A stretch of DNA of 64,000 bases from Halorutilales archaeon Cl-col2-1 (GTDB lineage: Archaea; Halobacteriota; Halobacteria; Halobacteriales; Afararchaeaceae): contig CP169074.1 of assembly GCA_041891055.1 (NCBI GenBank), positions 672,001 to 736,000 on the forward strand. The letters run 5' to 3'. The notes under the pieces are model-generated. The model ran no database searches, was not told the DNA's origin, and saw nothing but the letters and a program-made list of their open reading frames with translations. This document shows, in pieces, positions 1-64,000 of the stretch. The position numbers and the translations under genes are program-made. Positions within the stretch are counted from its first letter, which is position 1. Each line of letters starts with the position of its first letter.

Positions 1-1145
1 TCGACTGGGGAGGGTCCTGCGTAGTTGAGGAACTCGATCTTTATCGGAGTGAGAGACGACCTGTCTACGTCGGCGGAAGGGACGCCCTCGGTCGACTTAG
101 CGGGTCTGTCGTAGAACTCGTGGCTCTCGCTCGTGATGAAGCCGACGTGGTTCTGGCGCGTCCTCTCGTCGAGTACGCCTCCCGTTCCCGCGAAGAGATG
201 CTCCATGAAGTAACGTCCGACAGCGCCGCTGGAGTTACCGAGTCCGTCGGGGTACTTCTCCGACTTCGAGAGGAGAAGGAGACGCGGGTTCTCGATCCCT
301 CCACACGCGACCACGAAGACACGTGCCTCCTGTCTGTGTCTCTCGCCGTCAGGGGTGACATAGACGACCGACTCGACTGAGTCGCCCGTGCGGTCGTGTT
401 CGAGACGGACTGCGGTCGATCTGTCTATCACGCGCGCACCCTCCTCCTCCGCCTTTCTTACGTCACGGGTCGCGTCGTACTTGGCTCCCGAGGGACAGAC
501 GGGGTCACAGGTGCCGTATCCGACACACGCTGGCTCGCCGTCGTACGACTCGGAGTTACGCGCGTTCGGAACTCGATGTACTCTGATACCGAGTTCGTCA
601 CACGCCTCCTCGAAGAGGGAGTCGGAGTAAGACGGTTCGAAGCCCGGTAGGGGATACTCGTCGTCTCTAGGGGGTGCAAAGGGGTTGTCGCCGCTACCCG
701 AGACTCCTAAACGTCTCTCCGCCTCGGCGTAGTAGGGCTTGAGGTCGTCGTAGCTCAGAGGCCAGTCCCTCGCGACTCCGTGTCTCGTCCGTGTCTCGAA
801 GTCGGACTCGTGGAGACGCATCACCATTCCCTGCCAGTGAAGGGTCGATCCCCCGACAGCCTTGACACGTGTCGCGTTGAGAGGGTAAAAGAGGTCGCCC
901 GACGAGGTGTAGGCGTCACGTTCGCCTCCCATCTCCCAGACTGAGAGGTCGTCGTGTCCGGGTCTTATCGACCTCTCCATCCTCTCGTCCCTGTCTCGCG
1001 GGTCGAACCTCTTTCCGGCTTCGAGAACGGCCGTCTCGTGTCCTCTCTCTGAGAGCTCGTGAGCTATCAGTGCACCCGCAGGACCCGATCCTATTACACA
1101 GACGTCGACCCTCTCCGACGGCGTCCTGTCGGTCTCCTCAGACAT
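1..1145 (-). CDS. GMC-family (glucose-methanol-choline) FAD oxidoreductase, runs off the left edge of the window
   Basis: Manual minus-strand translation from ATG at 1145: MSEETDRTPSERVDVCVIGSGPAGA (FAD-binding GxGxxG), later VKAVGGSTLHWQG. Overlaps the stop of the upstream gene. Not in the ORF track because it is truncated. Confidence 0.85.
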   Translation of the reverse strand, partial: MSEETDRTPSERVDVCVIGSGPAGALIAHELSERGHETAVLEAGKRFDPRDRDERMERSIRPGHDDLSVWEMGGERDAYTSSGDLFYPLNATRVKAVGGSTLHWQGMVMRLHESDFETRTRHGVARDWPLSYDDLKPYYAEAERRLGVSGSGDNPFAPPRDDEYPLPGFEPSYSDSLFEEACDELGIRVHRVPNARNSESYDGEPACVGYGTCDPVCPSGAKYDATRDVRKAEEEGARVIDRSTAVRLEHDRTGDSVESVVYVTPDGERHRQEARVFVVACGGIENPRLLLLSKSEKYPDGLGNSSGAVGRYFMEHLFAGTGGVLDERTRQNHVGFITSESHEFYDRPAKSTEGVPSADVDRSSLTPIKIEFLNYAGPSPV

Positions 1146-1677
1146 CTGGACCCCTCGTGTAACTCGAAGTACCGCCCGGATGTCCCTGTGGGTTCTCAAG
1201 ACCCACTAGCTCGCCTCCCGTAGGTGTGGTGTAGAGGGCAAAGAGTAGCTCGTTTACGACGTGGTACCTCACCGCCTCGACTCCTGATCCCTCGGGGTCT
1301 GGGTCAGCCGTGTCCGCGCCCATCGCCCTGAGAGCCTCGTCCCTCTCGTCGCGGCTAAGGTCGGCGAACCGGTCACCGTACCACGACTCAGCGTACTTGT
1401 CGAGATAGGCGACCGCATCAGAGAGGCGTTCGGCACGGTCGGGCGAGTCGTGTGCCCGGCTGAGAACGTACGAACTCACGAACTCCTCGGTCTCGTCGGC
1501 TTCGAGTTCGGAGGGGTAGACAGTCTGGGCGGCGGCGACGAATACTTCGACCTCTTCGTCGGTGAGGGGTTTTGTCCCCTGATCGGATTCCTCGGACTCC
1601 TCGACAACGACTAAAGACGCGCCTCCGACACCGACGGCAGCAAGCGCAGCCATCAGGTCACGTCTCGTGAGCTTCAT
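1138..1677 (-). CDS. Gluconate 2-dehydrogenase subunit 3-like protein with Tat signal
   Basis: N-terminal TRRDLM twin-arginine motif, FADLS..ER..AL segment, C-terminal YTTPTG..LVG..NPQG; lies next to a GMC large subunit. Confidence 0.75.
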   Translation of the reverse strand: MKLTRRDLMAALAAVGVGGASLVVVEESEESDQGTKPLTDEEVEVFVAAAQTVYPSELEADETEEFVSSYVLSRAHDSPDRAERLSDAVAYLDKYAESWYGDRFADLSRDERDEALRAMGADTADPDPEGSGVEAVRYHVVNELLFALYTTPTGGELVGLENPQGHPGGTSSYTRGPDV

Positions 1678-3695
1678 ACTTCCCCCTCGGTTTCGGCGTG
1701 AAGGTCGGTTCTGACGAAGACGCCTTCGGGAGACGACTCTGGGACATAGGCTCCGCCGTAGCCGTCACACAGACGTACGTCGTCACAGTACTTCTTCCGA
1801 GGTGTGAGTCCACGTACTCCCGTCTCAGACTCGACAGGTAGTGAGAGACGGTACTCGAAGCTGTTCCCGAAGCCCTGGTCTACGAAGACTACGACTTCGA
1901 CGGTCGAGGAGTCTCCGAGTTCGACAGAGACGTTTTGAGTTGAACCGGAGCTCGAGACAGACCTAAGACGAACCTCGTCCCGTGTCACGCCGAGACTGAG
2001 ATTCACTGACTCCGACCCTGAGGCGTCGGGGAAGGTCACGAACTCGGTTCCCTCGTCGGTCGTTACGGTCGCTGTGATCTCGTCGTCTTCATCGGGGTCG
2101 GGAATCCCGAGAGTAGCGTCGAGGCTGAGACGGCTGCCCTCAACGTGTTCGATCTCTTCGAGACGCGCTGTCTCGGGAGAGCCGTCACCGGGCGACCAGA
2201 CGCCGCGGTACGAGTACCTGTAGAGAGTCCTGTCGGGGTACTCGTCGACAAGATCGAAGGGTCTGTCGTCGATCACATAGATGGCGTCGCCGTCGTAGTC
2301 GGGACTGTTCCGGAGGTACTGGAAGGGATGAGCCAGCCAGTCGCCGTACGGGTCAGGAAGAAACACGACCGCGTTCTCGAAAGACGTCTCCTCGAAGGGC
2401 TCGTAGACATCGGAGTAGGTTCGTGTAACCTCGGCGTTCCGGGAGATCTTCTCCTCCGCCTCGACGGCTGTGACGCCACCGAAGACCGCCGCCGACAGAA
2501 GCACGACGGCTGTGATACCTCGTGTGCTCACGCCTGTCCTGAGACGTCTGTAGAGACCCACCGCACCCGCCGACGCGAACGCCGCGGTCGGAACCAGGAG
2601 GTCGAAGTGGTAGTAGGGTCCGAAGAACGAGACTAAGCCGTCGCCCGCGGCGTCGAGGTCTCCGAGTATGTTGAAGTTGCCCCAGAAGTAGAGGTTTCCA
2701 GCGATCACCGAGACGAAGATGCCTGCGACGGTCGCCTTACGTCGGTCGATCCCGTCGTCGAAGGCAACGAGTAGACCGACTACTGCGAGGAGCCCTCCTA
2801 AGACGCCGCCCGCGATCCAGTCGGTGAAGAAGAGCCTCACAGCCTCGTAGTTCGACCTGAGGGCGAGTTCGGGCGTGTATACTATCTCGTGGCTGAGTAT
2901 ACGCCGTCTCCCGAATCCGATCCCGTCGAGCGGAGCGAACTCAAGGTAGGGAAATCCAAGAGGCGATCCCGTCATAACGGCGTTGTAGGCGACTGTGGCG
3001 GCGACTCCCGAGAGTCCGAGGACGGCGGTGGCTGTCTGTCTCGGGACTGCGACCCGCGGCTCGGAGTAGACTGTGTAGACGGCATGGACTATGAAGGGGG
3101 CTGCGAACAGAACCGCTGTGTAGGGACGTGCGAAGAAAGACAGACCGACTCCGACGCCGGCTAACGAAGCCCATCTGAGGTCGTTGAGACGGTCGGCTCG
3201 GAGGTACGAGTAAGCGAATACGAGGTTAAGGAGGGTCGTCGGCGCGTAAGGCAGGAAGACAGACGCGTCGACGATAAAGATGGGTGAGGCACCGACGAAG
3301 ACTGCCGCGAGGACTCCTGTTACGGAGTCGAACGCCTCACGTACCGTCGCAGAGACAAGTACGAGGACTCCGACAGAGACGCCGACAAGAGAGAGACGGT
3401 ATCCGCCGAGTAGCTCTCCGAGACTGAAGATTACCGCCGGGACGGGCGAGTACTTGGGGTAGAGACCGTCGTCGCCTTCGACGAAGAACCACGGCCGGAA
3501 GACACCCTCGACAGGTGGTTTAAGCCTCAGCTTTCCATCGAGGAGCATCGAAGCGTGGTGGAGATAGACCCCTTCGTCGTGGTTGAGAGAGTGGTACGCG
3601 AAGACGTCGGTAGAGACGGTCCAGACTACAATGCCCCCGAAGACGGCGACTAAGGCTGTGGCTATGGCTGTACGTTGACTTTGTTCGGTTTCCAT
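1674..3695 (-). CDS. GT-C fold (PMT/ArnT-like) multi-membrane glycosyltransferase with C-terminal extracellular domain
   Basis: NHDEGVY acidic motif after TM1, about 11 hydrophobic segments, FFARPYTA motif, soluble acidic C-terminus. Confidence 0.75.
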   Translation of the reverse strand: METEQSQRTAIATALVAVFGGIVVWTVSTDVFAYHSLNHDEGVYLHHASMLLDGKLRLKPPVEGVFRPWFFVEGDDGLYPKYSPVPAVIFSLGELLGGYRLSLVGVSVGVLVLVSATVREAFDSVTGVLAAVFVGASPIFIVDASVFLPYAPTTLLNLVFAYSYLRADRLNDLRWASLAGVGVGLSFFARPYTAVLFAAPFIVHAVYTVYSEPRVAVPRQTATAVLGLSGVAATVAYNAVMTGSPLGFPYLEFAPLDGIGFGRRRILSHEIVYTPELALRSNYEAVRLFFTDWIAGGVLGGLLAVVGLLVAFDDGIDRRKATVAGIFVSVIAGNLYFWGNFNILGDLDAAGDGLVSFFGPYYHFDLLVPTAAFASAGAVGLYRRLRTGVSTRGITAVVLLSAAVFGGVTAVEAEEKISRNAEVTRTYSDVYEPFEETSFENAVVFLPDPYGDWLAHPFQYLRNSPDYDGDAIYVIDDRPFDLVDEYPDRTLYRYSYRGVWSPGDGSPETARLEEIEHVEGSRLSLDATLGIPDPDEDDEITATVTTDEGTEFVTFPDASGSESVNLSLGVTRDEVRLRSVSSSGSTQNVSVELGDSSTVEVVVFVDQGFGNSFEYRLSLPVESETGVRGLTPRKKYCDDVRLCDGYGGAYVPESSPEGVFVRTDLHAETEGEV

Positions 3696-3724
3696 CGTCT
3701 ACCTCGTACTCGTAACCACGTGGT

Positions 3725-5341
3725 TCACCCGTCACCCTCCTGTGATATTATCACGACCATCGAGAGTCCCGAGACTGCGACCAGGACGAAGGCGGGGACG
3801 GCTGCCTGGCTGTAGAGTCCCGCTTCCTCGACCCGCCAGATGTAGGTCACGAGAGTGTCAAAACCCATGGGTCGGAGTACGAGTGTCGCGGGGAGTTCCT
3901 TCATAGTCGTGAGGAAGACTAGTGCCGCTCCCGTGGCTATTCCGGGGAGTACAAGCGGGAGTGTCACTGATCTGAACGCCTCGAGACGCGAGCTTCCGAG
4001 TGTGCGTGCCGCTTCGACTAGCTCAGTGTCGACCTGTAACGTCGAGGCACGTACAGAGCCTATCGCCTGTGGTGTGAAACGGACGACGTAGGCGAAGACT
4101 AAGAGGGGTACCGTCTTGTAGAGCGACGGCAAGACGTCGAGGCTGAATCCCACGAGGGCGATCGCTAGGACGATACCTGGGGTTGCGTATCCGACATACG
4201 GAATCCGGTCGGCTACGAAAGCCAGCTTTGAGTCGGAGACCGCCGACCTGAGGGCTATCGGGAACGCAACTACGACCGAAGCAACGGCGGCTAAGAGGGA
4301 TACATAGACCGAGTTCCAGCCGTACTCCCACGAGAACGACATCGTACCCGTGGCGTAGCCCGGCTGGTTGGTGAAGAGCCACGACCCGAATATAACAACG
4401 GGAAGGAGGACAGCCGCAAGTCCCACCACAGCTGGGAATACGACCGCGGGATACTGCCATCTTCCGAGGAGGTTGAGGCTTCCGACTCCACGTCTCCCAC
4501 GGCTCTCGTATGCCTTAGATTCGTCGACCCCTATACGTGATTCGATCATGAGTATGAGTGCGGTAATGCCGACGAGCTGGAGAGACAGGAGAGCGGCGTA
4601 GTCGCGCATGAATGCGTTGTAACGCGCGTATATGAACTGGGTAAAGACCTCAACGCGCATTATGTTCGGGGTTCCGAAGTCGGAGAGTGTGTAGAGAGCG
4701 ACGAGGAGAGCACCCGCTGTTATTCCCGGGGTTATCTGGGGGAGTATGACACGTCTGAACGACTCCCATCTGCCACAGTTGAGGCTCCGCGCCGCCTCGA
4801 ACAGCGACGCGTCGAGCGAGAGGAGAGACGCACGTGTCGTGAGAAAGACATACGGGTAGGTATACAGAGTCAGAACCACCGCGGCACCTGCGAAGCCGTA
4901 TATCTCGGGTAGTCTCTCGACGCCGAGAGGAGCAAGAACGTCAGCGAGAGTTCCACGAGGACCGAAAGCCGAGACGACAGCGAAAGCCCCGAGGTAGCTG
5001 GGTATTGCGAGCGGGAGAGCCGCAATTACCGTCCACGCCCGTCTGAGAGGTACGTCCTGTACGGTGAGGACGGCGAGAGGAACTCCTATGACGACGCTCG
5101 CTCCGGTGACCACGGCGACTAAGCCGACGCTTCTCACAAGAACCTCCAGTGTCGTTGAGTCAGTGAGAAGATCGAGGGATTCGGCTCCGAGACCCAGTAC
5201 ACCGACGAAGAGCCAGCTAAGCGGGAAGACAAGTAGGAGTGCGAGCACGAGACCCACGAGGGTCATGCCTGTACCGAGGGCGTCCGTGGTGTCACCGGGG
5301 AGCCTCTCCCGCGCCGTACCGATCAGCCTGTCAATGTTCAT
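3725..5341 (-). CDS. Fe3+/thiamine-type ABC transporter permease (two fused TM domains)
   Basis: Two EAA loops (EAARSLNCG, EAARTLGSS); FbpB-like size and motifs. Confidence 0.9.
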   Translation of the reverse strand: MNIDRLIGTARERLPGDTTDALGTGMTLVGLVLALLLVFPLSWLFVGVLGLGAESLDLLTDSTTLEVLVRSVGLVAVVTGASVVIGVPLAVLTVQDVPLRRAWTVIAALPLAIPSYLGAFAVVSAFGPRGTLADVLAPLGVERLPEIYGFAGAAVVLTLYTYPYVFLTTRASLLSLDASLFEAARSLNCGRWESFRRVILPQITPGITAGALLVALYTLSDFGTPNIMRVEVFTQFIYARYNAFMRDYAALLSLQLVGITALILMIESRIGVDESKAYESRGRRGVGSLNLLGRWQYPAVVFPAVVGLAAVLLPVVIFGSWLFTNQPGYATGTMSFSWEYGWNSVYVSLLAAVASVVVAFPIALRSAVSDSKLAFVADRIPYVGYATPGIVLAIALVGFSLDVLPSLYKTVPLLVFAYVVRFTPQAIGSVRASTLQVDTELVEAARTLGSSRLEAFRSVTLPLVLPGIATGAALVFLTTMKELPATLVLRPMGFDTLVTYIWRVEEAGLYSQAAVPAFVLVAVSGLSMVVIISQEGDG

Positions 5342-5348
5342 ACTCGTC

Positions 5349-6524
5349 CTATCCCGAAACTCCGGCTTCCCTCATGAGTTCGAGCGTGGGTTCAAGGTCG
5401 GAGAGCTCGGCTAGGTCGATCTCCGGAGGACTAAGCTCGTCGACAGTCGGCAGGTCTCCAACAGGCTCGACGCCCTCTATCATGGGGTAAGCGAAGCTCA
5501 CGGTAGTGAAGAACTCCTGAGCCTCCGAGGAGAGGAGATGGCGGACGAAGTTGTTGACGAGTTCGCCCTTCTGGGTTCCCTTTATACGTAAAGCCCCCGC
5601 GACGTTGACGAGAGCCCCAGCGTCACCCTGTGTGAACGCGAGATCTATGGGTGCGTCGGGTCTCTGGTTCTTGACCCTCATGGCGTAGTAATGGTTGGCG
5701 AATCCGGCGTCTAAGGCTCCGTCGGCGACCTGCTGTGAGACGACGTACTCGTTCGAGAAACGCTGTGTGCCCGCCTCACGCATCGAGACGAGCCAGTCAC
5801 GTGTGGCTTCACGTCCTTCGAGTATTCTCATCGCTGTCACGAACGACTGGAAGGCTCCGTAGGTAGGTGCCCATCCCATGCTTCCCCTGAGCGCCTCTGT
5901 TTCAGGGAACTCCTGAACCTTGTCGGGAATATCGTCCTCACTCAGACGGTTGGTGTTGTACGGTATGCTCCTCGCACGTCCCGCGACACCCACCCAGGCG
6001 TTGTCGGAGCCTCTGAAGCTCTCGGGAACCGGACTTACAACCTCGTCGCCGAGTGGCTCGTAGGCGTCGTTGTTAGCCACGTAGCTCAGGGAGCTAGCGT
6101 CGATAGACCAGAAGACGTCAGCCTGTGGAGCACCCCTGTTGACCTCGTTGACTACCGTCTGCGCGAGCGACGCAGAGCCCGCCGAGCTCGGTAGAACCTC
6201 GAAGTTGGGGTAGATCTCCTGTAACATATCGACGAACTCCATGTAGATACCTCCCTCTCCACCGCCTATGTAGAGGTTTAGTGTGCCTTCTAAGTCGGGG
6301 AGATCCTGTATCGAAGTACCTCCCGGCGCGGGACGTCCCTCGGCTAGGGCTCCCGATCCCCTGAAGCTACTCAGGGAGGGTATCTCGACCTCGTCCGTCG
6401 AGCCTGATCCCGACTCGTTTTGACTCCCACCACCCGTCAGACCCGCACATCCCGCGAGACCCGTCATAGAACCCGCACCCAAGACCTTCAGAACACGCCG
6501 TCTCGTGTAGCTGTCGTCGTCCAT
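5349..6524 (-). CDS. ABC substrate-binding lipoprotein, FbpA/FutA (Fe3+) type, Tat-exported
   Basis: TRRRVL plus LAGC lipobox; ADVFWS; NHYY tandem tyrosines typical of ferric-binding proteins. Start taken at ATG 6524. Confidence 0.85.
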   Translation of the reverse strand: MDDDSYTRRRVLKVLGAGSMTGLAGCAGLTGGGSQNESGSGSTDEVEIPSLSSFRGSGALAEGRPAPGGTSIQDLPDLEGTLNLYIGGGEGGIYMEFVDMLQEIYPNFEVLPSSAGSASLAQTVVNEVNRGAPQADVFWSIDASSLSYVANNDAYEPLGDEVVSPVPESFRGSDNAWVGVAGRARSIPYNTNRLSEDDIPDKVQEFPETEALRGSMGWAPTYGAFQSFVTAMRILEGREATRDWLVSMREAGTQRFSNEYVVSQQVADGALDAGFANHYYAMRVKNQRPDAPIDLAFTQGDAGALVNVAGALRIKGTQKGELVNNFVRHLLSSEAQEFFTTVSFAYPMIEGVEPVGDLPTVDELSPPEIDLAELSDLEPTLELMREAGVSG

Positions 6525-6527
6525 ACT

Positions 6528-6543
6528 TTTAGGTTCACCTAAA
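6528..6543. promoter_or_regulatory. DtxR/SirR-type operator palindrome
   Basis: TTTAGGT-TC-ACCTAAA, 3 bp upstream of the binding-protein start; matches the TTAGG-N4-CCTAA DtxR-family box. Confidence 0.75.
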
Positions 6544-6547
6544 CACA

Positions 6548-7696
6548 TTAAACGCTTGCGGTTTGTGTCGTCTCGGAGAGGTCTTCGAGGCAGTCGAGCC
6601 AGTCGTGCATATACTCGCCGCAGTAGCTAAGGAACTCGCCGTTGTTGAGGTCATCCCAGTCGCCCTCGACGAGTGAGTCGGCTATCTCTTCGAAGACCTC
6701 CTCGTACGACTCAGCGTCGTCACCGACCGAGTCGACAGTCTCCCAGAGATGCTCGTTGAGTTCGAGACCCGCGACCTCGTTCTGTAGGTCGCTGAAGGTC
6801 GACCGCGGAGCCTTGTTGTGCTCACACAGCGGAGCACCGTTGTAGATACGTCTGTCGAGGACGTCACACGCGCGTTTAAGGAAGATACCCGACCAGATGT
6901 CGTCGAACCTGCCGACCTCCCACGGGTTGTCGTCCATCGGAAGCTGGTAGAAAGCGGGTATTATCTCGGGATCGAAGGCGAGATTCATCGAACAGACCGT
7001 GAGGTAGTTACGGCGCGCTGCTACGAAGTCGTCGCCGAAGTCGTCAGGCGTGGTACGTGTCTGTGCCTGTCCGTTGAGGTCACCGTCCATCAGAATACGT
7101 ACGGCGTCGAGGTCGGGTACGTTAGTCCAGAGACCCTGTGACGCGACTACGCCGTCGACCTCAGTAGTTTTGGTCGAGACGTCCTCGTCCATCGCGGAGT
7201 AGGGGTAGCCTCGGGGATACAGACCCTTCTCGTCGACGCTCTGATACAGCACGTTGACCCAGCTCTCGTCCGACGAGACCTCTGTGATCTCTCCCTCGAA
7301 CTCCAGGTTCTCGAGATGGTGACCGAAGAAGTCGTAGTCGTCGTGGGGCAACGTGTCGTCGTCTATGAAAAAGCAGTAGTCAAAGTCGTTCGCCCAGACG
7401 TAGAGTAGACCGAAGCTCGTCTGTGCGTGGCTAGCCTCAGGTATCAGATGTGAGTACTCGTCGATGCCGTGTTTGGAGAACCAGTCGTCGCGCCGGCTAC
7501 TGTCGAATACCTCACCAGAGACCCCCTCGTCTTCGAGCATCCGCTCCATCTCGTCGGTGTCACAGAAATCCTCGGTCACGAGTAGAACGTGGAGACGTGA
7601 GAGGTCGAAGCCGTGTTGGCGTGCGTTCTCGAAGTAGCTTCTCATACAGCCGTACTCACGTATCGTGGGAACAACTACGCAGATGTCAGAGTCCAT
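6548..7696 (-). CDS. GT75/RGP-family protein (reversibly glycosylated polypeptide / UDP-arabinopyranose mutase-like)
   Basis: VVPTIR, FIDDD, RGYPYS, GLWTNVPDLDA, CSMNLAF and GRFDDIWSG motifs match plant RGP/UAM signatures. Confidence 0.8.
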   Translation of the reverse strand: MDSDICVVVPTIREYGCMRSYFENARQHGFDLSRLHVLLVTEDFCDTDEMERMLEDEGVSGEVFDSSRRDDWFSKHGIDEYSHLIPEASHAQTSFGLLYVWANDFDYCFFIDDDTLPHDDYDFFGHHLENLEFEGEITEVSSDESWVNVLYQSVDEKGLYPRGYPYSAMDEDVSTKTTEVDGVVASQGLWTNVPDLDAVRILMDGDLNGQAQTRTTPDDFGDDFVAARRNYLTVCSMNLAFDPEIIPAFYQLPMDDNPWEVGRFDDIWSGIFLKRACDVLDRRIYNGAPLCEHNKAPRSTFSDLQNEVAGLELNEHLWETVDSVGDDAESYEEVFEEIADSLVEGDWDDLNNGEFLSYCGEYMHDWLDCLEDLSETTQTASV

Positions 7697-7708
7697 CGAG
7701 TCGTAGTT

Positions 7709-7726
7709 TTTTAGGCAAGCCTAAAA
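7709..7726. promoter_or_regulatory. DtxR/SirR-type operator palindrome
   Basis: Perfect TTTTAGGC-AA-GCCTAAAA, 12 bp upstream of the RGP start. Confidence 0.8.
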
Positions 7727-8737
7727 GACTTCGGATTCTTCGTGAGTTGAGGAGACCCCAAGCGACGGGAACGCGATGCCACCGCCGACAAGGGTCACCG
7801 CGTTCTTGAGGAGATGGTCGAGTGCCGCCGCGGCGAGTGCGACTGACGGTTCGACTGTCGAGAGAGCCACGAAGACAGCGGTGAAGCCACCCTCGTAGAG
7901 TCCGACGCCCCCCTGTGAGAGCGGGAGTACCTTGGCTAGGTTACCGACGCTCACGGCTAGACTTCCGAGAAGAAGAGCCGTCAGGGGCTCGAGTGGAACC
8001 CCGACAGCGTAGACGACAGCTACACCCGTGAGGACGTCGAGGAGCCAGACCGCCGTGGTTCCGGCTCCGACATAGACGAGGCTCCTCGGCTGCCCCGCGA
8101 CACAGAGTACGTCTGAGACGAAGTCACTCAGGGTCTCGAAGACCGAAGACAGTCTTCCTCGAAGAGTCAGACGCGGGAGACGTCTGTATACCAAGGCTAC
8201 TCCGATGCCGACTCCAACAGCTCCTCCGGCTACGCCTAAAGCCGTCTGACCTCCAAAGGGTAGCCGCTGTGTCACACGGACTCCGCTCAGATGTAGAAGA
8301 GACGCCGAGACCACAGATATTCCGAGTACAGCGGCTAAGTCGAAACCTCTCTCGACGACGAGCGACGCCGCACCTGTGGTGTACGGGACGTCGGATCTCG
8401 ACTTGAGTATGTAGGCACGCACGGGATCGCCGCCCCTCGCCGGGAGCACGAGGTTGACGGTCTGGCTAGCGAGTACCGCCATCGTGAGGAGGCTGAGACC
8501 GTCTGTGTGCCCCATTGAACCGAGTATGTCGGAGTAACGTCTCCCACGGAAGAGCCACGAGACGGCATAGACACAGACGCCGACCCCGAGGAGAAGAGGA
8601 TCGGCAGACACGGCTCCTTCGACCGCGTCGTCGAAGTCGGCGTCCCCAAAGGCTACGAGGAGACCGCCAAGAGCTAAAGCTGTACCCGCGACTGCGAACA
8701 GACCGCGTCTCGACGTCCACTGTCTCACGAACTCCAT
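7721..8737 (-). CDS. Lysylphosphatidylglycerol-synthase TM domain (flippase-like) protein
   Basis: NLVLPARGGDPVRAY, ERGFDL and PLSQGGVGLYE motifs; multiple TM segments. Confidence 0.8.
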   Translation of the reverse strand: MEFVRQWTSRRGLFAVAGTALALGGLLVAFGDADFDDAVEGAVSADPLLLGVGVCVYAVSWLFRGRRYSDILGSMGHTDGLSLLTMAVLASQTVNLVLPARGGDPVRAYILKSRSDVPYTTGAASLVVERGFDLAAVLGISVVSASLLHLSGVRVTQRLPFGGQTALGVAGGAVGVGIGVALVYRRLPRLTLRGRLSSVFETLSDFVSDVLCVAGQPRSLVYVGAGTTAVWLLDVLTGVAVVYAVGVPLEPLTALLLGSLAVSVGNLAKVLPLSQGGVGLYEGGFTAVFVALSTVEPSVALAAAALDHLLKNAVTLVGGGIAFPSLGVSSTHEESEVF

Positions 8738-8748
8738 CTACCTCGTAT

Positions 8749-8768
8749 TTTTTAAGCCAGCCTAAAAA
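8749..8768. promoter_or_regulatory. DtxR/SirR-type operator palindrome
   Basis: TTTTTAAGC-CA-GCCTAAAAA (one mismatch), 11 bp upstream of the flippase-like gene start. Confidence 0.7.
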
Positions 8769-8821
8769 ACTTCGTATATCCGACAGTGTCGAGTCTGAAG
8801 AAAAGAGAAATACGTTCTACT

Positions 8822-10075
8822 CTACTGAGTACGTCTTCTGCTGTCCGAAGCGAGAGCGTCGTCGTAGAGCTTGATGAAGAGATCCTCTATCTCTTCCTTC
8901 GAGGGCTTCCTCGGGTTGTTGTCGGGCGATCCCGAGTCGACGGCGTCCTGTGCCATCTTCGGAACGACCTCGACGTACTCGCCGCGGTCGGGTACCTCAC
9001 CGAAGTCGTCGAGGTACGAAGTGAGCTTGATGTCCTCACACAGCTCCATGACTGCGTCGCTTGCCTTCTTAGCCGCTTCCATGTCGGTGTCGTCGTCGTC
9101 CGCCGCTCCCATGATACGTGCTATCTCGGCGTACTTCTCGGGTGCCGCCATCGCGGAGAACTCTATGACGTACGGGAGTATGAGTCCGTTGGCGAGTCCG
9201 TGGGGGATATGTAGCTGTGCTCCGAGGGGACGTGCCATTCCGTGGACGAGTGCGACAGACGAGTTGGTGAAAGCCTGTCCCGCCTGAAGCTGTCCTATCA
9301 TCATGTCGGTACGCGCCTCTATGTCGTCTCCGTTCGCCCACGCCTTTCTGAGCGAGTTCGAGATGCGCTCCATCGCGTTCTCGGCGAAGTTGTCGGGGAC
9401 GCTGTACGACTTGACAGAGACGTACGCCTCTATTGCGTGAGTCAGAGCGTCTATTCCCGTGAACGCGGTGTGGCTCTCGGGGAGCGACATCGTCATCTCG
9501 GGGTCTTCTATAGCGACGTCGGGAACGACGTTCTTCGAGACTATGAGGAACTTCGTAGAAGTCGACTCGTCGGTGACGACGACCGAACGCGTCGCCTCAC
9601 TTCCCGTACCGGCTGTGGTGTTGATCGAGATCGTGGGAGGTGTGGGCTTGGGAACTCCCTCGTATCCCGCCTTGTCGACTCCGAAGTCACGTATCTCGCC
9701 CTCGTTCGAGGCGACAATTCCGATTCCCTTTCCTGTGTCTATCGACGATCCTCCGCCGAGGGTGACTATGACGTCACAGTCCTCTTCCTCCCATACCTCG
9801 TAGCCGTCCTCTATGTTCTCGACAGTCGGATCGGGTCTTACGCCGTCGAAGACAGCGGTCTCGACTCCGGCGTCTTCGAGTATCTCGACGACTTGGTCGC
9901 CGTAGAAGCCGTAGAGATCCTCTGTCGTGACGACAAGAGCCTTGCTTCCGTAGACGTCAGCGTACTCGCCTATCTTCTGTATCGCTCCTCTCCCTATCTC
10001 TATCTTTCCGGGAGAGACGACGAGACGCGTGCCGTTCGACGGATCGGGGTACTTAGTCTGGTCAGGTTCTGCCAT
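8822..10075 (-). CDS. Iron-containing alcohol dehydrogenase
   Basis: GGGSSID, TTAGTGSE, DALTHAIE, and H..A.....HIPHG metal ligands. Confidence 0.92.
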   Translation of the reverse strand: MAEPDQTKYPDPSNGTRLVVSPGKIEIGRGAIQKIGEYADVYGSKALVVTTEDLYGFYGDQVVEILEDAGVETAVFDGVRPDPTVENIEDGYEVWEEEDCDVIVTLGGGSSIDTGKGIGIVASNEGEIRDFGVDKAGYEGVPKPTPPTISINTTAGTGSEATRSVVVTDESTSTKFLIVSKNVVPDVAIEDPEMTMSLPESHTAFTGIDALTHAIEAYVSVKSYSVPDNFAENAMERISNSLRKAWANGDDIEARTDMMIGQLQAGQAFTNSSVALVHGMARPLGAQLHIPHGLANGLILPYVIEFSAMAAPEKYAEIARIMGAADDDDTDMEAAKKASDAVMELCEDIKLTSYLDDFGEVPDRGEYVEVVPKMAQDAVDSGSPDNNPRKPSKEEIEDLFIKLYDDALASDSRRRTQ

Positions 10076-10500
10076 ACAATTGAGTTTTCTTAAGAGAAGT
10101 TTATAACTTATGATAGACGGTTAGGAAAAACAGAACGACAGAACGGGTACTTACCGATGCCACCCCTTTCCACCAGTATAGTACAGCCTATAAGACAGGG
10201 GTCGCGTAAAAATACCTGTCCCTTCTACATAAGATACTACACTAGTAGTCGTACTATACAGCCGCCGTGTCGGGCATCTCGTGTCTCCGTATCAGGTAGA
10301 ACGCGCCCGTCAGAACACCGAGGAGGAGAGCGTACGCTGCAGCTGTGACAAGGGCGTCGGTGGGAGTAGCGTACTTGTCGGCGCGGTATGTGATGATCTT
10401 CCGTCCTATGGCTATCATGCCCGATACGACGACTATACGTATCACAGGCTCGTCTCGGCTGTAAGCTACGACAGTCGTCAACCGCCTCGGGGTCAAGCCC

Positions 10501-10551
10501 CGTCCCGAGAGCTTTGCTCTCGCGGGCTCGCAAATCGAAGATTTGCGAACG
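10501..10551. repeat. Double-hairpin micro-element, copy 1
   Basis: CGT-CCCGAGAGC.TTT.GCTCTCGCGGG-C-TCGCAAATC.GAA.GATTTGCGA-ACG; splits the IS end hairpin GCCTCGGGG..CCCCG/AGGC. Confidence 0.75.
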
Positions 10552-10574
10552 AGGCTTGTCAGTGGACTCCCGCT

Positions 10575-11804
10575 CTATCCGAGCAACTCGGAAGGCGTGT
10601 AATCGCCGTTCGCGTTCAACGTCCCTGACTTGAGGGCCAGTTGACTGGTGGCCCGTCCAGCACCAGACTTGAGCCAGTGCTGAACAAGACGCCACCCAAT
10701 GTTTCGGGCAGCATTATAGTCGGAGTGCAGTTCCTTCCCACACTTCAGGCACTCAAACTCGTCACCATCACGGTTGTCCTCGTGCGTGAATCCGCACTCG
10801 CCGTGACTGCACCGCTGCGACGTGTACTGCGGTGCAACGTCATCCACATCGATACCGTACTCTTCGGCCTTGTATTCGACGTGGCGTTGGAGTTCGCGGA
10901 ACGCCCACTGCTGGAACTTGCTGGCGTTCGAGATGCGTTCGCGGATGTGCGTCAGGTTCTCGAACGCAATCGCCGTGCAGTCGTTCTCCACGGCTTCCTG
11001 CACAATCGCTTTCGAGACGCGGTGGAGGTAGTCCGCACTCCACCGAGCGAACCGTGAGCCGATACTCTTGATGGTGATGTGCGCGGAACGAGTGCCTGTC
11101 TGTTGCAGGTTTCCGCGACGACGTTCATACTCGTCACGCTTGTGGTTGAGATAGTCTGCATTGCCGAGGAACGCTCCCGTGCTGGTGACCGCGAGGTAGC
11201 TGTCCACGTTCAAGTCAACGCCGAGAACCACTCCGTTCTCGGTCGATTCGTCGCTAGAATCAGCGGGTTCGACTTCTTTCTCGACTGCGACGTGGAGGTA
11301 GTACGTGCCGTCACGCTTGTGGAGTGTTGCTTCCTTGCGTTCCCACTCTGGCGTCCAATACTCCGCGAAGGGTGTCCCCGCGTCGTCTTCGGGCGTGACA
11401 AACTCGGCAGTCACGCGGTCGCCAACCGTGGCGAGCGTTACGTGGTCGTCGTGATAGGTGATGGTACGCCCATTGTACACGACAACTGAGCCTCGGAACT
11501 CTGGCTTGCTGGCTTTCTTACCGTCGTCAAGGATGCGGTCTTTGCAGTTGCCGAGTGCGTCGGCGGCGAGGTTTCGGGCAGATTGGACGAGACTGGATTG
11601 TAGATTTGTCTGCTCCCGAACGTCGGTGTAGGTTTGGTCGTGGAGCGTGTTTTTGGTGTCCTCGATTTCTGTAGGGTCGTCACTCCATCCAGCGTCAGCG
11701 ACGTGTTGGGCCGCTTGGCGGAATTGCTCGAACGTCTCCTCGAGAACGCTGTGAGCGTCCTCGGGAACGTCGAGCTTTAGCTGGATGTTGCGGACGACCT
11801 CCAT
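10575..11804 (-). CDS. tnpB: TnpB RNA-guided endonuclease
   Basis: RuvC residues GVDLN, FENL and SDYNAARNI; YTSQRCS..CG / CLKCG zinc ribbon. Confidence 0.95.
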   Translation of the reverse strand: MEVVRNIQLKLDVPEDAHSVLEETFEQFRQAAQHVADAGWSDDPTEIEDTKNTLHDQTYTDVREQTNLQSSLVQSARNLAADALGNCKDRILDDGKKASKPEFRGSVVVYNGRTITYHDDHVTLATVGDRVTAEFVTPEDDAGTPFAEYWTPEWERKEATLHKRDGTYYLHVAVEKEVEPADSSDESTENGVVLGVDLNVDSYLAVTSTGAFLGNADYLNHKRDEYERRRGNLQQTGTRSAHITIKSIGSRFARWSADYLHRVSKAIVQEAVENDCTAIAFENLTHIRERISNASKFQQWAFRELQRHVEYKAEEYGIDVDDVAPQYTSQRCSHGECGFTHEDNRDGDEFECLKCGKELHSDYNAARNIGWRLVQHWLKSGAGRATSQLALKSGTLNANGDYTPSELLG

Positions 11805-11921
11805 ACTTCATTAGTATGCTTGGAGATACTTAAGAGTATTTTTCGGGCGTGGGAGAGTCGGCCTTGCCATCGTGTGTGGTTTGTGTCATCGAGTGTCGGC
11901 TTCCTCCCCGACCTCAAGGAT

Positions 11922-11996
11922 CGTTCGCAAATCTTCGATTTGCGACTGTAGCCAATCAAAGATTGGCATACCCACGAGATCGAAGATCTCGGGATG
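11922..11996. repeat. Double-hairpin micro-element, copy 2 (inverted, with an extra nested hairpin)
   Basis: 11922-11945 is the exact reverse complement of 10528-10551; the second hairpin is homologous with a compensatory change; GCCAATC.AAA.GATTGGC lies between them. Confidence 0.75.
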
Positions 11997-12343
11997 GGGT
12001 ATCCGCCTCGCTATCTCTATGAAGAGGAGGAGCGCTGTGTCTATCAGACCAACGACCTCACGTGCCTCTGTGATACGTCCTGTACGGGCTAGCTCGACTA
12101 TCGAGAGTCCGAAGTCGAAGACACCGACGCCAAACAGAACGACAAGCACCCCCGCGGTTACGAGTTCTAGCCACCTCATTACCTCCTCTAACTTCTCGGC
12201 GAAGGTCGCCTCGTGGAAACGTCGGAGGAGTCTGTCACTCTGCATAGCTTCGGGGCACGTGTAGGTACAGCCGGGTTAAGAAAGCTGTGTGACCAGGGAC
12301 AACGTACTGCAAAGCACAAGAGGTTCGAACGGCTCTCTTCTAC

Positions 12344-13129
12344 ATGGAGAGATTCGGAAACGTAACGAGGAACCCTGAGGAGTGTGAAGAGTTCGATCTG
12401 TGTTTCTATGAGGTCAACGACGTAGTCGGAAGGAGCGAGGAGCCACGGGACGACTGCCACAACATGGTCTCTGTCTTCGGTGACAACGCCGCAGTCGAGG
12501 AGAACCCCGGACTCGCGCCAGTCGACTCCGAGGGGAGACGCGCGGTGCGTGACGACGACCGTTTCGACTGGGACTACGTCTGCCCGACTTCGGAGTACAG
12601 GGACGAGATACTTACGTACATAGAAGACTGTGACGTAGGCGACGGAGTACGTCTCGACACTCTCGGCTTCCCGCGCGAGGACTTCTGCCGGTGTGAGAGA
12701 TGTACCGACGAGTTCGAGGCGTCGAACCTCGACTGGGAGGACTGGCGCGCCTCCGTTATTACAGAGACAGTCGAATCCGCCGCGGATAAGGTATCAGATG
12801 ACACCGACCTCTCGCTCACACTCTACCCTGACCCGTCGGCGGAACATCAGTACGAGAGGTTCGGTCTCGACCTCAAACGCGCCGACGAGATAGTCGACTT
12901 CTACGTCGTCCCAATCTATGACATGCATTATGAGACGACCTACTGGCTCGAGACACTCGCCTGGAACTTCGACGACCTCCTCGACTCGCCCTTCTACGTC
13001 GAACTCTACGCTCCCGTCGAAAAGGAGAGACTTGAGAAGGCGACCGAAGTAAGCTTACCTCACTCCGACGGCGTCCTCTACGCCTACGACGACGAGATGG
13101 CGCGCGATATGGTCGAGGAGCACACCTAG
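12344..13129 (+). CDS. Conserved hypothetical protein (glycoside-hydrolase-like barrel with Cys cluster)
   Basis: Acidic ORF with VCPT, DGVRLD and FCRCERC motifs. Confidence 0.6.
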   Translation: MERFGNVTRNPEECEEFDLCFYEVNDVVGRSEEPRDDCHNMVSVFGDNAAVEENPGLAPVDSEGRRAVRDDDRFDWDYVCPTSEYRDEILTYIEDCDVGDGVRLDTLGFPREDFCRCERCTDEFEASNLDWEDWRASVITETVESAADKVSDDTDLSLTLYPDPSAEHQYERFGLDLKRADEIVDFYVVPIYDMHYETTYWLETLAWNFDDLLDSPFYVELYAPVEKERLEKATEVSLPHSDGVLYAYDDEMARDMVEEHT

Positions 13130-13170
13130 ACTTAGCGAGGATTAATTAAGTCGGCGCGACATCCTGCTTT

Positions 13171-13638
13171 ATGACCGAGTTCACACATATAGAGGACGAC
13201 AGAGCACGTATGGTAGACATCTCCGACAAGGAAGACATCGAAAGGGTATCGGTCGCAAGAGGACGTATAGACCTCCAGACCGAGACTGTCGATGCTATAC
13301 GTGAGGGCGACGTCGAGAAGGGGAATGTCCTCTCTGTCGCACGTGTCGCGGGTATTCAGGCTGTCAAGAGGACGTGGGATAACATACCTATGTGTCATCA
13401 GATACCCATAACGGGTGTTACTGTCGACTTCGAGTTCGACGACAACGGGATTCAGTCAGTCGTCGAGGTCACGACTACGGGGAAGACGGGCGTCGAGATG
13501 GAGGCTCTGAGCGGGGTATCGGCTTCCCTACTTACCGTCTGGGACATGGTCAAGAGCGCCGAGAAGGACGACGAGGGTCAGTACCCCGACACCGCGATAA
13601 ACGACGTGCGTGTTGAGGAGAAGATCAAGAAGAACTGA
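13171..13638 (+). CDS. moaC: Cyclic pyranopterin monophosphate synthase
   Basis: FTH...ARMVDISDK, IPMCHQI, TGVEMEAL, WDMVKS. Confidence 0.96.
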   Translation: MTEFTHIEDDRARMVDISDKEDIERVSVARGRIDLQTETVDAIREGDVEKGNVLSVARVAGIQAVKRTWDNIPMCHQIPITGVTVDFEFDDNGIQSVVEVTTTGKTGVEMEALSGVSASLLTVWDMVKSAEKDDEGQYPDTAINDVRVEEKIKKN

Positions 13639-13924
13639 TCTTGAAGACGGGTTTGTCTATCCTCTCGGTCTTGCAGTCGGGACACCGCGACGGGTAGTTG
13701 ACGGGATCGTCGAAGCCGTCGAAGCCACATTCGCGGCACTCGGGAGGTGCGACCAAGAGTGTCTCGTCGGTCGACCTGAGGGACTTACGTATGTGTTCGA
13801 GGTGGTCGTAGACCTGCGAAGCCGGGATGTCAGTCTCGTCGGAGATCGCGTCAGCTGTCGAGGATTCGCGGCGTAGTATACGGATTATCTTCTCGCGTGT
13901 GGTTGTAGTCTTCGAGTCTTCCAT
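13625..13924 (-). CDS. HTH plus Zn-ribbon transcriptional regulator
   Basis: TTREKII...YDHLEHI, PPECRECGF, PSRCPDCK. Confidence 0.8.
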   Translation of the reverse strand: MEDSKTTTTREKIIRILRRESSTADAISDETDIPASQVYDHLEHIRKSLRSTDETLLVAPPECRECGFDGFDDPVNYPSRCPDCKTERIDKPVFKISSS

Positions 13925-14026
13925 GGTGTATCCGTCTGTCCTGGGTACGTCGTCGTCACGCACAAGTCTTTCTACCTTACTTGTTCAGACGGAAAGTTGA
14001 AGAGACGCCGTCTCCAAGGTCTTAGC

Positions 14027-14773
14027 ATGCAGTCTAACGATCAGATGGCATACGACCGGGGGAGTACCATATTCAGTCCCGATGGTCGTCTCTACCAGGT
14101 CGAGTACGCACGTGAGGCGGTCAAAAGGGGAAGCGTGACTATCGGGGTCAAGACCTCGGAAAGCGTCGTCCTACTCGCAGAGAAACGTATCAACTCTCCG
14201 CTTCTAGTCTCTGAGAGCATAGAGAAGCTCTATGGAGTCGACGAACATATCTCGGTTGCCGCGAGTGGGCACGTCGCCGACGCCCGACGTCTCGTCGACC
14301 TCGCACGTGTCGAGACACAGCGCGACAGATACATGTACGACGAGGCGATGGACGCACGTACACTCGCCAAACAGATAGGAGACCAGATACAGGAGTTCAC
14401 TCAGTACGGCGGAACGCGTCCCTTCGGCTGTGCTCTCCTCGTCGCGGGCGTCACCGAGAACGACGTACAGCTAATAGAGACCGAGCCCTCGGGTGCGATA
14501 ATAGAGTACAAGGCAGCGAGCATAGGTAAGGGGAGGAACGAGGTCGAGGAGATACTCGAAGAGAGATACGAAGAGGAGATGTCAACCGAGGATGGTATAC
14601 GTCTCGCCGTCAAGGCACTGAAGGAGAGCGACGCCGACACAGAGATAGACAAGGTCGAGGCGATGGTAGTCGACACCGACGGCACGAGGAAGCTATCCGA
14701 TGACGACCTGAGACCCTACATAGAGGAGGTAAACGACACCCAAGTATCAGATGACGAGTCGGAAGAGGAGTAA
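14027..14773 (+). CDS. psmA: 20S proteasome alpha subunit
   Basis: YDRGSTIFSPDGRLYQVEYA signature; RPFGCALL. Confidence 0.96.
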   Translation: MQSNDQMAYDRGSTIFSPDGRLYQVEYAREAVKRGSVTIGVKTSESVVLLAEKRINSPLLVSESIEKLYGVDEHISVAASGHVADARRLVDLARVETQRDRYMYDEAMDARTLAKQIGDQIQEFTQYGGTRPFGCALLVAGVTENDVQLIETEPSGAIIEYKAASIGKGRNEVEEILEERYEEEMSTEDGIRLAVKALKESDADTEIDKVEAMVVDTDGTRKLSDDDLRPYIEEVNDTQVSDDESEEE

Positions 14774-14810
14774 GCCATTAGTACGAAGAGGGACTAATAT
14801 TTACGAATAG

Positions 14811-15365
14811 ATGAGTGGCTTGAAAGAGGTTCTCAGAAACAGAAGCTCAAGCAGGATACACGACGAAAAGCTCAAACGGAGTGCAGTAGTCGTCCCTGCG
14901 TACTACGACGACGAACGCGGGGGACACGGGGTTCTTCTGACACGGAGATCCGACGACCTTCCACGCCACGCGGGACAGATCAGCTTTCCCGGGGGACGTA
15001 TGGAGTCCGACGACACGGATCTCGCCGAGACAGCACTCAGGGAGCTTCACGAGGAGGTGGGGATGCCTCCCGAGAAGGTCGATCTTCTCGGAACACTCGA
15101 CGACGTGACCACGACGACAGCTTACTCGATACGTCCGTATGTCGGCTGTATCTCGTATCCCTACAGCTTCGAGGTACAGGAGTCGGAGGTCGCCGAACTG
15201 ATACACGCTCCCGTCTCCGACCTCACACATCCCTCAGTCTACGAGAAGAGGTACAAGAACGGAAGGGACGTCCATTACTTCCATTACGAGGACTACACTA
15301 TCTGGGGCGCGACCGCGAGGATACTCGCCCAGTTCCTCGAACTCGCCTACGACTGGTCGCCTTAG
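14811..15365 (+). CDS. Nudix CoA pyrophosphatase
   Basis: HAGQISFPGG, ALRELHEEVG, IWGATA. Confidence 0.92.
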   Translation: MSGLKEVLRNRSSSRIHDEKLKRSAVVVPAYYDDERGGHGVLLTRRSDDLPRHAGQISFPGGRMESDDTDLAETALRELHEEVGMPPEKVDLLGTLDDVTTTTAYSIRPYVGCISYPYSFEVQESEVAELIHAPVSDLTHPSVYEKRYKNGRDVHYFHYEDYTIWGATARILAQFLELAYDWSP

Positions 15366-15401
15366 CTTTAGCTACCCCGCTGTCTCTGTCTATTACCCCA
15401 T

Positions 15402-16226
15402 CTAACGATCGTTTCTCTGAGTCGTATTATCCACAGCCAGGCATACAGCACCCCCGAGAAGTATTACCCAGAAGCCGAGGTAGAGCCAAGTCAGGAATAC
15501 GAGGACACCCCCAACGGCTCCGTAGGCGGCGTACCCCGACGGCGACGACGAAGCCAGATCGACATAGAAACCGAAGGCTGTTTCGAGAGCTACCCATCCC
15601 AACGACGCGAAGACGGCTCCGGGATAGACGTGTCTCAGACTCACATCGACGGGTGGCAGGAAGTAGTAGAGAGGAAGGAAGACGAAGAACAAGCCCACGA
15701 CTCCGATTAAAGCGATCCCGGTATCCGGGACGTCCAAGACACGTGTCAGCCATCTGAGAGCCGCAGCTGTGACGACCGCGGCTATGACTGAGAAGAGGGC
15801 GGCAGCACTGTCACGAGTCGTCCTGAGAACTGACTTGTGTGTAGTCTTTCGCGCGTAGTCCTCGTACAGAACCCGGAAGGACTTCCTGAGACCCCGGACG
15901 AACTTGAGACTTCCCCATAAGAGACCCACGAGACCGATCAGCCCGACCGTCGGGCTGGTCTCGACCTCGACCGACTGTCTCAGAGTCCGGCGTCCCGACT
16001 CCGAGAGATAGACGCTGACGGATTCTATCGCCGCGATAGCGACTGTCTCAAGTCCGGTAAGACTCCCAACTACGAGAAGGAGTAGAACCAGAGGGAAGAC
16101 AGATACGAAGCCGTAGTAGGCGAGTGCTGCGGCTTGGGTTCCGAGACTCTTACGTCTCGATGTCTCGACTACCTCACGGAGTCGCGATCCCAGTCTCGGT
16201 ATCCGCGTCTTCTCGGGGTCTAACAC
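15402..16226 (-). CDS. YihY/BrkB family membrane protein
   Basis: AAALAYY, YGAVGGVLVFLTWLY. Confidence 0.88.
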   Translation of the reverse strand: MLDPEKTRIPRLGSRLREVVETSRRKSLGTQAAALAYYGFVSVFPLVLLLLVVGSLTGLETVAIAAIESVSVYLSESGRRTLRQSVEVETSPTVGLIGLVGLLWGSLKFVRGLRKSFRVLYEDYARKTTHKSVLRTTRDSAAALFSVIAAVVTAAALRWLTRVLDVPDTGIALIGVVGLFFVFLPLYYFLPPVDVSLRHVYPGAVFASLGWVALETAFGFYVDLASSSPSGYAAYGAVGGVLVFLTWLYLGFWVILLGGAVCLAVDNTTQRNDR

Positions 16227-16258
16227 CCTTCGACGTACAGACTCGTCGATTAAAAGCC

Positions 16259-16441
16259 TTAGCTGAGCGTGTCGAAGTAGCTCAGATACCTTCTGAGAGC
16301 GGTTTCGAGTGCGTCGTCCTCGTCGTCGGCATTACGCCGCGCCTCCGAGTGGAGTTCGATGAAGTAGGGGTCTTCGAGGAGACGTGTCACGTTCTTCTTC
16401 GTCAGAACTCTCCTTCTTCGCTGTTCGAAACACGAATCCAT
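16259..16441 (-). CDS. Small hypothetical protein
   Basis: Short ORF filling the gap in a minus-strand gene run; start uncertain. Confidence 0.3.
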   Translation of the reverse strand: MDSCFEQRRRRVLTKKNVTRLLEDPYFIELHSEARRNADDEDDALETALRRYLSYFDTLS

Positions 16442-16494
16442 CAGAATAACGAAGGTCAATCCCCTAAAATAATCTTACTATTCGTGTCAAGTAG

Positions 16495-17265
16495 TCACAC
16501 GCGACTCACGTGTGACTCGAAGACCTCACGCGACAGACGTGAGTGAACCTCATCGAGAACGTATCTGAGGTTCCGGGTGTCGTACCTGTTGTAACGCACG
16601 AGCTTTTCGAGAGCCTCGTCGTCGCCATCCTCGTACCTGTGCCATAGACGTACAGCGTCAGCACCGTCGACCTCCTCGCTTCCCGGACGTTCGACGCCGA
16701 GTTCGTCCTCTACCTTCTTGAGACCGCCCGACAGAGGCGGGTCGAGACGCCTACACGGGTACATCAGGTCTATGTGAGGAGTCTCAACTTCGAGACCGAA
16801 GCTGTGTTCGAGAAACGGGACGTCGAACCTCTTTCCGTTGAATGTCACAAGAAGGCTCGCCTCCGAGAGACGTCTCTCGATCTCTGACCTCTCGAGGTCT
16901 TCTCCCCTCACGAGTGTCTGTGTCTCATCTCCGACGTGGAAGCTCACAGTCGTGACCCTGTTATCCTCCTTGCTCAGACCCGTCGTCTCTATGTCGAGAA
17001 AACACGTCTCGTCGTCGAAGTTAGGGTAGAGACGCCACCCCTCACCCGACGGGAACGAGTCGCCGAAGAAGGACGAGTCACCCTGGTCGAGTCTGTCGCG
17101 CGCCTCGTCGATGTAGTTGAGGACACGTTCGGCGGTCGTCTCTCCAACGTGACGTAGTCCGCTCTCCTCGAACTCTTCCCATGTTGTCACGCCGTTCTTC
17201 CAGAGCTTTCTCTCTGTCTTCTCTCCGACGCCCCTGACGGGTATGAAGGAGTTCTGTATCCTCAT
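16495..17265 (-). CDS. RNase H-like (YprB-type) exonuclease domain protein
   Basis: FLDIETTGL, TFNGKRFD, YNRYD. Confidence 0.88.
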   Translation of the reverse strand: MRIQNSFIPVRGVGEKTERKLWKNGVTTWEEFEESGLRHVGETTAERVLNYIDEARDRLDQGDSSFFGDSFPSGEGWRLYPNFDDETCFLDIETTGLSKEDNRVTTVSFHVGDETQTLVRGEDLERSEIERRLSEASLLVTFNGKRFDVPFLEHSFGLEVETPHIDLMYPCRRLDPPLSGGLKKVEDELGVERPGSEEVDGADAVRLWHRYEDGDDEALEKLVRYNRYDTRNLRYVLDEVHSRLSREVFESHVSRV

Positions 17266-17942
17266 GTCGCGTCCTCTATCTTGGATACCACGGCGTCTCT
17301 CAGAGACCCGGGGTCGCGCGCCACTTCGTCGGCATTCTCAAGGTGGTCGGGATCGCCGCTCGCCGAGTATCCTATACAGTACGCACCGGATCGTCTCGCC
17401 GACTCTATCCCCGTCTCGGAGTCCTCTACGACTATACAGTCCTCGGGGTCGACGCCGAGTTCGGAAGCGACGTACTCGTATATGTCGGGCTCGGGCTTCC
17501 CCTCGACGTCTATCTCGTCGGCTGAGACCACGACGTCGAACGAATCTTCGAGTTCGAATCTTTCGAGAACCATCTCCACCCACGACGGAAAAGAGGACGT
17601 CGATATCGCTGTCTTGAGACCTCTCTCCCGTATCTCGTTGAGAAGGTAGTCGAATCCGTCTGTGAGAGAGACTTTCTCAGTGTAGATCGCCTCGGCGCGC
17701 GAGTCGTAGAGGTCGAAGTACTCGTCCTCAGTCACAGCCATCTCGTACCCCCTTTCTGAGAGGAGTTCGTACTGGTCGAGGACGTTGATCCCTGTCAGAT
17801 CCTCGGGAGAGACCTCGTCCTTGTCGTCGTCGCAGACGAGAGCTTCCTCGATTATGGTCTCCTTCTCGGGCTCCCAGTAGACCTCCGAGTCGACTATCAC
17901 GCCGTCCATGTCGAATACGACGGCTTCAGATCCGTGTTCCAT
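17262..17942 (-). CDS. HAD-family phosphatase
   Basis: FDMDGVIVDSE, GKPEPDIY, VEDS. Confidence 0.92.
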   Translation of the reverse strand: MEHGSEAVVFDMDGVIVDSEVYWEPEKETIIEEALVCDDDKDEVSPEDLTGINVLDQYELLSERGYEMAVTEDEYFDLYDSRAEAIYTEKVSLTDGFDYLLNEIRERGLKTAISTSSFPSWVEMVLERFELEDSFDVVVSADEIDVEGKPEPDIYEYVASELGVDPEDCIVVEDSETGIESARRSGAYCIGYSASGDPDHLENADEVARDPGSLRDAVVSKIEDAT

Positions 17943-17988
17943 CTCCTACATATCGAGACGTGACGTGAAAAACTGTTTCTGTTCTGTC

Positions 17989-19407
17989 TCAGGGCTTGTG
18001 TATCGCCTCGCCGACGGCGTCCTCACAAGCCTCCCTGAATGCCTCCGAGACCGTGGGGTGTGGATGTACAGTCATAGATACGTCGGAGACGAGAGCACCC
18101 ATCTCGACTGCGAGTGTCGCCTCCGAGATTAGCTCCGAGACGCCGTCGCCGACCATCTGTGCTCCGAGTATCGCCTCTGTCTCGGCGTCGACTACGACCT
18201 TCACGAAGCCGTCGTCCCTCGCCTTAGTTAGGGCGCGTCCCGACGCCGAGAACGGGAACCTGCCGACTCCGACATCGTATCCTCTGTCCTCTGCGTCTTC
18301 CCGAGTCATACCCACCGTGGCAATCTCGGGATCGGTGTAGATAACCGACGGAACCACGAACTCCGCCGCCGACGCCTCGCCCGAGATGACCTCAGCGGCG
18401 ACCTTAGCCTCGTGGTACGCCTTGTGTGCGAGAAGTGGCTCGCCCGCGACGTCCCCCGCCGCGAACACCGACGGGTTCGACGTCCTCATCTGATCGTCGA
18501 CGTGTATGTAGCCGTCGTCGTCGGTCTCAACGCCTGCTTTTTCGAGACGTAGTCCCGCGGTGGTCGGCTGTCTTCCGACTGCGACCAGGACGACGTCCGC
18601 CTCTATCTCACATTCGTCGTCGGCGACTGAGACGGATAACGTCACCGAGCCGTCCTCGTTCGTCTCTATACCCTCTGCACGTGCGTCCGTCTTTATCTCG
18701 ACTCCGATCTCGTCGGCTCTGTGTCTCACGGGCTCGACGACGTCTTCGGGCACGTTCGACAGAATCCTGTCGAGCGACTCTATAACGGTAACCTCGGAGC
18801 CGAGCTTCGCGTAAGCCGTGCCTAACTCGGTACCTATGTAACCCCCTCCGACTACTGCGAGCCTGTCTGGAACTTCTTCAAGTTCGAGTGCGCCCTTCGC
18901 GTCGACGACTCCCTCGTGGCTAGTCGGCAGGCTCGGCACCTCGATGGGCTCCGATCCCGTAGCGATTACACAGCTCTCGAACTCGATTATGTCGGTGCCC
19001 TCGTCGCCGACGACACGTAGCTCAGTCTCCGAGTCGAAGACCGCCTCGCCTCTCAGGACGTCGACCCCGTTCGCGTCTTCGAGCGACTCGACTCCCGAAG
19101 TCAGACGGTCGACGACGCCGTCCTTCCAGTCCTGAAGCCTCTCGAAGTCGAGACTGACGTCTTCCTCGTCCGCTCCTACTCCCATCTCCGACGAGCTTAC
19201 GGAGTCGTGGTAGACGCCGGCGGCGTGTATCAGTGACTTCGAGGGTATACAGCCCTCATTGAGACAGACGCCTCCGAGATCCCTCCTCTTCTCAACGAGA
19301 GCCACGTCCTTACCGAGCTGTGAGAGACGTATAGCCGCGAGGTATCCCGCCGGTCCGCCGCCGACAACGACCGACTCGACCTCCTTCGAGAACTCACCTA
19401 CTACCAT
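17989..19407 (-). CDS. lpdA: Dihydrolipoyl dehydrogenase (E3)
   Basis: GGVCLNEGCIPSK, HPHPTVSE. Confidence 0.96.
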   Translation of the reverse strand: MVVGEFSKEVESVVVGGGPAGYLAAIRLSQLGKDVALVEKRRDLGGVCLNEGCIPSKSLIHAAGVYHDSVSSSEMGVGADEEDVSLDFERLQDWKDGVVDRLTSGVESLEDANGVDVLRGEAVFDSETELRVVGDEGTDIIEFESCVIATGSEPIEVPSLPTSHEGVVDAKGALELEEVPDRLAVVGGGYIGTELGTAYAKLGSEVTVIESLDRILSNVPEDVVEPVRHRADEIGVEIKTDARAEGIETNEDGSVTLSVSVADDECEIEADVVLVAVGRQPTTAGLRLEKAGVETDDDGYIHVDDQMRTSNPSVFAAGDVAGEPLLAHKAYHEAKVAAEVISGEASAAEFVVPSVIYTDPEIATVGMTREDAEDRGYDVGVGRFPFSASGRALTKARDDGFVKVVVDAETEAILGAQMVGDGVSELISEATLAVEMGALVSDVSMTVHPHPTVSEAFREACEDAVGEAIHKP

Positions 19408-19408
19408 C

Positions 19409-20728
19409 TTATCCCTCGATTAGTAGGAGATCGGGATCTTCGAGATGGTCTATGACCTCGTTCATGAACTCGGCGGCGTAGGCTCCATCGATTATACGGT
19501 GGTCGAACGACAGCGAGAGGGGCATCATCTTTCTGATCTCGACCTCTCCGTCGACCACGACCGGTTCGTCGTCTATGACGCCGGTTCCGAGTATTCCGAC
19601 CTCGGGGTAGTTTATGACGGGGGTGCCGTACTTGCCCCCTATCGAACCCCAGTTCGAGATAGTGAAGGTGCCGCCCCTCATGTCGTCGAGTTCGAGGTCA
19701 CGGCTCCGTGCCCTCTCTGCGAGTTGGTTTATCTCCCTCGCTATCTCGATCACCGTCTTGCCGTCGGCGTTCTTGATGTTGGGCACGAGGAGACCGTCGT
19801 CCGTGGCGACCGCCATACCGATGTTGTAGTAGTCCTTCTCAACTATCTCGCCCGTCTTCTCGTCTATCGACGCGTTGAGGAGCGGGTACTCCTTGAGTGC
19901 GGCAACGACTGCCTTGACCACGAACGGCGTGTAGGTGAGATGGACGCCTTTCTCCTCGACCTTCTGTTTCTCTTTCTCACGTATCTCGACGAGCTTCGAG
20001 ACGTCGGCGTCGTCGGTCGCTGTGACGTGGGGGGCAGTGTACTTCGACCGCGAGGTTCTGTTGGCTATGCTCCGTCTCGTCCCCGAGAGAGACGTCCTCT
20101 CCACGTCACCCCATCTCTCGAAGTCGTACTCCTTGGGCTCGAAACGCCGACCCGAGAACTCGGGAGCCTCTTCTTTCTCTGTCTCGGGCTCTTCTTCCTC
20201 GACTACTTCGGCTTCTTCACCTTCATCCTCAGTTTCGGCGAAGCTGCGCACGTCGTCCTTAGTGACACGTCCTCCGGGACCTGTCCCCTCGACCTCGTCT
20301 ATCTCGATCCCCTTCTCACGCGCGAACTTACGTGTCGACGGCGCGGCGAGAGTCTTCTTCGTAGTCTTCGGCTCTTTCTCCGGCTCCGACTCGCCGTCTT
20401 TGTCTGTGGGTTCCTCGGCTTCTTCTTCGTCGGCTTCGTCTCCTGGAGCCGTCTCTTCTGCGGCTTCTTCGGTCGTCTCCTCGCCCCCGTCTTCGCCGTT
20501 TATCGTGACTATGACCTCGCCGACCTTTATGACGTCGCCGGGATTGGCGTGTAGCTCCGAGACTGTGCCGCTCGTCGGCGAAGGTACGTCGACTACGGCT
20601 TTGTCTGTCTCGACCTGTGCGAGAACGTCGTCTTCCTCGACGGCGTCGCCCTCGTCGACCTGCCACTCGAGTAGGGTGCCTTCCGTCACGCCCTCTCCGA
20701 CGTCGGGAAACTCGAACTCTGTTACCAT
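19409..20728 (-). CDS. 2-oxoacid dehydrogenase E2 (dihydrolipoamide acyltransferase)
   Basis: Lipoyl ETDKA, E3-binding GTGPGGRV, catalytic DHRIIDG. Confidence 0.95.
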   Translation of the reverse strand: MVTEFEFPDVGEGVTEGTLLEWQVDEGDAVEEDDVLAQVETDKAVVDVPSPTSGTVSELHANPGDVIKVGEVIVTINGEDGGEETTEEAAEETAPGDEADEEEAEEPTDKDGESEPEKEPKTTKKTLAAPSTRKFAREKGIEIDEVEGTGPGGRVTKDDVRSFAETEDEGEEAEVVEEEEPETEKEEAPEFSGRRFEPKEYDFERWGDVERTSLSGTRRSIANRTSRSKYTAPHVTATDDADVSKLVEIREKEKQKVEEKGVHLTYTPFVVKAVVAALKEYPLLNASIDEKTGEIVEKDYYNIGMAVATDDGLLVPNIKNADGKTVIEIAREINQLAERARSRDLELDDMRGGTFTISNWGSIGGKYGTPVINYPEVGILGTGVIDDEPVVVDGEVEIRKMMPLSLSFDHRIIDGAYAAEFMNEVIDHLEDPDLLLIEG

Positions 20729-20745
20729 GTTATCTAACTATATTT

Positions 20746-21747
20746 TTAGAAGTCGGCTGTCTGACGTACTGCTTCGGCGATCTGTTCCTTGTCCGGCATA
20801 TACGCACCCTCCCTCTCGGGGAAGGGATACGGGACGTCGGGTGCTGTGACTCTCTCGACGGGAGCTTCGAGATAGAGGAGAGCCTCGTCGTTGATACGTG
20901 AGACGACCTCCGACGATACCCCGAGCGTCCTCGGAGCCTCCTGTACTACGACACATCTCCCCGTCTTCTTGACCGACTCGACGACTGTCTCGGCGTCTAG
21001 AGGAGAGACAGTCCTGAGATCGATAACTTCGACCGACACTTCGACCTCGTCGACTGCCTTGAGGCTCTCTCTCACCATCGCACCCCAGCTTACGAGACTG
21101 ACGTCGTCGCCCTCTGAGACGACTCTCGCCTCCTCTAACGGAACCGTGTGTTCGCCCTCTGGTACGTCTTCTCTGAACGCCCTGTAGAGCTTCTTGGGTT
21201 CGAGGAAGACAACGGGGTCGGGGTCACGTATTGCAGACGTGAGGAGACCCTTGGCGTCCGAGGGATTCGAGGGTATCACGACCTTGAGACCCGGTATGTG
21301 TGAGTAAGCAGCCTCGAAGCTCTCGGAGTGGTGTTCGAGTGCGTGGACTCCACCGCCGTAGGGTGCTCTGATAGTGATGGGACAGTTATAGCTCCCGCGC
21401 GACCTCGACCTGAGACGTGAGACGTGCTGTTTTATCTGGTGGAACGCCTGTGGCATGAATCCCGAGAACTGTATCTCAACTACGGGTCTCTTTCCGTAGA
21501 CTCCCATCCCGACCGCCGTTCCCACGATTCCCGCCTCAGCGAGGGGCGTATCGTATATCCTGTCGGGGTACTCGTCAATTATACCCTTCGTCGTTCTGAA
21601 TACGCCGCCGTCGACCCCGACGTCCTCTCCGTAGATCACCATCTTCTCGTCACGCCCCATCTCGTCGTGGAGTGTCTGCCTTACCGACTCGACGAGGTTT
21701 AGCTCGTTGTTACTGTCGTTCCCGTCGCCGTTCTGGTTCTGTGTCAC
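20746..21747 (-). CDS. pdhB: 2-oxoacid dehydrogenase E1 beta subunit
   Basis: GEDVGVDGGVFR, DTPLAE, EHHSES; GTG start overlapping the E1 alpha stop (GTGA). Confidence 0.92.
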   Translation of the reverse strand: MTQNQNGDGNDSNNELNLVESVRQTLHDEMGRDEKMVIYGEDVGVDGGVFRTTKGIIDEYPDRIYDTPLAEAGIVGTAVGMGVYGKRPVVEIQFSGFMPQAFHQIKQHVSRLRSRSRGSYNCPITIRAPYGGGVHALEHHSESFEAAYSHIPGLKVVIPSNPSDAKGLLTSAIRDPDPVVFLEPKKLYRAFREDVPEGEHTVPLEEARVVSEGDDVSLVSWGAMVRESLKAVDEVEVSVEVIDLRTVSPLDAETVVESVKKTGRCVVVQEAPRTLGVSSEVVSRINDEALLYLEAPVERVTAPDVPYPFPEREGAYMPDKEQIAEAVRQTADF

Positions 21748-22811
21748 TCTTCCACCCCCTGTCTCGCCTCCATCTGTCTCAACAGTCCGTCGGGGATCTC
21801 GTCGTAGACGTATCTGTAGATGTCGGCTGGGTCTGCTTCTGCCTTCTTCTGCTTCAGGCTCTCGACAGCGTCGTCGACCTCGGAGTCTATCTCCTCCTCG
21901 ATCTCTCGTATCCCCTCGTCGTCGAAGACGTCCCTGTGTCTCAGGAGTTTCTCGATCCTGTCTATGGGGTCTCTCTGCTTCCATCTCTTGACCTCCTCCT
22001 CGTCCCTGTATACTGAGGGATCGTCCGACGTCGTGTGCATCGAGAGACGGTAGGTGACTGCCTCTACCATCTGTGGCTCACCCTGTCTCGCCTTTTCGAG
22101 GGCGTCGCGTGTGGCTTTATAGACTGCGAGGAGGTCGTTCCCGTCGACCTGTACGGCTTCGACCCCCGCACTCACCGCCTTCTGTGCGAGTGTCTCCGAC
22201 TCTGTCTGTTCTTCGCGCGGGAGAGAGATAGCGTACTGGTTGTTCTGGCAGACGAAGACGGTATGGGCGTCGAAGACGTTAGCGAAGTTGAGTGCCTCGT
22301 GGAAGTCGCCCTCCGAGGTCGCTCCGTCGCCGAAGTAGACGAGTGACGCCGAGTTGTCGTCTTCTAACTCCTGTGCCCATCCTATACCCGCGGCGTGTAC
22401 GGTCTGTGACGCGACGGGAACCGCTGGAGGGAGGTCGTTTCTGTCGTGTATCTCGGCACCCTCTTCGAGTCCTGCGTCGTACCACAGGAGAGCCTCCATA
22501 GGTGCTCCACGTGTGAGGAAGGCGGGCTTCTCACGGAAAGACGGAACCATCCAGTCCTCGTCTTCGAGAGCGTACGCCGAGCCGACCTGCGCCGCCTCCT
22601 GTCCTATTGCGGGTGCGAATGTGCCTATCTCACCCCTTCTCTGGAGGCTGATAGCCCTCTCGTCGAGAGCCCTCGCCCTCTTCATCGTCTTGTACATACT
22701 CACGAGGTCGTCGTCCGAGAGGTCGGGTTCGAGGCTCTCGTCGAGGTTACCGTCCTCGTCGAGTACCTCTAACCTCTCTATCTCGAACGAAGCGACCTTT
22801 TCTCGGGGCAT
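21744..22811 (-). CDS. pdhA: 2-oxoacid dehydrogenase E1 alpha subunit
   Basis: TPP motif GDGATSEGD...NN; HTTSDDPSVYR. Confidence 0.93.
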   Translation of the reverse strand: MPREKVASFEIERLEVLDEDGNLDESLEPDLSDDDLVSMYKTMKRARALDERAISLQRRGEIGTFAPAIGQEAAQVGSAYALEDEDWMVPSFREKPAFLTRGAPMEALLWYDAGLEEGAEIHDRNDLPPAVPVASQTVHAAGIGWAQELEDDNSASLVYFGDGATSEGDFHEALNFANVFDAHTVFVCQNNQYAISLPREEQTESETLAQKAVSAGVEAVQVDGNDLLAVYKATRDALEKARQGEPQMVEAVTYRLSMHTTSDDPSVYRDEEEVKRWKQRDPIDRIEKLLRHRDVFDDEGIREIEEEIDSEVDDAVESLKQKKAEADPADIYRYVYDEIPDGLLRQMEARQGVEE

Positions 22812-22897
22812 ACCCGGATTACAGATATTAGCGACTTAATACTGTCGCCGATTCTGTCGCCGAAAGGGTTAGGAAACTGGCTCGCCGAAGACCCAAC

Positions 22898-23494
22898 ATG
22901 GAAGAGATACGTGACGAAGTCGCCGAACACAGACAGCCTGAGTACGACATAGACCCGATCTTCGTCAACAGGTGGTCGCCGCGTTCGATGACTGGCGAGA
23001 CGGTCGACGACGATCTGATGGCGATCTTCGAGGCGGCGAGATGGGCACCCTCGTCTTACAATAATCAGCCGTGGAGGTTCGTCTACGCGACGAGGGACGG
23101 CGACGACTGGGAAGGCTTTCTCGACCTACTCTCGGAGGGCAACACGACGTGGGCGAAGGACGCGGGCGTTCTCGTCGTGGTACTCTCGAAGACGACCTTC
23201 GACTACAACGGCGAGTACTCACGCACACATTCATTCGACACGGGATCGGCGTGGCAGAACCTCGCTCTCGAAGGCGCGAGACGTGGTCTCGTCGTCCACG
23301 CTATGCAGGGATTCGACTACGACGCCGCGGAAAAACTCGTCGACGCCCCCGACGGGTACGAGGTCGAGGCTATGGTCGCGATAGGAGAGCGCGCTCCGGC
23401 TGAGGAGCTACCCGATGACCTGCGCGAGAACGAGTACCCGAACGGGAGGAAGGGACTCGATGAGACAGTCTTCGAGGGACGTCTCGAAGACTGA
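22898..23494 (+). CDS. Nitroreductase family protein
   Basis: RWSPR, WAPSSYNNQPW. Confidence 0.92.
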   Translation: MEEIRDEVAEHRQPEYDIDPIFVNRWSPRSMTGETVDDDLMAIFEAARWAPSSYNNQPWRFVYATRDGDDWEGFLDLLSEGNTTWAKDAGVLVVVLSKTTFDYNGEYSRTHSFDTGSAWQNLALEGARRGLVVHAMQGFDYDAAEKLVDAPDGYEVEAMVAIGERAPAEELPDDLRENEYPNGRKGLDETVFEGRLED

Positions 23495-23552
23495 GATAAG
23501 ACCGGACAGACCGGGCATACATTTTTCCGTCTCAGAGTCGATATCCGCGTAG

Positions 23553-24470
23553 ATGCCCCCTAACACCCGGAAGCCCGACTGGCTCCGACAGAGATGGAAC
23601 CCCGACAGGCAAGAATTCGAGGGGATAAAGAGCAAGCTACGTGAGAAGGGTCTCGTGACAGTCTGTGAGGAGGCTTCGTGTCCCAATATCGACGAATGTT
23701 GGTCCGACGAGGGGACTGCTACCTTCATGATACTCGGCGACACGTGTACGAGAAGCTGTGGATTCTGTGACGTGAAGACGGGTGAGGGTGACAGCCTCGA
23801 TCCCACGGAGCCTCAGAGAGTCGCCGAAGCCGTCGAGGAGATAGGTCTCGACTACGCCGTAATAACCTCGGTCGACCGTGACGACCTCCCCGACTCGGGG
23901 GCGTCACAGTTCGCCGAGACAGTCCGACGTGTGAGACAGACGGGGGCTCTCGTCGAGACTCTGATACCTGACTTCGGGGGATCGACGGACGACCTGAGGA
24001 AAGTCGTCGACGAGAAGCCGACAGTCCTCGCCCACAACGTCGAGACAGTCGAACGTCTCCAGGAGAAGGTGCGTGATCCGAGGGCGGGATACGGACAGTC
24101 GCTCGACGTTCTGAGGAAGGCGAAGGAGATCGACGAGACACGAGAGATCTTCACGAAGTCGTCTCTGATGCTGGGTGTCGGAGAGACTGACGACGAGGTT
24201 CTCGGTACGATGGACGATCTACTTGACGCTGGGGTCGACATACTCACCCTCGGACAGTATCTCTCGCCTTCCGACGACCACATCGAGATCGAGGAGTATG
24301 TCCCGCCAGAAAAATTCGACTACTACGCCGAGGTCGCCGAAGAGAAGGGCTTCAGATTCGTGGCATCGGGACCCTTCGTGAGAAGCAGTTACAGGGCGGG
24401 TGAGCTCTTCGTCTCAAATACCGTGAACGGAGACAGCGACGCCGATACACAGCCGCGTCCTATCTCATGA
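23553..24470 (+). CDS. lipA: Lipoyl synthase
   Basis: CEEASCPNIDECW, CTRSCGFC, RSSY. Confidence 0.96.
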   Translation: MPPNTRKPDWLRQRWNPDRQEFEGIKSKLREKGLVTVCEEASCPNIDECWSDEGTATFMILGDTCTRSCGFCDVKTGEGDSLDPTEPQRVAEAVEEIGLDYAVITSVDRDDLPDSGASQFAETVRRVRQTGALVETLIPDFGGSTDDLRKVVDEKPTVLAHNVETVERLQEKVRDPRAGYGQSLDVLRKAKEIDETREIFTKSSLMLGVGETDDEVLGTMDDLLDAGVDILTLGQYLSPSDDHIEIEEYVPPEKFDYYAEVAEEKGFRFVASGPFVRSSYRAGELFVSNTVNGDSDADTQPRPIS

Positions 24471-25218
24471 GGTTCCAGTCGTCGGATCTGTATCTGTCGT
24501 CGGCTATCTCCTCGGCGAGCGACTCCTCCTCATCTGTCAGAGTCCCCTCGTAGGTCTCTCTTCGGCTGCTGAGACCCGACTTTACAGCCTCGTAGGTCTC
24601 TTCTACCGAGACATCGACCCGACGGCTCACCGAGGTCACCCTGTCGTAGACCGAGTCGACGTGTTTGTCGGAGATCTTGTCGACGTCGGGCTGGAGATAC
24701 CGGAACATCTTCCTCGGATTCACGGAGTGGAGCACGGTGCCGTGCTGGAGTAAAACACCTTCGCGGCGTGTCTGTGCGCTCCCCGAAATCTTCCTTCCGT
24801 CGGCTACTATGTCGTTGACGGGCTCGAACTCCGCCTCTATACCGAGACTCCCGAGACCCTCTATGACGTCTCCACAGATGCTCCTGTACGACTCGGTTAT
24901 GTCGTCGCTGAATCTCTCGACGGGCGCGGCTATGCTGTAGGTCACCTCGCCCTCGGAGTCATGGAAGACCGCACCGCCTCCTGTTCTGCGTCTCACGAAC
25001 TCGATACCGTCCTCTCGGCACGCCTGGGTGTCGACCTCATCGTCGACCGAACCGAAGTAGCCGACAGAGACCGCCGACGGCTCCCATCTGTATATACGGA
25101 TAGTGGGGGGTGATCTGCCGTCACGTATCTCCTTCGAGACAGCCTCGTCTATCGCCATGTTCGTCGGGGCATCGGAGGCTCCGTCCTCGATCACGCGCCA
25201 CTCTGTCGTCCCAGACAT
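24460..25218 (-). CDS. lplA: Lipoate-protein ligase A catalytic subunit
   Basis: RRRTGGGAVFHD, KISGSAQ, QHGT. Confidence 0.88.
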   Translation of the reverse strand: MSGTTEWRVIEDGASDAPTNMAIDEAVSKEIRDGRSPPTIRIYRWEPSAVSVGYFGSVDDEVDTQACREDGIEFVRRRTGGGAVFHDSEGEVTYSIAAPVERFSDDITESYRSICGDVIEGLGSLGIEAEFEPVNDIVADGRKISGSAQTRREGVLLQHGTVLHSVNPRKMFRYLQPDVDKISDKHVDSVYDRVTSVSRRVDVSVEETYEAVKSGLSSRRETYEGTLTDEEESLAEEIADDRYRSDDWNLMR

Positions 25219-25512
25219 CTACTCGACGCCTCCGTAGGCTTCGAGGGCGGTCTCGGCGACTGTCTCGGCTGTTATCCCTACCATCTCTATGTTTTCGTCG
25301 TCGATACGTTGCCTCAGACGCGTCTCTATCCTGTCTCCATCTTCGGTAGAGATAGAGTTCTCGACCTGGCTTTCGACTGTCCCGATCCCCGACTCGGGAT
25401 AGACGAAGAAGTCACCGACTATCTCGACACTGACGCCTTCTTCGGTCTCCGTAACCCTGACTTTCACGAACTTCCCGCCGTCGACCTTCTTCGAGGCTTC
25501 CGAGACTGACAT
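25219..25512 (-). CDS. Lipoate-protein ligase C-terminal accessory subunit (LplB-like)
   Basis: KVDGGKFVKV...IVGDFFVYPE; abuts lplA. Confidence 0.75.
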   Translation of the reverse strand: MSVSEASKKVDGGKFVKVRVTETEEGVSVEIVGDFFVYPESGIGTVESQVENSISTEDGDRIETRLRQRIDDENIEMVGITAETVAETALEAYGGVE

Positions 25513-25543
25513 GGATCGCTCTACGCCACCGAATGACAAAAGT

Positions 25544-25948
25544 TCACTCCCGAAGACGTTGTTGTGACCGCGACTCGGGTTTCTCACGTGTGAGGGTCTC
25601 GATAACTGACTCGACGAACTCCACGAAGCTTGCGAACTCTTCCTCGCCGACGTCGCCGTCTTCGAGTCTGAGTTCGAGGTCTTCCGAGACCTCTCCCAGG
25701 TCGAACCCGTCGGATAGTTCGTATCCCGACTCCGTCTCGTCTATCCATCCTCTGTGAATCAGCGTCAGACCGAGATGGACACCGACGTTCTCGTAACGTC
25801 TCGGGAGTTCGGACTCCTCGACCGCCTTCTGTACGGTCTCGACATCGTAGACTGTGTTCGAGATATTCGTACAGACTCCCTCGAAGACGATACCGTTGTA
25901 TGAGTTGGCTGTCACTGGTCTGAGGTAGGTTAGTTCTCGGGTACCCAT
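25544..25948 (-). CDS. Hypothetical protein
   Basis: Acidic ORF with host-like composition. Confidence 0.6.
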   Translation of the reverse strand: MGTRELTYLRPVTANSYNGIVFEGVCTNISNTVYDVETVQKAVEESELPRRYENVGVHLGLTLIHRGWIDETESGYELSDGFDLGEVSEDLELRLEDGDVGEEEFASFVEFVESVIETLTREKPESRSQQRLRE

Positions 25949-26005
25949 ATCAGTAACGACTAACCGGAGAAAACGAGTTAAGCCCTCGACACGTAACTAC
26001 CGACT

Positions 26006-26311
26006 ATGAGATCCGAATCCCAAGAGAGACGTCTGGCCGAGAGTATCAGAGACGGGATCGAGTTCACGACCCCCGAGGACGAGCGCGTCGAGAAGGTCGA
26101 GAAAGCCGAGACACTCCACGACTTCTGCCTCGGACGTGAAGATAAGAACTGTCTCGCGGGATTCGTCGACCATCTTCTCGAAGAGGGTCAGGAAGACGTA
26201 GTCTATGACATTCTCGTACGGCTAGAGGAGATACGTGAGGAGGCAGAAGACGACGAGGCTGAGAAGACGCGCGACGAGATCGAGTACATCGTCGAGAGTC
26301 TCCCGTCCTGA
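26006..26311 (+). CDS. Hypothetical protein
   Basis: Acidic ORF, 6 bp before the methyltransferase. Confidence 0.65.
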   Translation: MRSESQERRLAESIRDGIEFTTPEDERVEKVEKAETLHDFCLGREDKNCLAGFVDHLLEEGQEDVVYDILVRLEEIREEAEDDEAEKTRDEIEYIVESLPS

Positions 26312-26317
26312 CCTGAG

Positions 26318-26959
26318 ATGCCTAAGACAGATCCCTTCGACGAACACACCCAACGTTACGACGACTGGTTCGAGAGACATCCCCACGCTTACGCCGCAGA
26401 GGTCGAGGCAGTCCGCCGTTTCCTGCCTGACGATGTCGATCCCGACAGGGCACTCGAAGTCGGTGTCGGAACGGGCAGGTTCGCCGACTCTCTCGGCATG
26501 GGTCTCGGACTCGATCCTTCGAGGAGTATGCTCTCAGTCGCGCGTTCGAGAGGTATTGAGTCAGTCTTAGGGGTTGCCGAGAACCTACCCTTCCGGAGTT
26601 CGAGCCTCGACGTCTGTCTCATAGTGACGACGGTCTGTTTTGTCGACAGCATTCCCGAGACGTTAGAAGAGACGAGACGTGTTCTGAGAGACGGCGGTGC
26701 TGTCGTCCTCGGATACATCGACCGTGAGAGTCCTCTCGGAGGGAAATACGAGGAGAAGAAGGACGAAAATCCGTTCTACGCCGACGCCGACTTCGTGTCG
26801 ACGCGCGAAATCGTCTCACAGCTTGAGGACGCTGGCTTCGGCGAGTTCGACTTCGCACAGACGCTCTTCAACGGTCTCGGCGAGATAGATGAAGACGAGA
26901 CTGTCGAAGAAGGATACGGCGACGCGTCTTTCGTGGCTCTCAGAGGAGTAGCCGACTAG
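26318..26959 (+). CDS. Class I SAM-dependent methyltransferase
   Basis: LEVGVGTGRF, AENLPF, RVLRDGG. Confidence 0.9.
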   Translation: MPKTDPFDEHTQRYDDWFERHPHAYAAEVEAVRRFLPDDVDPDRALEVGVGTGRFADSLGMGLGLDPSRSMLSVARSRGIESVLGVAENLPFRSSSLDVCLIVTTVCFVDSIPETLEETRRVLRDGGAVVLGYIDRESPLGGKYEEKKDENPFYADADFVSTREIVSQLEDAGFGEFDFAQTLFNGLGEIDEDETVEEGYGDASFVALRGVAD

Positions 26960-27336
26960 TTCTCTAGTTCAGACAGGAGTTTTATCAGTCCTTCAGGCGA
27001 GACGCCTATCTTGTTCGCCCAGTTCTCGACGGCTACGTCACCGGGGCTGAGATCCTCGACGTTTCCGTCCCCGACCAGGACAGCGTAAGCCTGCCTGACC
27101 TCGTGATCTTTCTCGGAGACGTCGGATGTCGAGGTCGAGTTAGTCCCAGACTCAGAGGCTTTCTCCGACAGTCCGTACAGCCCACCCCCGAAATTCGTGA
27201 CGTCGCCGGACTCTTCAAGCCGGTCAAGAGCGTCTCTGACCTCTTCCTCAGACAGACCTAGGTCTCGGGACAGGTTCGAGACGACGTTCCGTCCCTCACG
27301 GAGCTTCGAAAGAATCTTTCTCGAAGCTTCGTCCAT
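26956..27336 (-). CDS. Winged-helix DNA-binding protein
   Basis: N-terminal KILSKL...LSRDLGLSEEEVRDALDRLEESG. Confidence 0.65.
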   Translation of the reverse strand: MDEASRKILSKLREGRNVVSNLSRDLGLSEEEVRDALDRLEESGDVTNFGGGLYGLSEKASESGTNSTSTSDVSEKDHEVRQAYAVLVGDGNVEDLSPGDVAVENWANKIGVSPEGLIKLLSELEN

Positions 27337-27349
27337 GAAAACAGAAAGT

Positions 27350-27913
27350 CTACTCCAGAATCGGCTCGAAGTCGCTTATCTCGTCGAGACTGTCCTGTAT
27401 ACGGCGTAGCTTCCGTCTTATCTCCCTCATCTTCTCCTCCGTGATCTCCTCGGTCTCGAAGAGTGTCTCCTCTATCTGACTGTTGAGACTCGTTATCTCC
27501 TCAAGCTCGGGCTCGAGGTCGTCGAGCCTGTCAAGGACGTTCTCTACCGACTCCCTGAAGTCCTCCTCCGACGAGACGAGAGCCATCTTCCTCACCGAGT
27601 CAGAGTGACCTTCTACTATCTCCTTTATCTCGTCTACGATGTCTGACGAAGCACCGTTATATATAAAGACCTCACCGCCCTTCTCGGAGACCCCCTCCTC
27701 CATAAGTACCTCAAAGAGACGTTCGTGCGACTCCTGGTCGTAGCCGCTTACAGTGTACTTACCCCGAGTCCACGCACGGTTGAGTGGACGGACTATCTCA
27801 ACCTCGACGTCTTCGAGACCCGCGAGGCTTTCGAGATCAGACCTCATCTCCTCGTACCCCTCCGACGGGTTGTTGTACCCCTCAAACTCAAAACCCTGAG
27901 TTACTTTTGTCAT
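27350..27913 (-). CDS. Hypothetical protein with C-terminal coiled coil
   Basis: Acidic ORF with a heptad-rich C-half. Confidence 0.6.
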   Translation of the reverse strand: MTKVTQGFEFEGYNNPSEGYEEMRSDLESLAGLEDVEVEIVRPLNRAWTRGKYTVSGYDQESHERLFEVLMEEGVSEKGGEVFIYNGASSDIVDEIKEIVEGHSDSVRKMALVSSEEDFRESVENVLDRLDDLEPELEEITSLNSQIEETLFETEEITEEKMREIRRKLRRIQDSLDEISDFEPILE

Positions 27914-28002
27914 GGATAGTTATGTAAAGCATTAATCAGTTATAAACGAGGAGTAGTTAAAACTTCCCTTTGACGGGGGTATCCCGAGGAGGCGGGGCTG
28001 TC

Positions 28003-29091
28003 CTATACCCCTTCGACGGTGTTCTCGAACACCTGTTCGAAGAAGTCCTCCTCGGTGTCACGTGGACCCGAGTGTGCCTCGGGATGGTACTGTCTCGCGG
28101 TGATCCTGAGGTCGTCGTTCTCTATCGCCTCACTCGTGCCGTCGTTGGCGTTGACCTCGGTGACTTCGAGGTCTTCTAAGGTGTCCTCGTCGACAGCGAA
28201 GCCGTGGTTCTGTGCTGTGATATGTACGACGTTGTCCTCTAAGTCCTTGACAGGCTGGTTCGCACCCCTGTGCCCGAACTTGAGCTTGTAGGTCTCGGCA
28301 CCGAAGGCACGGCTGATAAGCTGGTGTCCGAGACAGACGCCCGAGACGGGGATCTCGCCGACGAATTCGTCTATGGCTTCGACAGCCTCGGAGTAGTTGG
28401 CGGGGTCTCCGGGACCGTTCGAGATGAAGAGCGAGTCGGGATCGACGTCTCTGATATCCGACGGTGAGGCGTCGTAGGGCATAGCCACGACGTCGATGTT
28501 TCTCCGCCGAAGGCTGGTTATTATGTTACTTTTCGCGCCACAGTCGAGGAGTGCGACGGTCGGGTTCTCTTCCCTGCCTCCGAATCCCTCGTAGGTTACG
28601 GGCTCGTCCACGGTGACCTGGGCTCCGAGGTCGAGTTCGGAGATGTCAGGACACGCGTCGGCGAGTTCGAGTGCCTTCTCCTCTGTGGCGTCCTCACCGA
28701 CTACGAGTCCGGCTTTCATCGTTCCGTGTTCACGTGTCTTTATTGTGAGTTCACGTGTGTCGACGCCGCTCATCGCGGGTATCTCCTCTTCCTCAAACCA
28801 GTCGAGTACGTCGCGCGGAGACGTAGAGAACTCACGTGCTATACATGCCTCAGCCTGTATTCCGTCGGACTGGAAGCTCTCGGGGTCGACACCGTAGTTT
28901 CCTATGAGGGGGTACGTGAACATCAGCATCTGGAAGGTGTACGATGGGTCGGTGAGCGACTCCTCGTACCCCGTGTACTGAGTCGTGAAGACGAGCTCTC
29001 CCTGTACCTCGCCCGGAACTCCGTGCCCCTCGCCCTCTACGACTGTTCCGTCCTCTAGGGCGAGATAGGCTTTCATGTCGGTGTCAGTCAT
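28003..29091 (-). CDS. carA: Carbamoyl-phosphate synthase small subunit
   Basis: GYEESLTDPSY, SNGPGDP, CLGHQ, QYHPEA. Confidence 0.96.
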   Translation of the reverse strand: MTDTDMKAYLALEDGTVVEGEGHGVPGEVQGELVFTTQYTGYEESLTDPSYTFQMLMFTYPLIGNYGVDPESFQSDGIQAEACIAREFSTSPRDVLDWFEEEEIPAMSGVDTRELTIKTREHGTMKAGLVVGEDATEEKALELADACPDISELDLGAQVTVDEPVTYEGFGGREENPTVALLDCGAKSNIITSLRRRNIDVVAMPYDASPSDIRDVDPDSLFISNGPGDPANYSEAVEAIDEFVGEIPVSGVCLGHQLISRAFGAETYKLKFGHRGANQPVKDLEDNVVHITAQNHGFAVDEDTLEDLEVTEVNANDGTSEAIENDDLRITARQYHPEAHSGPRDTEEDFFEQVFENTVEGV

Positions 29092-29193
29092 CGGTTCAAG
29101 TTCGGGTCATTAACCAAAAAGGGTTCTGCTTCTTGGTCTCGACAGTCGAGTCTGCAAAACCCTTATCGATCTGCGTCGTGAATACCCTGGGCT

Positions 29194-29574
29194 ATGAAGA
29201 AAGCACTCCGAACCGGTGTTTCAGTTATAGTCGGAATCGGCGTCTTCGTCGTCGTAGGCGCTGGGGTCACAGAGTTACTCTCACAACGTATTTGGCTCTC
29301 GGCTATCGTGGGTCTACCGCTGGGAATAATCGCGGGTGTATTCTCGGGGGTCGTCGCCTACGGTCTTCTGAAGTACAGGGAGACCGGGTCTAGAGACACG
29401 CTCGTAAACACCGAGAGCTTTGTAGCGGGAGTTCTGGGATTCGTGGCTGTCGGCGGTGCCGCGGTAGGTGTCTCAGGTATGCCGATGGTATCCGCGATGG
29501 TTTTCATCGGAGCACCCATAGGTCTGATCGGAGGAGTACTCGTGGGTTACGTAACTCACAGATACCTGAGTTAG
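29194..29574 (+). CDS. Small multi-TM membrane protein
   Basis: Four hydrophobic segments, internally repeated GLPLG/GAPIG. Confidence 0.65.
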   Translation: MKKALRTGVSVIVGIGVFVVVGAGVTELLSQRIWLSAIVGLPLGIIAGVFSGVVAYGLLKYRETGSRDTLVNTESFVAGVLGFVAVGGAAVGVSGMPMVSAMVFIGAPIGLIGGVLVGYVTHRYLS

Positions 29575-29595
29575 ATCAATATAGCGGTATGAGGT

Positions 29596-30132
29596 TTATG
29601 TAGTCTGATCGCGTCCGGTCTGTGCAGTTTCGACGGCACTGACTAAGTCGTCTGGACTCTGTGATCCTATGAAGACCCCACCTCTGTCTTTGAGGTCTAT
29701 ACGTACACCCTGTCTTCCCTTAGTCGTGTACGCCTTGCCCCTCCCGAAGACGCTCCAACGCAGACCCCATCCTCCGTACTCTAACAGGGAGTACTCGTCT
29801 GAGTCGAAGCCGTCAGTCTCGTCGAATCCGAATCTACGGAATGAACGGTGTAGAGGGAAGAGACGGACGTAGACGCCGTCGTCACGCACCTCGGTCGTCA
29901 GACGGATCGAGTAGAGGAATACTCCTGTGAGTACCGAGACTGTGATAAAGACAGCCGCTTCGAAGTCGGTTACAAGGTCTAGGGCGGGGGAAAGGGCTGC
30001 TACTAAGACTCCTGCAAGAACTACGACGAGCCAGAGACGGCTGATATGTTGAACCTCGCGGAAGTAGATCGTCTCTGCTTCTTCGACGTCTACTTCGGTA
30101 ATCGCCTCGGGGCTGTCCGAGTCGGTGTCCAT
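29596..30132 (-). CDS. Membrane protein (DUF6141-like)
   Basis: FREVQ, two TM segments, EYGGWGLR, FIGSQSP. Confidence 0.7.
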   Translation of the reverse strand: MDTDSDSPEAITEVDVEEAETIYFREVQHISRLWLVVVLAGVLVAALSPALDLVTDFEAAVFITVSVLTGVFLYSIRLTTEVRDDGVYVRLFPLHRSFRRFGFDETDGFDSDEYSLLEYGGWGLRWSVFGRGKAYTTKGRQGVRIDLKDRGGVFIGSQSPDDLVSAVETAQTGRDQTT

Positions 30133-30252
30133 GTTGTATCCCACTGTCTCGAACGAGATATATATACTGGAGGAGGTGTGTAAACCACATATAGCTATAC
30201 AGAAAGGCGGTGTCGACGTAACTGTTTTGTCGTCACACATAGAGAGATAGAC

Positions 30253-31053
30253 ATGGTAGAGATATCAGTCTTAGCCGACAACACCGTCTCTGAGCTCGCG
30301 CCGAAGGGACTCAGAGGCGAGTGGGGATTCTCGGCGGCGGTCGGCGACGTCCTCTTCGACACGGGACAGACGGGAGTAGTCCCTGAAAACGCCGATAGGA
30401 TGGGTGTAGAGTTCGACTTCGAGACCGTAGTCCTGAGTCACTCCCACTACGACCACACCGGAGGTCTCGACAAGGCTCTCGGAAGTCTCGAAAACCCGAC
30501 TGTCTACTGCCATCCGTCAGTCTGGAAGCCGCGTTACGTCGACCACGACGGAGAGAGACGTTACATAGGCTTCCCATACAAGAGAGAGAAGATAGAAGAC
30601 GTCGCCGCGATAGTCGAACACACAGAGCCCGTCGAGGTCTCGCCAGGAATTCACGCTTTAGGTGAGATTCCACGCGAGTACCCTGACGCCACGATGGGAA
30701 TGGTAGAAGACGAGTCGGGACTCCACGACGACGACATACTCGACGACCAGGCTCTCGCAGTCGAAGCCGAAGACGGTATAGCCGTCGTACTCGGCTGTGG
30801 GCACTCGGGACTCAGGAACACAGTAGAGTACGCCGAGTCAGTTCTCGATGACGAGGTGCGTTACATAGTAGGAGGCACACATCTCGTGGCATTCGAGGAC
30901 GAGAGAGTACACGAGATAGCCGACTGGCTCGAAGGAAGACTCGACCTCTTCGGAGGCACACACTGCACGGGTGCAGACGCCGAACGAATATTCGCAGAGA
31001 GGTTCCCCGAAGCCTTCGAATCGGTGGGCGTCGGATCAGTCTTAGAAGTCTGA
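30253..31053 (+). CDS. MBL-fold metallohydrolase
   Basis: SHSHYDHTGG, GCGHSG, GGTHL, HCTG. Confidence 0.9.
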   Translation: MVEISVLADNTVSELAPKGLRGEWGFSAAVGDVLFDTGQTGVVPENADRMGVEFDFETVVLSHSHYDHTGGLDKALGSLENPTVYCHPSVWKPRYVDHDGERRYIGFPYKREKIEDVAAIVEHTEPVEVSPGIHALGEIPREYPDATMGMVEDESGLHDDDILDDQALAVEAEDGIAVVLGCGHSGLRNTVEYAESVLDDEVRYIVGGTHLVAFEDERVHEIADWLEGRLDLFGGTHCTGADAERIFAERFPEAFESVGVGSVLEV

Positions 31054-31164
31054 AGGACATACCGGTCTTTTTCGTTTTGTGTATGGACGATCCAGCAGTA
31101 CCTATACGTTATAGAGTACTGTCAACTGCAGCTGTATGTGGGTCAGTCTCCGAAAAGCTTTTAG

Positions 31165-31190
31165 TACATACCGACTTTCATCAATATGTA
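31165..31190. promoter_or_regulatory. Probable ArsR operator (imperfect inverted repeat)
   Basis: TACATACCGA-N6-TCAATATGTA immediately before ATG 31191. Confidence 0.5.
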
Positions 31191-31295
31191 ATGTCCTCAG
31201 TCATATCGAAGATTATCGGTACAATAACCGGCACCGACGACTCGGACGACTGCTGCTGTGGAGTCGAGATAGAAGAAAAGGAGTCGGAGGAGTAG
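31191..31295 (+). CDS. 34-aa Cys-triplet peptide
   Basis: MSSVISKIIGTITGTDDSDDCCCGVEIEEKESEE; ends 6 bp before arsR. Confidence 0.55.
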   Translation: MSSVISKIIGTITGTDDSDDCCCGVEIEEKESEE

Positions 31296-31301
31296 TGTAG
31301 A

Positions 31302-31688
31302 ATGTCGGACTCAGTCCCCGAGTCGACACGTCAGACTCTCGACAGGCTCTACGACGAGCCCGAGAACCGTCTCAAGACTCTCGCCGATCTCACACCTGAC
31401 GACGAGAAAGTCGAGAGGCAGAAGGACGTATTCAAGGCTCTGTCGAACGGTAAGAGGCTACGTGTTCTCGAAGCCCTCAGAGACGGCGAGCTCTGTGCGT
31501 GTGAGCTACAGGTCGTTCTCGACGCTCCCCAGTCAACCGTAGCGAGCCATCTGAGAGAGCTAAAGGAGGCAGGACTCGTAAAGACGCGGAGACAAGGGAA
31601 ATGGACCTACTACAGGATAGGTGACACTGCAGCGCTTCAGCTTCTCGATATCGCCGACGCCCTCTCGGAGTCAGAGGTGGAAGAGTGA
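31302..31688 (+). CDS. arsR: ArsR/SmtB transcriptional repressor
   Basis: ELCACEL metal site; SHLRELKEAGLV. Confidence 0.88.
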   Translation: MSDSVPESTRQTLDRLYDEPENRLKTLADLTPDDEKVERQKDVFKALSNGKRLRVLEALRDGELCACELQVVLDAPQSTVASHLRELKEAGLVKTRRQGKWTYYRIGDTAALQLLDIADALSESEVEE

Positions 31689-32641
31689 TACCGTCGGGAT
31701 ACGAGACGGCTTTAGCCGAGTCGTGGGACTACTTCCTCCATCTCGCGGCGGTACTCATACCCCTTTTCATAGGCGCGTCGTTCCTCGTCGGACTCGTACA
31801 GGAGTACCTGCCTCCTGAGAGAGTCGAGAGCATACTCCGTGAACGCAACCGCGGCTCGGGAAACGTCGCCGCGGCGGGTCTCGGGGCTATCACCCCTTTC
31901 TGTTCTTGTTCGACGGTTCCCGTCCTCGCGGGTCTCCTAGGAGCCGGAGCACCCCTCGGTCTCTCGTTCTCGTTCTTACTCGCGTCACCGATAGTCAACG
32001 AGATAGCGGCATTTCTCCTTCTCGGTCTCTTCGGTCCCAAGATAACGGCTATCTACCTCGTATCGGCTATAGTCGCCGCGATAGTCGGTGGAATAGTCAT
32101 CGACAGCCTCGGACTCGGGCACATGGTCAAGGACGTCAAGATAACCGCGGGAGGACGTGAGATATCGACCGACGGAGGTACTGCTTCGGCTTCGTGTGCG
32201 TGCTCGTCGGCGACTCAGAAGACACACAGGGAGAAGTTCGAGACTGCGGCGAGAGGCGCGGGGTCGTTCTTCAAAGACACCTTCCCGTACCTCGTCTTAG
32301 GTATGGTACTCGGCGCTCTGATACACGGTGCGGTTCCGAAGTCGGTTCTTCAGGACATAGCAGGACCCGGTAACCCCCTCGCTGTACCGGTTGCCGCACT
32401 CGCGGGCGCGCCGCTCTATGTCAGCATCAGCGGAATGCTCCCGATAGCCCACTCGCTGACACAGCAGGGTATTCCGATAGGAACAGTGATCGCGTTCGTG
32501 ATAGGTGGAGCGGGTGTCAGTATACCCAACCTCATACTCCTCAACAAGATATTCGAGAAGAAGCTACTCGCGGTCTACGCAACGACTGTCGTGACCATCG
32601 GTGTCACAGTCGGATTCGGTCTCAACTTCCTCTTCGCGTAG
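31685..32641 (+). CDS. ArsP/DUF318 family permease
   Basis: TPFCSCSTVP, FLLASP. Confidence 0.88.
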   Translation: MIPSGYETALAESWDYFLHLAAVLIPLFIGASFLVGLVQEYLPPERVESILRERNRGSGNVAAAGLGAITPFCSCSTVPVLAGLLGAGAPLGLSFSFLLASPIVNEIAAFLLLGLFGPKITAIYLVSAIVAAIVGGIVIDSLGLGHMVKDVKITAGGREISTDGGTASASCACSSATQKTHREKFETAARGAGSFFKDTFPYLVLGMVLGALIHGAVPKSVLQDIAGPGNPLAVPVAALAGAPLYVSISGMLPIAHSLTQQGIPIGTVIAFVIGGAGVSIPNLILLNKIFEKKLLAVYATTVVTIGVTVGFGLNFLFA

Positions 32642-32710
32642 AGATACTTTTCGTTTCCTCTCAACGACAGCCATAAACGGTTCTGGGGAGTAGAAGACGT
32701 AAGAACACAG

Positions 32711-33793
32711 ATGTCGGGCAACATAGACACAGGTACACACAGCCACGTCGACGGCGGAGACGAGGACGGCGTCGTCGAGGCTCTCAACGAGTCGATGCGT
32801 TCGATAAGAAGCGAGAAGGAGAGGGACGCCAACCCCGACGAGCCGATACGTGTCTGGATAGACGAGGACAGAACACCCGACGGCGTCGGTAAGTCACTCA
32901 CTATAGTCTTCAACACAGACGGCTGCCGGTGGGCACGTGCGGGCGGATGTACGATGTGTGGCTACGTCGGAGAGTCGAACCAGGGTGCCGTAACTGCCGA
33001 CTCTCTCCTCAACCAGCTTGAGAAGGCACTCGAACACGAGGAGAACGAGCGGGTGAGATGTGACAACGTCAAGATGTACACGAGCGGTACCTTCTTCGAC
33101 GAGCGTGAGGTGCCGCTTGAGGCACGTAACGCGATACTAGATGAGTTCTCAGACAGACATGTCGTCGTCGAGAGTCTCCCCGACTTCGTCGAGAAAGACG
33201 TCATAGAGGACGCCGCCGAGAGGGTGCGTGACCTCGATGTGGCGATAGGACTTGAGACCGCCGACGACCAGATACGCAGAGAATGTGTCAACAAGTACTT
33301 CGACTTCGACGAGTTCGTACGTGCGTCCGAGGCGGCACAAGAAGCCGGTGCTGGCGTCAAGACCTACCTACTGATGAAGCCCCCGTTCGTGACCGAGAAG
33401 GAGGCTGTCGACGACATGGTCTACTCGATACGTAAGGCGGCGGAGTACTCCCATACTGTCTCGATGAACCCGTCTAATGTACAGAGGTACACACTCGTCG
33501 ACAAGCTCCATTACAGGGACGGCTACCGCCCACCGTGGCTCTGGAGCGTAGTCGAAGCCTTAGAAAGGACGAGCGACGTCCCCGCGATAGTAGTGAGTGA
33601 CCCCGTGGGATCGGGCGGCGACAGGGGTGCCCACAACTGCGGAGACTGTGACGACAAGGTTGCCTCGGCGATCAAGGACTACTCGCTCAGAGGGGACGAG
33701 TCGGTATTCGACGAGATCTACTGCGGCTGTAAGGAACAGTGGAGAGAAGTGATGGAGAGGGAGAAGCCGTGGAACATGCCGCTGACTGACTGA
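32711..33793 (+). CDS. Archaeosine biosynthesis radical SAM protein (RaSEA)
   Basis: GCRWARAGGCTMCGY, YRPPWLWS, RGAHNCGDCD. Confidence 0.88.
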   Translation: MSGNIDTGTHSHVDGGDEDGVVEALNESMRSIRSEKERDANPDEPIRVWIDEDRTPDGVGKSLTIVFNTDGCRWARAGGCTMCGYVGESNQGAVTADSLLNQLEKALEHEENERVRCDNVKMYTSGTFFDEREVPLEARNAILDEFSDRHVVVESLPDFVEKDVIEDAAERVRDLDVAIGLETADDQIRRECVNKYFDFDEFVRASEAAQEAGAGVKTYLLMKPPFVTEKEAVDDMVYSIRKAAEYSHTVSMNPSNVQRYTLVDKLHYRDGYRPPWLWSVVEALERTSDVPAIVVSDPVGSGGDRGAHNCGDCDDKVASAIKDYSLRGDESVFDEIYCGCKEQWREVMEREKPWNMPLTD

Positions 33794-33814
33794 AACTCAT
33801 CCTCTTACTCGTCA

Positions 33815-34288
33815 CTACTCTATCAGAACCGCGGCAGCTACCGTCGTAGTATGTCCGTCGGGTGTCCCCGTCGCCGACGCCGTGTACTCGAACGCCTCTC
33901 TCGCCATAGTCTTGTGACTCAGAAGCTCGACAGCGAGATCCTTCGCCTTCTCACCGTTGTTCTCAGCCTTTTCACCCATGTTCGACAGCTCTATGAGGTA
34001 GCCGTGTCCCTCATTTCCCCGCGCCGCTCCGACAGACGCGGCTATCTGTTCGCCCTCGTCGTCGGTAGAGCACCTGCTGAGTACTGCGTGGACTACGCTA
34101 CCGTCGGGAATCTCGTCGACAGCCTCCTCGGCGTCGGTTATCTCGGCGTCGGGCGGGAGTATACTCGATACTGTGGCTATGTTGTACGGCTCTATGCTCG
34201 CGTCACGCAGAGCCATCTCGAAGCTTCCTATCTCAGTCGAGTGTCGACCGACACCCGTCGTGAAGAAGACCTTAGACGGTAGATACAT
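33815..34288 (-). CDS. pdaD: Pyruvoyl-dependent arginine decarboxylase
   Basis: SFEMALRDA, YNIATVSSILP self-cleavage site. Confidence 0.85.
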   Translation of the reverse strand: MYLPSKVFFTTGVGRHSTEIGSFEMALRDASIEPYNIATVSSILPPDAEITDAEEAVDEIPDGSVVHAVLSRCSTDDEGEQIAASVGAARGNEGHGYLIELSNMGEKAENNGEKAKDLAVELLSHKTMAREAFEYTASATGTPDGHTTTVAAAVLIE

Positions 34289-34425
34289 TGAGGAGTATTA
34301 CTGCCTAAGTCGCCAAAAGGATGTCTTTTTAGGTACCGCATCAACCGCGTAATATGGACAAGACTGTACAGCATTCGCCGCCATGCTTTTACATCTACGG
34401 ACACGATACCTTATTTGGTGGTTCT

Positions 34426-34764
34426 ATGAAAACCATAACCGCGGATGAACTCGAAGACCTGAAGGAAAGCGGCGAGGAGTTCGTCCTCGTCGACGTGCTC
34501 GGGGAAGACCATTTCGAGGAGGAGCACATACCGGGTGCCCTAAACATACCCCTCGAACGTATAGCGAGCGAAGCACTTTCGAGGTTCGACAAGGACGAGA
34601 AGATAGTCGTCTACTGTGCCGACGACGAGTGCTCGGCGAGTCCGAAGGCGGCTGAGAAGCTCGAAGACCTCGGATTCGAGAACGTGATCGACTTCGAGGC
34701 GGGAGTCGACGGATGGAAGAAGTCAGGGCACGAGGTCGAGTCGGGGATGAAGACCGAGGTGTGA
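34426..34764 (+). CDS. Rhodanese-like protein
   Basis: HIPGALNIP, VVYC. Confidence 0.88.
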   Translation: MKTITADELEDLKESGEEFVLVDVLGEDHFEEEHIPGALNIPLERIASEALSRFDKDEKIVVYCADDECSASPKAAEKLEDLGFENVIDFEAGVDGWKKSGHEVESGMKTEV

Positions 34765-34794
34765 GATGTAACTGTCTCTCTTCCGTGTCCCGTA

Positions 34795-35820
34795 TCAGAC
34801 CCAGTCGACCACGCTGTTTATATTTAGGGACGTGAAGCCGTCGAGGTACGCACGAGTGTGTGAGTCCCTGTCAGGAAGTGTTCGGAAGACGACAGACGGC
34901 TTGTGACTCAGAGACGGCTTAGATTCGACCACGGATTCCCAGTCGTCGTCACCGAAGTTCGAACAGTCGACAAAGAGGACTGCGTCGTGGTCTCTTAGCT
35001 GTCCGTTCGATTTCGCGTCTACTGTCTCGTGTACAGCCTCGACGGGGCAGTTCGCCGACCGTCTGTCGGGGGGAAGTGGACGTGTGACCTCGATCAGAAG
35101 AGGGTCGTCTCGAACTCCATCCGAACTTTCGGCGTGGAAGTCGAGGCTGTGTCCCGTGTCGACGTCTATCTCGGGTGTGATTTCGTAGCCTGCTTCGGTG
35201 AGAATCCGTGCTGTGGTGAACTCCGACATCGCCGACGCCATCCTCGTGAGGTCGAGTTCGGAGCTAGTTCCAACTTTGGTCGACATCTCGTACCTGTGGT
35301 CGTCGAGAATACCCGTCGAGAGGAACTCCTCGTAGAACGAAGCCGCGTCATCGTGTGTTGCGTCGGGAAATCCCGCGGCGTTTTCCCGGAAGAAGTCGGG
35401 TACGGTCTTCCTGCCGTCCTTCGAGAGGAGAACCGGGAGGAAGAACCACGAGAGGTAGGGATACGACGAAATCCACGGCATACGTTCCTCGATTTCGCCG
35501 AGGAGTTCTCTCTGTGCTCCCCTCGAGATACCGTACGGTACAGCATCGTGCCCAAATCTGTACTTGTCGGTGTCCCAGAGTACCTCGGGAGTCTGGGTGT
35601 TTCCGAGCCAGTAACCCTCTCTCGCGTCGTTCTTCCAAGCGAAGAGGGCTATGTCGCCGTTGTCCATCTCGAACCTGCACGACGAGTAGGCTTCGGGGAC
35701 ATCGAAGCCGCCTGTTATACGTGCTCCTATCTTAGAGTCGAGAGGCTTGAGAAGCGACTCCTCGACCCGTTTTCGGCTCCAGTTTTGTCTCGAACGTCTG
35801 AAACGCAAAGGACCTGCCAC
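34795..35820 (-). CDS. Conserved haloarchaeal protein (DUF5784-like)
   Basis: PLRFRRS start, YWLGNTQTP, GHSLDF...LIEVTRP. Confidence 0.7.
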   Translation of the reverse strand: MAGPLRFRRSRQNWSRKRVEESLLKPLDSKIGARITGGFDVPEAYSSCRFEMDNGDIALFAWKNDAREGYWLGNTQTPEVLWDTDKYRFGHDAVPYGISRGAQRELLGEIEERMPWISSYPYLSWFFLPVLLSKDGRKTVPDFFRENAAGFPDATHDDAASFYEEFLSTGILDDHRYEMSTKVGTSSELDLTRMASAMSEFTTARILTEAGYEITPEIDVDTGHSLDFHAESSDGVRDDPLLIEVTRPLPPDRRSANCPVEAVHETVDAKSNGQLRDHDAVLFVDCSNFGDDDWESVVESKPSLSHKPSVVFRTLPDRDSHTRAYLDGFTSLNINSVVDWV

Positions 35821-35860
35821 TACTTGAGTTATGTCGCCGAGGTGCTTAGGTCTTCTGCCC

Positions 35861-36388
35861 CTATTCCTGTGAGACGAGGAGACCCAGATACGACGTGGTT
35901 ATCGAGTCCCCGGGATCGAGTCCGACTTCCTCTAAGACGTCTTTGACTCCGTCACGTGCGTCGTCTAGACTCGCTTCGTCGGCTTCTCTCTCGACTTCGA
36001 CGAACTCCCCGACACCGTCTACGTCGTCGAGAAGGACGTGGTAGCCGTCGAGTTCATAGACCTCTCTTTCTTTTCTGACAGTCTCGAACTCCTCGAAGCC
36101 GAGCGAGGTGAGTACGGAGTCCATAGTGTCGTCGTCTCCGACTTCAAGCTCGAACTCCTCACGTGACTTCGTCTGGGTGTCGAGCTTAGGACCCTTGTAG
36201 GTCAGACGTGTCTCGCTGTCGAGTCTTCTTATGCGTAACGCCTCGTCAGTCTCTGCGAAGTCCCTATGGGGTGCCGAGTAGTAGGTATCGACCTGAGTCT
36301 TCGAACCGTGTCTCTCGGCTCCGATCTCTTCGAGTCTCTGTCTGACCTCGTCTATGTCGGCACGTACCTTAACTTCGACCTCAATCAT
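35861..36388 (-). CDS. cyaB: CYTH-domain protein (class IV adenylate cyclase-like)
   Basis: EVEVK, DEALRIR, LTYKGP. Confidence 0.88.
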   Translation of the reverse strand: MIEVEVKVRADIDEVRQRLEEIGAERHGSKTQVDTYYSAPHRDFAETDEALRIRRLDSETRLTYKGPKLDTQTKSREEFELEVGDDDTMDSVLTSLGFEEFETVRKEREVYELDGYHVLLDDVDGVGEFVEVEREADEASLDDARDGVKDVLEEVGLDPGDSITTSYLGLLVSQE

Positions 36389-36433
36389 ACGTGAGAGTGG
36401 CGTGACTGAGGCATACAGCTTACGGTGGCTGTC

Positions 36434-36664
36434 TCACTCGAGGGCTATGGGAAGAAAGACACCGACTACGAAGACAGAGACGAACGCAAGGAGTATACCG
36501 AGACCCATCATGTCGGTGAGAAGTACGTCCTCCCAGTCGGGAAGTCCTCCGAGGACGGCGTTTCCGGCTGTCTCTCCGACGGCTCCTACCACGAACATGC
36601 CGACGCCTGTTACGAACCCGAGCTTCGCAGTACGTGCGTAGTCTATTCTCGCACCCGATGCCAT
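36434..36664 (-). CDS. Small two-TM membrane protein
   Basis: DYARTAKLGF plus two hydrophobic helices. Confidence 0.7.
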   Translation of the reverse strand: MASGARIDYARTAKLGFVTGVGMFVVGAVGETAGNAVLGGLPDWEDVLLTDMMGLGILLAFVSVFVVGVFLPIALE

Positions 36665-36747
36665 GTCTAACGACGCAGAACGCCACCTATTATTAGCTTC
36701 GGTCTCACGGTCTCAGACGGAGTCCTCTGAGAAGCTGTCGTGTCGGA

Positions 36748-37593
36748 TCAGAGCAAGTCTGCGATCAGACTCGCTACAGAGACGGAGTCAAGACCCGACT
36801 TGAGTGTGTCAGTAGTTACGACCTCTTCTACGCCCGCGGAGTAGAGTCTCAGAACGGCGTTCTTCGCGAAGACAGGATGGACACACGCCGCGTAGACCTT
36901 CTCGGCACCCTGTTCTTCGAGAAGTTCGACGGCGGTACTCATAGTGCCACCCGTGGCTACCATGTCGTCGACTATCACGACTTCTCTCCCTTCGACAGAG
37001 AGCTCCTTGGGCTGTATCTCGACCTGATCGCCCGAGATACGTGTCTTCTCTAGGTAGTCGACCTCACCACCGAGAACCGACTGTGCCGACTCGGCGAGTT
37101 CTATCGCGCCGGCATCGGGCGAGAGGACGATTGGAGAGTCCGACTCGACGATGTCTTCCAGCTTTTCTCCGAGAACCGACACTGCATCAAGGTTTTGGGT
37201 CTCAGCGTCGAACCAGTCGAGTACAGAAGGCTCGTGTACGTTGACTGTGGTGACCGAGTCGACACCGTCCGAGACTGCACGTCCGAGTGCCCTCGCGGTG
37301 ACAGGCTCGCCCTCCTCGAACTTCTTGTCCTGTCTCGCGTATCCCATGTATGGCATCACTACGTCTACCCTCTCGGCGTCGGAGCACGCGTCTATGGTCT
37401 GAAGGAGCTCTATATACGTCTCGTCAGTAGGTGTACTCGCGACTACTACGGCTCTACTGTCCTCTATACCCGGGACTCTCACGAGACTCTCGCCGTCAGG
37501 GAACCTCTCGTACTCGACTTCTACGAGATCGTCTCCCGACTCGTGGGCGACACGTGCGGCGAGTGCCTGTGACTCCGAACCTGCTACTATCAT
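36748..37593 (-). CDS. prs: Ribose-phosphate pyrophosphokinase
   Basis: FPDGE, PYMGYARQD, VDDMVATGGT. Confidence 0.95.
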   Translation of the reverse strand: MIVAGSESQALAARVAHESGDDLVEVEYERFPDGESLVRVPGIEDSRAVVVASTPTDETYIELLQTIDACSDAERVDVVMPYMGYARQDKKFEEGEPVTARALGRAVSDGVDSVTTVNVHEPSVLDWFDAETQNLDAVSVLGEKLEDIVESDSPIVLSPDAGAIELAESAQSVLGGEVDYLEKTRISGDQVEIQPKELSVEGREVVIVDDMVATGGTMSTAVELLEEQGAEKVYAACVHPVFAKNAVLRLYSAGVEEVVTTDTLKSGLDSVSVASLIADLL

Positions 37594-37649
37594 TAGATAC
37601 CAAATCGTGAGAGCCGGCTTTAAGCATCACGGTATCCGGTGTCGCTTTC

Positions 37650-38432
37650 TCAGACACCAATCTCCATCTCGACCCTGTCGCCCGACGACAGACCGAACTC
37701 GTCGCTCCCGCTTCCGTGGTTGACGCTGATCTCGAAGTTGCCGTGGCTTCCGACAGTACAGACGGGCTCTCCATCGCCGACTCCGGCGTATGTTCTCTCG
37801 AACGCAACACGACGTCCGTCGACCTCGATATAAGAGCCGTATCCCACCTCTTCGACCATCTCGTCGCCGTCGAGGTTAGTGACTACGTTTCCGAAGCTGT
37901 CGACGTAGACGACCTCGGCGGTAGTACTGCCGTCCTCAAGCCTCGCAGTCTCCCAGTCGAGGTCTACGTAGCCGTCTATCTCGTTCTCATCTGCGAACTC
38001 GAACTCTCCCTCAGCGACATCGGCAGCCGCAGGCGCGAAGACGTCTCTTCCGTGGAAGGTGTTTGACTCGGTTTTGGCGTCCTCGTAGACGTAGTCGTAG
38101 ACTGTCGGCTCGCCGAGACGTCTCATAGCCCTCAGAAGGACGCCGTTGTCGGGACCTACGAAGTACTGACCTCCCGACTCGCCGACGACGGCGCGTCTGT
38201 CGGTTCCGACTCCGGGATCGACTACGACACAGTGAACGGTTCCGTCGGGGAAGTAGGCTGCGACATTCGAGAGTATGAAAGACGCCGCACGTACATCCTG
38301 AGGAGGTACCGAGTGGTAGATGTCTACGAGACTTGTACGTGCGTCGGTGCGTGACGACAGAACGCCTTTCATCGCCGAGACATAGAAGTCGTCGAAGTCC
38401 GTGAGGAGCGTGACCACGTCGGTGTCTGTCAT
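37650..38432 (-). CDS. SAM hydroxide adenosyltransferase (DUF62, chlorinase/fluorinase family)
   Basis: LLTDF, VVDPGVGTDR, TFHGRDVF, DSFGN. Confidence 0.9.
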   Translation of the reverse strand: MTDTDVVTLLTDFDDFYVSAMKGVLSSRTDARTSLVDIYHSVPPQDVRAASFILSNVAAYFPDGTVHCVVVDPGVGTDRRAVVGESGGQYFVGPDNGVLLRAMRRLGEPTVYDYVYEDAKTESNTFHGRDVFAPAAADVAEGEFEFADENEIDGYVDLDWETARLEDGSTTAEVVYVDSFGNVVTNLDGDEMVEEVGYGSYIEVDGRRVAFERTYAGVGDGEPVCTVGSHGNFEISVNHGSGSDEFGLSSGDRVEMEIGV

Positions 38433-38492
38433 CGGAGTCGTTTGGTCTTCGGGAGCCAAAAGGCTTGACTTTGTGGCTGCGCGAGTCGTAGT

Positions 38493-39254
38493 ATGGCAAG
38501 TCTCACGGAGATAGGCGAGGCTCTCGAGGATCTTCTGGCGAACGACGACTGGGCAGGGATCGACGCCTCGGTCAACGGGATACAGGTCGAGAACTCGGGA
38601 GAGGTAGAGAAAGCGGCGTTTGCGGTCGACGCATGTGTGGAGACTATCGACGAAGCGGCTTCGAGGGACGCCGACCTACTCGTCGTCCACCACGGGATAG
38701 TCTGGGGAAGCATAGAGAGACTCACGGGACAGAGCTACGACAGGTTCAGAAGACTCGTCGAGAACGACATCGCCCTCTACGTCTCACATCTACCACTCGA
38801 CGCCCACGGGGAGATCGGAAACAACGCAGTCCTCATACGCGAACTCGGAGGCTCTCCCGACGAGATATTTGGGGAAATAGGAGGACGCGATGTGGGTTAC
38901 GTCGGCGAACTCGACGAAGGAGTGGGATTCGAAGAGTTCGTCGAGAGGGTCGAGTCTGTTACGGGATTCGATCCCGACGTACTCGGATTCGGAGACGACG
39001 AGGTTGAGAAGGTCGCCGTCCTCACGGGTGCAGGAGGCGGACACATAGACGAGGCGGCGGATGTCGACGCAGACGTCTTCGTCTCGGGCGAGCCCAAACA
39101 CAGAGCCTACCACGACGCCAAGGAACACGGAGTCAACGCCGTCTTCGCGGGACATTACCACACTGAGACATTCGGTGTGCGCGAGCTACAGAGAGTAGTC
39201 GAGGAAGAGTTCGGAGTCGCCACGGCGTTTATAGACGCTCCGACCTCGGTCTGA
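38493..39254 (+). CDS. Nif3-like dinuclear metal protein
   Basis: NGIQV, VHHG, SHLPLDAH, AGHYHTE. Confidence 0.92.
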   Translation: MASLTEIGEALEDLLANDDWAGIDASVNGIQVENSGEVEKAAFAVDACVETIDEAASRDADLLVVHHGIVWGSIERLTGQSYDRFRRLVENDIALYVSHLPLDAHGEIGNNAVLIRELGGSPDEIFGEIGGRDVGYVGELDEGVGFEEFVERVESVTGFDPDVLGFGDDEVEKVAVLTGAGGGHIDEAADVDADVFVSGEPKHRAYHDAKEHGVNAVFAGHYHTETFGVRELQRVVEEEFGVATAFIDAPTSV

Positions 39255-39265
39255 ACCACCCTTCC

Positions 39266-39272
39266 TTTATAT
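39266..39272 (+). promoter_or_regulatory. TATA box for the C/D sRNA
   Basis: TTTATAT about 25 bp upstream of the predicted sRNA 5' end. Confidence 0.55.
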
Positions 39273-39293
39273 CTTAGCGGGCATAGAAAGACC

Positions 39294-39355
39294 GAGGCCG
39301 ATGACGAGACTCAGGACTGAACAGGAGGATGATGAACCCTATGAGTGCCGAGGCC
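39294..39355 (+). ncRNA. Box C/D guide sRNA, sR-tMet-like (predicted Cm34 guide for elongator tRNA-Met)
   Basis: Box C ATGACGA 39301-07, D' CTGA 39317-20, C' ATGATGA 39329-35, D CCGA 39348-51. The D guide ACCCTATGAGTG is antisense to CACUCAUAGGGU, and the D+5 rule lands on the C of the CAU anticodon. Terminal GGCC stem. Confidence 0.8.
39340..39353 (+). repeat. att site (left junction)
   Basis: TATGAGTGCCGAGG, identical to 45354-45367. Confidence 0.8.
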
Positions 39356-39813
39356 GACAACTATAGGACCAGCATTCGTCCTATAACTTCCAGAATGTGA
39401 CTTATAGTCGATATAATGCCAAATCCATAATTATCCAACTCACACAGCCACTGGTTGATATTGGTTGGAGATTAGAGACCGAACGACGAACAGCATAACA
39501 TTCAAGTCACGACCGAACTATCTGAATTAATATAGAGAGTTATGGTTGGTTCTTTGCGAGAAGTGCTCAGCGAGAACGAACCAGATACTCTAATAGCTAA
39601 ATTTTTATTCTTGCTAGTTTCTATATTTTCGTTACATAGCGCAGTTACAATCACAGTCTGGTGGCAGTCACTACCATTCTTTACGTTAGTTTTGATATGT
39701 GGACTACTGATCAGTGGGGGGTACGAGGATATCAAATTCACAGTGGTGAGGTTAGTTGGTATGGAGGTCACTAATTCTCAAGAAATCCGTACTACTAAAG
39801 AAGTCCAAGACCT

Positions 39814-41216
39814 CATTCGTCTTCACTTAACGGCGTAATCGAAGGATAGCAGTCGCTTATCGTGGCTCCTTTCCGAGAGGAGTGAGGAGGCGAGTCTGTG
39901 CAAGACAATGCCTCCTCACGACGAATTGAACGTCGGCTTACTACTCTTTTTCCGTCCGAGATGCTGGACGACCACGCCGAGGAGGTCGGCGTGGTCGAAC
40001 GTGACCGGGATCTCCAGATGCCTCCGCTGGTCTGGTCGCTTGTTCTCGGCTTTACTGCTGGTGAAAGCCGGTCGCTCGCTGATTTTCGACGCAGTTACAA
40101 CGCAACCGCCGATGACCCACTCTGTCCAAGTGGCTTCTATCAACGGCTGACGCCGACACTGGCGGAGTACCTGCGCGACCTCGTCGAGCGCGGTCTCGAC
40201 GAGGTCGCTGTCCCTCACACTGTCAGCGACGAGTTCAACCGATTTCGGGACATTATGAGTGCTGACGGCACTGTGCTTCGGTTACACGAGTTCCTTGCCG
40301 ATGCGTACGAAGGCCGCAAGGAGGAGCAGGCTGGAGCACGGCTCCACCTGCTCCACAACATCACCGAGCAAACTATCGACGACTACACGATCACCGACGA
40401 GAAAGACCACGACAGCACACAGTTTGACACCGGCCCGTGGCTCGAAGATCGGTTGGTGCTGTTCGATCAGGCCTACTTCAAGTACCGCCGATTTGCGCTG
40501 ATCGATGAGAACGACGGCTACTTCGTGAGTCGGCTGAAACCCGACGCAAACCCGGAGATCGTCGAGGAATTACGGGAATGGCGTGGCGACGCCATTCCCT
40601 TGGACGGCAAGCAGATTCACGATGTGGTCGATGATCTGTACCGCCAGCACATCGACGTAACGGTCGAAGCGGAGTTCAAACGCGGGCCGTACAACGGGAC
40701 ACGGTCGCTGGATACGAAGCGGTTCCGCGTCGTCGGCGTCCGCAACGAGGACGCCGACGACTACCACCTATATATCACGAATCTGCCTCAAGAAGAGTTC
40801 ACTTCTGAGGATGTAGCAACGGTATATCGGTGTCGGTGGGAAGCTGAGTTGCTGTTTCGGGAGTTAAAGACGCAGTACGAGCTGGATGAGTTCAACACGA
40901 GCAAAGAGCACGTGGTAGAGATTCTGGTGTACGCGGCACTGTTGTCGTTGCTGGTGAGCCGTGTGTTGCTTGATCTGGTCACGGAACACGCCGATAAGGA
41001 TATCGTGTTTCCGCCAGAGCGCTGGGCGGCGACCTTCCGGTCGCACGCCCAGCTTCTCCTGCATCGACTTGGTGAGTACCTCGGCTACTCACCACCGCCG
41101 CTGCTTGATCGGCTCATCGCTGAAGGACAGAAAATCCATCAGGAACGCCAAATCCTACAGGAAAAGCTCGCTACTGTCACGCAACCGACGGTGGAGGCCT
41201 AAACTGAAGACGAATG
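39814..41216 (+). mobile_element. IS4-family (ISH8-like) insertion sequence
   Basis: TIR CATTCGTCTTCA at both ends; 11-bp TSD GTCCAAGACCT (39803-13, 41217-27). Confidence 0.93.
39898..41202 (+). CDS. IS4-family DDE transposase
   Basis: ADGT, FDQAY, YRCRWEAELLFRELK (YREK motif). Confidence 0.93.
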   Translation: MQDNASSRRIERRLTTLFPSEMLDDHAEEVGVVERDRDLQMPPLVWSLVLGFTAGESRSLADFRRSYNATADDPLCPSGFYQRLTPTLAEYLRDLVERGLDEVAVPHTVSDEFNRFRDIMSADGTVLRLHEFLADAYEGRKEEQAGARLHLLHNITEQTIDDYTITDEKDHDSTQFDTGPWLEDRLVLFDQAYFKYRRFALIDENDGYFVSRLKPDANPEIVEELREWRGDAIPLDGKQIHDVVDDLYRQHIDVTVEAEFKRGPYNGTRSLDTKRFRVVGVRNEDADDYHLYITNLPQEEFTSEDVATVYRCRWEAELLFRELKTQYELDEFNTSKEHVVEILVYAALLSLLVSRVLLDLVTEHADKDIVFPPERWAATFRSHAQLLLHRLGEYLGYSPPPLLDRLIAEGQKIHQERQILQEKLATVTQPTVEA

Positions 41217-41343
41217 GTCCAAGACCTATTGAGCGATATCGACACACGTGACTTGGCAAAAATGGATGTGAATGAAGCGGAAGGGAAATTCCAATTCCAG
41301 TTTGATCGGGAGTAAAATATGATACAAGACAAAACCCAGAAAC

Positions 41344-42741
41344 ATGATTGACGAGAGAGAGTTCCGGGGCTATTGGTGGCTCCCTGAAAATCCTGATGAA
41401 AAAGTCGGTGGGATAGCATCCTTCACACCATCCGGTGGTGTTTCCTTAGAGTTGTTCTCTACTCTGAATGAGGATCCAGATTATATGGGTAGTGGCAACG
41501 TCTTTCGGCCTGATTTTATCCATGGAGTTACAACAGAAGGGGAGAGAATCACACTAAAGAACTGTATTCGAGGAAGCTATTCTATGTCTTCTTCGCAGGG
41601 GTCAGGGGTGACCAGTTCCAGCTATCAGGCGATCTCCCTCCTTTCCGGAGCACACTTCACGGAACAAATCAACTTTGACCGATTCCGTATGCAGTTCCCA
41701 CTTCTCACGAAGTGGGCAGGAGTTAGCGGTGTGAATTATTCTGGATCCGTTCTCGAAGGTGGAAAAGTTTCTGCAGGTGACACGTTCGAGATCAATTATG
41801 AATTTCCGGAATCGATCACCGCAGCATTAGACGATGTAGAACTCAAACTGATATTTAATGCTGACTTCAATATGGGGCGAGTTGGTGGTGCATCCATTGA
41901 CGAAGAAGCCTACTTTGACATTATCCCCGATTCGGGAAAGATATCATACGATGAAGCGATTGATTATACTGGAACGCTACAAGATTTTATAACCTTATCA
42001 ACTGGTAAAGAAGTTCAAGCATCCACCCTTATTGGACGATTAGAGCGGGAAAATCAACCGGGATATAATGACATAGAGATATTGTTCTCTACGGGTAGCG
42101 ATCTTAAGCTTCCGGATAGTCTACATCCCTATAAAGCGAATTTTGTCCTTGCAGATATCGTTGATGACTTCTCTGAGGTCATAGGCAATTGGTTCCAACA
42201 CTACGAGGAATTGGAACCTGTTTATAACCTCTATTTCAGCGTTCAGTATAATTCAGAGATGTATCTTCAAAACCAGCTTCTCTCTCTTACACAGGCGATA
42301 GAGACTTATCATAGAAGAGAAATCGGTGGCCAATACCTTTCTGATGATGAATTTGAGGAATTTTATGACGAACTTTGTGAGGTTATCCCTGATCAGTTTG
42401 ATGAGAGTTTCCAAGATCATTTGGAGAAGGGCACATTCAGATATGCGAATGAGTATTCGCTTAGAAAAAGATTGTCTCAATTGGTTTCAGAACAGGAAAA
42501 TATCCTTGATGAGTTGCCTATGAATATTGAGGCAAGCGTGAATAAGATCGTAAATACTCGGAATTATCTGACTCATTATGACGAGGGCATTTCTCCCCGT
42601 GCTGACACGGATGAACTCCATCCTCTAATTCTACGGTTGAGAGCTATCCTTGAAACTGTGCTTCTGTCGAATCTTGGAATACCAGAAGATCAGATTGTAG
42701 AGCGCCTCAAACAGCGCTACTCTGAACTCACAAGATCGTAG
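41344..42741 (+). CDS. ApeA-like protein (N-terminal ApeA domain plus C-terminal HEPN)
   Basis: GYWWLP start, QAIETYHR, SLRKRL, HEPN Rx4H motif RNYLTH; AT-rich. Confidence 0.8.
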   Translation: MIDEREFRGYWWLPENPDEKVGGIASFTPSGGVSLELFSTLNEDPDYMGSGNVFRPDFIHGVTTEGERITLKNCIRGSYSMSSSQGSGVTSSSYQAISLLSGAHFTEQINFDRFRMQFPLLTKWAGVSGVNYSGSVLEGGKVSAGDTFEINYEFPESITAALDDVELKLIFNADFNMGRVGGASIDEEAYFDIIPDSGKISYDEAIDYTGTLQDFITLSTGKEVQASTLIGRLERENQPGYNDIEILFSTGSDLKLPDSLHPYKANFVLADIVDDFSEVIGNWFQHYEELEPVYNLYFSVQYNSEMYLQNQLLSLTQAIETYHRREIGGQYLSDDEFEEFYDELCEVIPDQFDESFQDHLEKGTFRYANEYSLRKRLSQLVSEQENILDELPMNIEASVNKIVNTRNYLTHYDEGISPRADTDELHPLILRLRAILETVLLSNLGIPEDQIVERLKQRYSELTRS

Positions 42742-42759
42742 GGGTTAAGAGCCACAATT

Positions 42760-43495
42760 CCAAAATTTTGACACAAGATAAATATTCTTCTCTTGCATCT
42801 GATCAATCAACACGAGTATAGATGTCCATAGTCTCACTCTCCGAATCCCCACGGATGTACTGGAGGACGTGCTGTTTCATCTCCTGATTCCGCATCAAGG
42901 TCGTGAACACCGTCCGGAAGGTATGCGGTGTGAACTTCTTGTGGAACCGATCCTCGCCGTCCTCCATAATACCCTCGCTGACTGCCGCCTGACGTACGGC
43001 ACGCTGAACCACGGTCTTCGCCAGCCAGTCATCGCGGATACTCACGAACAGATAGTCCAGCTCTGTATCTCGCCAGATCAGCCTGAACCGCTTGATTGTC
43101 CGAATCGTCTCACGGTCAATCGGCACGACCGTCTGCTTCCCACATTTCCGCTCTCGGAGGCGAACGAATCCTTTGTCGAGCATCAGGTCGTCCATCTTGA
43201 TCTCCAAGGCTTCCTCCAACCGACATTCAGTCTTCGCCAGTAACACGGCGACGGCTTTGTTCCGTGGGTTCGGAATCGCCTTCACGATTTTCTTCGCGTT
43301 CTCCCAGGTCGCACAGTCCGAGCGTTGCCGGATCTGCTTCGGAATCTCCTCCAACACCACACCAGCCGGATTCCCAGTAATGTCGTCGAACCGAGGGCGC
43401 TTCATCGCGTAGCTGAAAAACACAGACAACGATTCGAGGTACCGACGTTTCGTGTTCTGACTGACTCCGCGGTCATCCAGGATACGCAGATTCCT
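42760..43495 (-). pseudogene. Tyrosine integrase, N-terminally truncated with a premature stop
   Basis: KTECR, RERK, PHTFR, RGD, DIY catalytic set. The frame continues upstream without a start (LDDRGVSQNTKRRYLESL) and past the TGA at 42803 (SDAREEYL). Ends approximate. Confidence 0.8.
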
Positions 43496-43560
43496 CTCTT
43501 GAGTGAGGAAAAGTCAGGGTACAGTGTTTAGTCGTTTGCAGTCTAAGTCCTGTTTCACGG

Positions 43561-43834
43561 TTGAACAATGATGATGTCAATGAGGCGATCCGTGAGGAGT
43601 ACGGTCTGAGCGGTGGTGAAGAAGAGGATGAAAGTGTCGAGTGCCATTTCTGTGGGGCGGAAAACAGTGATATCTACTGAATACAGGAGCTGTGGTAGAG
43701 CACTGAGTCTTGAGAATGGGTCGGCGAAAGAGGAGAAGCAAGATGTCTTAGAGCGGCTTAAGCAGCTTGATGATGAAGGAGTCCTGGATAAGCTGGAGGA
43801 TTTAGGAGAGGTTCAGTCCTCTGATGCCCGATGA
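43561..43834 (+). pseudogene. C-terminal remnant of a second integrase-like gene (Zn ribbon), frameshifted
   Basis: LNNDDVNEAIREEYGL...ECHFCGAEN, then YRSCGRAL in another frame; resembles the tail of archaeal Zn-ribbon tyrosine recombinases. Confidence 0.5.
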
Positions 43835-43873
43835 ATATATAAAATTCGGTCATTAATATTGACCGTGGTCATA

Positions 43874-44539
43874 ATGACAGACCAAACATCGCCAGGTGTC
43901 ATACTTCCTATCCCACTCGGTGAAGAACGAGTGTTCCGCAACCAAGCGATGGAAGACATAACAGAACTCCTATACAGAAACCCACACGAGGAATTCGGCG
44001 TACGACAACTTCGGGATATCACAGAACACGGAGCACAGACAACGGATACAGCGATAAAACTCCTTGAACAGGTCGACCTCATCCAAACCAGGAGAGAGGG
44101 GAACCAGAAGCTTATCAGCATCAACAGAGACCGGATACACAAACCCGATGACCCCATCCTAGAAATACCACAAGAAGAATTCAGAACCCCTGTGAACACC
44201 TTCGTGGATAGATTAGAGAACGATCAAAAGGACAACTTAGTCGGTGTTCTCCTGTTCGGTAGCGTGGCACGAGGCGAGGGCGATAGAGCCAGTGACATCG
44301 ACCTACAGGTGATCGTGGAGGAAGATCTACTGGAATCACGGAGAAGCATCCATGACATCAGACAGGAAGTCGAAGAGACGAGGTTCGGAGGAAACCGTTA
44401 CGAACTACAGGTTCTGGTAGAATCGGTAGACACCGCTGAGGATTACGGAGACAAACTTCACGAGATCTTCTCAGAAGCCATAACGCTCTACCAGACAGAC
44501 AAACTGGACGAACTACGAAAGGTGATTCTGGATGGATAA
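43874..44539 (+). CDS. HTH plus minimal nucleotidyltransferase (MNT) antitoxin-like protein
   Basis: LFGSVARGEGDRASDIDL; N-terminal wHTH. Confidence 0.85.
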   Translation: MTDQTSPGVILPIPLGEERVFRNQAMEDITELLYRNPHEEFGVRQLRDITEHGAQTTDTAIKLLEQVDLIQTRREGNQKLISINRDRIHKPDDPILEIPQEEFRTPVNTFVDRLENDQKDNLVGVLLFGSVARGEGDRASDIDLQVIVEEDLLESRRSIHDIRQEVEETRFGGNRYELQVLVESVDTAEDYGDKLHEIFSEAITLYQTDKLDELRKVILDG

Positions 44540-45026
44540 CAGCCATATTGAAGACAAGTTAGATGAAGTTCAGGAGCTCTTCGACAAGAGACCTGAAGAA
44601 ATAGAAACAGGGTTGGACGTCGACGGTGCTGAGATGCTCCAGTTACGGAAGGCATGTAGACTTCTGGAAGCAGCCAGACATCTGAAACAGGAGAACGGCT
44701 ACTACACCGTTGTCATAGAGGCTTCTTTCGCAGCGATAGAGAGGACGATCCAGTTCTACTTGGTAGACAACAACTTTCTGGATCCGGAGGAATACGTCGA
44801 CCACCGAGAAGTCTATGAGAGAGGTAGCAGAGCAGGACTATACAGCGACGGGTTCAAACAGAAGCTGATAGGTCTCTGGAGAGAAAACCGTTCACGCTCA
44901 TACTACCGAGAAGGCGTAGGCAGCAGAAAAAGAGCCGACAAGATGCTTGAACTCGCAGAAGGAGTACATAGCCACGTGACTCAGCTAGCCGGCAAAAGCC
45001 ACGAATGCATCTGCAACACGGCTTGA
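44532..45026 (+). CDS. HEPN-like partner protein
   Basis: Overlaps the MNT gene by 8 bp; helical, YYTVVIEASFAAIER, NRSRSYY. Confidence 0.65.
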   Translation: MDNSHIEDKLDEVQELFDKRPEEIETGLDVDGAEMLQLRKACRLLEAARHLKQENGYYTVVIEASFAAIERTIQFYLVDNNFLDPEEYVDHREVYERGSRAGLYSDGFKQKLIGLWRENRSRSYYREGVGSRKRADKMLELAEGVHSHVTQLAGKSHECICNTA

Positions 45027-45064
45027 CTACAAATATTTACTACGTGACTACCAAGTACTGCTGT

Positions 45065-45244
45065 ATGAACTGTTTTGCCAGAAGGATTGGAGAAGCTGAA
45101 GAACTCTTGGAAAAGGTAAAGTCCTGGAGCGAGGAAGAGATCGAGGAGTTACCTAAGCTTTACAGGGAAAAAGCAAGGGAATACAGGGGTCTTCTGCCAG
45201 ACCACTGGTCTTTTTCCACTGTTTCTTATCTTCTTCTGACATAG
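45065..45244 (+). CDS. Small hypothetical protein
   Basis: MNCFARRIGEAEELLEKVKSWSEEEIEELP...; the 3' end may be degenerate. Confidence 0.35.
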   Translation: MNCFARRIGEAEELLEKVKSWSEEEIEELPKLYREKAREYRGLLPDHWSFSTVSYLLLT

Positions 45245-45353
45245 TAGCTTCGACCTCTTTTTTGGCAGGAGACGAGCGGGTCTGTGCCCTCAACCTCGCA
45301 CATCAAACAACTACGCCTTAGCCTTTTTATTACCTACGCAGGCACCGAAAAAA

Positions 45354-45378
45354 TATGAGTGCCGAGGTCTCATCTTTC
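45354..45378 (+). repeat. att site (middle junction)
   Basis: Shares 14 bp with 39340-53 and 23 bp (TGAGTGCCGAGGTCTCATCTTTC) with 60937-59. Confidence 0.85.
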
Positions 45379-45501
45379 TATCCATACATTTCGGGAAAGA
45401 AGTGAACGAACGTCATAGAATCTCGTCTGCTACTCTCTGAGAAAGGACAGTCGTAATCAAAAGGCGAATAGAGTACACTCTGAGGCGTCACATAGGCTTA
45501 G

Positions 45502-45648
45502 TCAGTTCTTTGCTACTTGGGCCGAATAACTCTCCTCCATCCACTCCTCGGTGTGCTTGCGACTGGGGTAAATCGCAACGTAGGTCGTCTCTTCGGATAA
45601 CCCGACCTCGGTCTCCCACTCGGTCTGCTGTGGCTCGTCGTTGCTCAT
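45502..45648 (-). pseudogene. 48-aa fragment, possibly a truncated small DNA-binding protein of the integrated element
   Basis: MSNDEPQQTEWETEVGLSEETTYVAIYPSRKHTEEWMEE...; acidic, ends abruptly. Confidence 0.3.
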
Positions 45649-45785
45649 TCGTGTCTCACAGCAGACACTTACAACTGGACGTTCCTAGGCATTGTGGATA
45701 GATAGGTTCCATGTGTTGACCGTGGTTCTGCTGTCGAACTGATGCTGTCGTAAGAAATAACGGACAATCGTTTGATGAGAGAGTT

Positions 45786-47897
45786 ATGCAAACTCGTACC
45801 GAGACACTTGCCTCCTTGTATCAGGATGGATTCTTCGATATACCGTCATACCAACGTAGCTACTCGTGGGAGGAACCGCAGTTAGCGGACCTCATCGACG
45901 ACCTCCGTTATCTCCCCGAGGAAACCAACCACTTCTTCGGAAACATCATTCTCGACAAGAAGGACGAGCAGTATCAGACAGATAGGGGCAGGCGCTTCGA
46001 TGTCTACGACGTTGTTGACGGTCAACAGCGATTGACGACCGCGCTTATCCTCCTGCACGTCGCCACGCAGTTCGATGACGTGGTCGACGAGACCGTGTCG
46101 GAGGACAATCTGATATTCCCCGTTGACGAGCGCCCCCGTCTGATGCCGCAGGACCAGGACGGGGAGTTCTTTCGGGACAGTCCATTCGGTAGCGCGAGTT
46201 TAGAGTGTGAAACCCCGTCGCAGGAACGTCTCGAATACGTAAAGGAGTATTTCGAGTCGGAATTTGAGGACCTGCCCGTTCGAGAGATATCCGAACGGCT
46301 GCGCTACGACTGCAAAATCAACGTCGTCGAGATAGACAGCGACTCGGAGGCGGCGTCGATTTTCGAGAGCCTGAACGACCGCGGGAAGCCCCTATCATCG
46401 CTCGACAAAACGAAGAGCTTCCTGATGTATATGGACGACCGCTCCAGCAATCAGGGTGCTCTTGAGACGAAAATCAAGCAACGGTTCGGGAGCATCTACC
46501 GCGAGCTGTTCGTCCTCTCGAACGGGCATGACAGAGTGAGCGATTTCGACGAAGACAGTGTGCAACGGTTCCACTGGGGAATCTACGACGGATACGATTC
46601 TGACGAGTACTTCAGCAGTCTCGATACGCTCAAAGACAGACTCCGAGAGCGATACCGTAACGGCGAGTACGATACCGTTCAGGACGAAATTGACGAGTAC
46701 ACGCTGAATCTTCGTGAAGCAGCGTCGGCGTTCGCTGCACTGTTCAATCCTTCACAGCGTCCCGACGAAGTCGAATCCGCACTGAAACGTCTACTCGCAC
46801 TCGGGAGGGTTGCGAACGTTCTCCCCGTCCTGATTGCGGCACAGATGGAGTACGGTGACGATGAACCGGATAAGATGGCGGATATCATTCGCGCCTGCGA
46901 GACACTCGTCTTCCGCGTCTACGCAACCGATGGCAGGCGGGCCGATACGGGACGAGGTAGGTTAGTTCGCCTCGCTCATTCGATTCATGCAGACGATTCG
47001 TATCTGTTCGAGGACGTACTCAATCGTCTCGACTCGATTACCCGCATCTACACCGACGATGACCGCTTTGAGCGCAACCTTCGTGACCCTGACTTCTACG
47101 AGTCAATGTCGAGCCAGGACATTCGCTACTTGTTCTACCACTACGGGCAGAACCTAGACATCGAGATACGCGAAGACGTACAGCGCGACCTCGAACAAAT
47201 CCTCTCTACCTCATTCGAGGTCGAACATATCCTCGCTCGAAAACTCCCAGAGGAAGACATCCCGGAGGACCTGCGCGAGGAGTTTGACGACCACGTCCAT
47301 CGTCTCGGGAACCTCACCGTTGCGAGCGAATACTGGAACAAGAACTACGGCAACCTCCCGTTCGAGCAAAAGAAGATTGCTCCCGAGGGACGCGAAGCAG
47401 AATACAAATCATCGAACCTGCGAGTGCAGCAGAGCCTTGCCGACTATGACGAGTTCGGACGGGCAGAGATTGAGGAGCGGGAACAGAAGATAGTCGACTT
47501 TGCACTCGAAGAGTGGGGGATTGCGTCTGAGCCACAACCGTCCGGGGGGTCGAGTACCGACGAGGGCTCTGATGAGGTAGAGTACGAGAGTCTTCCGGAC
47601 AGTTTCTTCCGGCGGTTGACGAACCGACAGGAGGCGTTCATTCGAATCCTGCTCGATAACGGGAACTGGATGATGAACGAGGATGTCCGTCAGCAGATGG
47701 AGGACGACTATGACCTTGCAACGGGCGGTGGTCAAGCGATATCCGGCATCCTCTCGGGGTTCACCCGGAAATACAGCGAGGACTTCACGTATCGTCTCAT
47801 CGATTACGAATGGATGGGCGACCAGATGCAGTATCGTCTGAATCCCGACTCGGGATACATTGACGAACTACGTGAGCGACTAGAAAAGAATGCCTGA
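45786..47897 (+). CDS. DUF262 plus DUF1524 (GmrSD-like) nuclease with extra C-terminal domain
   Basis: IPSYQRSYSW, DGQQRLTT, FESLNDRG; HNH-type EHIL...LGNL...N. Confidence 0.9.
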   Translation: MQTRTETLASLYQDGFFDIPSYQRSYSWEEPQLADLIDDLRYLPEETNHFFGNIILDKKDEQYQTDRGRRFDVYDVVDGQQRLTTALILLHVATQFDDVVDETVSEDNLIFPVDERPRLMPQDQDGEFFRDSPFGSASLECETPSQERLEYVKEYFESEFEDLPVREISERLRYDCKINVVEIDSDSEAASIFESLNDRGKPLSSLDKTKSFLMYMDDRSSNQGALETKIKQRFGSIYRELFVLSNGHDRVSDFDEDSVQRFHWGIYDGYDSDEYFSSLDTLKDRLRERYRNGEYDTVQDEIDEYTLNLREAASAFAALFNPSQRPDEVESALKRLLALGRVANVLPVLIAAQMEYGDDEPDKMADIIRACETLVFRVYATDGRRADTGRGRLVRLAHSIHADDSYLFEDVLNRLDSITRIYTDDDRFERNLRDPDFYESMSSQDIRYLFYHYGQNLDIEIREDVQRDLEQILSTSFEVEHILARKLPEEDIPEDLREEFDDHVHRLGNLTVASEYWNKNYGNLPFEQKKIAPEGREAEYKSSNLRVQQSLADYDEFGRAEIEEREQKIVDFALEEWGIASEPQPSGGSSTDEGSDEVEYESLPDSFFRRLTNRQEAFIRILLDNGNWMMNEDVRQQMEDDYDLATGGGQAISGILSGFTRKYSEDFTYRLIDYEWMGDQMQYRLNPDSGYIDELRERLEKNA

Positions 47898-49074
47898 CTA
47901 CGGGGACCGATATGTTGTTAACCAGACGTATCGAAGCTCTAGCGATAGCAACAAAGACCAGTTTCAGAAGTGGCTGAATGATCCGGTTGATACCGGAATC
48001 CGAAACAGCGGTGGAATACGGGCGGTTGCGAATCCCGACACAAAAGAACGTGAATTCCTGGTTTTTGTGTCTGATTCAGGATCCACTCAAACGCAGAACC
48101 CTTGGGAAGATATCATCAACATGGAGGAGGGGATTGCACGGTACTGGGGCGATGCGAAGGCACGACACAGCCCCAACCCCGAAGATGCGAGGGGAAATGG
48201 GTGGGTCAAGGAAGATTACTGCCAAACGTATGCCCGAGGCAGCCGTTCAGAAGCACCTCCCGTCCTACTATTTGAGAAGCCGAAATCTGGCTATGTCACC
48301 TTCCGTGGAATATGCATCATCACGGGAATGAGTATTGAGCGGCACAAGGATGAGGGTGAAACAGTCGTCAATTATCTCTTTGAACTTGCCATCTTAGACG
48401 CCGACTCTATCGAATTAGAATGGGTTCACCGGAAAGCCCGAACTGGTGTTGATATCGGAGGTCCCGAAGCGTGGAGGAAGTGGGTTACTGATGGTCGAAT
48501 CCGCCACTACTCCGTATATAAGGATAATATTCGGCCCAAGAATCAGCAATATCCGAAGGGCAGAGAGGCGGATTTGCTTCAGGATATCCGCAACCAGTTA
48601 CAGAATCCGAACAAGGGCGAGAAACTCGAGTACCTCGTTAGGTATCTCATGGAGGATTTGAAGAACTTCAGTGACGTCGAACTAACGCCACCGAGTGGCG
48701 ACAAAGGAGTCGACCTGACTGGGCGAATTGACTTGTTTGCGGAAACACAACTCGGGAGCGTAGACACGAAGATGGACTTCAAGGCACAGGTCAAAAACAC
48801 GGCGAGTAGTATCTCTGGAAAGGAACTGAGCCGACTGGCATCACGTGTCGATGACGGTGAAATCGGTCTCTTCTTCACTACATCACATTATACGAGAAGC
48901 GCCCAAGAGGAGAACCTGTCCACCTATCCTGTACGGTTATTCTCTGGTGGCGACCTCACCGAGTTACTCGTTCAAACAGAGCTAACCGAGGACGACAAGC
49001 TAACCGACAATATTGTTCTGCAGTTGAGACTGGCTCTCTCAATGCATAGGCCGCAGGCACGGTTTGCTCACTGA
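47890..49074 (+). CDS. AspBHI-like restriction endonuclease (SRA-like N-domain plus Mrr catalytic domain); last 8 codons replaced by transposon sequence
   Basis: PWED...RYWGDAK, PPVLLFE; DKGVD...AQVKN. The native end EQIHDEVE* is found at 58318-58344. Confidence 0.75.
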   Translation: MPDYGDRYVVNQTYRSSSDSNKDQFQKWLNDPVDTGIRNSGGIRAVANPDTKEREFLVFVSDSGSTQTQNPWEDIINMEEGIARYWGDAKARHSPNPEDARGNGWVKEDYCQTYARGSRSEAPPVLLFEKPKSGYVTFRGICIITGMSIERHKDEGETVVNYLFELAILDADSIELEWVHRKARTGVDIGGPEAWRKWVTDGRIRHYSVYKDNIRPKNQQYPKGREADLLQDIRNQLQNPNKGEKLEYLVRYLMEDLKNFSDVELTPPSGDKGVDLTGRIDLFAETQLGSVDTKMDFKAQVKNTASSISGKELSRLASRVDDGEIGLFFTTSHYTRSAQEENLSTYPVRLFSGGDLTELLVQTELTEDDKLTDNIVLQLRLALSMHRPQARFAH

Positions 49075-49083
49075 CAACGGGTA

Positions 49084-52000
49084 CTATTTCGACCGCTTGA
49101 ACTCGAACCGTGCCCCGCCATTGCTTCCGTCTGTCACCGAAACCGTCCACCCGTGCGCCTTCGCGATATCGGCCACGATCGAGAGCCCAAAGCCAGTTCC
49201 TCCGTCACTGGACGTGACGCCATGGTTGAACACGTCGTCCTGCTTCTCTTGGGGAATCCCGCTACCGGTATCCTCAACGAAAAATCCGTTGGCCTCGTCT
49301 AGTCCACCCACGGTCACCGTGACATCAGCACCCCCGTGCTCGACTGCGTTCCGGAAGAGATTCTCGAAGAGCTGGGTCAACCGCCCTGCGTCGCCGGTAA
49401 CTTCCGGAACTCCATCTGCAACTGTAAGCGTTGCCTCCCCAGTGTCGACGTATCCCCACGCCTCCGTCGTGATGTCCTCAAGATCGATCTCTTCTGCATC
49501 CTCGATCGTCGTCTCCCCACGTGCCAGCGTCAGGAGGTCCTCAATGAGTCGTTCAATTCGGTCGTGTGCGGATTCTACTTTTTCGAAGTGCTCGGCGTTC
49601 CCGGTTTCCTCTGCGATTTCGAGGAATCCTATCGCGACGGAGAGCGGGTTCCGAAGGTCGTGGGCAACGACGCTCGCGAACTGGTCGAGTCGCTCGTTCT
49701 GTCGGTGTAGTTCCTCTTCCCTGCTCGCTCGTGCGAGTGCTGCCTCGACAGTCGCAGCAAGAATCCGGAACAGGTCGACGTCCGTCTCAGAAAAGACCTG
49801 CGTGGAAACTGACCCCGTCGACATGAGCCCATACTCACCCAGTGGGACGAGAATCTCGCTCCGTATCTCTGTGTTCGGATTGTGGGGTTGCCCCTCGGCC
49901 TGGACATCATTATATACCTGGGTTTCTCCGGACTCAAACGCGTCCCAAGCAAGGCTGTCTCCAGGAGTGAATCGGGGAGACTCGCCAAACAGGTCTCGTG
50001 CTGCGGACGTTTCCGTGATCGGGACGAGCGCGTTCTCTCGCTCGTTGTATTCCCAGATTCCGGTGACATCGAGGTCCAGTATCTCGGCCGCGGCATCGAC
50101 GGCGATCGCTCCGATCTCGTCGCTTGATTCAGCGCCGCTGAGCGATTGTGCGGTGTCCTGAAGCGAGCGGAGGCGAACTTCCAACCGTTTCTGTTCGGTT
50201 ATGTCCTCCAAGACGGCGAGGATGCTCGTAGTCTCTCCGTCGGGGCCTGTAACCGGCGCGACCGACAAGAGCAGGTCCAGTTCGTCTCCGTCTTTCGTCT
50301 CTCGCCGTATTTCCTTTGCTCGGATTCGCTCGCCGTTCAGGACGCGCTGCCGGTGTGAGGCAAACTCTTCCTGCTGCTCGTCCGGAACCATCGGATTGAA
50401 CTCGCCAAGCACTTCGTCCTGGGACCAGCCGAACATGGTTTCAGCCTCGTCGTTCCAGCGGATGACGGTCCCATCCGTGTCGATTTCCATAACTGTGAGT
50501 GGCGTGGCCTCGATGAGTGATTCCAGTCGCTGGTTCGTCGCCTCAAGTTCACGCTCCCGTTCGACCTGCTCGGTAACGTTTCGAGCGATACCCACGACTC
50601 GAACGGTCTCGCCATCGACGACGACCGGTGCGAGGCTGGTCTCCCAGAACCGAGCATCCTCTCCGATGTCGAGCTCTTCACGATACGAAATCGGTGCACG
50701 CTGCTCGACACAGCGAGTGTAGTTAGCCTCGAGTTCAGCACCCTGCTCGTCGCCGAACACCTCTCGGGGTGTCTTGCCGCGGACCTCCTCAGTTGTAAGT
50801 CCGGTCTGCGTCTCGTATCCGGGACTGAGTCTGGCGAACTTGAATGAAGGGTCCTCACCAGCGGTATCGACATCGAGCAAGAATATCGCGTCTCCGGATG
50901 TCTCAAGCAACGCCTCGTATTCCTCCGCGAGTTCTCGGTACTGGTGACGTTCCGCTTCTCGCTCCGTGATGTCCTGAAAAACACCCCGAAGTACTGCGTC
51001 GCCCCGGGGTGTGTCCTCAACGTACTCTCCCCACGCCCGAACGTGACGCACCTCGCCGTCGGTTCGCACGATTCGGAGGTCGAGGTCGTACGGTTCCCCG
51101 TCTTCGATTGCTCGGTCGACTGCTGCGGTAATCGTCTCTCTGTCGTCGGGGTGGTAGAACTCGATCGCGTCGTCGAGGGAGGGCTCGTAGTCCTCGTCGA
51201 CACCGTGAATCTGACGGACCCCGTCAGACCAAATGAGTTCGCCGCTCGATGGGATGAATTCCCAGATACCGACATCCGCGATGTCCTGAACGCGGTCGAA
51301 CAGGAACCCCTGGCGCTCGAGTTCGGTATGGTCACGACGACGCGAGAGTTCGGCACTCACCAGTTCCGCGACTAGCTCGACAAACGTTCGTTCGAGCGCT
51401 CCGAACGGCGCGACTCGCGTCGTCGGACTCGAGAAATTGACTGTTCCGTAACGCGTGCCATCGACGACGAGTGGCACGCCGATGTACGACTCTAACTCGA
51501 AGTCACGGTAGGCAGGATGCGTCTCTTTCCCGTCGCTAACGGCGTCGACGAACGAACAGACCGAATCCGTGCCGACGACTTCCGCACAGTACGTCGATTC
51601 GAGATTGAACTGATCGCCAGCTTCGATATCGGCTTCCGGTGCGTGAGCTGCTTCGACCGTGTAGTCGCTGTCCTGAATCCGCGAGACGATACCGATTTCG
51701 AGTCCGAGCGTCTGGCAACCGACTTCAAGGAGATTCTGGAGGCGCGACTCGGCCGAGACATCGCTTTCTGCCATGACCGCCTGGAGGTCCTGGAGTGCGT
51801 CCCGCTCTCGTTCCAATTGACGCTTTACCTCGCTTTGTTCGGTCACGTCTCGAGCGACAACGAGAACCTGCTTACTTTTGCGACTCTGGAACGGGGTTAC
51901 CCGGACGTCGAATGTCCGCTCGCTGGTCCCGGCCACGACGTCGAGTTGGAGGTCTGCATCGTACAACCCGGTGGACCCACCATCGCTCTCGATCTCGTCG

Positions 52001-52989
52001 AGCGTCGATTCGACTGCCTGGGAGAATCGCGTTATATCGGAATCGCTAACGCGGTCACCGACGACCGTTTCGAGCTGTTGTCCTGAGAGCTGGGCCGACT
52101 GATCTCCGGCGAGCAACCGCTTTGCAGCCGTATTCGCGAACTCGATATCACCTTGCTCGTCGAGGACGAACACGACGTCGTGGATGTTCTCCAGAATCGC
52201 GTCACTGCGCTCTAGCTTCAGTTCCCGTTCTCGCTCGGCAGTAATTTCGCGTGAAAAGACGGTCAGCCCGTCCTCGTCCGGGAACGCTCGCACTTCGACC
52301 CAGTAGCCGAACGGCTCTCCCAGCCGCTGTTCGAACGATACCGGTTCACCAGTCTCCATCGCCGTTCGATACTTGTCTTCGAGTTCCGTCCCGACGATCG
52401 ACGGGAACTCTTCCCAGATGGTTTCTCCGACAACCGCGTCCGGGTCACGTTCGACTCGCTCGGCCATCTTCTCGTTTATATACTCGATGCGCCAGTCGCT
52501 ATCGACGGCGTAAATCGCGTCAGTCGCGCGTTCGAGCGTTCGTCTGAAGCGCCGTTTCGTCTGCTCGGCCTCCGTGCGCTTGCGAGCAGCCCTCGTGAGT
52601 GTCCGGATGCGGGCCGCGAGCAGTGTGAAGTTATCACGCTCCGACCGGACTGGGATGTATTCCGAGACGCCGGCACGAGTCGCTTCGCTCGCGATCTCCT
52701 CACTCCCTTGTCCAGTAAAGAGGATTATCGGGATATCATCGTTCTGCTGGCGAATCGACTCCGTAAGCCCGATGCCGTTCGAATCGTCGAGCGAGTACGC
52801 CGTTACGATACAATCGATCCGGTCCGCAGCAAGATTGCGCAGTGCTTCGTCGATACCGTCGGCAGGTATATAGTCGATCTCGGTACTCGTTTGTTGGAGC
52901 TTGGTTTGAACCAACTCCGCGAACGCGGGATCGGAGTTCACGTAGAGGACGCGGATAGGATCGTCGAGTTCGTCAGTAGTACCGAGCAC
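49084..52989 (-). CDS. Multi-sensor histidine kinase (REC-PAS/GAF array-HisKA-HATPase)
   Basis: AHDLRNPL, ENLFRNA, DTGSG, GTGFGL; several PAS and two GAF segments. Confidence 0.92.
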   Translation of the reverse strand: MLGTTDELDDPIRVLYVNSDPAFAELVQTKLQQTSTEIDYIPADGIDEALRNLAADRIDCIVTAYSLDDSNGIGLTESIRQQNDDIPIILFTGQGSEEIASEATRAGVSEYIPVRSERDNFTLLAARIRTLTRAARKRTEAEQTKRRFRRTLERATDAIYAVDSDWRIEYINEKMAERVERDPDAVVGETIWEEFPSIVGTELEDKYRTAMETGEPVSFEQRLGEPFGYWVEVRAFPDEDGLTVFSREITAERERELKLERSDAILENIHDVVFVLDEQGDIEFANTAAKRLLAGDQSAQLSGQQLETVVGDRVSDSDITRFSQAVESTLDEIESDGGSTGLYDADLQLDVVAGTSERTFDVRVTPFQSRKSKQVLVVARDVTEQSEVKRQLERERDALQDLQAVMAESDVSAESRLQNLLEVGCQTLGLEIGIVSRIQDSDYTVEAAHAPEADIEAGDQFNLESTYCAEVVGTDSVCSFVDAVSDGKETHPAYRDFELESYIGVPLVVDGTRYGTVNFSSPTTRVAPFGALERTFVELVAELVSAELSRRRDHTELERQGFLFDRVQDIADVGIWEFIPSSGELIWSDGVRQIHGVDEDYEPSLDDAIEFYHPDDRETITAAVDRAIEDGEPYDLDLRIVRTDGEVRHVRAWGEYVEDTPRGDAVLRGVFQDITEREAERHQYRELAEEYEALLETSGDAIFLLDVDTAGEDPSFKFARLSPGYETQTGLTTEEVRGKTPREVFGDEQGAELEANYTRCVEQRAPISYREELDIGEDARFWETSLAPVVVDGETVRVVGIARNVTEQVERERELEATNQRLESLIEATPLTVMEIDTDGTVIRWNDEAETMFGWSQDEVLGEFNPMVPDEQQEEFASHRQRVLNGERIRAKEIRRETKDGDELDLLLSVAPVTGPDGETTSILAVLEDITEQKRLEVRLRSLQDTAQSLSGAESSDEIGAIAVDAAAEILDLDVTGIWEYNERENALVPITETSAARDLFGESPRFTPGDSLAWDAFESGETQVYNDVQAEGQPHNPNTEIRSEILVPLGEYGLMSTGSVSTQVFSETDVDLFRILAATVEAALARASREEELHRQNERLDQFASVVAHDLRNPLSVAIGFLEIAEETGNAEHFEKVESAHDRIERLIEDLLTLARGETTIEDAEEIDLEDITTEAWGYVDTGEATLTVADGVPEVTGDAGRLTQLFENLFRNAVEHGGADVTVTVGGLDEANGFFVEDTGSGIPQEKQDDVFNHGVTSSDGGTGFGLSIVADIAKAHGWTVSVTDGSNGGARFEFKRSK

Positions 52990-53138
52990 AGTTACAGAGA
53001 TTTAACTCCCTAACTGGTTAAACATTTCCTGCGAGACACTCCGGGGAGCTATCAAGCTCTCTAATGACCAGACAAGTGCAATTCTCGGGGGTCGGTATGT
53101 CGGTCAATTTAAGGAAAAGGGACGGATATTCCACTAGT

Positions 53139-53510
53139 ATGCCTGCGGAAATTCTGGCTGCTGACGACGACGAAGATATCAGAGAAATGATCGATGTTAG
53201 TCTCAGTGGGGATTTTGACGTCGAGACTGTAAAAGATGGCCGAGAGGCATGGGAGTACTTAGAACAGTCCCCGGGTTCACTACCGAAAGCGGTCATTCTC
53301 GACGTCATGATGCCAGAGATGGACGGGTTTTCGGTTCTGGATCGCATCCGGGAGAACGACGAGATGCAGGATATTCAGGTTATTATACTGACATCTCGGA
53401 GTCGGGAGGAGGACATCGTTCGAGCGCTCGAGGCAGGCGCGGACGATTTCCTGGCGAAGCCCTTCAATAAATCCGAACTGTACGGACGTGTACAGCAAAC
53501 TCTCGAGTAA
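53139..53510 (+). CDS. Stand-alone response regulator receiver
   Basis: ADDD, LDVMMPEMDG, LTS, KPF. Confidence 0.92.
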   Translation: MPAEILAADDDEDIREMIDVSLSGDFDVETVKDGREAWEYLEQSPGSLPKAVILDVMMPEMDGFSVLDRIRENDEMQDIQVIILTSRSREEDIVRALEAGADDFLAKPFNKSELYGRVQQTLE

Positions 53511-53563
53511 GCGACCGTACAGAATTGAAACAGTAAAGGTGCATTAGCTGGTAGATAGTCACA

Positions 53564-54730
53564 ATGTGGGTGGCCACACTAGTCGCCGTGATCGGTCTCT
53601 TGAGCGTCGGGGCCATCACTCAGTTCACCGGGTATCGTATGGGAGGGTCAATCACCATTCCCGTTCTTGCCGTGTACTCTTTGAAGAACTTCGTCATGCT
53701 CCCCGTTTTTGTGTTGAGCGCGGCAGCCGCGTACGTCGGCCTGTGGATCCTCCGTCGTCGAACATTGATATTTGGTCGTGACGAGCTCATCGCAGCGATG
53801 GTCATCGGCACAACCGTTCCAGTAGTCACGCTCTTTTTCATCCTGCAATTAGGACTTGAGGTGGGAGTGGTTGCGTTTCTGGGAAGTATTCTCCCTGGAC
53901 TCGCAGCGTACAATTACCATCGAATCAAGCCGGAGTATCGCCGAAACGACCTCTTGGCGAGTATCGGGTTGTTCGTTACCCTCACTGCGCTCGGTTGGGT
54001 ACTGGTTTCCAATGGATATGCGCGTGAATTTGGTGCGCTGACGCCCCCAGTCCTCTTCTCTTCGACTGCAGACGTCGCTAGTTTCAAAGGTGTTGCAGTG
54101 TCACTCGATCCCGAATCTGTCATACTCCCTCGAGAAATCGTGGCCGGACTGTTCGCTGGTGGGCTCGTTCTCTCTGAACGGCTCCGGGATCGGTTCGGTG
54201 TTCGTGTCGGGATCGTCGGTGCGGTCCTCCTCGCGATTTATGCGCTAGCGAGCTATTGGCTCGTGATTCTGTACGTCATTTTGCTTGCGCTATCGTTCGG
54301 CTTCATCCAGTTGTCGAACTACCTCACACTCCGGTACGGACGAGTCCTTCTCGGAGTGACTGTCGCAGTCGCGATCTTCGCTACAGTATCGCTGACGTTT
54401 GTCTTACCGATTGAGCGAGGACTGTCGGCGTTCTTTACTGCGATTTTGGCAGGTGTCGGGGCGTACAACGCGCATGCGTCAGCACCATTCGAGCGCCGCC
54501 TCGTCGTCCCGCTTCAGATCGTGGTCTTTGTCCCCGCTTTGATCGTCGCTCGACTGTTCAGTGCTCTCCAACCTCGTGGGTTTCCACAAGAGCTGACGTT
54601 GCCTGTCCTGGGGATTGCAGCGGTTCTCTGGGTGGCTGCCCTGGGTGTCGCGTACTGGTATACTGTGTCACCCCCGGGTGAAGATGAGGTTCTCTCTGCG
54701 TCGGTTCTCTCTGAAGGGGGTGAAACATGA
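53564..54730 (+). CDS. capC: Poly-gamma-glutamate biosynthesis membrane protein CapC/PgsC (tandem domain)
   Basis: TGYRMGGSITIP, LIFGR, GSILPGLAAY; second repeat FGVRVG...LRYGR; coupled to capB (ATGA). Confidence 0.75.
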   Translation: MWVATLVAVIGLLSVGAITQFTGYRMGGSITIPVLAVYSLKNFVMLPVFVLSAAAAYVGLWILRRRTLIFGRDELIAAMVIGTTVPVVTLFFILQLGLEVGVVAFLGSILPGLAAYNYHRIKPEYRRNDLLASIGLFVTLTALGWVLVSNGYAREFGALTPPVLFSSTADVASFKGVAVSLDPESVILPREIVAGLFAGGLVLSERLRDRFGVRVGIVGAVLLAIYALASYWLVILYVILLALSFGFIQLSNYLTLRYGRVLLGVTVAVAIFATVSLTFVLPIERGLSAFFTAILAGVGAYNAHASAPFERRLVVPLQIVVFVPALIVARLFSALQPRGFPQELTLPVLGIAAVLWVAALGVAYWYTVSPPGEDEVLSASVLSEGGET

Positions 54731-56367
54731 GTCGGACTGCCTTCGAGATCTACGGCCGTGGGTTCGGCTGGTCGTGGCGTCTTAGGGGCCCAGCGGAGGT
54801 ACTAGCAACCGGCAGCCGCCACTACGACACATCCCGAGCAGCACGCGAAGCAATTGATCTCGTTCGCGCCGCTGTTACAGAACTATCGGGGAACGAAGAG
54901 TCCTTCCCAGACACCGACGTCGACGCCCCCGACATCATCGTCGAACGAGAGGCCACACCGTCGGGAGAACTCCCGGAAGAACGAAACAACTGGGTCTGGC
55001 GGCTCCAAACTGCAAACGGGGTACTGGGACATAGTGCCGATCGCTTCCCGACGGAAGTGGCAGCACAGTCCGCGGCGGACCAGTTCCTCGACTATGCGGC
55101 GGGGGCGCTGCCGATGTTCTTGGTTGGGGCGGAGTACGAGTGGAAGACCGGCCCGAAGCCAATCGAAGTCGGCTCGTCGAGTTTGACAGGACTGGTCAGT
55201 GAAATAACGAGAGGTATTCGACATCGTAAGGTCCTCGATCAGATCGATACCCAGATTGTCGTCTCGGGGACTCGCGGTAAATCCTCAACCACCCAACGGC
55301 TCGACGACGTCTTCAACCGCCGAGGGTACGACACGCTCACGAAGATCACCGGCAACCATCCACTACTGATCCACAACGGCGAGGTCCATCCTATCGAACG
55401 ACGGGGGCCTCGAACGACGCTCTACGAGAATATCAGTCTCATCGCTGAGTTCGTCCCCGAACTCGATGCGTACGAGCCGGACGACGTCGCTATCTTCGAG
55501 AATCAGGGTATCACAGAATACACGACCCGGCTGTTCAACCAGCGTCTGACCGATCCGGACATCATCGTGTTAACAAACGTCCGTCAGGACCACACAGATA
55601 CCCTTGGAAAGACCAGGACAGACCTTGCACGTTCGTTTGCGCGGTCGGTCCCAGCGGGAACACACGTTGTGAGCGGCGAGCAACACCCGGTGTTGCACGA
55701 ATATATGCAAAAAGAGATCGAACGCCGCGGAGGGACTATCGAGCAGGTTGATATTCCCGACGAACACGAAGGGCTAATCGGTTCTGAAACGATCCACGCA
55801 GTCAATGTGGTGTTAGATGTTGTTGGCGAACCGCCACTTCCAGCCGAGGAGATCGAATCGTTCCTCAGTGCGATCCAACCAACGTGGATAGAACTTGAAG
55901 ACGGACTCATCTTCAACGCTGCCGAGGTGAACGACGTCGAAAGTACTGAGATGGTTCGACGGGTGCTCGTCGATGACGAATGTATCACCCCGTTCGTGTA
56001 CCTCCGAAGAGACCGGCGGGGGCGTACAGCGTCATTTGCTCAATATATCGAGTTGCTATTCGAGCGAGAGTTAATCGATGAAGCTCACATCGGTGGGGCT
56101 AACACACGCGCATTCGCCGAAAACGTCGATGTTCCAACCAAGTGCCACAGTCAAAATGCGGACCCAGAGCAGGTTCTAACTGAACTGTTCACCGATGGCC
56201 GACCGGTCATCCTCATGGGTAACACGGTGGACGAGTTTATGCGTGAGATGCAGGCGTCGATTGAACAACGAGTGAAAGAGAAAAGACAGGCTGCCTCGGC
56301 AAGCGAAGCTGTTGACATTTCTGAACAGGGGAGCGCGGAAGCGACTAAACCAAAAGATCACGAATAA
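54727..56367 (+). CDS. capB: Poly-gamma-glutamate synthase CapB/PgsB-like Mur ligase with N-terminal DUF1508-like repeats
   Basis: VSGTRGKSSTT, KITG, TNVRQDH, NDVEST, RRDR..R, MGN. Confidence 0.8.
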   Translation: MSRTAFEIYGRGFGWSWRLRGPAEVLATGSRHYDTSRAAREAIDLVRAAVTELSGNEESFPDTDVDAPDIIVEREATPSGELPEERNNWVWRLQTANGVLGHSADRFPTEVAAQSAADQFLDYAAGALPMFLVGAEYEWKTGPKPIEVGSSSLTGLVSEITRGIRHRKVLDQIDTQIVVSGTRGKSSTTQRLDDVFNRRGYDTLTKITGNHPLLIHNGEVHPIERRGPRTTLYENISLIAEFVPELDAYEPDDVAIFENQGITEYTTRLFNQRLTDPDIIVLTNVRQDHTDTLGKTRTDLARSFARSVPAGTHVVSGEQHPVLHEYMQKEIERRGGTIEQVDIPDEHEGLIGSETIHAVNVVLDVVGEPPLPAEEIESFLSAIQPTWIELEDGLIFNAAEVNDVESTEMVRRVLVDDECITPFVYLRRDRRGRTASFAQYIELLFERELIDEAHIGGANTRAFAENVDVPTKCHSQNADPEQVLTELFTDGRPVILMGNTVDEFMREMQASIEQRVKEKRQAASASEAVDISEQGSAEATKPKDHE

Positions 56368-56446
56368 AACGTCAGCTTCTGTAAGAAGCGGGCCTTTTCG
56401 TTAGATGTAGACGTGTTCTTGAGGGGGCCAGAACGATTGTCCGGTA

Positions 56447-58120
56447 GTGGCCATTACTACTGAATCTCGGAGAACCGTCTTTCGACAAATTGCACGACTG
56501 TCGTACGTTGAGTGGCCAGCGTACGATTCGACACCGTTGTACGACCGCACCTCACTTACCGGATTAGAGTCGGATGTCCGGATCGTCTCAGGAGCTTGGT
56601 TCACGCACCATGAGCACATCTCTGTTGAGCAGTTCGTCTCCGAACTTCCGCTGGCCTACTTCCAATTCGAGGCCCACGACTGCTACGAGGATCCGACACA
56701 CTACGAGATGGACACCCTGTTTCGCGTGTTCGTTCTGAAAGAACTTCACGGATGGGAGCACGAAACAGCACTCTACGAGTACCTCGAAAGTCATCCGGAA
56801 CTTTGCGAGCGGCTTGGGCTGGAGACAGTGCCTGACCAATCGACACTCTGGCGCAGTTGGCACACACGCTTCACTGATGAGTTTCGCGAGACGATCCAGA
56901 AAGCGGCTCGAACGATCCTCATCAAAGCGCAGAACGCCGACGTCACCGTCCCCCGCGAACCGGAGCAGATTCTCCCAGCTCGTGATGACGTGGACGAATC
57001 GGTTCCAGACGATCGAGCCATTCTGGACAACGCCGATAGAGTCACCAAGCACGTCAGCCGTGTCGTCTTTCCCGCGTTCTCTCTGGATCGTGGCGACAGC
57101 TGTGAGATCCACGAGAACGCCTACTGGGACTTACAAACGTACCTCGGACTTCGCGAGCGGCTGGCTGCAAACGAAGGTGCTCGTAGTTTCCTCTACGAGT
57201 CGACTCGGGATCGGACACCGCTGGGGCACGCCCATCGCGAGCAGATTCGGGACCTCTCGATTGAACAGATTCGAGCGATGTACCGGCAGGCCATCACTCG
57301 GCTCCTGAACGAAGTTGCGGAGACAGAGCAGTTCTTTCGAGCCGGAGTTGTCGCAATCGATATTACCGAAGCTGACCCGTTCACCGGCGATAGAACGGGC
57401 TACGAAGACGAGATCATCGGGACGAAAGAGAAGACTGACGAGTACGCCTATCAGTGGGCGACGGTCCAGTTAGTCGGCAATGCCGTTCCGCTCGTGCTTG
57501 ACGCACGACCGGTTCGACGAGGAGAGTCACGCAAGGAAATCGTCGAGGACTTGCTGGATTCGGCTGAGGACCTCGTTCACGTCGATAACGTGCTGATGGA
57601 CCGGGAGTTCGATAGCCAGCACGTTCTGGAGATGATCAGCCAGTGCGGGCTCTCATACGTCGTCCCGAAACGGATGCAGACCAGCGAGAAAGCCCAGGCC
57701 AAGCGATTGCTCCAGCGCGATCAAGACCGGTATGAAACCGACCGGAAGCTCCACCTTGGCAAGAACGAGTGGCACGAGAAGACGCTAATCTACCGCCGGA
57801 AAGAGGAATCCGAGCACGACGATCACCGGCAGTATTCGGTGTTCATGACGAATCGGGGGAGCGGACACCTTACGGAGTACGGCTACCGGTGGGAAATCGA
57901 GAGCGGCTACAGATCGATCAAACGGTTCATGGCTGCCACCACGTCGAAGGATTTCGGGCTGCGATTCTTCTACTTCGCGTTCGCGTGTCTGCTGTACTCG
58001 ATCTGGCGGGCTGTCGATCTGCTCGTGCAGGTTGAGTTGACTGGTGAGTACGAGCACTCGCCGATGGTGACGGCAGATAACACACTGACACTGCTGAAGA
58101 AGGAGACTGGAATCGGATAG
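56447..58120 (+). CDS. DDE transposase (IS4 superfamily, ISH3-like)
   Basis: VPDQSTLWR, AIDIT, MDREF, YGYRWEIESGYR. Confidence 0.85.
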   Translation: MAITTESRRTVFRQIARLSYVEWPAYDSTPLYDRTSLTGLESDVRIVSGAWFTHHEHISVEQFVSELPLAYFQFEAHDCYEDPTHYEMDTLFRVFVLKELHGWEHETALYEYLESHPELCERLGLETVPDQSTLWRSWHTRFTDEFRETIQKAARTILIKAQNADVTVPREPEQILPARDDVDESVPDDRAILDNADRVTKHVSRVVFPAFSLDRGDSCEIHENAYWDLQTYLGLRERLAANEGARSFLYESTRDRTPLGHAHREQIRDLSIEQIRAMYRQAITRLLNEVAETEQFFRAGVVAIDITEADPFTGDRTGYEDEIIGTKEKTDEYAYQWATVQLVGNAVPLVLDARPVRRGESRKEIVEDLLDSAEDLVHVDNVLMDREFDSQHVLEMISQCGLSYVVPKRMQTSEKAQAKRLLQRDQDRYETDRKLHLGKNEWHEKTLIYRRKEESEHDDHRQYSVFMTNRGSGHLTEYGYRWEIESGYRSIKRFMAATTSKDFGLRFFYFAFACLLYSIWRAVDLLVQVELTGEYEHSPMVTADNTLTLLKKETGIG

Positions 58121-58364
58121 AGAGACACTCAGTCTGGGTTAGCGCGCTGTCTGAGTGGCTACACTGTTGGATGTCTCGAAAATTCGCCCTTACGGTTGTA
58201 AATGTGACAAGAATGCCGCTTGGAGAGAGAATTGAGGTAGTTTCTGCTGACTAACTCGGCAAAATCCACGCATTACAACCCTGCTATACCTGTTGTAGTC
58301 TCAACTTCCCTATTGTTGAACAAATCCATGATGAGGTCGAATAACGACGATACTGACAGTGATG

Positions 58365-59093
58365 CTAAACCGACTTCGTGTTATTGACAGCGTCTTCTAG
58401 CAGACTCAGAAAATCATTATCGTATCGCTCGTCGACGTGATTCACATTCCAAAGACCGGATTCCCGAATCTCTCGACTACAACTGTATCGACCGAGCCAT
58501 CCATCGGCTCGCGAGTCAATTGTTTGCCCATCGAAATTGCTGAGGAGGGCAATAACATTCCGTTCGAGGTACGCTCGGTCGCTGTCAGCACTCGGTTCGT
58601 CGTCGAGATTCACCCAGAGAAACGGCTGTTCGCGGATGTACGCACTCACTCGTCGTTCGAGGATATACTCCTCCTCACGGACTTCTGACCGCTCACGCTC
58701 AATGCTTGACCAGCGTTTGTCCCAGTCGGGGTAGTCGTCGTGCAGGTCGTGCTTCTCGATAATCGCCTCTCCGACGCGCTTACGATATACAGAACCGCGA
58801 TGAGCGCCCCCATGAGGATGGTTGGAACTCCCGCTGCCTGTTCCGTAGTGTTGTTTCAGCCTATCCCAGAGCTATGTGCTGCTCCCCGCAGACACCGCGT
58901 GTGTCCCCACGCGAGTAACGCGCAACTGGTCAGTCGAGGCGCGTGTTTCGCCCGGTTCGAGGAAGAAGTAGACGCCGCGGTCAGGCCAGTCCATGTACCC
59001 GGTGCAATTTTTGAGTTTCCGTGTACCGTCGACTCGTTTCTCGAGGTCGTCGAGTAACCCATAGAAGCGGTCGAGGTCATCCTGACGGGCCAT
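58365..59093 (-). pseudogene. GIY-YIG-like nuclease with a single in-frame TAG at 58872-74
   Basis: RGVYFF...RVGT...*LWDRLKQH. Both track ORFs (58872-59093, 58365-58649) are in one frame and read through as about 242 aa. Confidence 0.7.
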
Positions 59094-59146
59094 ATGGTAG
59101 AACGTGCGAACCTTGATACTTCGAGGTTTGGAACAATCGTAGCAAT

Positions 59147-60157
59147 ATGGTTGAGCAAGCGTTCATGGTTCGCGCCGGGAACGATAACGAATTAGTCGAG
59201 GAATTCGAGTCGCGTTCTCTGGTCGCGGTTGGATGGGAGGACCTGGGGGACGTATCCGATGTCCGTTCATACGAGGAGATGAAAGCCCGATTCAATTCGA
59301 CCGACGAGTATTCCGAGCACAATAGCCGGCGTATCGCCCAGAGCGCGGGGCAGGTGAATCGATTTGCGTTTGAGATGGAAGAGGGGCATCTGGTTCTGAG
59401 CTACGACAAGACGGAACGCGAGTATCTCATCGGTGAGGTCATGAGTGACTACGAGTGGAAACCGAGCGACCACCCGCCAGGATATCCACACGTCAGGCGT
59501 GTCGACTGGAAGGATACTGTCTCTCGTGACGAGTTCACGACCTCGACGAAGAACACACTCGGGAGTACGCTAACGGTGTTCTCGCTCGACGACTGTATTG
59601 ATGAAATCACGGGCGTTCTAAGCGGGGAGACGCCCGATGAGAGCGAGGAGGAAGAGGACACCGTCCCATTCGTCGACGAGGTAGAGAACCAAGCAGACGA
59701 ACTCATCTCTGACATTCTGGCGAACATGAACCCGTTCGTCTTCGAGGAGTTGGTCGCCGCAGTCCTACGAGCGATGGGATACCACGCGAAGAAGACACGG
59801 GACAGCCAAGACCGAGGCATTGACGTGGTCGCTCATCCAGACTCGTTAGAGTTCGAATCGCCATACATCAAAGCGCAGGTCAAGAGGCAGCAATCGAAAG
59901 TGGGTTCTCCCGAGATGCAACAGTTCAGCGGAGCACTCGGGAATGGGGAACGAGGTTTGTTCGTGTCTACTGGAGGATACACCAGCGGAGCAAGGAGCGA
60001 GGCACAGAACGCCGAACAGCGGGTTACACTCATCGACCGGGACGAATTCATTGACCTCCTGATTCAGGACTACGACGACCTCGAATCCGAGTATCAGGCG
60101 ACGGTGCCGTTGAAACAGGTCTACATTCACTCGCAGGATCCTCCTCTTGAGGAATAA
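59147..60157 (+). CDS. Mrr-family restriction endonuclease with N-terminal recognition domain
   Basis: MVRAG...VAVGW N-domain; FEELVAAVL, DRGID, AQVKR, FVSTGGY. Confidence 0.88.
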   Translation: MVEQAFMVRAGNDNELVEEFESRSLVAVGWEDLGDVSDVRSYEEMKARFNSTDEYSEHNSRRIAQSAGQVNRFAFEMEEGHLVLSYDKTEREYLIGEVMSDYEWKPSDHPPGYPHVRRVDWKDTVSRDEFTTSTKNTLGSTLTVFSLDDCIDEITGVLSGETPDESEEEEDTVPFVDEVENQADELISDILANMNPFVFEELVAAVLRAMGYHAKKTRDSQDRGIDVVAHPDSLEFESPYIKAQVKRQQSKVGSPEMQQFSGALGNGERGLFVSTGGYTSGARSEAQNAEQRVTLIDRDEFIDLLIQDYDDLESEYQATVPLKQVYIHSQDPPLEE

Positions 60158-60186
60158 GATAATTCGACTATGATCGACGATAGCAG

Positions 60187-60810
60187 CTAAAAGAACTCGT
60201 TCATGATTCGGGTTCGCTCAGGAGAATCGATATTGTTGAAATGTTCTGTGTCAAGATGTTGTCCTGCATTCCATAAGTTCCCTAGGTTTGACGAGACTTC
60301 GTACTGGTCAACTGTATCTACATCTACGACGAATACTGATATCTGACTATTCGGAGTCACAATTAGTATGCCCTCCTCAATGCCTGTATCGTCTGGAAAT
60401 CCAGATATGTGATATGCCCCTTGTCGAAAGTCCTCGCCGGTCATCCCGAACTCGAATGCGATAAGAGAGTCGCCCTGTAGTTCCCCGAAAGGATTGAGAT
60501 ACTTAAACAGAGTATGAAGACGTCCTTGGTTTTCTTTGATTCTTACTCGGTCAGGGGTCAAGCGTGCTGAATAGCCCGTACCCGTGAAGTCGTCTAACTC
60601 ATATGCTCGAGACCCACCAATTACCTCGTCTATTTTCTGCTCTCGTTCAAATCGTGAATCAAGAACAGAATTCCGATGAGAAATATACTGAAGAACCAAA
60701 GACACCGTCGCAACAAAAATTGGTGCTGCTAGAAGTGCGGTTTCTGCACTAATACTTGTGAGACCTGAAAACAGCCCTGAGACGAATTGAAATATCTGCT
60801 CACAGACCAT
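60187..60810 (-). CDS. Hypothetical membrane-anchored protein
   Basis: AT-rich ORF with one N-terminal TM segment. Confidence 0.55.
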   Translation of the reverse strand: MVCEQIFQFVSGLFSGLTSISAETALLAAPIFVATVSLVLQYISHRNSVLDSRFEREQKIDEVIGGSRAYELDDFTGTGYSARLTPDRVRIKENQGRLHTLFKYLNPFGELQGDSLIAFEFGMTGEDFRQGAYHISGFPDDTGIEEGILIVTPNSQISVFVVDVDTVDQYEVSSNLGNLWNAGQHLDTEHFNNIDSPERTRIMNEFF

Positions 60811-60936
60811 ACATATGAAGAAAGCACAACCCAACTCTACTTACCATTGTCTCTCTCGATGGGACAAACAGAATTACGGACTGAGCGTACTCTATAGCCG
60901 CGCTAAACACATTCACTATGGATAGATTGTGAGTCG

Positions 60937-60959
60937 TGAGTGCCGAGGTCTCATCTTTC
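60937..60959 (+). repeat. att site (right junction; displaced 3' end of the sRNA gene)
   Basis: TGAGTGCCGAGGTCTCATCTTTC; its GGTCTC can pair with the sRNA 5' GAGGCC. Confidence 0.85.
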
Positions 60960-60965
60960 CATGTC

Positions 60966-62153
60966 TCACTGATTAGTAGACACTATCTCTATCACGTCGC
61001 GGTGATCTAATACTGTGTCGGCTCCTACCTGTCGGTCGTTGCGGCAGTCGATTCCGTGTAGGAATCCCTCTCCTATGTCCGAATGTAGATGGTAGGCGAA
61101 CTCCTCGGCTGTGGCATCCCCGGGTAGGAGGAAGCAGTCTCGGAAGGGCCCTTTCGTCCAGTCTCCCGAGGCAGAGCCGGGGAAGACCGCCTTGAGTTCG
61201 AGGACATCGAAGACTGCGGTTTCGAGTGATGTCTGTACACCCGTGCCGCCGTACTCGTCGACGAACTCACGTATCTGTTCGAGACCTTGCCTCTTCTTCT
61301 CGGGGAGCTCAGCCGTGATCTCGAAGGAGTCGTCGCCGGGTATGTACTCGACTGCTTTTTGTTCCTTCGCGTTCTTGAGTGCCTTCTCGGCGTGTGCGGA
61401 GACGGGGACGAAGTCGAGATGTTCGTACTCGGGATCGTCGGTGATCTCGTCCCAGTTATCCTGTGCCTCGGGTGTGTCCATCTTGTTCGCAGCTATGACG
61501 GTCGGCTTTGTCCTCTCACGTATCTCACGTGCGACTGTCTTCTTGTCGTCTTCGTCCCACGACAGCGGATCGACTTCGAGACCCACTGATAGTACCGCCC
61601 GTTTCACTCCTGCCGCTGAGATTCCAAACGCCGAGAGCTGTTCGGCGAGTACCTCCTCGGGATCGGGGTTCGACATCTTCTGGCTCTCGTACCTCTCGAT
61701 GCCCTTCTCGAGTATGTCGAGGTACCACGCGTCGAGCTCTTCTTCGAGGAAGTCGATGTCTTGCCTCGGGTCGTGACCCTCTGTGGCTTCGCCCTCGGGA
61801 TCTGTCTTACCCGAGAAGTCGACGACGTGTATCAGAACGTCAGTCTCGTTGAGGTCGGTGAGGAACTGGTTTCCGAGACCCTTTCCCTCGTGTGCCCCGG
61901 GGACGAGACCCGCTATGTCGACGAGTTTCACGGGGACAAAACGCGTGCCATTCTCGCACTTACCGACGGAGGGCTGACACTCCTCGTCGAACTCGGGGGC
62001 GGCACAGTCGGTGCGGACGTAAGCCTCGCCTATACTCGGGTCTATCGTCGTGAAGGGATACGCTCCCTCGGGGACGTCGTTCATCGTCGCGGCGTTGAAG
62101 AAGGTCGACTTGCCGACTGAGGGCTTGCCGACTAATCCGATTCGGTAGCTCAT
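60966..62153 (-). CDS. ychF: YchF/Obg-family ATPase
   Basis: GKPSVGKST, YPFTTI, DIAGLV, NKMD, C-terminal TGS domain. Confidence 0.93.
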   Translation of the reverse strand: MSYRIGLVGKPSVGKSTFFNAATMNDVPEGAYPFTTIDPSIGEAYVRTDCAAPEFDEECQPSVGKCENGTRFVPVKLVDIAGLVPGAHEGKGLGNQFLTDLNETDVLIHVVDFSGKTDPEGEATEGHDPRQDIDFLEEELDAWYLDILEKGIERYESQKMSNPDPEEVLAEQLSAFGISAAGVKRAVLSVGLEVDPLSWDEDDKKTVAREIRERTKPTVIAANKMDTPEAQDNWDEITDDPEYEHLDFVPVSAHAEKALKNAKEQKAVEYIPGDDSFEITAELPEKKRQGLEQIREFVDEYGGTGVQTSLETAVFDVLELKAVFPGSASGDWTKGPFRDCFLLPGDATAEEFAYHLHSDIGEGFLHGIDCRNDRQVGADTVLDHRDVIEIVSTNQ

Positions 62154-62260
62154 TAGGTACTCAGAGGTTCCGCGCGCCTAAACAGATTACTACACGGACG
62201 GCGTGTGGGACGCGTTTTCACAGTCCGTAACGGAGTCAGAAAAAGAACGACGACCTCGTC

Positions 62261-62632
62261 TTAGCTCTCCTGTGCGAAGAGGTAGAGCGCGACTACGATG
62301 AAAATGACCTGTGCTATCTTATCAGGAGCCGCGAAGGTCATATTGTTCATGCCAGTCTGAACCCAGCGTACTATCTGGATGAGTGTGAGAAGAGCGGCGA
62401 CGGGGTAGAGGTAACGGTTCCAGTACTTCGTCAGGAACCATCCTATCCCGATGTAGTAACCGACTCCAGCCGCTAAGAAGAGCCTACCCATCATCGCACT
62501 GAACTCCATGGCACCCGGGGCTAGAACCAGATGGATAGTACCCGATATAAAGGCGGTTATCACGGCAACCCATTCGAGGATATTTATCTCGTCGATACGT
62601 AACGCCGGCTGCGACTGGTTGGCCTGTGCCAT
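62261..62632 (-). CDS. Small four-TM membrane protein
   Basis: SGTIHL, DKIAQV; hydrophobic. Confidence 0.7.
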   Translation of the reverse strand: MAQANQSQPALRIDEINILEWVAVITAFISGTIHLVLAPGAMEFSAMMGRLFLAAGVGYYIGIGWFLTKYWNRYLYPVAALLTLIQIVRWVQTGMNNMTFAAPDKIAQVIFIVVALYLFAQES

Positions 62633-62943
62633 ATAACTGAATACATTAGACTCCCTACATATAAAATTAGTCGAGGTTCTAGAGACTTACCACAGTTTAA
62701 CTACACGGTTCTGGGTATCAGACGTATCCCGGAAGAAAAATGGCACGTGCTTAGCACTGTGTGGCACAGACGGAGTCCGAACCTTGGCTGGCGGTGCAAG
62801 CAGGTGAATCCGATGGGATCTGGCTGAGACTGGGGGCGTGAATACGAAGGCGACGGTATTCACAACTGTCTCAGCAGTTAGGCTTATACGTGGTTCTAAC
62901 TTTAGTCTTCGGCAAAATAAATTACAAAATACACCAAACTAAG

Positions 62944-63570
62944 TCACAGACGCGACATAATCTCAGATCGGCAGTCGTCGGCGACTTCGTTGACGGGTCG
63001 TGAGGCATCGACTACGACGAACCGCTCATCGCTAGATGCGATACTCATATAGTTGTCTCTGACCCTCTCTAGGAACTCGGTTCTCTCGTACTTCGCCGTC
63101 GCATGGGTTCTTTCGACCGCTGTCTCGGGATCTACGTCCAGAAGGAGGGTGAGATCGGGATAGACTGTCCAGCCATCGTGTACCGACCGTATCCATTCGA
63201 GGGGAGACTCAACTTTCCCCTGAAGCGAGACAGCCTGGTAGGCGAGACGTGAGTCTACGTATCTGTCGGAGACGACGAGTCTTCCGTCTTCTAGAGCAGG
63301 TTCGACGACAGAGTCGACGTGGTCGGCGTGGTCGGCGACGAATAAGAAGAACTCCGCCATCGGAGAAAGCTTTCTTTCGCCCTCGACAGAAGAGGTAACC
63401 TTCTCTCCTATCCAAGAGTCGGTGGGCTCCCGTGTGAAGACGGCGTCACAAACCTTCGGTTTGTGGGGTGCAGACGTCTCGCGTTTGCAACGTTCTTCGA
63501 AATACTCCGAGAGACGTCCTACGACAGTAGACTTCCCCGAACCGTCTATGCCTTCGATGCTCACGAGCAT
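62944..63570 (-). CDS. tmk: Thymidylate kinase with a 16-aa insertion
   Basis: EGIDGSGKST, TREP, SDRY, PDLTLLLDV. Confidence 0.93.
   Translation of the reverse strand: MLVSIEGIDGSGKSTVVGRLSEYFEERCKRETSAPHKPKVCDAVFTREPTDSWIGEKVTSSVEGERKLSPMAEFFLFVADHADHVDSVVEPALEDGRLVVSDRYVDSRLAYQAVSLQGKVESPLEWIRSVHDGWTVYPDLTLLLDVDPETAVERTHATAKYERTEFLERVRDNYMSIASSDERFVVVDASRPVNEVADDCRSEIMSRL
63444..63492. repeat. Double-hairpin micro-element, copy 3 (in frame within tmk)
   Basis: CGT-CACAAACC.TTC.GGTTTGTG-GGG-TGCAGACG.TCTCG.CGTTTGCA-ACG. Confidence 0.65.
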
Positions 63571-63607
63571 AGGTAAGAGTCGGCAAGACGTCTAATCGCG
63601 TTTACGG

Positions 63608-64000
63608 TTAAGTCTCGACGTCAGTTTCGGTGTCCGTGTCGGTACGAGTTACGTCCTCGGTCGACGCTTCCTTCCACTCGCCGATCCCTGCGGGGTCGAG
63701 ATGTATATGTACGTCACCGACAGAGTCGAGACTCTTGAGACTCCTGTATATCTCCGACTCTATGTCGTGTGCCTCCCTCAGACTATGGTCGGCGTCTATC
63801 TCGACGTGTGTCTCGACCTCTATCTTCGATCCGACGTAATGTGCGGTGAAGTCGTGTATTCCCCTGACCTCGGGATGGCTCCTAGCCACCTCGGCTATCC
63901 TTTCCTGTTCGTCATCGGGCGGCGCTCTCCCCGCGAGGTAGTCTATGTTCTCGCGCGATATCTCGATCCCCTGACGTACGACGAAGAGGCTGACCAACCC
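63608..64000 (-). CDS. Cation diffusion facilitator transporter, C-terminal part (starts beyond the window)
   Basis: V.GIHD...HYVG...HVEID...EAHDI...HIHLDP dimerisation domain. Confidence 0.88.
   Translation of the reverse strand, partial: GLVSLFVVRQGIEISRENIDYLAGRAPPDDEQERIAEVARSHPEVRGIHDFTAHYVGSKIEVETHVEIDADHSLREAHDIESEIYRSLKSLDSVGDVHIHLDPAGIGEWKEASTEDVTRTDTDTETDVET

Follow-up and report, generated by a model that had tools for sequence, protein, structure and literature searches.

The analyzed window is a 64,000-nt stretch of the genome of Halorutilales archaeon Cl-col2-1 (contig CP169074.1, positions 672,001 to 736,000), and the coordinates below refer to this stretch unless a contig is named. 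A PsiE-family membrane-protein gene on the minus strand is interrupted by an IS1341-type (tnpB-only IS200/IS605-family) insertion sequence of 1542 bp (10477–12018, minus strand), of which secondary inserts make up 122 bp. The N-terminal fragment of the interrupted gene lies at 12019–12245 (minus strand; from the open reading frame list and comparison with the congeneric genome G001), and the C-terminal fragment at 10254–10476 (minus strand; Pfam PsiE, 3.1e-05). In G001, the gene is uninterrupted and the whole tnpB transposon is absent from the orthologous site; this empty site, together with the ends common to four sister copies, set the boundaries of the element.

The transposon carries a full tnpB ORF of 409 aa (10575–11804, minus strand) with Pfam matches to Cas12f1-like TNB (4e-22) and OrfB_IS605. 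Its product is identical to that of the C2 sister at 383 of 410 aa, with 89 synonymous and 27 nonsynonymous codon differences; judged by these codons, the gene is intact and under purifying selection. The target- or TAM-like pentanucleotide TTCAT (12019–12023, minus strand; ATGAA on the plus strand), identified by sister alignment, stands directly 5′ of the left end. The window copy and three of the four sisters all have ATGAA adjoining the left end, with flanks that diverge beyond it (for the Natribaculum copy, the outermost left end did not align), and ATGAA is also present at the empty site of G001. Established IS200/IS605 TnpB biology and the position of the right-end boundary point to a putative omegaRNA guide in the host sequence that immediately follows the right end, 3′ of it in the orientation of tnpB (10457–10476, minus strand). 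The host element belongs to the IS1341 group by its tnpB with RuvC and zinc-ribbon regions, by a subterminal palindrome with a TCAAG loop near each end, by its lack of a target duplication, and by its insertion 3′ of a short target. None of the public sequencing runs contained half of the stretch, and the RNA runs contained at most 0.07 of its words.

Both near-terminal palindromes of the transposon are split, as an initial annotation of this DNA had reported. At the right end, read on the plus strand, the 5′ arm, the loop, and the first 5 nt of the 3′ arm, GCCTCGGGG-TCAAG-CCCCG, occupy 10484–10502 (GCCTCGGGG at 10484–10492, then the loop TCAAG, then CCCCG at 10498–10502), and the displaced last 4 nt of the palindrome, AGGC, lie at 10552–10555. 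The 47 nt that the annotation had described as flanked by CG dinucleotides are present at 10503–10549, between CG at 10501–10502 and CG at 10550–10551. Relative to the sisters, the net gain is 49 nt (the 47 nt and one CG), and the alignment gap places this insert at 10501–10549 or equally, given the ambiguity of the CG repeat, at 10503–10551. It consists of one hairpin pair: mini-hairpin B (10504–10526; CCCGAGAGC-TTT-GCTCTCG(CG)GG, with a 2-nt bulge), identified by hairpin search and folding, and mini-hairpin A (10526–10550; GCTCGCAAATC-GAA-GATTTGCGAAC), a 25-mer identified by hairpin search that recurs identically at three further loci in this genome and two in G001. A BLAST search of plasmids with the 55-nt right-end insert gave no match at E values up to 0.01.

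At the left end, the first part of the palindrome, CCCCGACC-TCAAG-GATCG (11906–11923), is separated from its displaced end, GGGG (11996–11999), by a 73-nt insert that holds three mini-hairpins and lies in the opposite orientation to the one at the right end. Sister alignment places it at 11923–11995, with a 1-nt ambiguity (or 11924–11996). Mini-hairpin A′ (11925–11945), found by repeat and hairpin searches, is the A sequence inverted. The middle hairpin (11951–11967) is GCCAATC-AAA-GATTGGC, the third hairpin that had been noted in the left copy; the same module recurs elsewhere with an A-type partner and lies within a 48-nt strain-specific insert of G001. Mini-hairpin B′ (11973–11993; CACGAGATC-GAA-GATCTCGGG) was identified by hairpin search and folding. 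The claimed inverted homology of 24 identical bases extends further in the repeat search, to inverted arms of 31 nt with 94% complementarity (10528–10558 versus 11915–11945), and the second hairpin does differ between the right and left inserts by the paired changes GAGAGC/GCTCTC versus GAGATC/GATCTC. When the 86-nt left-end region was searched against plasmids by BLAST, only two 21-nt matches were returned, which pointed to the 72-nt palindrome state described below.

Folded as ssDNA, both ends on both strands gave z scores of −4.4 to −5.2, and none of 200 shuffles folded equally well. The right end folds as a three-way junction, as had been predicted from CGT/ACG pairing, except that transposon bases are recruited into the outer stem and extend it beyond CGT/ACG (CAAGCCTCGT/ACGGGGCTTG on the tnpB strand).

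We compared these ends with four sister elements, one of them in this genome (the C2 copy) and the others on plasmids of Natrinema pellirubrum, Natribaculum breve, and Halapricum desulfuricans. In the alignment, both palindromes are uninterrupted in all four. The right-end palindrome is whole in each as GCCTCGGGG-TCAAG-CCCCGAGGC; the left-end palindrome is whole as CCCCGACC-TCAAG-GGTCGGGG in the C2 and Natrinema copies and present as variants in the other two, and none carries the insert. Because all four sister elements have empty sites, the window inserts are, by alignment, secondary insertions into the ends of a resident transposon, as first supposed. Many tnpB right ends of this genome contain such hairpins, as would be expected if the mini-hairpins were instead an ancestral, ordinary part of the transposon end structure and the omegaRNA scaffold with no insertion involved. 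The absence of hairpins from both ends of all four sisters refutes that alternative, which we consider extremely improbable; an Rfam scan of 10300–12200 on both strands at E values up to 1 also yielded no match.

The mini-hairpins belong to a genome-wide family. We found 279 of them at 169 loci, with 3-nt RRA/TYY loops closed by C-G, so that the expectation of further copies was amply borne out. On contig C1, hairpins closed as C-NNN-G with at least seven pairs number 510, versus 176 in sequence simulated from a first-order Markov model of C1, and this abundance exceeds chance. The core ATC-RRA-GAT occurs 250 times, compared with 47 for the reversed control core. Counting every core hit with no selection for pairing, Watson–Crick pairing at each of four further positions was 73% to 76%, versus 21% to 38% in the control, and the 150 fully paired core hits carry 24 different 4-mers. 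The stem sequence varies while pairing is kept, and the family is conserved by structure, as the initial annotation had proposed. In a usual hairpin, the top is A/T-rich (AATC/GATT), a mismatch lies close to the foot, and CGT(T)C often stands outside one arm. This one-sided tag is present on 111 of the 279 hairpins (81 arms at offset −12 from the loop; background, 8.8%), and within a hairpin pair the tags point outward. Loop orientation showed no bias with chromosome position and so lends no support to coupling with the replication strand. Among genomes of the order, the 25-mer pattern was present in 14 of 301 and in none of the large families. Across all species genomes, it matched at least 107 stretches, with ~70 expected by chance, so that the scan says nothing beyond showing repeated hits in several haloarchaeal assemblies.

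Mobility of the family was assessed from clean filled/empty events, mostly relative to the congeneric genome, of which there are 14, with sizes of 49, 73, 48, 105, 45, 48, 97, 48, 92, 48, 47, 53, 45, and 49 nt. Left out of this set were C1:259774 (~190 nt, poorly aligned), the ambiguous g1C5:49089 and g1C2:95396, and the 49-bp differences at C1:246233 and C1:1208170, which are better read as deletions in G001. A single hairpin pair (45–53 nt) accounts for 10 of the 14 events. The hairpin pair is the usual mobile quantum, in agreement with the double hairpin first proposed as the element, and the family has many copies and is polymorphic when congeneric genomes are compared. Direct repeats of 2 to 5 nt flank the junctions in 9 events and a 1-nt repeat flanks one; four events have none, and there is no target duplication of fixed length. 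Seven of the junction repeats include CG (CG, CG, CGTC, CGT, AACGT, CGTT, and TCCG) and match the element's own tag. The four events without a repeat and the one with 1 nt defeat a strict CGTY rule. Only 4 of 13 empty sites had a folding energy as low as that of the bottom 2.5% of random 50-mers, so that hairpin targeting is a tendency and no rule. The proposal that the element targets CG in extruded hairpins is only partly supported, CG-containing junction repeats being present in half of the events.

Such variable junction microhomology (0–5 nt) would also arise with no dedicated transposition, if replication template switching, or microhomology-mediated copying or gene conversion between palindromic sites, spread the hairpins and intrastrand repair restored their perfect stems. 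Arrays grow and shrink in 49-bp steps, contracting by 49-bp deletions between hairpin cores, and recombination at the cores leaves hybrid, imperfect hairpins; a co-occurring transposase was not found in the searches described below. These processes do not predict a discrete unit of 45 to 53 nt or a conserved one-sided tag, however, and near-identical pairs and multi-hairpin blocks stand at unlinked loci, at insertion sites that share no similarity with a donor beyond 0 to 5 nt. We regard copying of this kind as an unlikely account of the family.

The proposed affinity for IS200/IS605-type ends was recovered genome-wide. Of the 169 arrays, 45 have a TnpB zinc-ribbon hit no more than 1.5 kb away, a zone that makes up 4.6% of the genome (~6-fold enrichment), and 14 of 31 tnpB right-end regions contain at least one hairpin. 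For the other 124 arrays, the distance to the nearest tnpB exceeds 1.5 kb. In the transposon family that bears TnpA, the end palindrome exists in an empty state (22 nt), with one pair (72 nt), and with three pairs (168 nt); the 72-nt state is found in three genomes and two named plasmids, and the 168-nt state in this genome. Another tnpB transposon is present in two copies, 95.1% identical over 1565 nt, with differing flanks and an identical hairpin-laden right end.

In the window, the right-end insert is predicted by folding to turn the palindrome, the putative binding site of TnpA, and with it the last predicted stem of the omegaRNA scaffold, into a multi-branch junction. In the model, the inserted hairpins fold independently and the rest of the scaffold is unaffected, which suggests that the insert is a passenger the transposon tolerates, and not a sure knock-out. 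A more hostile role, as a host-serving weapon against IS200/IS605 elements aimed at their end palindromes to disable recognition by TnpA, would fit the enrichment of arrays near tnpB and the split right-end palindrome, which is out-competed in the fold by an alternative 10-bp stem; a weapon-like role is proposed for the SMR-A elements of Haloquadratum in the account of Dyall-Smith et al. (PMC3119063). Hairpin-laden transposon copies have nevertheless spread to new sites and across genera. The tnpB adjacent to the window inserts is intact, with the synonymous excess given above, and the other tnpB ORFs are mostly full-length despite the hairpins at their right ends. Hairpin pairs even occur in frame within tnpB ORFs and leave them unbroken, and the majority of arrays lie outside transposons. 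We consider a weapon distinctly unlikely.

As a link to HUH enzymes had been suggested, we examined the only TnpA (Y1) gene (C1:979011–979418). It is linked to tnpB and has an array on one side only. It proved to be an ordinary transposon gene, at least 90% identical (90%–95%) to genes in genomes that lack the hairpin family, having zero pattern hits, several of these negatives being incomplete assemblies. Any TnpA match was found in 6 of the 14 pattern-positive genomes, versus 155 of 301 overall. With no co-distribution with the hairpin family, this TnpA was rejected as a RAYT-like partner, and it gives the suggested enzyme link no support. A genome search for ORFs flanked on both sides by arrays returned seven, three of which are tnpB and the rest of which lie in repeated or array-rich DNA, and gave no candidate enzyme. 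One array-flanked multi-copy element is a putative DDE transposon that carries hairpins as passengers. Classification of the hairpin pairs as MITEs was likewise rejected, there being no fixed target duplication and no matching transposon ends seen.

Together, these data favor, with a probability of roughly 0.6, the reading that the window inserts belong to one subfamily of a non-autonomous mobile element whose unit is a pair of ~24-nt hairpins (45–53 bp) and which entered the palindromes of a resident tnpB transposon. The transposon would have interrupted the PsiE-family gene first, and hairpin pairs would then have entered its left-end and right-end palindromes. The pairs may move as single-stranded DNA, with cutting and joining 3′ of a CGTY-like motif at both the element end and the target, like the peel-and-paste of IS200/IS605, and with an HUH Y1 transposase acting in trans as the catalyst; DNA exposed as a single strand or as a hairpin, transposon end palindromes included, would be the favored target. 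Within the mobile-element reading, we give the combination of ssDNA movement, CGTY cutting, and trans catalysis by an HUH Y1 enzyme somewhat less than even odds.

Cas12 descends from TnpB/omegaRNA elements, which today serve as small genome-editing tools. In this genome, a second layer of selfish DNA repeatedly enters the very structures on which those elements rely, from the palindromes bound by TnpA and the 3′ stem of the scaffold of the guide RNA to a hairpin in the coding part of tnpB, often non-destructively, and hairpin pairs may mark positions at which omegaRNA scaffolds naturally tolerate extra stem-loops. A more specific and rather improbable version casts the pairs as the archaeal equivalent of REPINs and as hyperparasites living on IS200/IS605 elements, moved by ssDNA cut-and-paste at CGTY by the transposons' own Y1 TnpA or an unrecognized HUH enzyme and riding palindromes and omegaRNA scaffolds between genera. 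If true, it would offer a candidate mechanism for orphan bacterial CGTC-tagged REPs and would supply cases from nature in which an omegaRNA scaffold accommodates inserted stem-loops.

Among known systems, palindrome-associated transposable elements (PATEs), which consist of fused IS605 ends, share with the hairpin pairs a short, non-coding, palindromic form, a link to IS200/IS605, and, as they are described, the absence of a target duplication (here, of one with fixed length) (PMC3119063). In a PATE, the near-terminal palindromes and the terminal oligonucleotides are those of the transposon itself, whereas our hairpins differ from the TCAAG-loop palindromes of the host and insert into palindromes, not beside the TAM (PMC3119063). 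A REPIN consists of two inverted REPs that form one long hairpin and co-occurs with a single-copy, REP-flanked RAYT gene (Bertels and Rainey 2011, PMC3116915). As in that account, the mobile form here is a palindrome doublet conserved in structure and kept at high copy number in a lineage (PMC3116915), and the REP-like trait of high-copy, short, imperfect palindromes with a conserved tag is found (279 hairpins, 111 tagged). Unlike the REPIN–RAYT system as described there, no RAYT-like gene was identified, the sole Y1 gene being the ordinary tnpB-linked TnpA (PMC3116915).

Bacterial CGTC REPs, reported from five bacterial phyla, have 8- to 9-bp stems, 4- to 5-nt loops, and a CCA tail (Di Nocera et al. 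2013, PMC3733652). Like the hairpins here, they are small stem-loops that bear a CGTC-type tag beyond one of the arms, and they occur mostly as head-to-head dimers with outward tags, an arrangement that we also see; both are found within larger palindromes and in frame in genes, with, in the published description, no associated transposase gene (PMC3733652). The haloarchaeal hairpins differ from that description by their 3-nt RRA loops, AATC/GATT top, and often CGTTC tag, with no CCA tail seen (PMC3733652).

SMR-A elements (HqIRS42, HqIRS43, and HqIRS55) of Haloquadratum walsbyi are ~110 bp long, highly conserved within each type, and bounded by prominent inverted terminal repeats (Dyall-Smith et al. 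2011, PMC3119063). In comparison with that description, the hairpin-pair unit is smaller (45–53 bp) and very variable in its stems, and its ends are short and pseudo-symmetric (CGTC...GACG type); hairpin pairs also form arrays, sit in frame in ORFs, and lie mostly outside transposons (PMC3119063). SMR-A is described as lacking a target duplication, and the hairpin pairs lack one of fixed length, with their 2- to 5-nt repeats in 9 of 14 events (PMC3119063). Both are transposase-free, frequent, and bounded by inverted repeats, and both tend strongly to enter the near-terminal palindromes of IS605-type transposons or their derivatives (PMC3119063). The mobilization of SMR-A was called "enigmatic" in 2011 (PMC3119063); filled/empty pairs now define both the junctions and the unit that moves, which is one hairpin pair, so that such mobilization becomes testable. 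The hairpin pairs resemble known elements, and their closest precedents are Haloquadratum SMR-A and the bacterial CGTC-tagged REP dimers.

The tnpB transposon of the window (10477-12018, tnpB on the minus strand) lies in a haloarchaeal genome of 2.06 Mb in four contigs, whose proteins are acidic and whose relatives fall within the haloarchaeal order. Its ORF encodes 409 aa (10575-11804, minus strand) with Cas12f1-like TNB and OrfB_IS605 domains, and its bounds were set from the empty site of a congeneric genome (G001) and from the ends common to four sister copies. The plus-strand sequence is GCCTCGGGG-TCAAG-CCCCG at the right end, with 47 nt between CG and CG before AGGC, and CCCCGACC-TCAAG-GATCG at the left end, with 73 nt before GGGG. 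The inserts are mutually inverted and have 31 nt in common at 94%, 24 bases of them identical; both ends, on both strands, give single-strand fold z-scores of -4.4 to -5.2. All sequence features that the initial annotation listed for this double-hairpin element in both tnpB ends were found. The right end terminates in GGTTGAC (tnpB strand), and ATGAA (TTCAT on the tnpB strand) adjoins the left end of the window copy and of three of the four sisters, the Natribaculum terminus being unaligned.

The sisters lie on contig C2 of the same genome (89.6% identity over 1375 nt), on Natrinema pellirubrum pNATPE01, and on plasmids of Natribaculum breve and Halapricum desulfuricans. In all four, the right-end palindrome is uninterrupted (GCCTCGGGG-TCAAG-CCCCGAGGC) and the left-end palindrome has no insert, so that the window copy shows net gains of 49 nt (right) and 73 nt (left). 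The window inserts are therefore secondary, and not normal end structure. The orthologous site of G001, with flanks 94 to 97% identical, has no transposon and an intact PsiE-family gene. The window tnpB differs from that of the C2 sister by 89 synonymous and 27 nonsynonymous codons.

The window copy (10457-10476, 12019-12026) and the C2 sister (C2:112925-112933, 114355-114362) also have bases in common in their flanks: read along the tnpB strand, CTCTTCAT in the left flank and GA(C/G)TGTCGT, 8/9 identical, in the right flank; the three sisters in other genera have only TTCAT in common with these flanks. Possible reasons for the likeness are a target preference that extends past the TAM, cleavage imprecise enough to carry flank along, and guide-related homing. 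The G001 empty site holds 18 bp (6 codons) more than the window between two CTTCAT repeats (window 12019-12030; 4957-4974 of the G001 stretch, L002), pointing either to transposon entry after one repeat and a later 18-bp deletion or to a differing ancestor.

A BLAST comparison of the region with its own genome returned dozens of short matches to the inserts. On contig C1, perfect hairpins with a 3-nt loop and a stem of at least 7 numbered 454 versus 202 in a Markov simulation; hairpins with 4-nt loops showed no excess on C1 (214 versus 207). Allowing one mismatch and requiring a C-G closing pair gave 561 hairpins genome-wide (C1, 510 versus 176 simulated), among which those with loops GAA, GGA, AAA, AGA or their complements form a family of 279 RRA/TYY-loop hairpins. 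They occupy 169 loci, here called arrays: 105 single, 38 double, 13 triple, 10 quadruple, 2 with six, and 1 with seven hairpins. Inside the window, the lone other census match is a 19-nt hairpin (cacaaacc-TTC-ggtttgtg, 63447-63465) that may be a chance match. Covariation was assessed by taking every core ATC-RRA-GAT, with no selection for pairing, and the reversed core as control. The core occurs 250 times versus 47 for the control, and each of the four positions beyond it is Watson-Crick paired in 73 to 76% of cases, with all four pair types (control, 21-38%); the 150 fully paired cores carry 24 different 4-mers. Position 7 is characteristically unpaired. Exactly one arm carries CGTC or CGTTC in 111 of 279 hairpins (background 8.8%), and this tag lies 12 nt from the loop in 81 arms. 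C(GNA)G DNA mini-hairpins are extraordinarily stable.

Mobility was examined by comparing ~1.05 Mb of G001 with the genome of the window, G000, arrays being matched by their flanks. Both flanks were present in the other genome for 50 of 169 G000 arrays and for 50 of 102 arrays from the compared part of G001. These comparisons, together with the two window inserts and one further paralogue comparison, yielded 14 clean filled/empty events of 49, 73, 48, 105, 45, 48, 97, 48, 92, 48, 47, 53, 45, and 49 nt. Ten events consist of a single hairpin pair, which makes the double hairpin the usual quantum, as expected of the mobile unit first proposed; the remaining events comprise three or four hairpins. 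Two other differences reflect loss of 49 bp between hairpin cores in G001, where a hybrid, imperfect hairpin is left behind. A multi-hairpin block of >80 nt is near-identical at two unlinked loci (C1:13700-13835 and C1:1726800-1726880) and strain-specific at one, so multi-hairpin blocks also move as a unit. The initial reading of a structure-conserved, non-autonomous, mobile double hairpin favoring IS200/IS605 ends is largely right.

Junction direct repeats of 2 to 5 nt flank nine of the 14 events, with 1 nt at one event and none at four. Seven of those repeats contain CG (CG, CG, CGTC, CGT, AACGT, CGTT, and TCCG), and the element often lies 3′ of CG(T)(Y), its own end being ACG(T)(Y). Cutting of one short motif both in the donor end and in the target would be expected to leave this pattern, which is also compatible with microhomology-mediated copying.

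Arrays are enriched near tnpB. The zone up to 1.5 kb from TnpB zinc-ribbon matches makes up 4.6% of the genome and contains 45 of 169 arrays, and the zone up to 500 bp makes up 1.5% and contains 22; 124 lie more than 1.5 kb from any tnpB. At least one hairpin occurs in 14 of 31 tnpB right-end regions, the number varying among paralogues. Three paralogues (C1:129991-130015, 219449-219473, and 1844291-1844317) carry the same 48-nt pair in frame, with open ORFs. The pair occupies the loop between the arms CCGAGAAC and GTTCTCGG of a hairpin in the coding sequence and adds ~16 residues immediately ahead of the RuvC motif GVDLG; in G001, another tnpB has a 45-nt in-frame insert. The proposed targeting of CG in hairpins holds in part: CG in the junction repeats of 7/14 events agrees with it, but four events have no repeat, and of 13 empty sites just 4 have a folding energy within the bottom 2.5% of random 50-mers, nine being unremarkable. 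Hairpin targeting is not a rule.

Mini-hairpins also lie near both ends of a multi-copy ~1.1-kb element (C2:71430-72510, C1:1299289-1300402, C1:304556-305492; partial at C1:368602 and C1:1015999) whose 213-aa protein looks like a DDE transposase, so the hairpins appear to enter other transposon kinds too. Elsewhere, in G000 (C1:182067-182246) and two genomes of another family (G027, stretch L008, ~1480-1530 and ~1700-1750; stretch L006), pairs begin directly 3′ of tRNA-like sequences (GGTTCRAATCC...CACC).

Invaded ends are probably not always dead. Another tnpB transposon has two copies with 95.1% identity over 1565 nt and different flanks on both sides; their right ends, which contain nested hairpins, are identical, and their left ends differ by a 47-nt pair. 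The end palindrome of a TnpA-bearing transposon family (CCCCGCCC...GGGCGGGG) exists in several states among 12 loci examined, at 6 of which the search expression was unmatched: empty (22 nt) in one genome; with one pair (72 nt) in three genomes plus plasmids of Halapricum and Natronobeatus; with three pairs (168 nt) in G000; and as a 269-nt form whose intervening sequence is unrelated, in one genome. This TnpA+TnpB family is 90 to 95% identical across genera, and its states differ among genomes and plasmids (stretches L085, L077, L078, L084, L075; L197, L198). The distribution suggests that pairs hitchhike between genera inside transposon ends. In predicted RNA folds, the 9-bp stem at the end of the omegaRNA scaffold becomes a multi-branch junction, with the rest of the fold unchanged.

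In G000, TnpB gave 33 matches and Y1 TnpA one. The tnpA gene is paired with a tnpB in divergent orientation, and after it comes a hairpin array nested in the end palindrome. Genes 90 to 95% identical to this tnpA also occur in genomes without a match to a 25-mer hairpin pattern, and any TnpA match was obtained in only 6 of 14 pattern-positive genomes versus 155 of 301 overall, several negatives being incomplete assemblies. In G000, arrays bracket no genes besides tnpB and ORFs in repeated or array-rich DNA. Loop orientation showed no bias with chromosome position.

The 25-mer pattern occurs 34 times in G000 and 24 times in G001. Of 301 sampled genomes of the order, 14 contain it, mostly members of three small families; its reversed control was absent from all genomes scanned. 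In the other pattern-positive genomes, pairs again occupy tnpB right-end palindromes, the same tnpB coding hairpin, and positions directly after tRNA genes.

Under SMR terms, we found no literature later than the 2011 description of these repeats, and no account of archaeal 48-nt hairpin pairs; SMR-A sequences may lie in supplements beyond the search. The SMR-A repeats of Haloquadratum are ~110 bp long with inverted ends and no target duplication, insert within near-terminal palindromes of PATEs and IS605-type transposons, and are credited with an "enigmatic" mobilization and a proposed defense role (Dyall-Smith et al. 2011, PMC3119063). The hairpin pairs described here are the same kind of phenomenon. 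Bacterial CGTC-tagged REPs are mostly head-to-head dimers with no associated transposase, and they sometimes lie within palindromes or, in frame, within genes (Di Nocera et al. 2013, PMC3733652). The kind has been known since 2011; the present variant is new, and its unit, junctions, and distribution have been defined.

Follow-up and report, generated by a model that had tools for sequence, protein, structure and literature searches.

Integrase landing sites in small stable RNA genes

Tyrosine integrases of archaeal integrative elements and proviruses usually target the 3′ part of tRNA genes, and an archaeal attachment site that is not in a tRNA gene is usually listed as 'intergenic'. Genomic islands reportedly occupy tRNA and tmRNA genes in bacteria. 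In streptococci, integrative elements accrete in tandem, and integrase-less, 'cis-mobilizable' elements occur. The Natrinema element SNJ2 is described as using a tyrosine integrase and a 14-bp core in a tRNA-Met gene (PMC5861418; reviewed in PMC8371274), and the text of the SNJ2 paper refers to its Supplementary Table S5 for three elements whose attachment sites are 'intergenic' (PMC5861418). Pipolins, according to the available passages, are defence-gene reservoirs flanked by tRNA-derived repeats (PMC11551731).

We analysed a 64,000-nt stretch of the genome of the Halorutilales archaeon Cl-col2-1 (the window), in which an array of apparently integrated elements begins at the 3′ end of the gene for sR-tMet, a C/D-box guide RNA. 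The last 12-14 nt of this gene very probably act as the attB of haloarchaeal integrative elements, which would be moved by a 310-aa XerC/D-like tyrosine integrase. C/D guide RNA genes would then be the third class of small stable RNA gene known as an integrase landing site, after tRNA and tmRNA genes; a full-text literature search turned up no report of an attachment site identified as a C/D-box sRNA gene. Some of the 'intergenic' sites of the SNJ2 paper could be the sR-tMet site.

Like the tRNA-targeting archaeal elements, those at sR-tMet have a core of ~14 bp at the 3′ end of a small stable RNA gene, which stays intact while a partial copy lies at the far end, and, as in SNJ2-type elements, the tyrosine integrase would act with a small co-transcribed partner gene. 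They differ in targeting a C/D-box guide RNA gene and in having the partner upstream of the integrase. As in bacterial islands that use tRNA and tmRNA genes, the broad-host-range landing site is a small-RNA gene that is conserved and structured, but it belongs to another RNA class and another domain of life. Att-flanked segments without recombination genes stand in tandem with elements that have them, which recalls streptococcal accretion; unlike there, conjugation genes are missing from the sR-tMet elements, with the large arrays as a possible exception, and since most short elements have no integrase, their mobility in trans is something we infer. Integron arrays are similar in that one platform site gathers small, promoter-poor cassettes of one to three genes with a conserved junction between them. 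The sR-tMet locus is nevertheless not an integron, as no integrase gene is fixed beside the platform, and its junctions are ~200 nt long with an asymmetric arm on each side. Pipolins, as described in the passages cited, likewise gather and exchange defence genes within direct-repeat-bounded integrative elements, but the sR-tMet elements are without PolB; one intact relative has a Prim-Pol gene.

The sR-tMet gene and the array in the window

The features of the locus are listed below in window coordinates; G001 is the genome of a sister species.

38493..39254, + strand: nif3 (DUF34/NIF3), left chromosomal flank; Pfam PF01784, E 1.3e-59; G001 protein 96% identical
39266..39272, + strand: TATA-like box TTTATAT, putative promoter element ~27 nt upstream of the sRNA; same in G001
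39296..39355, + strand: sR-tMet C/D-box guide RNA; Rfam RF02163, 49.3 bits, E 9e-9, model 1-72
39342..39355, + strand: core copy 1, putative attL of the array; final 14 nt of the sRNA gene
39356..43491: segment A1, only in the window genome, absent from G001
39802-41216: IS in A1; 99% identical copy on contig C2
41344-42741, + strand: ApeA-type HEPN defence gene in A1; Pfam PF18862, PF18739; PADLOC PDC-S58
42755..43480, - strand: tyrosine integrase pseudogene in A1; Pfam PF00589, E 1e-20
43492..45355: segment A2, probably an older cassette, common to G001; 96-98% identical to G001 L034 6098-7819
43859-44539, + strand: nucleotidyltransferase in A2; Pfam Polbeta, NTP_transf_2
44532-45026, + strand: partner gene in A2, weakly HEPN-like (HEPN match E 0.049)
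45356..45378, + strand: core copy 2, A/B junction; 23 nt same as copy 3
45374..45504, + strand: left arm of B, conserved; 82-92% identical to element left ends abutting sR-tMet
45529..45648, - strand: partner-gene remnant in B, first 40 codons of a 177-aa gene; tblastn, 85% to residues 1-40 of the L040 partner
45786-47897, + strand: GmrSD-type (DUF262/DUF1524) nuclease in B; Pfam; PADLOC HEC-06
47890-49074, + strand: AspBHI-like/Mrr methyl-directed nuclease in B; Pfam; PADLOC mREase_II
49084-52989, - strand: hybrid PAS/GAF histidine kinase in B; Pfam
53064-53510, + strand: response regulator in B; Pfam
53564-54730, + strand: CapC-like gene in B; Pfam
54727-56367, + strand: Mur-ligase/CapB-like gene in B; Pfam
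56447-58120, + strand: IS transposase in B; Pfam
58406-59093: fragmented ORF in B; 86% nucleotide identity to an ORF in L043
59147-60157, + strand: Mrr-type nuclease in B; Pfam; PADLOC PDC-S02, E 3e-111
60187-60834, - strand: ORF of no assigned family in B
60873..60936, + strand: right arm of B, conserved; 77-98% identical to right ends of at least 20 elements
60937..60959, + strand: core copy 3, putative attR of the array, followed by native flank colinear with G001
60966..62153, - strand: ychF-type Obg-like GTPase, right chromosomal flank; Pfam PF08438, PF01926, TGS; G001 protein 97% identical

Judged by its sequence and pairing, the RNA at 39296-39355 is sR-tMet, the C/D-box guide for Cm34 of elongator tRNA-Met. 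Box C, D′ guide, box D′, box C′, D guide, box D (CCGA) and terminal stem follow one another in this order, and alignment to the RF02163 model showed all four boxes and the stem, with boxes C and D in the C/C variant of the family and boxes C′ and D′ in the canonical U/U form. The score falls short of the curated cut-off of 50 bits by 0.7 bits because the internal loop has 7 nt versus 19 nt in the model, which explains the blank default Rfam scan; the almost identical G001 gene also scored 49.3 bits. The D guide is complementary at 12 of 12 positions to the pre-tRNA-Met of its own genome (G000:C1:941767-941778), a tRNA-Met-like gene with an intron that was read by eye and on which ARAGORN made no call, and C34, the C of CAU, pairs with the base five positions upstream of box D. 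The sR-tMet family was present in 54 of 61 relatives, including 37 of 37 high-quality genomes.

An exact search found the core TGAGTGCCGAGG, usually followed by CC, exactly three times in the window (at 39342, 45356 and 60937, all on the + strand) and nowhere else in the 2.06-Mb genome; window shuffles held 0.02 matches on average and none of 100 reached three. Copies 1 and 2 share 14 identical nt (39340-39353 and 45354-45367) and copies 2 and 3 share 23 (45356-45378 and 60937-60959). In most relatives, sR-tMet ends in the same 14-mer as core copy 1, and the overlapping 14-mer TATGAGTGCCGAGG was exact in 26 of 38 sRNA copies. These data bear out the first-pass annotation on the three core positions, on the 14-bp left/middle and 23-bp middle/right identities and on a complete C-D′-C′-D sRNA holding core copy 1, given the match to the full RF02163 model. 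The TATA box that it assigned to the sRNA was found as well, with a presumed promoter role, and the terminal stem that it predicted after deletion of the island (GAGGCC/GGTCTC) follows from the sequence at core copy 3; the terminal stem of the sRNA itself has 4 bp in the window genome versus 6 bp in G001. Its term 'defence islands' holds in so far as A and B both carry defence genes, but B also has the kinase, the regulator, the CapB/CapC-like genes and an IS, and related elements carry kinase, glycosidase or capsule genes.

The window appears to hold two or three integrated elements in a row. Direct core repeats at both ends, as in site-specific integrative elements, were found for A, B and their relatives; neither A nor B has a functional integrase of its own. 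The A1 pseudogene corresponds to residues 69-310 of the 310-aa family (tblastn and alignment) and is 59-71% identical to full-length homologues. It keeps the conserved Arg, His-x-x-Arg and Tyr columns (alignment; residues read by eye) and has one TGA stop, four codons after the catalytic Tyr; with its first 68 codons missing, it is not a complete ORF with an N-terminal core-binding domain. GC was 0.49 in A1 versus 0.55-0.58 in the flanks, and 0.48 in A2, which matched PDC-M05A and PDC-S09 in PADLOC. The non-coding ends of A matched no other element in the sample.

Element B spans 45368-60936 (15.6 kb) between a left arm of ~130 nt, matched in L040, L044, L055, L065, L066 and others, and a right arm of ~65 nt. 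The 177-aa gene, of which B retains 40 codons, precedes the integrase in intact elements; the remnant is divergent from the GmrSD gene with the spacing seen in L040, and in comparison with L044, ~1.3 kb with the integrase are missing from B. The GmrSD protein is 85.6% identical to that of the G019 element, and the stretch from the kinase to CapB (49084..56367) resembles a module of the G218 element L061 at 41-67% identity. No other or intact copy of the 310-aa family was found in the window genome, so excised circles are unlikely here. Since the integrase of A is truncated and that of B has been deleted, the array is a fossil, with nothing mobile at this locus now.

Order of integration

The first-pass annotation had called for a comparison of the nif3-ychF interval among relatives, and G001 proved to be an empty site for B with a precise junction: window position 45378 is joined directly to 60941 via a single core copy, which links the A2 flank straight to the ychF flank. 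A2 itself is carried by both species, 205 unrelated bases stand at the position of A1 in G001, and none of the genomes compared had a site empty of A as well. Two environmental contigs (X1 and X2), probably not independent of G001, have its arrangement with zero differences.

This comparison changes two earlier claims. A had been taken as a single element and is composite, its left 4.1 kb (39356-43491) being missing from G001 while the A2 part is shared; and the proposed order, B first and then A, is not supported because G001 has the right-hand part of A (43492-45355) yet no B, so that A2 predates B. Unless an extra loss is assumed, B probably entered the distal core copy later than A2. A history in which the site was intact and received two complete elements, B before A, would fit the longer identity of copies 2 and 3 (23 nt, against 14 nt for copies 1 and 2), as B would have duplicated the native site before A arrived. 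We regard it as unlikely: it requires G001 to have lost B precisely in an extra step, A is composite, and the two environmental contigs, although probably not independent, repeat the G001 arrangement. In the preferred order, A2 is an old nucleotidyltransferase cassette and B entered the distal copy after the split from the sister species, its own integrase having been deleted. A1 (ApeA, IS and 5′-truncated integrase) went into the copy next to the sRNA and later lost its right junction by deletion.

Reuse of the site across haloarchaea

That the locus is a repeat-integration hotspot, as first proposed, agrees with its distribution. Within the order, 65 of the 401 genomes, from 41 of the 117 genera, contained the right-arm and core motif GGATAGNNNNNGAGTCGTGAGTG, the 3′ end of sR-tMet being reused as the core, while the reversed-motif control gave 0; a longer form of the motif matched 55 stretches among 185,579 species, all haloarchaeal by title. 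When 20 loci were picked by the motif alone, 18 had sR-tMet at most 17.5 kb upstream on the same strand, and a 19th (G146) had it 53.7 kb upstream, with four core copies. All five genomes chosen for showing a B-type left flank had a second core 2.6-10.8 kb downstream, preceded by a right arm equivalent to window 60897-60936. Among 38 sRNA copies from 36 genomes taken by sRNA match, 11 had a recurrent element end immediately downstream (6 B-left, 4 A-left and 1 mini-cassette). Genomes G054 and G008 share the same sRNA, with an element in one and not in the other, a polymorphism within a genus. None of the genes upstream of sR-tMet, which vary among genomes (nif3 here), encodes an integrase. In G005, three right-arm junctions are remote from the sRNA.

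The 310-aa integrase family travels with sR-tMet-linked elements and was present in 7 of 26 sources (25 loci and the window). At E <= 1e-60, it was found in 7 of 61 relatives selected without regard to the att site, and in five of these seven the gene lies within the segment from sR-tMet to the second core copy. The search for intact homologues of the 42.8-43.5 kb integrase and their att sites, suggested at the outset, led to core-bounded segments that start at sR-tMet. In G045, the integrase is 12 kb downstream of the sRNA and a second exact core copy was not found; in G046, an integrase-bearing array and the sRNA gene are 512 kb apart. Against a phage collection, the best matches of the integrase were ~25% identical XerC/D-like proteins of bacterial phages, with no haloviral match. 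The junction motif, which would mark a free circle or attP, had 0 matches in viral contigs, and the junction sequence matched nothing in the phage collection and had one partial match in the plasmid collection. These negatives count against the attB reading, as do the G005 and G046 loci, the many short elements without integrase, the unmatched ends of A, the loss of every intact integrase of the family from the window genome and the lack of a site empty of A among the genomes compared.

In the mechanism that we propose, the attB core consists of the end of the D guide, box D (CCGA) and the GGCC of the terminal stem, and the integrase would be encoded downstream of the 177-aa gene. The circular element would carry the same 14-nt core between a right arm of ~65 nt and a left arm of ~130 nt. 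Exchange inside the core would leave the mature sRNA unchanged, replace its 3′ flank and move a second core copy to the far end; as this far copy is itself a target, elements would pile up in tandem. The earlier statement that each element regenerates guide and box D is true, but trivially: both partners carry an identical core, which makes up the final 12-14 nt of the gene, so that nothing but the 3′ flank is altered.

In both arm types, a 9-10-nt inverted repeat brackets the core at about equal spacing. These repeats, TATGGATAGA / TCTATCCATA near the two ends and GTCGGTAAT / ATTACCGAC in the second element type, together with a majority of short copies without integrase, could suggest site-specific transposons, the core being a target-site duplication and the repeats terminal inverted repeats. 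We consider this very improbable, since the repeats are set back 5-11 nt from the tips of the elements, long, asymmetric arms adjoin the core, and the supposed duplication has a constant sequence with exactly one copy per tandem junction. Moreover, the only gene pair common to the larger elements was the tyrosine integrase and its upstream partner, and no common transposase was found among them. Two IS elements do lie within the interval, but the idea that they shuffled ordinary chromosome, with three core copies arisen by local duplication or chance, can practically be dismissed given the shuffled controls, the conservation of the B ends in dozens of genera, the exact borders of the missing B in G001 and the low GC of A.

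Site-specific integration at sR-tMet may extend to a wider reading, to which we give slightly less than even weight: sR-tMet would be an order-wide exchange platform, on which one 14-nt core serves three or more kinds of element and the integrase-less majority is moved in trans. The kinds would be B-type elements, another type whose arms differ, and two-gene cassettes of 0.9 kb that show a weak PIN-like match; trans moves by the few integrase carriers would build arrays of 1 kb to >90 kb. The core is under three constraints, since it pairs with the anticodon loop of tRNA-Met, contains box D and forms part of the terminal stem; these fix it and would thus let one attachment site work in dozens of genera. 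The right arm and core offer a simple sequence handle for variable, defence-rich haloarchaeal DNA.

The same tentative reading takes Halfvol4 as a three-element array and the 3′ extension of the Haloferax volcanii sR-tMet, which is reportedly unusually long, as an element-derived flank. Integration at sR-tMet in general is predicted to alter 3′-end formation of the guide RNA. Halfvol4 is a well-known Haloferax element, for which this reading can be tested. In the passages available, Halfvol4 is published as one integrated plasmid; 'snoRNA' and 'box C' had 0 matches in the main text of its description, whose passages on the repeat do not link it to an RNA gene. The G146 array coincides in length and end coordinates with those printed for Halfvol4 in these passages, from which we infer that the two are the same. 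Unlike in that description, we read the array as three tandem elements: it starts at an sR-tMet scoring 68.2 bits, spans 53.7 kb and contains two integrase-partner pairs of the 310-aa family, and of its core copies three are perfect 14-mers and one matches at 13 of 14 positions.

The core repeat and its guide RNA gene

The 2.06-Mb genome holds just three copies of the 12-mer TGAGTGCCGAGG, and all of them fall in the window and on its + strand, at 39342, 45356 and 60937; 0 of 100 dinucleotide-preserving shuffles of the window reached three copies. Identity extends over 14 nt between copies 1 and 2 and over 23 nt between copies 2 and 3. The sequence search thus confirmed the three core copies and both lengths (left/middle and middle/right) reported by the first-pass annotation. 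The copies divide the interval between two conserved genes:

38493-39254, +, nif3, left border of the interval
39296-39355, +, sR-tMet, C/D-box guide RNA gene whose last 12-14 nt are core copy 1
39356-43491, A1, left part of the first core-bounded segment, A
43492-45355, A2, right part of A
45368-60936, B, second element, between core copies 2 and 3
60966-62153, -, ychF-type GTPase gene, right border of the interval

A default Rfam scan and a tRNA scan of the window gave no match. When 39200-39450 was scanned by E-value, RF02163 (sR-tMet) was recovered over its full length at 39296-39355, with 49.3 bits (E 9e-9) against a family cut-off of 50 bits. In haloarchaea, sR-tMet is described as the C/D-box RNA that guides formation of Cm34 in elongator tRNA-Met (PMC4033218, citing Joardar et al. 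2011). The D guide is complementary at 12 of 12 positions to the genome's own intron-bearing tRNA-Met gene, which was read by eye and has no ARAGORN call, and the C of the CAU anticodon pairs with the fifth base before box D (CCGA). The family is present in 54 of 61 relatives, including all 37 high-quality genomes among them, and the core itself comprises seven guide bases together with box D and the beginning of the terminal stem. Given the Rfam match, the guide pairing and this conservation, the core corresponds to the final 12-14 nt of a guide-RNA gene that is conserved and probably functional. The C/D-box guide RNA that had been proposed from the sequence is borne out by the family match and the pairing, and a TATA-like TTTATAT box lies about 27 nt upstream. 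In 26 of the 38 sRNA copies from 36 genomes taken by sRNA hit, the overlapping 14-mer TATGAGTGCCGAGG is present without a mismatch, and 7 of the 38 carry a G-to-A variant of the core.

Read by eye, the internal boxes of the gene in this genus (39317-39335) are canonical CUGA and AUGAUGA. In the Rfam consensus both pairs of boxes read CCGA and GACGA, a C/C form that the outer pair of this genus retains. The two internal boxes have changed jointly, in keeping with a paired K-turn position.

The sister species and the likely order of arrival

G001, the sister species within the genus, matches the window at 96% identity across nif3 and the sRNA, as far as 39355. The sRNA is followed there by 205 unrelated bases and then by a homologue of window 43492-45378, which a single core copy joins to window 60941 onward with ychF. 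B (45368-60936) is thus missing with exact borders, A2, a nucleotidyltransferase cassette, is common to both genomes, and A1, the left 4.1 kb of A with an IS, ApeA and the integrase, is specific to this genome with respect to G001. Since G001 carries A2 without B, the simplest history would place A2 as the oldest segment and A1 and B as later arrivals in this lineage. This is the opposite of the order given in the first-pass annotation (B first, then A), and its expectation of an empty site in relatives held for B only, as no site free of A was seen among the genomes compared. Metagenome contigs from four sequencing runs (X1-X4) on the G001 locus showed only the G001 arrangement and no informative joints; those of X1 and X2 had 0 differences, and these two runs are probably the source of the G001 genome, hence not independent of it.

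Two further observations concern this locus. For the IS at 39802-41216 (1415 bp, DDE_Tnp_1 transposase), a copy with 99% identity lies on contig C2 (101981-103395); the IS appears to have been active recently. In several other families (loci L061, L062, L048 and L049) nif3 and ychF are adjacent, on the same strand and a few kb upstream of sR-tMet, whereas in this genus ychF lies on the opposite strand, downstream of the sRNA; the nif3-ychF neighbourhood has therefore been rearranged.

Core-bounded elements in other haloarchaea

The sRNA of other haloarchaea is often directly followed by the sequence that flanks window copy 2. In all five genomes chosen for this B-type left flank, a second core copy was located 2.6-10.8 kb downstream on the same strand, preceded by the sequence found before window copy 3. 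At the left end, homology among B-type elements extends over about 130 nt (left arm); at the right end it spans about 65 nt (right arm), and the core is bracketed by a 10-nt inverted repeat (TATGGATAGA and TCTATCCATA). Of the 401 genomes of the order that were searched, 65 had the motif of right arm plus core (up to one mismatch), spread over 41 of 117 genera; the reversed-motif control gave 0 in every genome. Across 185,579 prokaryote species, a longer exact form matched 55 stretches, every one of them haloarchaeal judging by its record title. Of 20 loci fetched for the motif alone, 18 carry sR-tMet on the same strand, no more than 17.5 kb upstream. Among the 38 sRNA copies taken by sRNA hit, 11 directly abut the end of a recurrent element: a B-type element in 6 cases, one of a second type in 4 and a mini-cassette in 1. 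The other 27 have unrelated flanks. The sRNAs of G054 and G008, two genomes of one genus, are identical, but the element is present in G054 and absent from G008. The repeat integration hotspot suggested at this sRNA is thus supported by occupation of the same site across the order, with core-bounded elements anchored at sR-tMet.

Five defence-type genes were identified in the window:

Defence-type genes of the window (basis: PADLOC and Pfam)
ApeA/PDC-S58
PDC-M05A/S09-type nucleotidyltransferase
GmrSD/HEC-06
AspBHI-like methyl-directed nuclease
PDC-S02/Mrr nuclease

The earlier description as defence islands is only partly apt, because about half of B consists of kinase, response regulator and CapB/CapC-like genes and an IS. 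In other genomes the cargo includes a PAS kinase, accompanied by a response regulator and a KaiC-like protein, as well as a PGA_cap protein and a GH5 glycosidase. Poly-gamma-glutamate/capsule-type cargo (CapC-like, Mur-ligase/CapB-like, PGA_cap) recurs at the site in several genera (window 53564-56367; loci L061, L053, L042 and L067).

The second element type has other arms (left ...AACTATTACCGAC, right GTCGGTAATAATT...) with unchanged geometry around the core, and G039 carries one such element followed by two of B-type. Cassettes of about 920 bp combine the right arm of B with a different left end; their two small ORFs overlap, and one of them matches PIN weakly (E 3.5e-4, under the Pfam cut-off). 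Their nucleotide identity is 83-86% among five genomes from three families, compared with 67-71% for nif3 among three of these genomes and 81% for ychF between two others, which suggests that the cassettes may have spread horizontally. Candidate A-type ends for the window's A1 showed only weak resemblance (AACTAT...ACC) and no BLAST arm homology; the nucleotidyltransferase pair and the pair beside the array in L062 were homologous in the coding region only, which is uninformative on ends.

In two genomes of family f11 the entire sRNA, beyond the core alone, is duplicated: two full-length sR-tMet copies lie 2.0-2.3 kb apart with a single gene between them, a beta-helix protein in one and an ABC1 kinase in the other:

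L035 5150-7630 (G042), sR-tMet pair
L036 5790-7880 (G056), sR-tMet pair

Some B-type junctions were found hundreds of kb from the genome's own sR-tMet, at G046:C1:905043-912562, with an intact integrase, and at G005:C1:1106234, 1686925 and 1717678. In G046 the core of the sRNA carries a G-to-A change, and the sequence flanking the sRNA starts like the B left arm and then diverges. These distant junctions may reflect rearrangement or a second site. In G046, a C/D-box guide in the tRNA-Trp intron (L126 1420-1560, - strand; G046:C1:~889420-889560) ends in GAGTGCCGAGGC and has 12 nt in common with the sR-tMet core. Its context is native and syntenic with G015, so it is no array border and was rejected as a second docking site there; it may be a latent secondary target, or the two guides may have a common origin.

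The integrase, the proposed exchange and published elements

The 208-aa integrase ORF of the window is 59-71% identical to proteins of 310-341 aa in 6 of 25 other loci compared, each with a 170-177-aa partner gene just upstream. The G019 integrase has PF00589 and an N-terminal SAM-like domain, and its 10.8-kb element also holds a gene for Prim-Pol and shares GmrSD with the window, at 85.6% identity. The window copy of the integrase, the only member of the family in this genome, is without residues 1-68, and its frame meets a TGA four codons past the catalytic Tyr. Of the partner gene, B retains codons 1-40. This remnant diverges from GmrSD, which is just the arrangement of G019. Relative to the G010 element, about 1.3 kb with the integrase is missing from B. 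Searching 61 relatives with no selection on the attachment site detected the family in seven genomes at E <= 1e-60. Four matches are close to the sRNA (this genome, G019, G010, and G045 at 12 kb), in G012 and G027 a second core copy is 0.6-0.9 kb away and the sRNA lies 95 and 87 kb upstream, and the match of G046 sits in a B-type array. The link between integrase and site implied in the first-pass annotation thus stands for most homologues, in core-bounded or sRNA-near segments, but the G046 copy lies 512 kb from the sRNA gene. The very long segments of G012 (G012:C1:497043-591856, 94.8 kb) and G027 (G027:C6:105926-192747, 86.8 kb) start from sR-tMet, their integrase adjoins the distal core, and the repeat in G027 reaches about 24 nt.

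No haloviral relative of the family was found in the phage collection at E <= 1e-3, and an SNJ2-type integrase was rejected on that ground. A Natrinema plasmid encodes a 64.5% identical integrase, with no core or arms found within 9 kb of it. Searches for a free circular form gave 0 junction matches in phages, 0 in viral contigs and one partial plasmid match.

The repeats, conserved arms, empty site, tandem arrays and integrase associated with core-bounded segments anchored at the sRNA were directly seen. From these we infer that a circular element recombines with the sRNA gene inside the 14-nt core, catalysed by the integrase; the mature RNA would be preserved and its 3' flank swapped. The displaced distal core could be used again, resulting in arrays, and copies without an integrase may be mobilised in trans. 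The demands of pairing with the tRNA-Met anticodon loop, of forming box D and of closing the terminal stem would leave the core little room to vary, and this near-invariance may be why the site serves as a target.

It is textbook knowledge that elements integrate into tRNA and tmRNA genes at the 3' end. The available part of an archaeal review names, beyond tRNA, only protein-coding genes or intergenic regions as targets (PMC8371274). A C/D-box sRNA gene as attachment site was not found in full-text literature searches, which covered the main texts of part of the journals. Halfvol4, an element of Haloferax volcanii, is described in the portions of its report available as having a flank without tRNA and no detected circles, and snoRNA or box C has no mention in the accessible main text (PMC12091111). 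An array in G146 has the same end coordinates as those published for Halfvol4 in that accessible text (PMC12091111). It carries sR-tMet (68.2 bits) at one end, four core copies, three perfect and one 13/14, and two integrase-partner pairs; the array was read as a series of three elements (31.8, 19.3 and 2.6 kb). Matched to G146 by coordinates alone, Halfvol4 is a strong lead for a published sR-tMet array.
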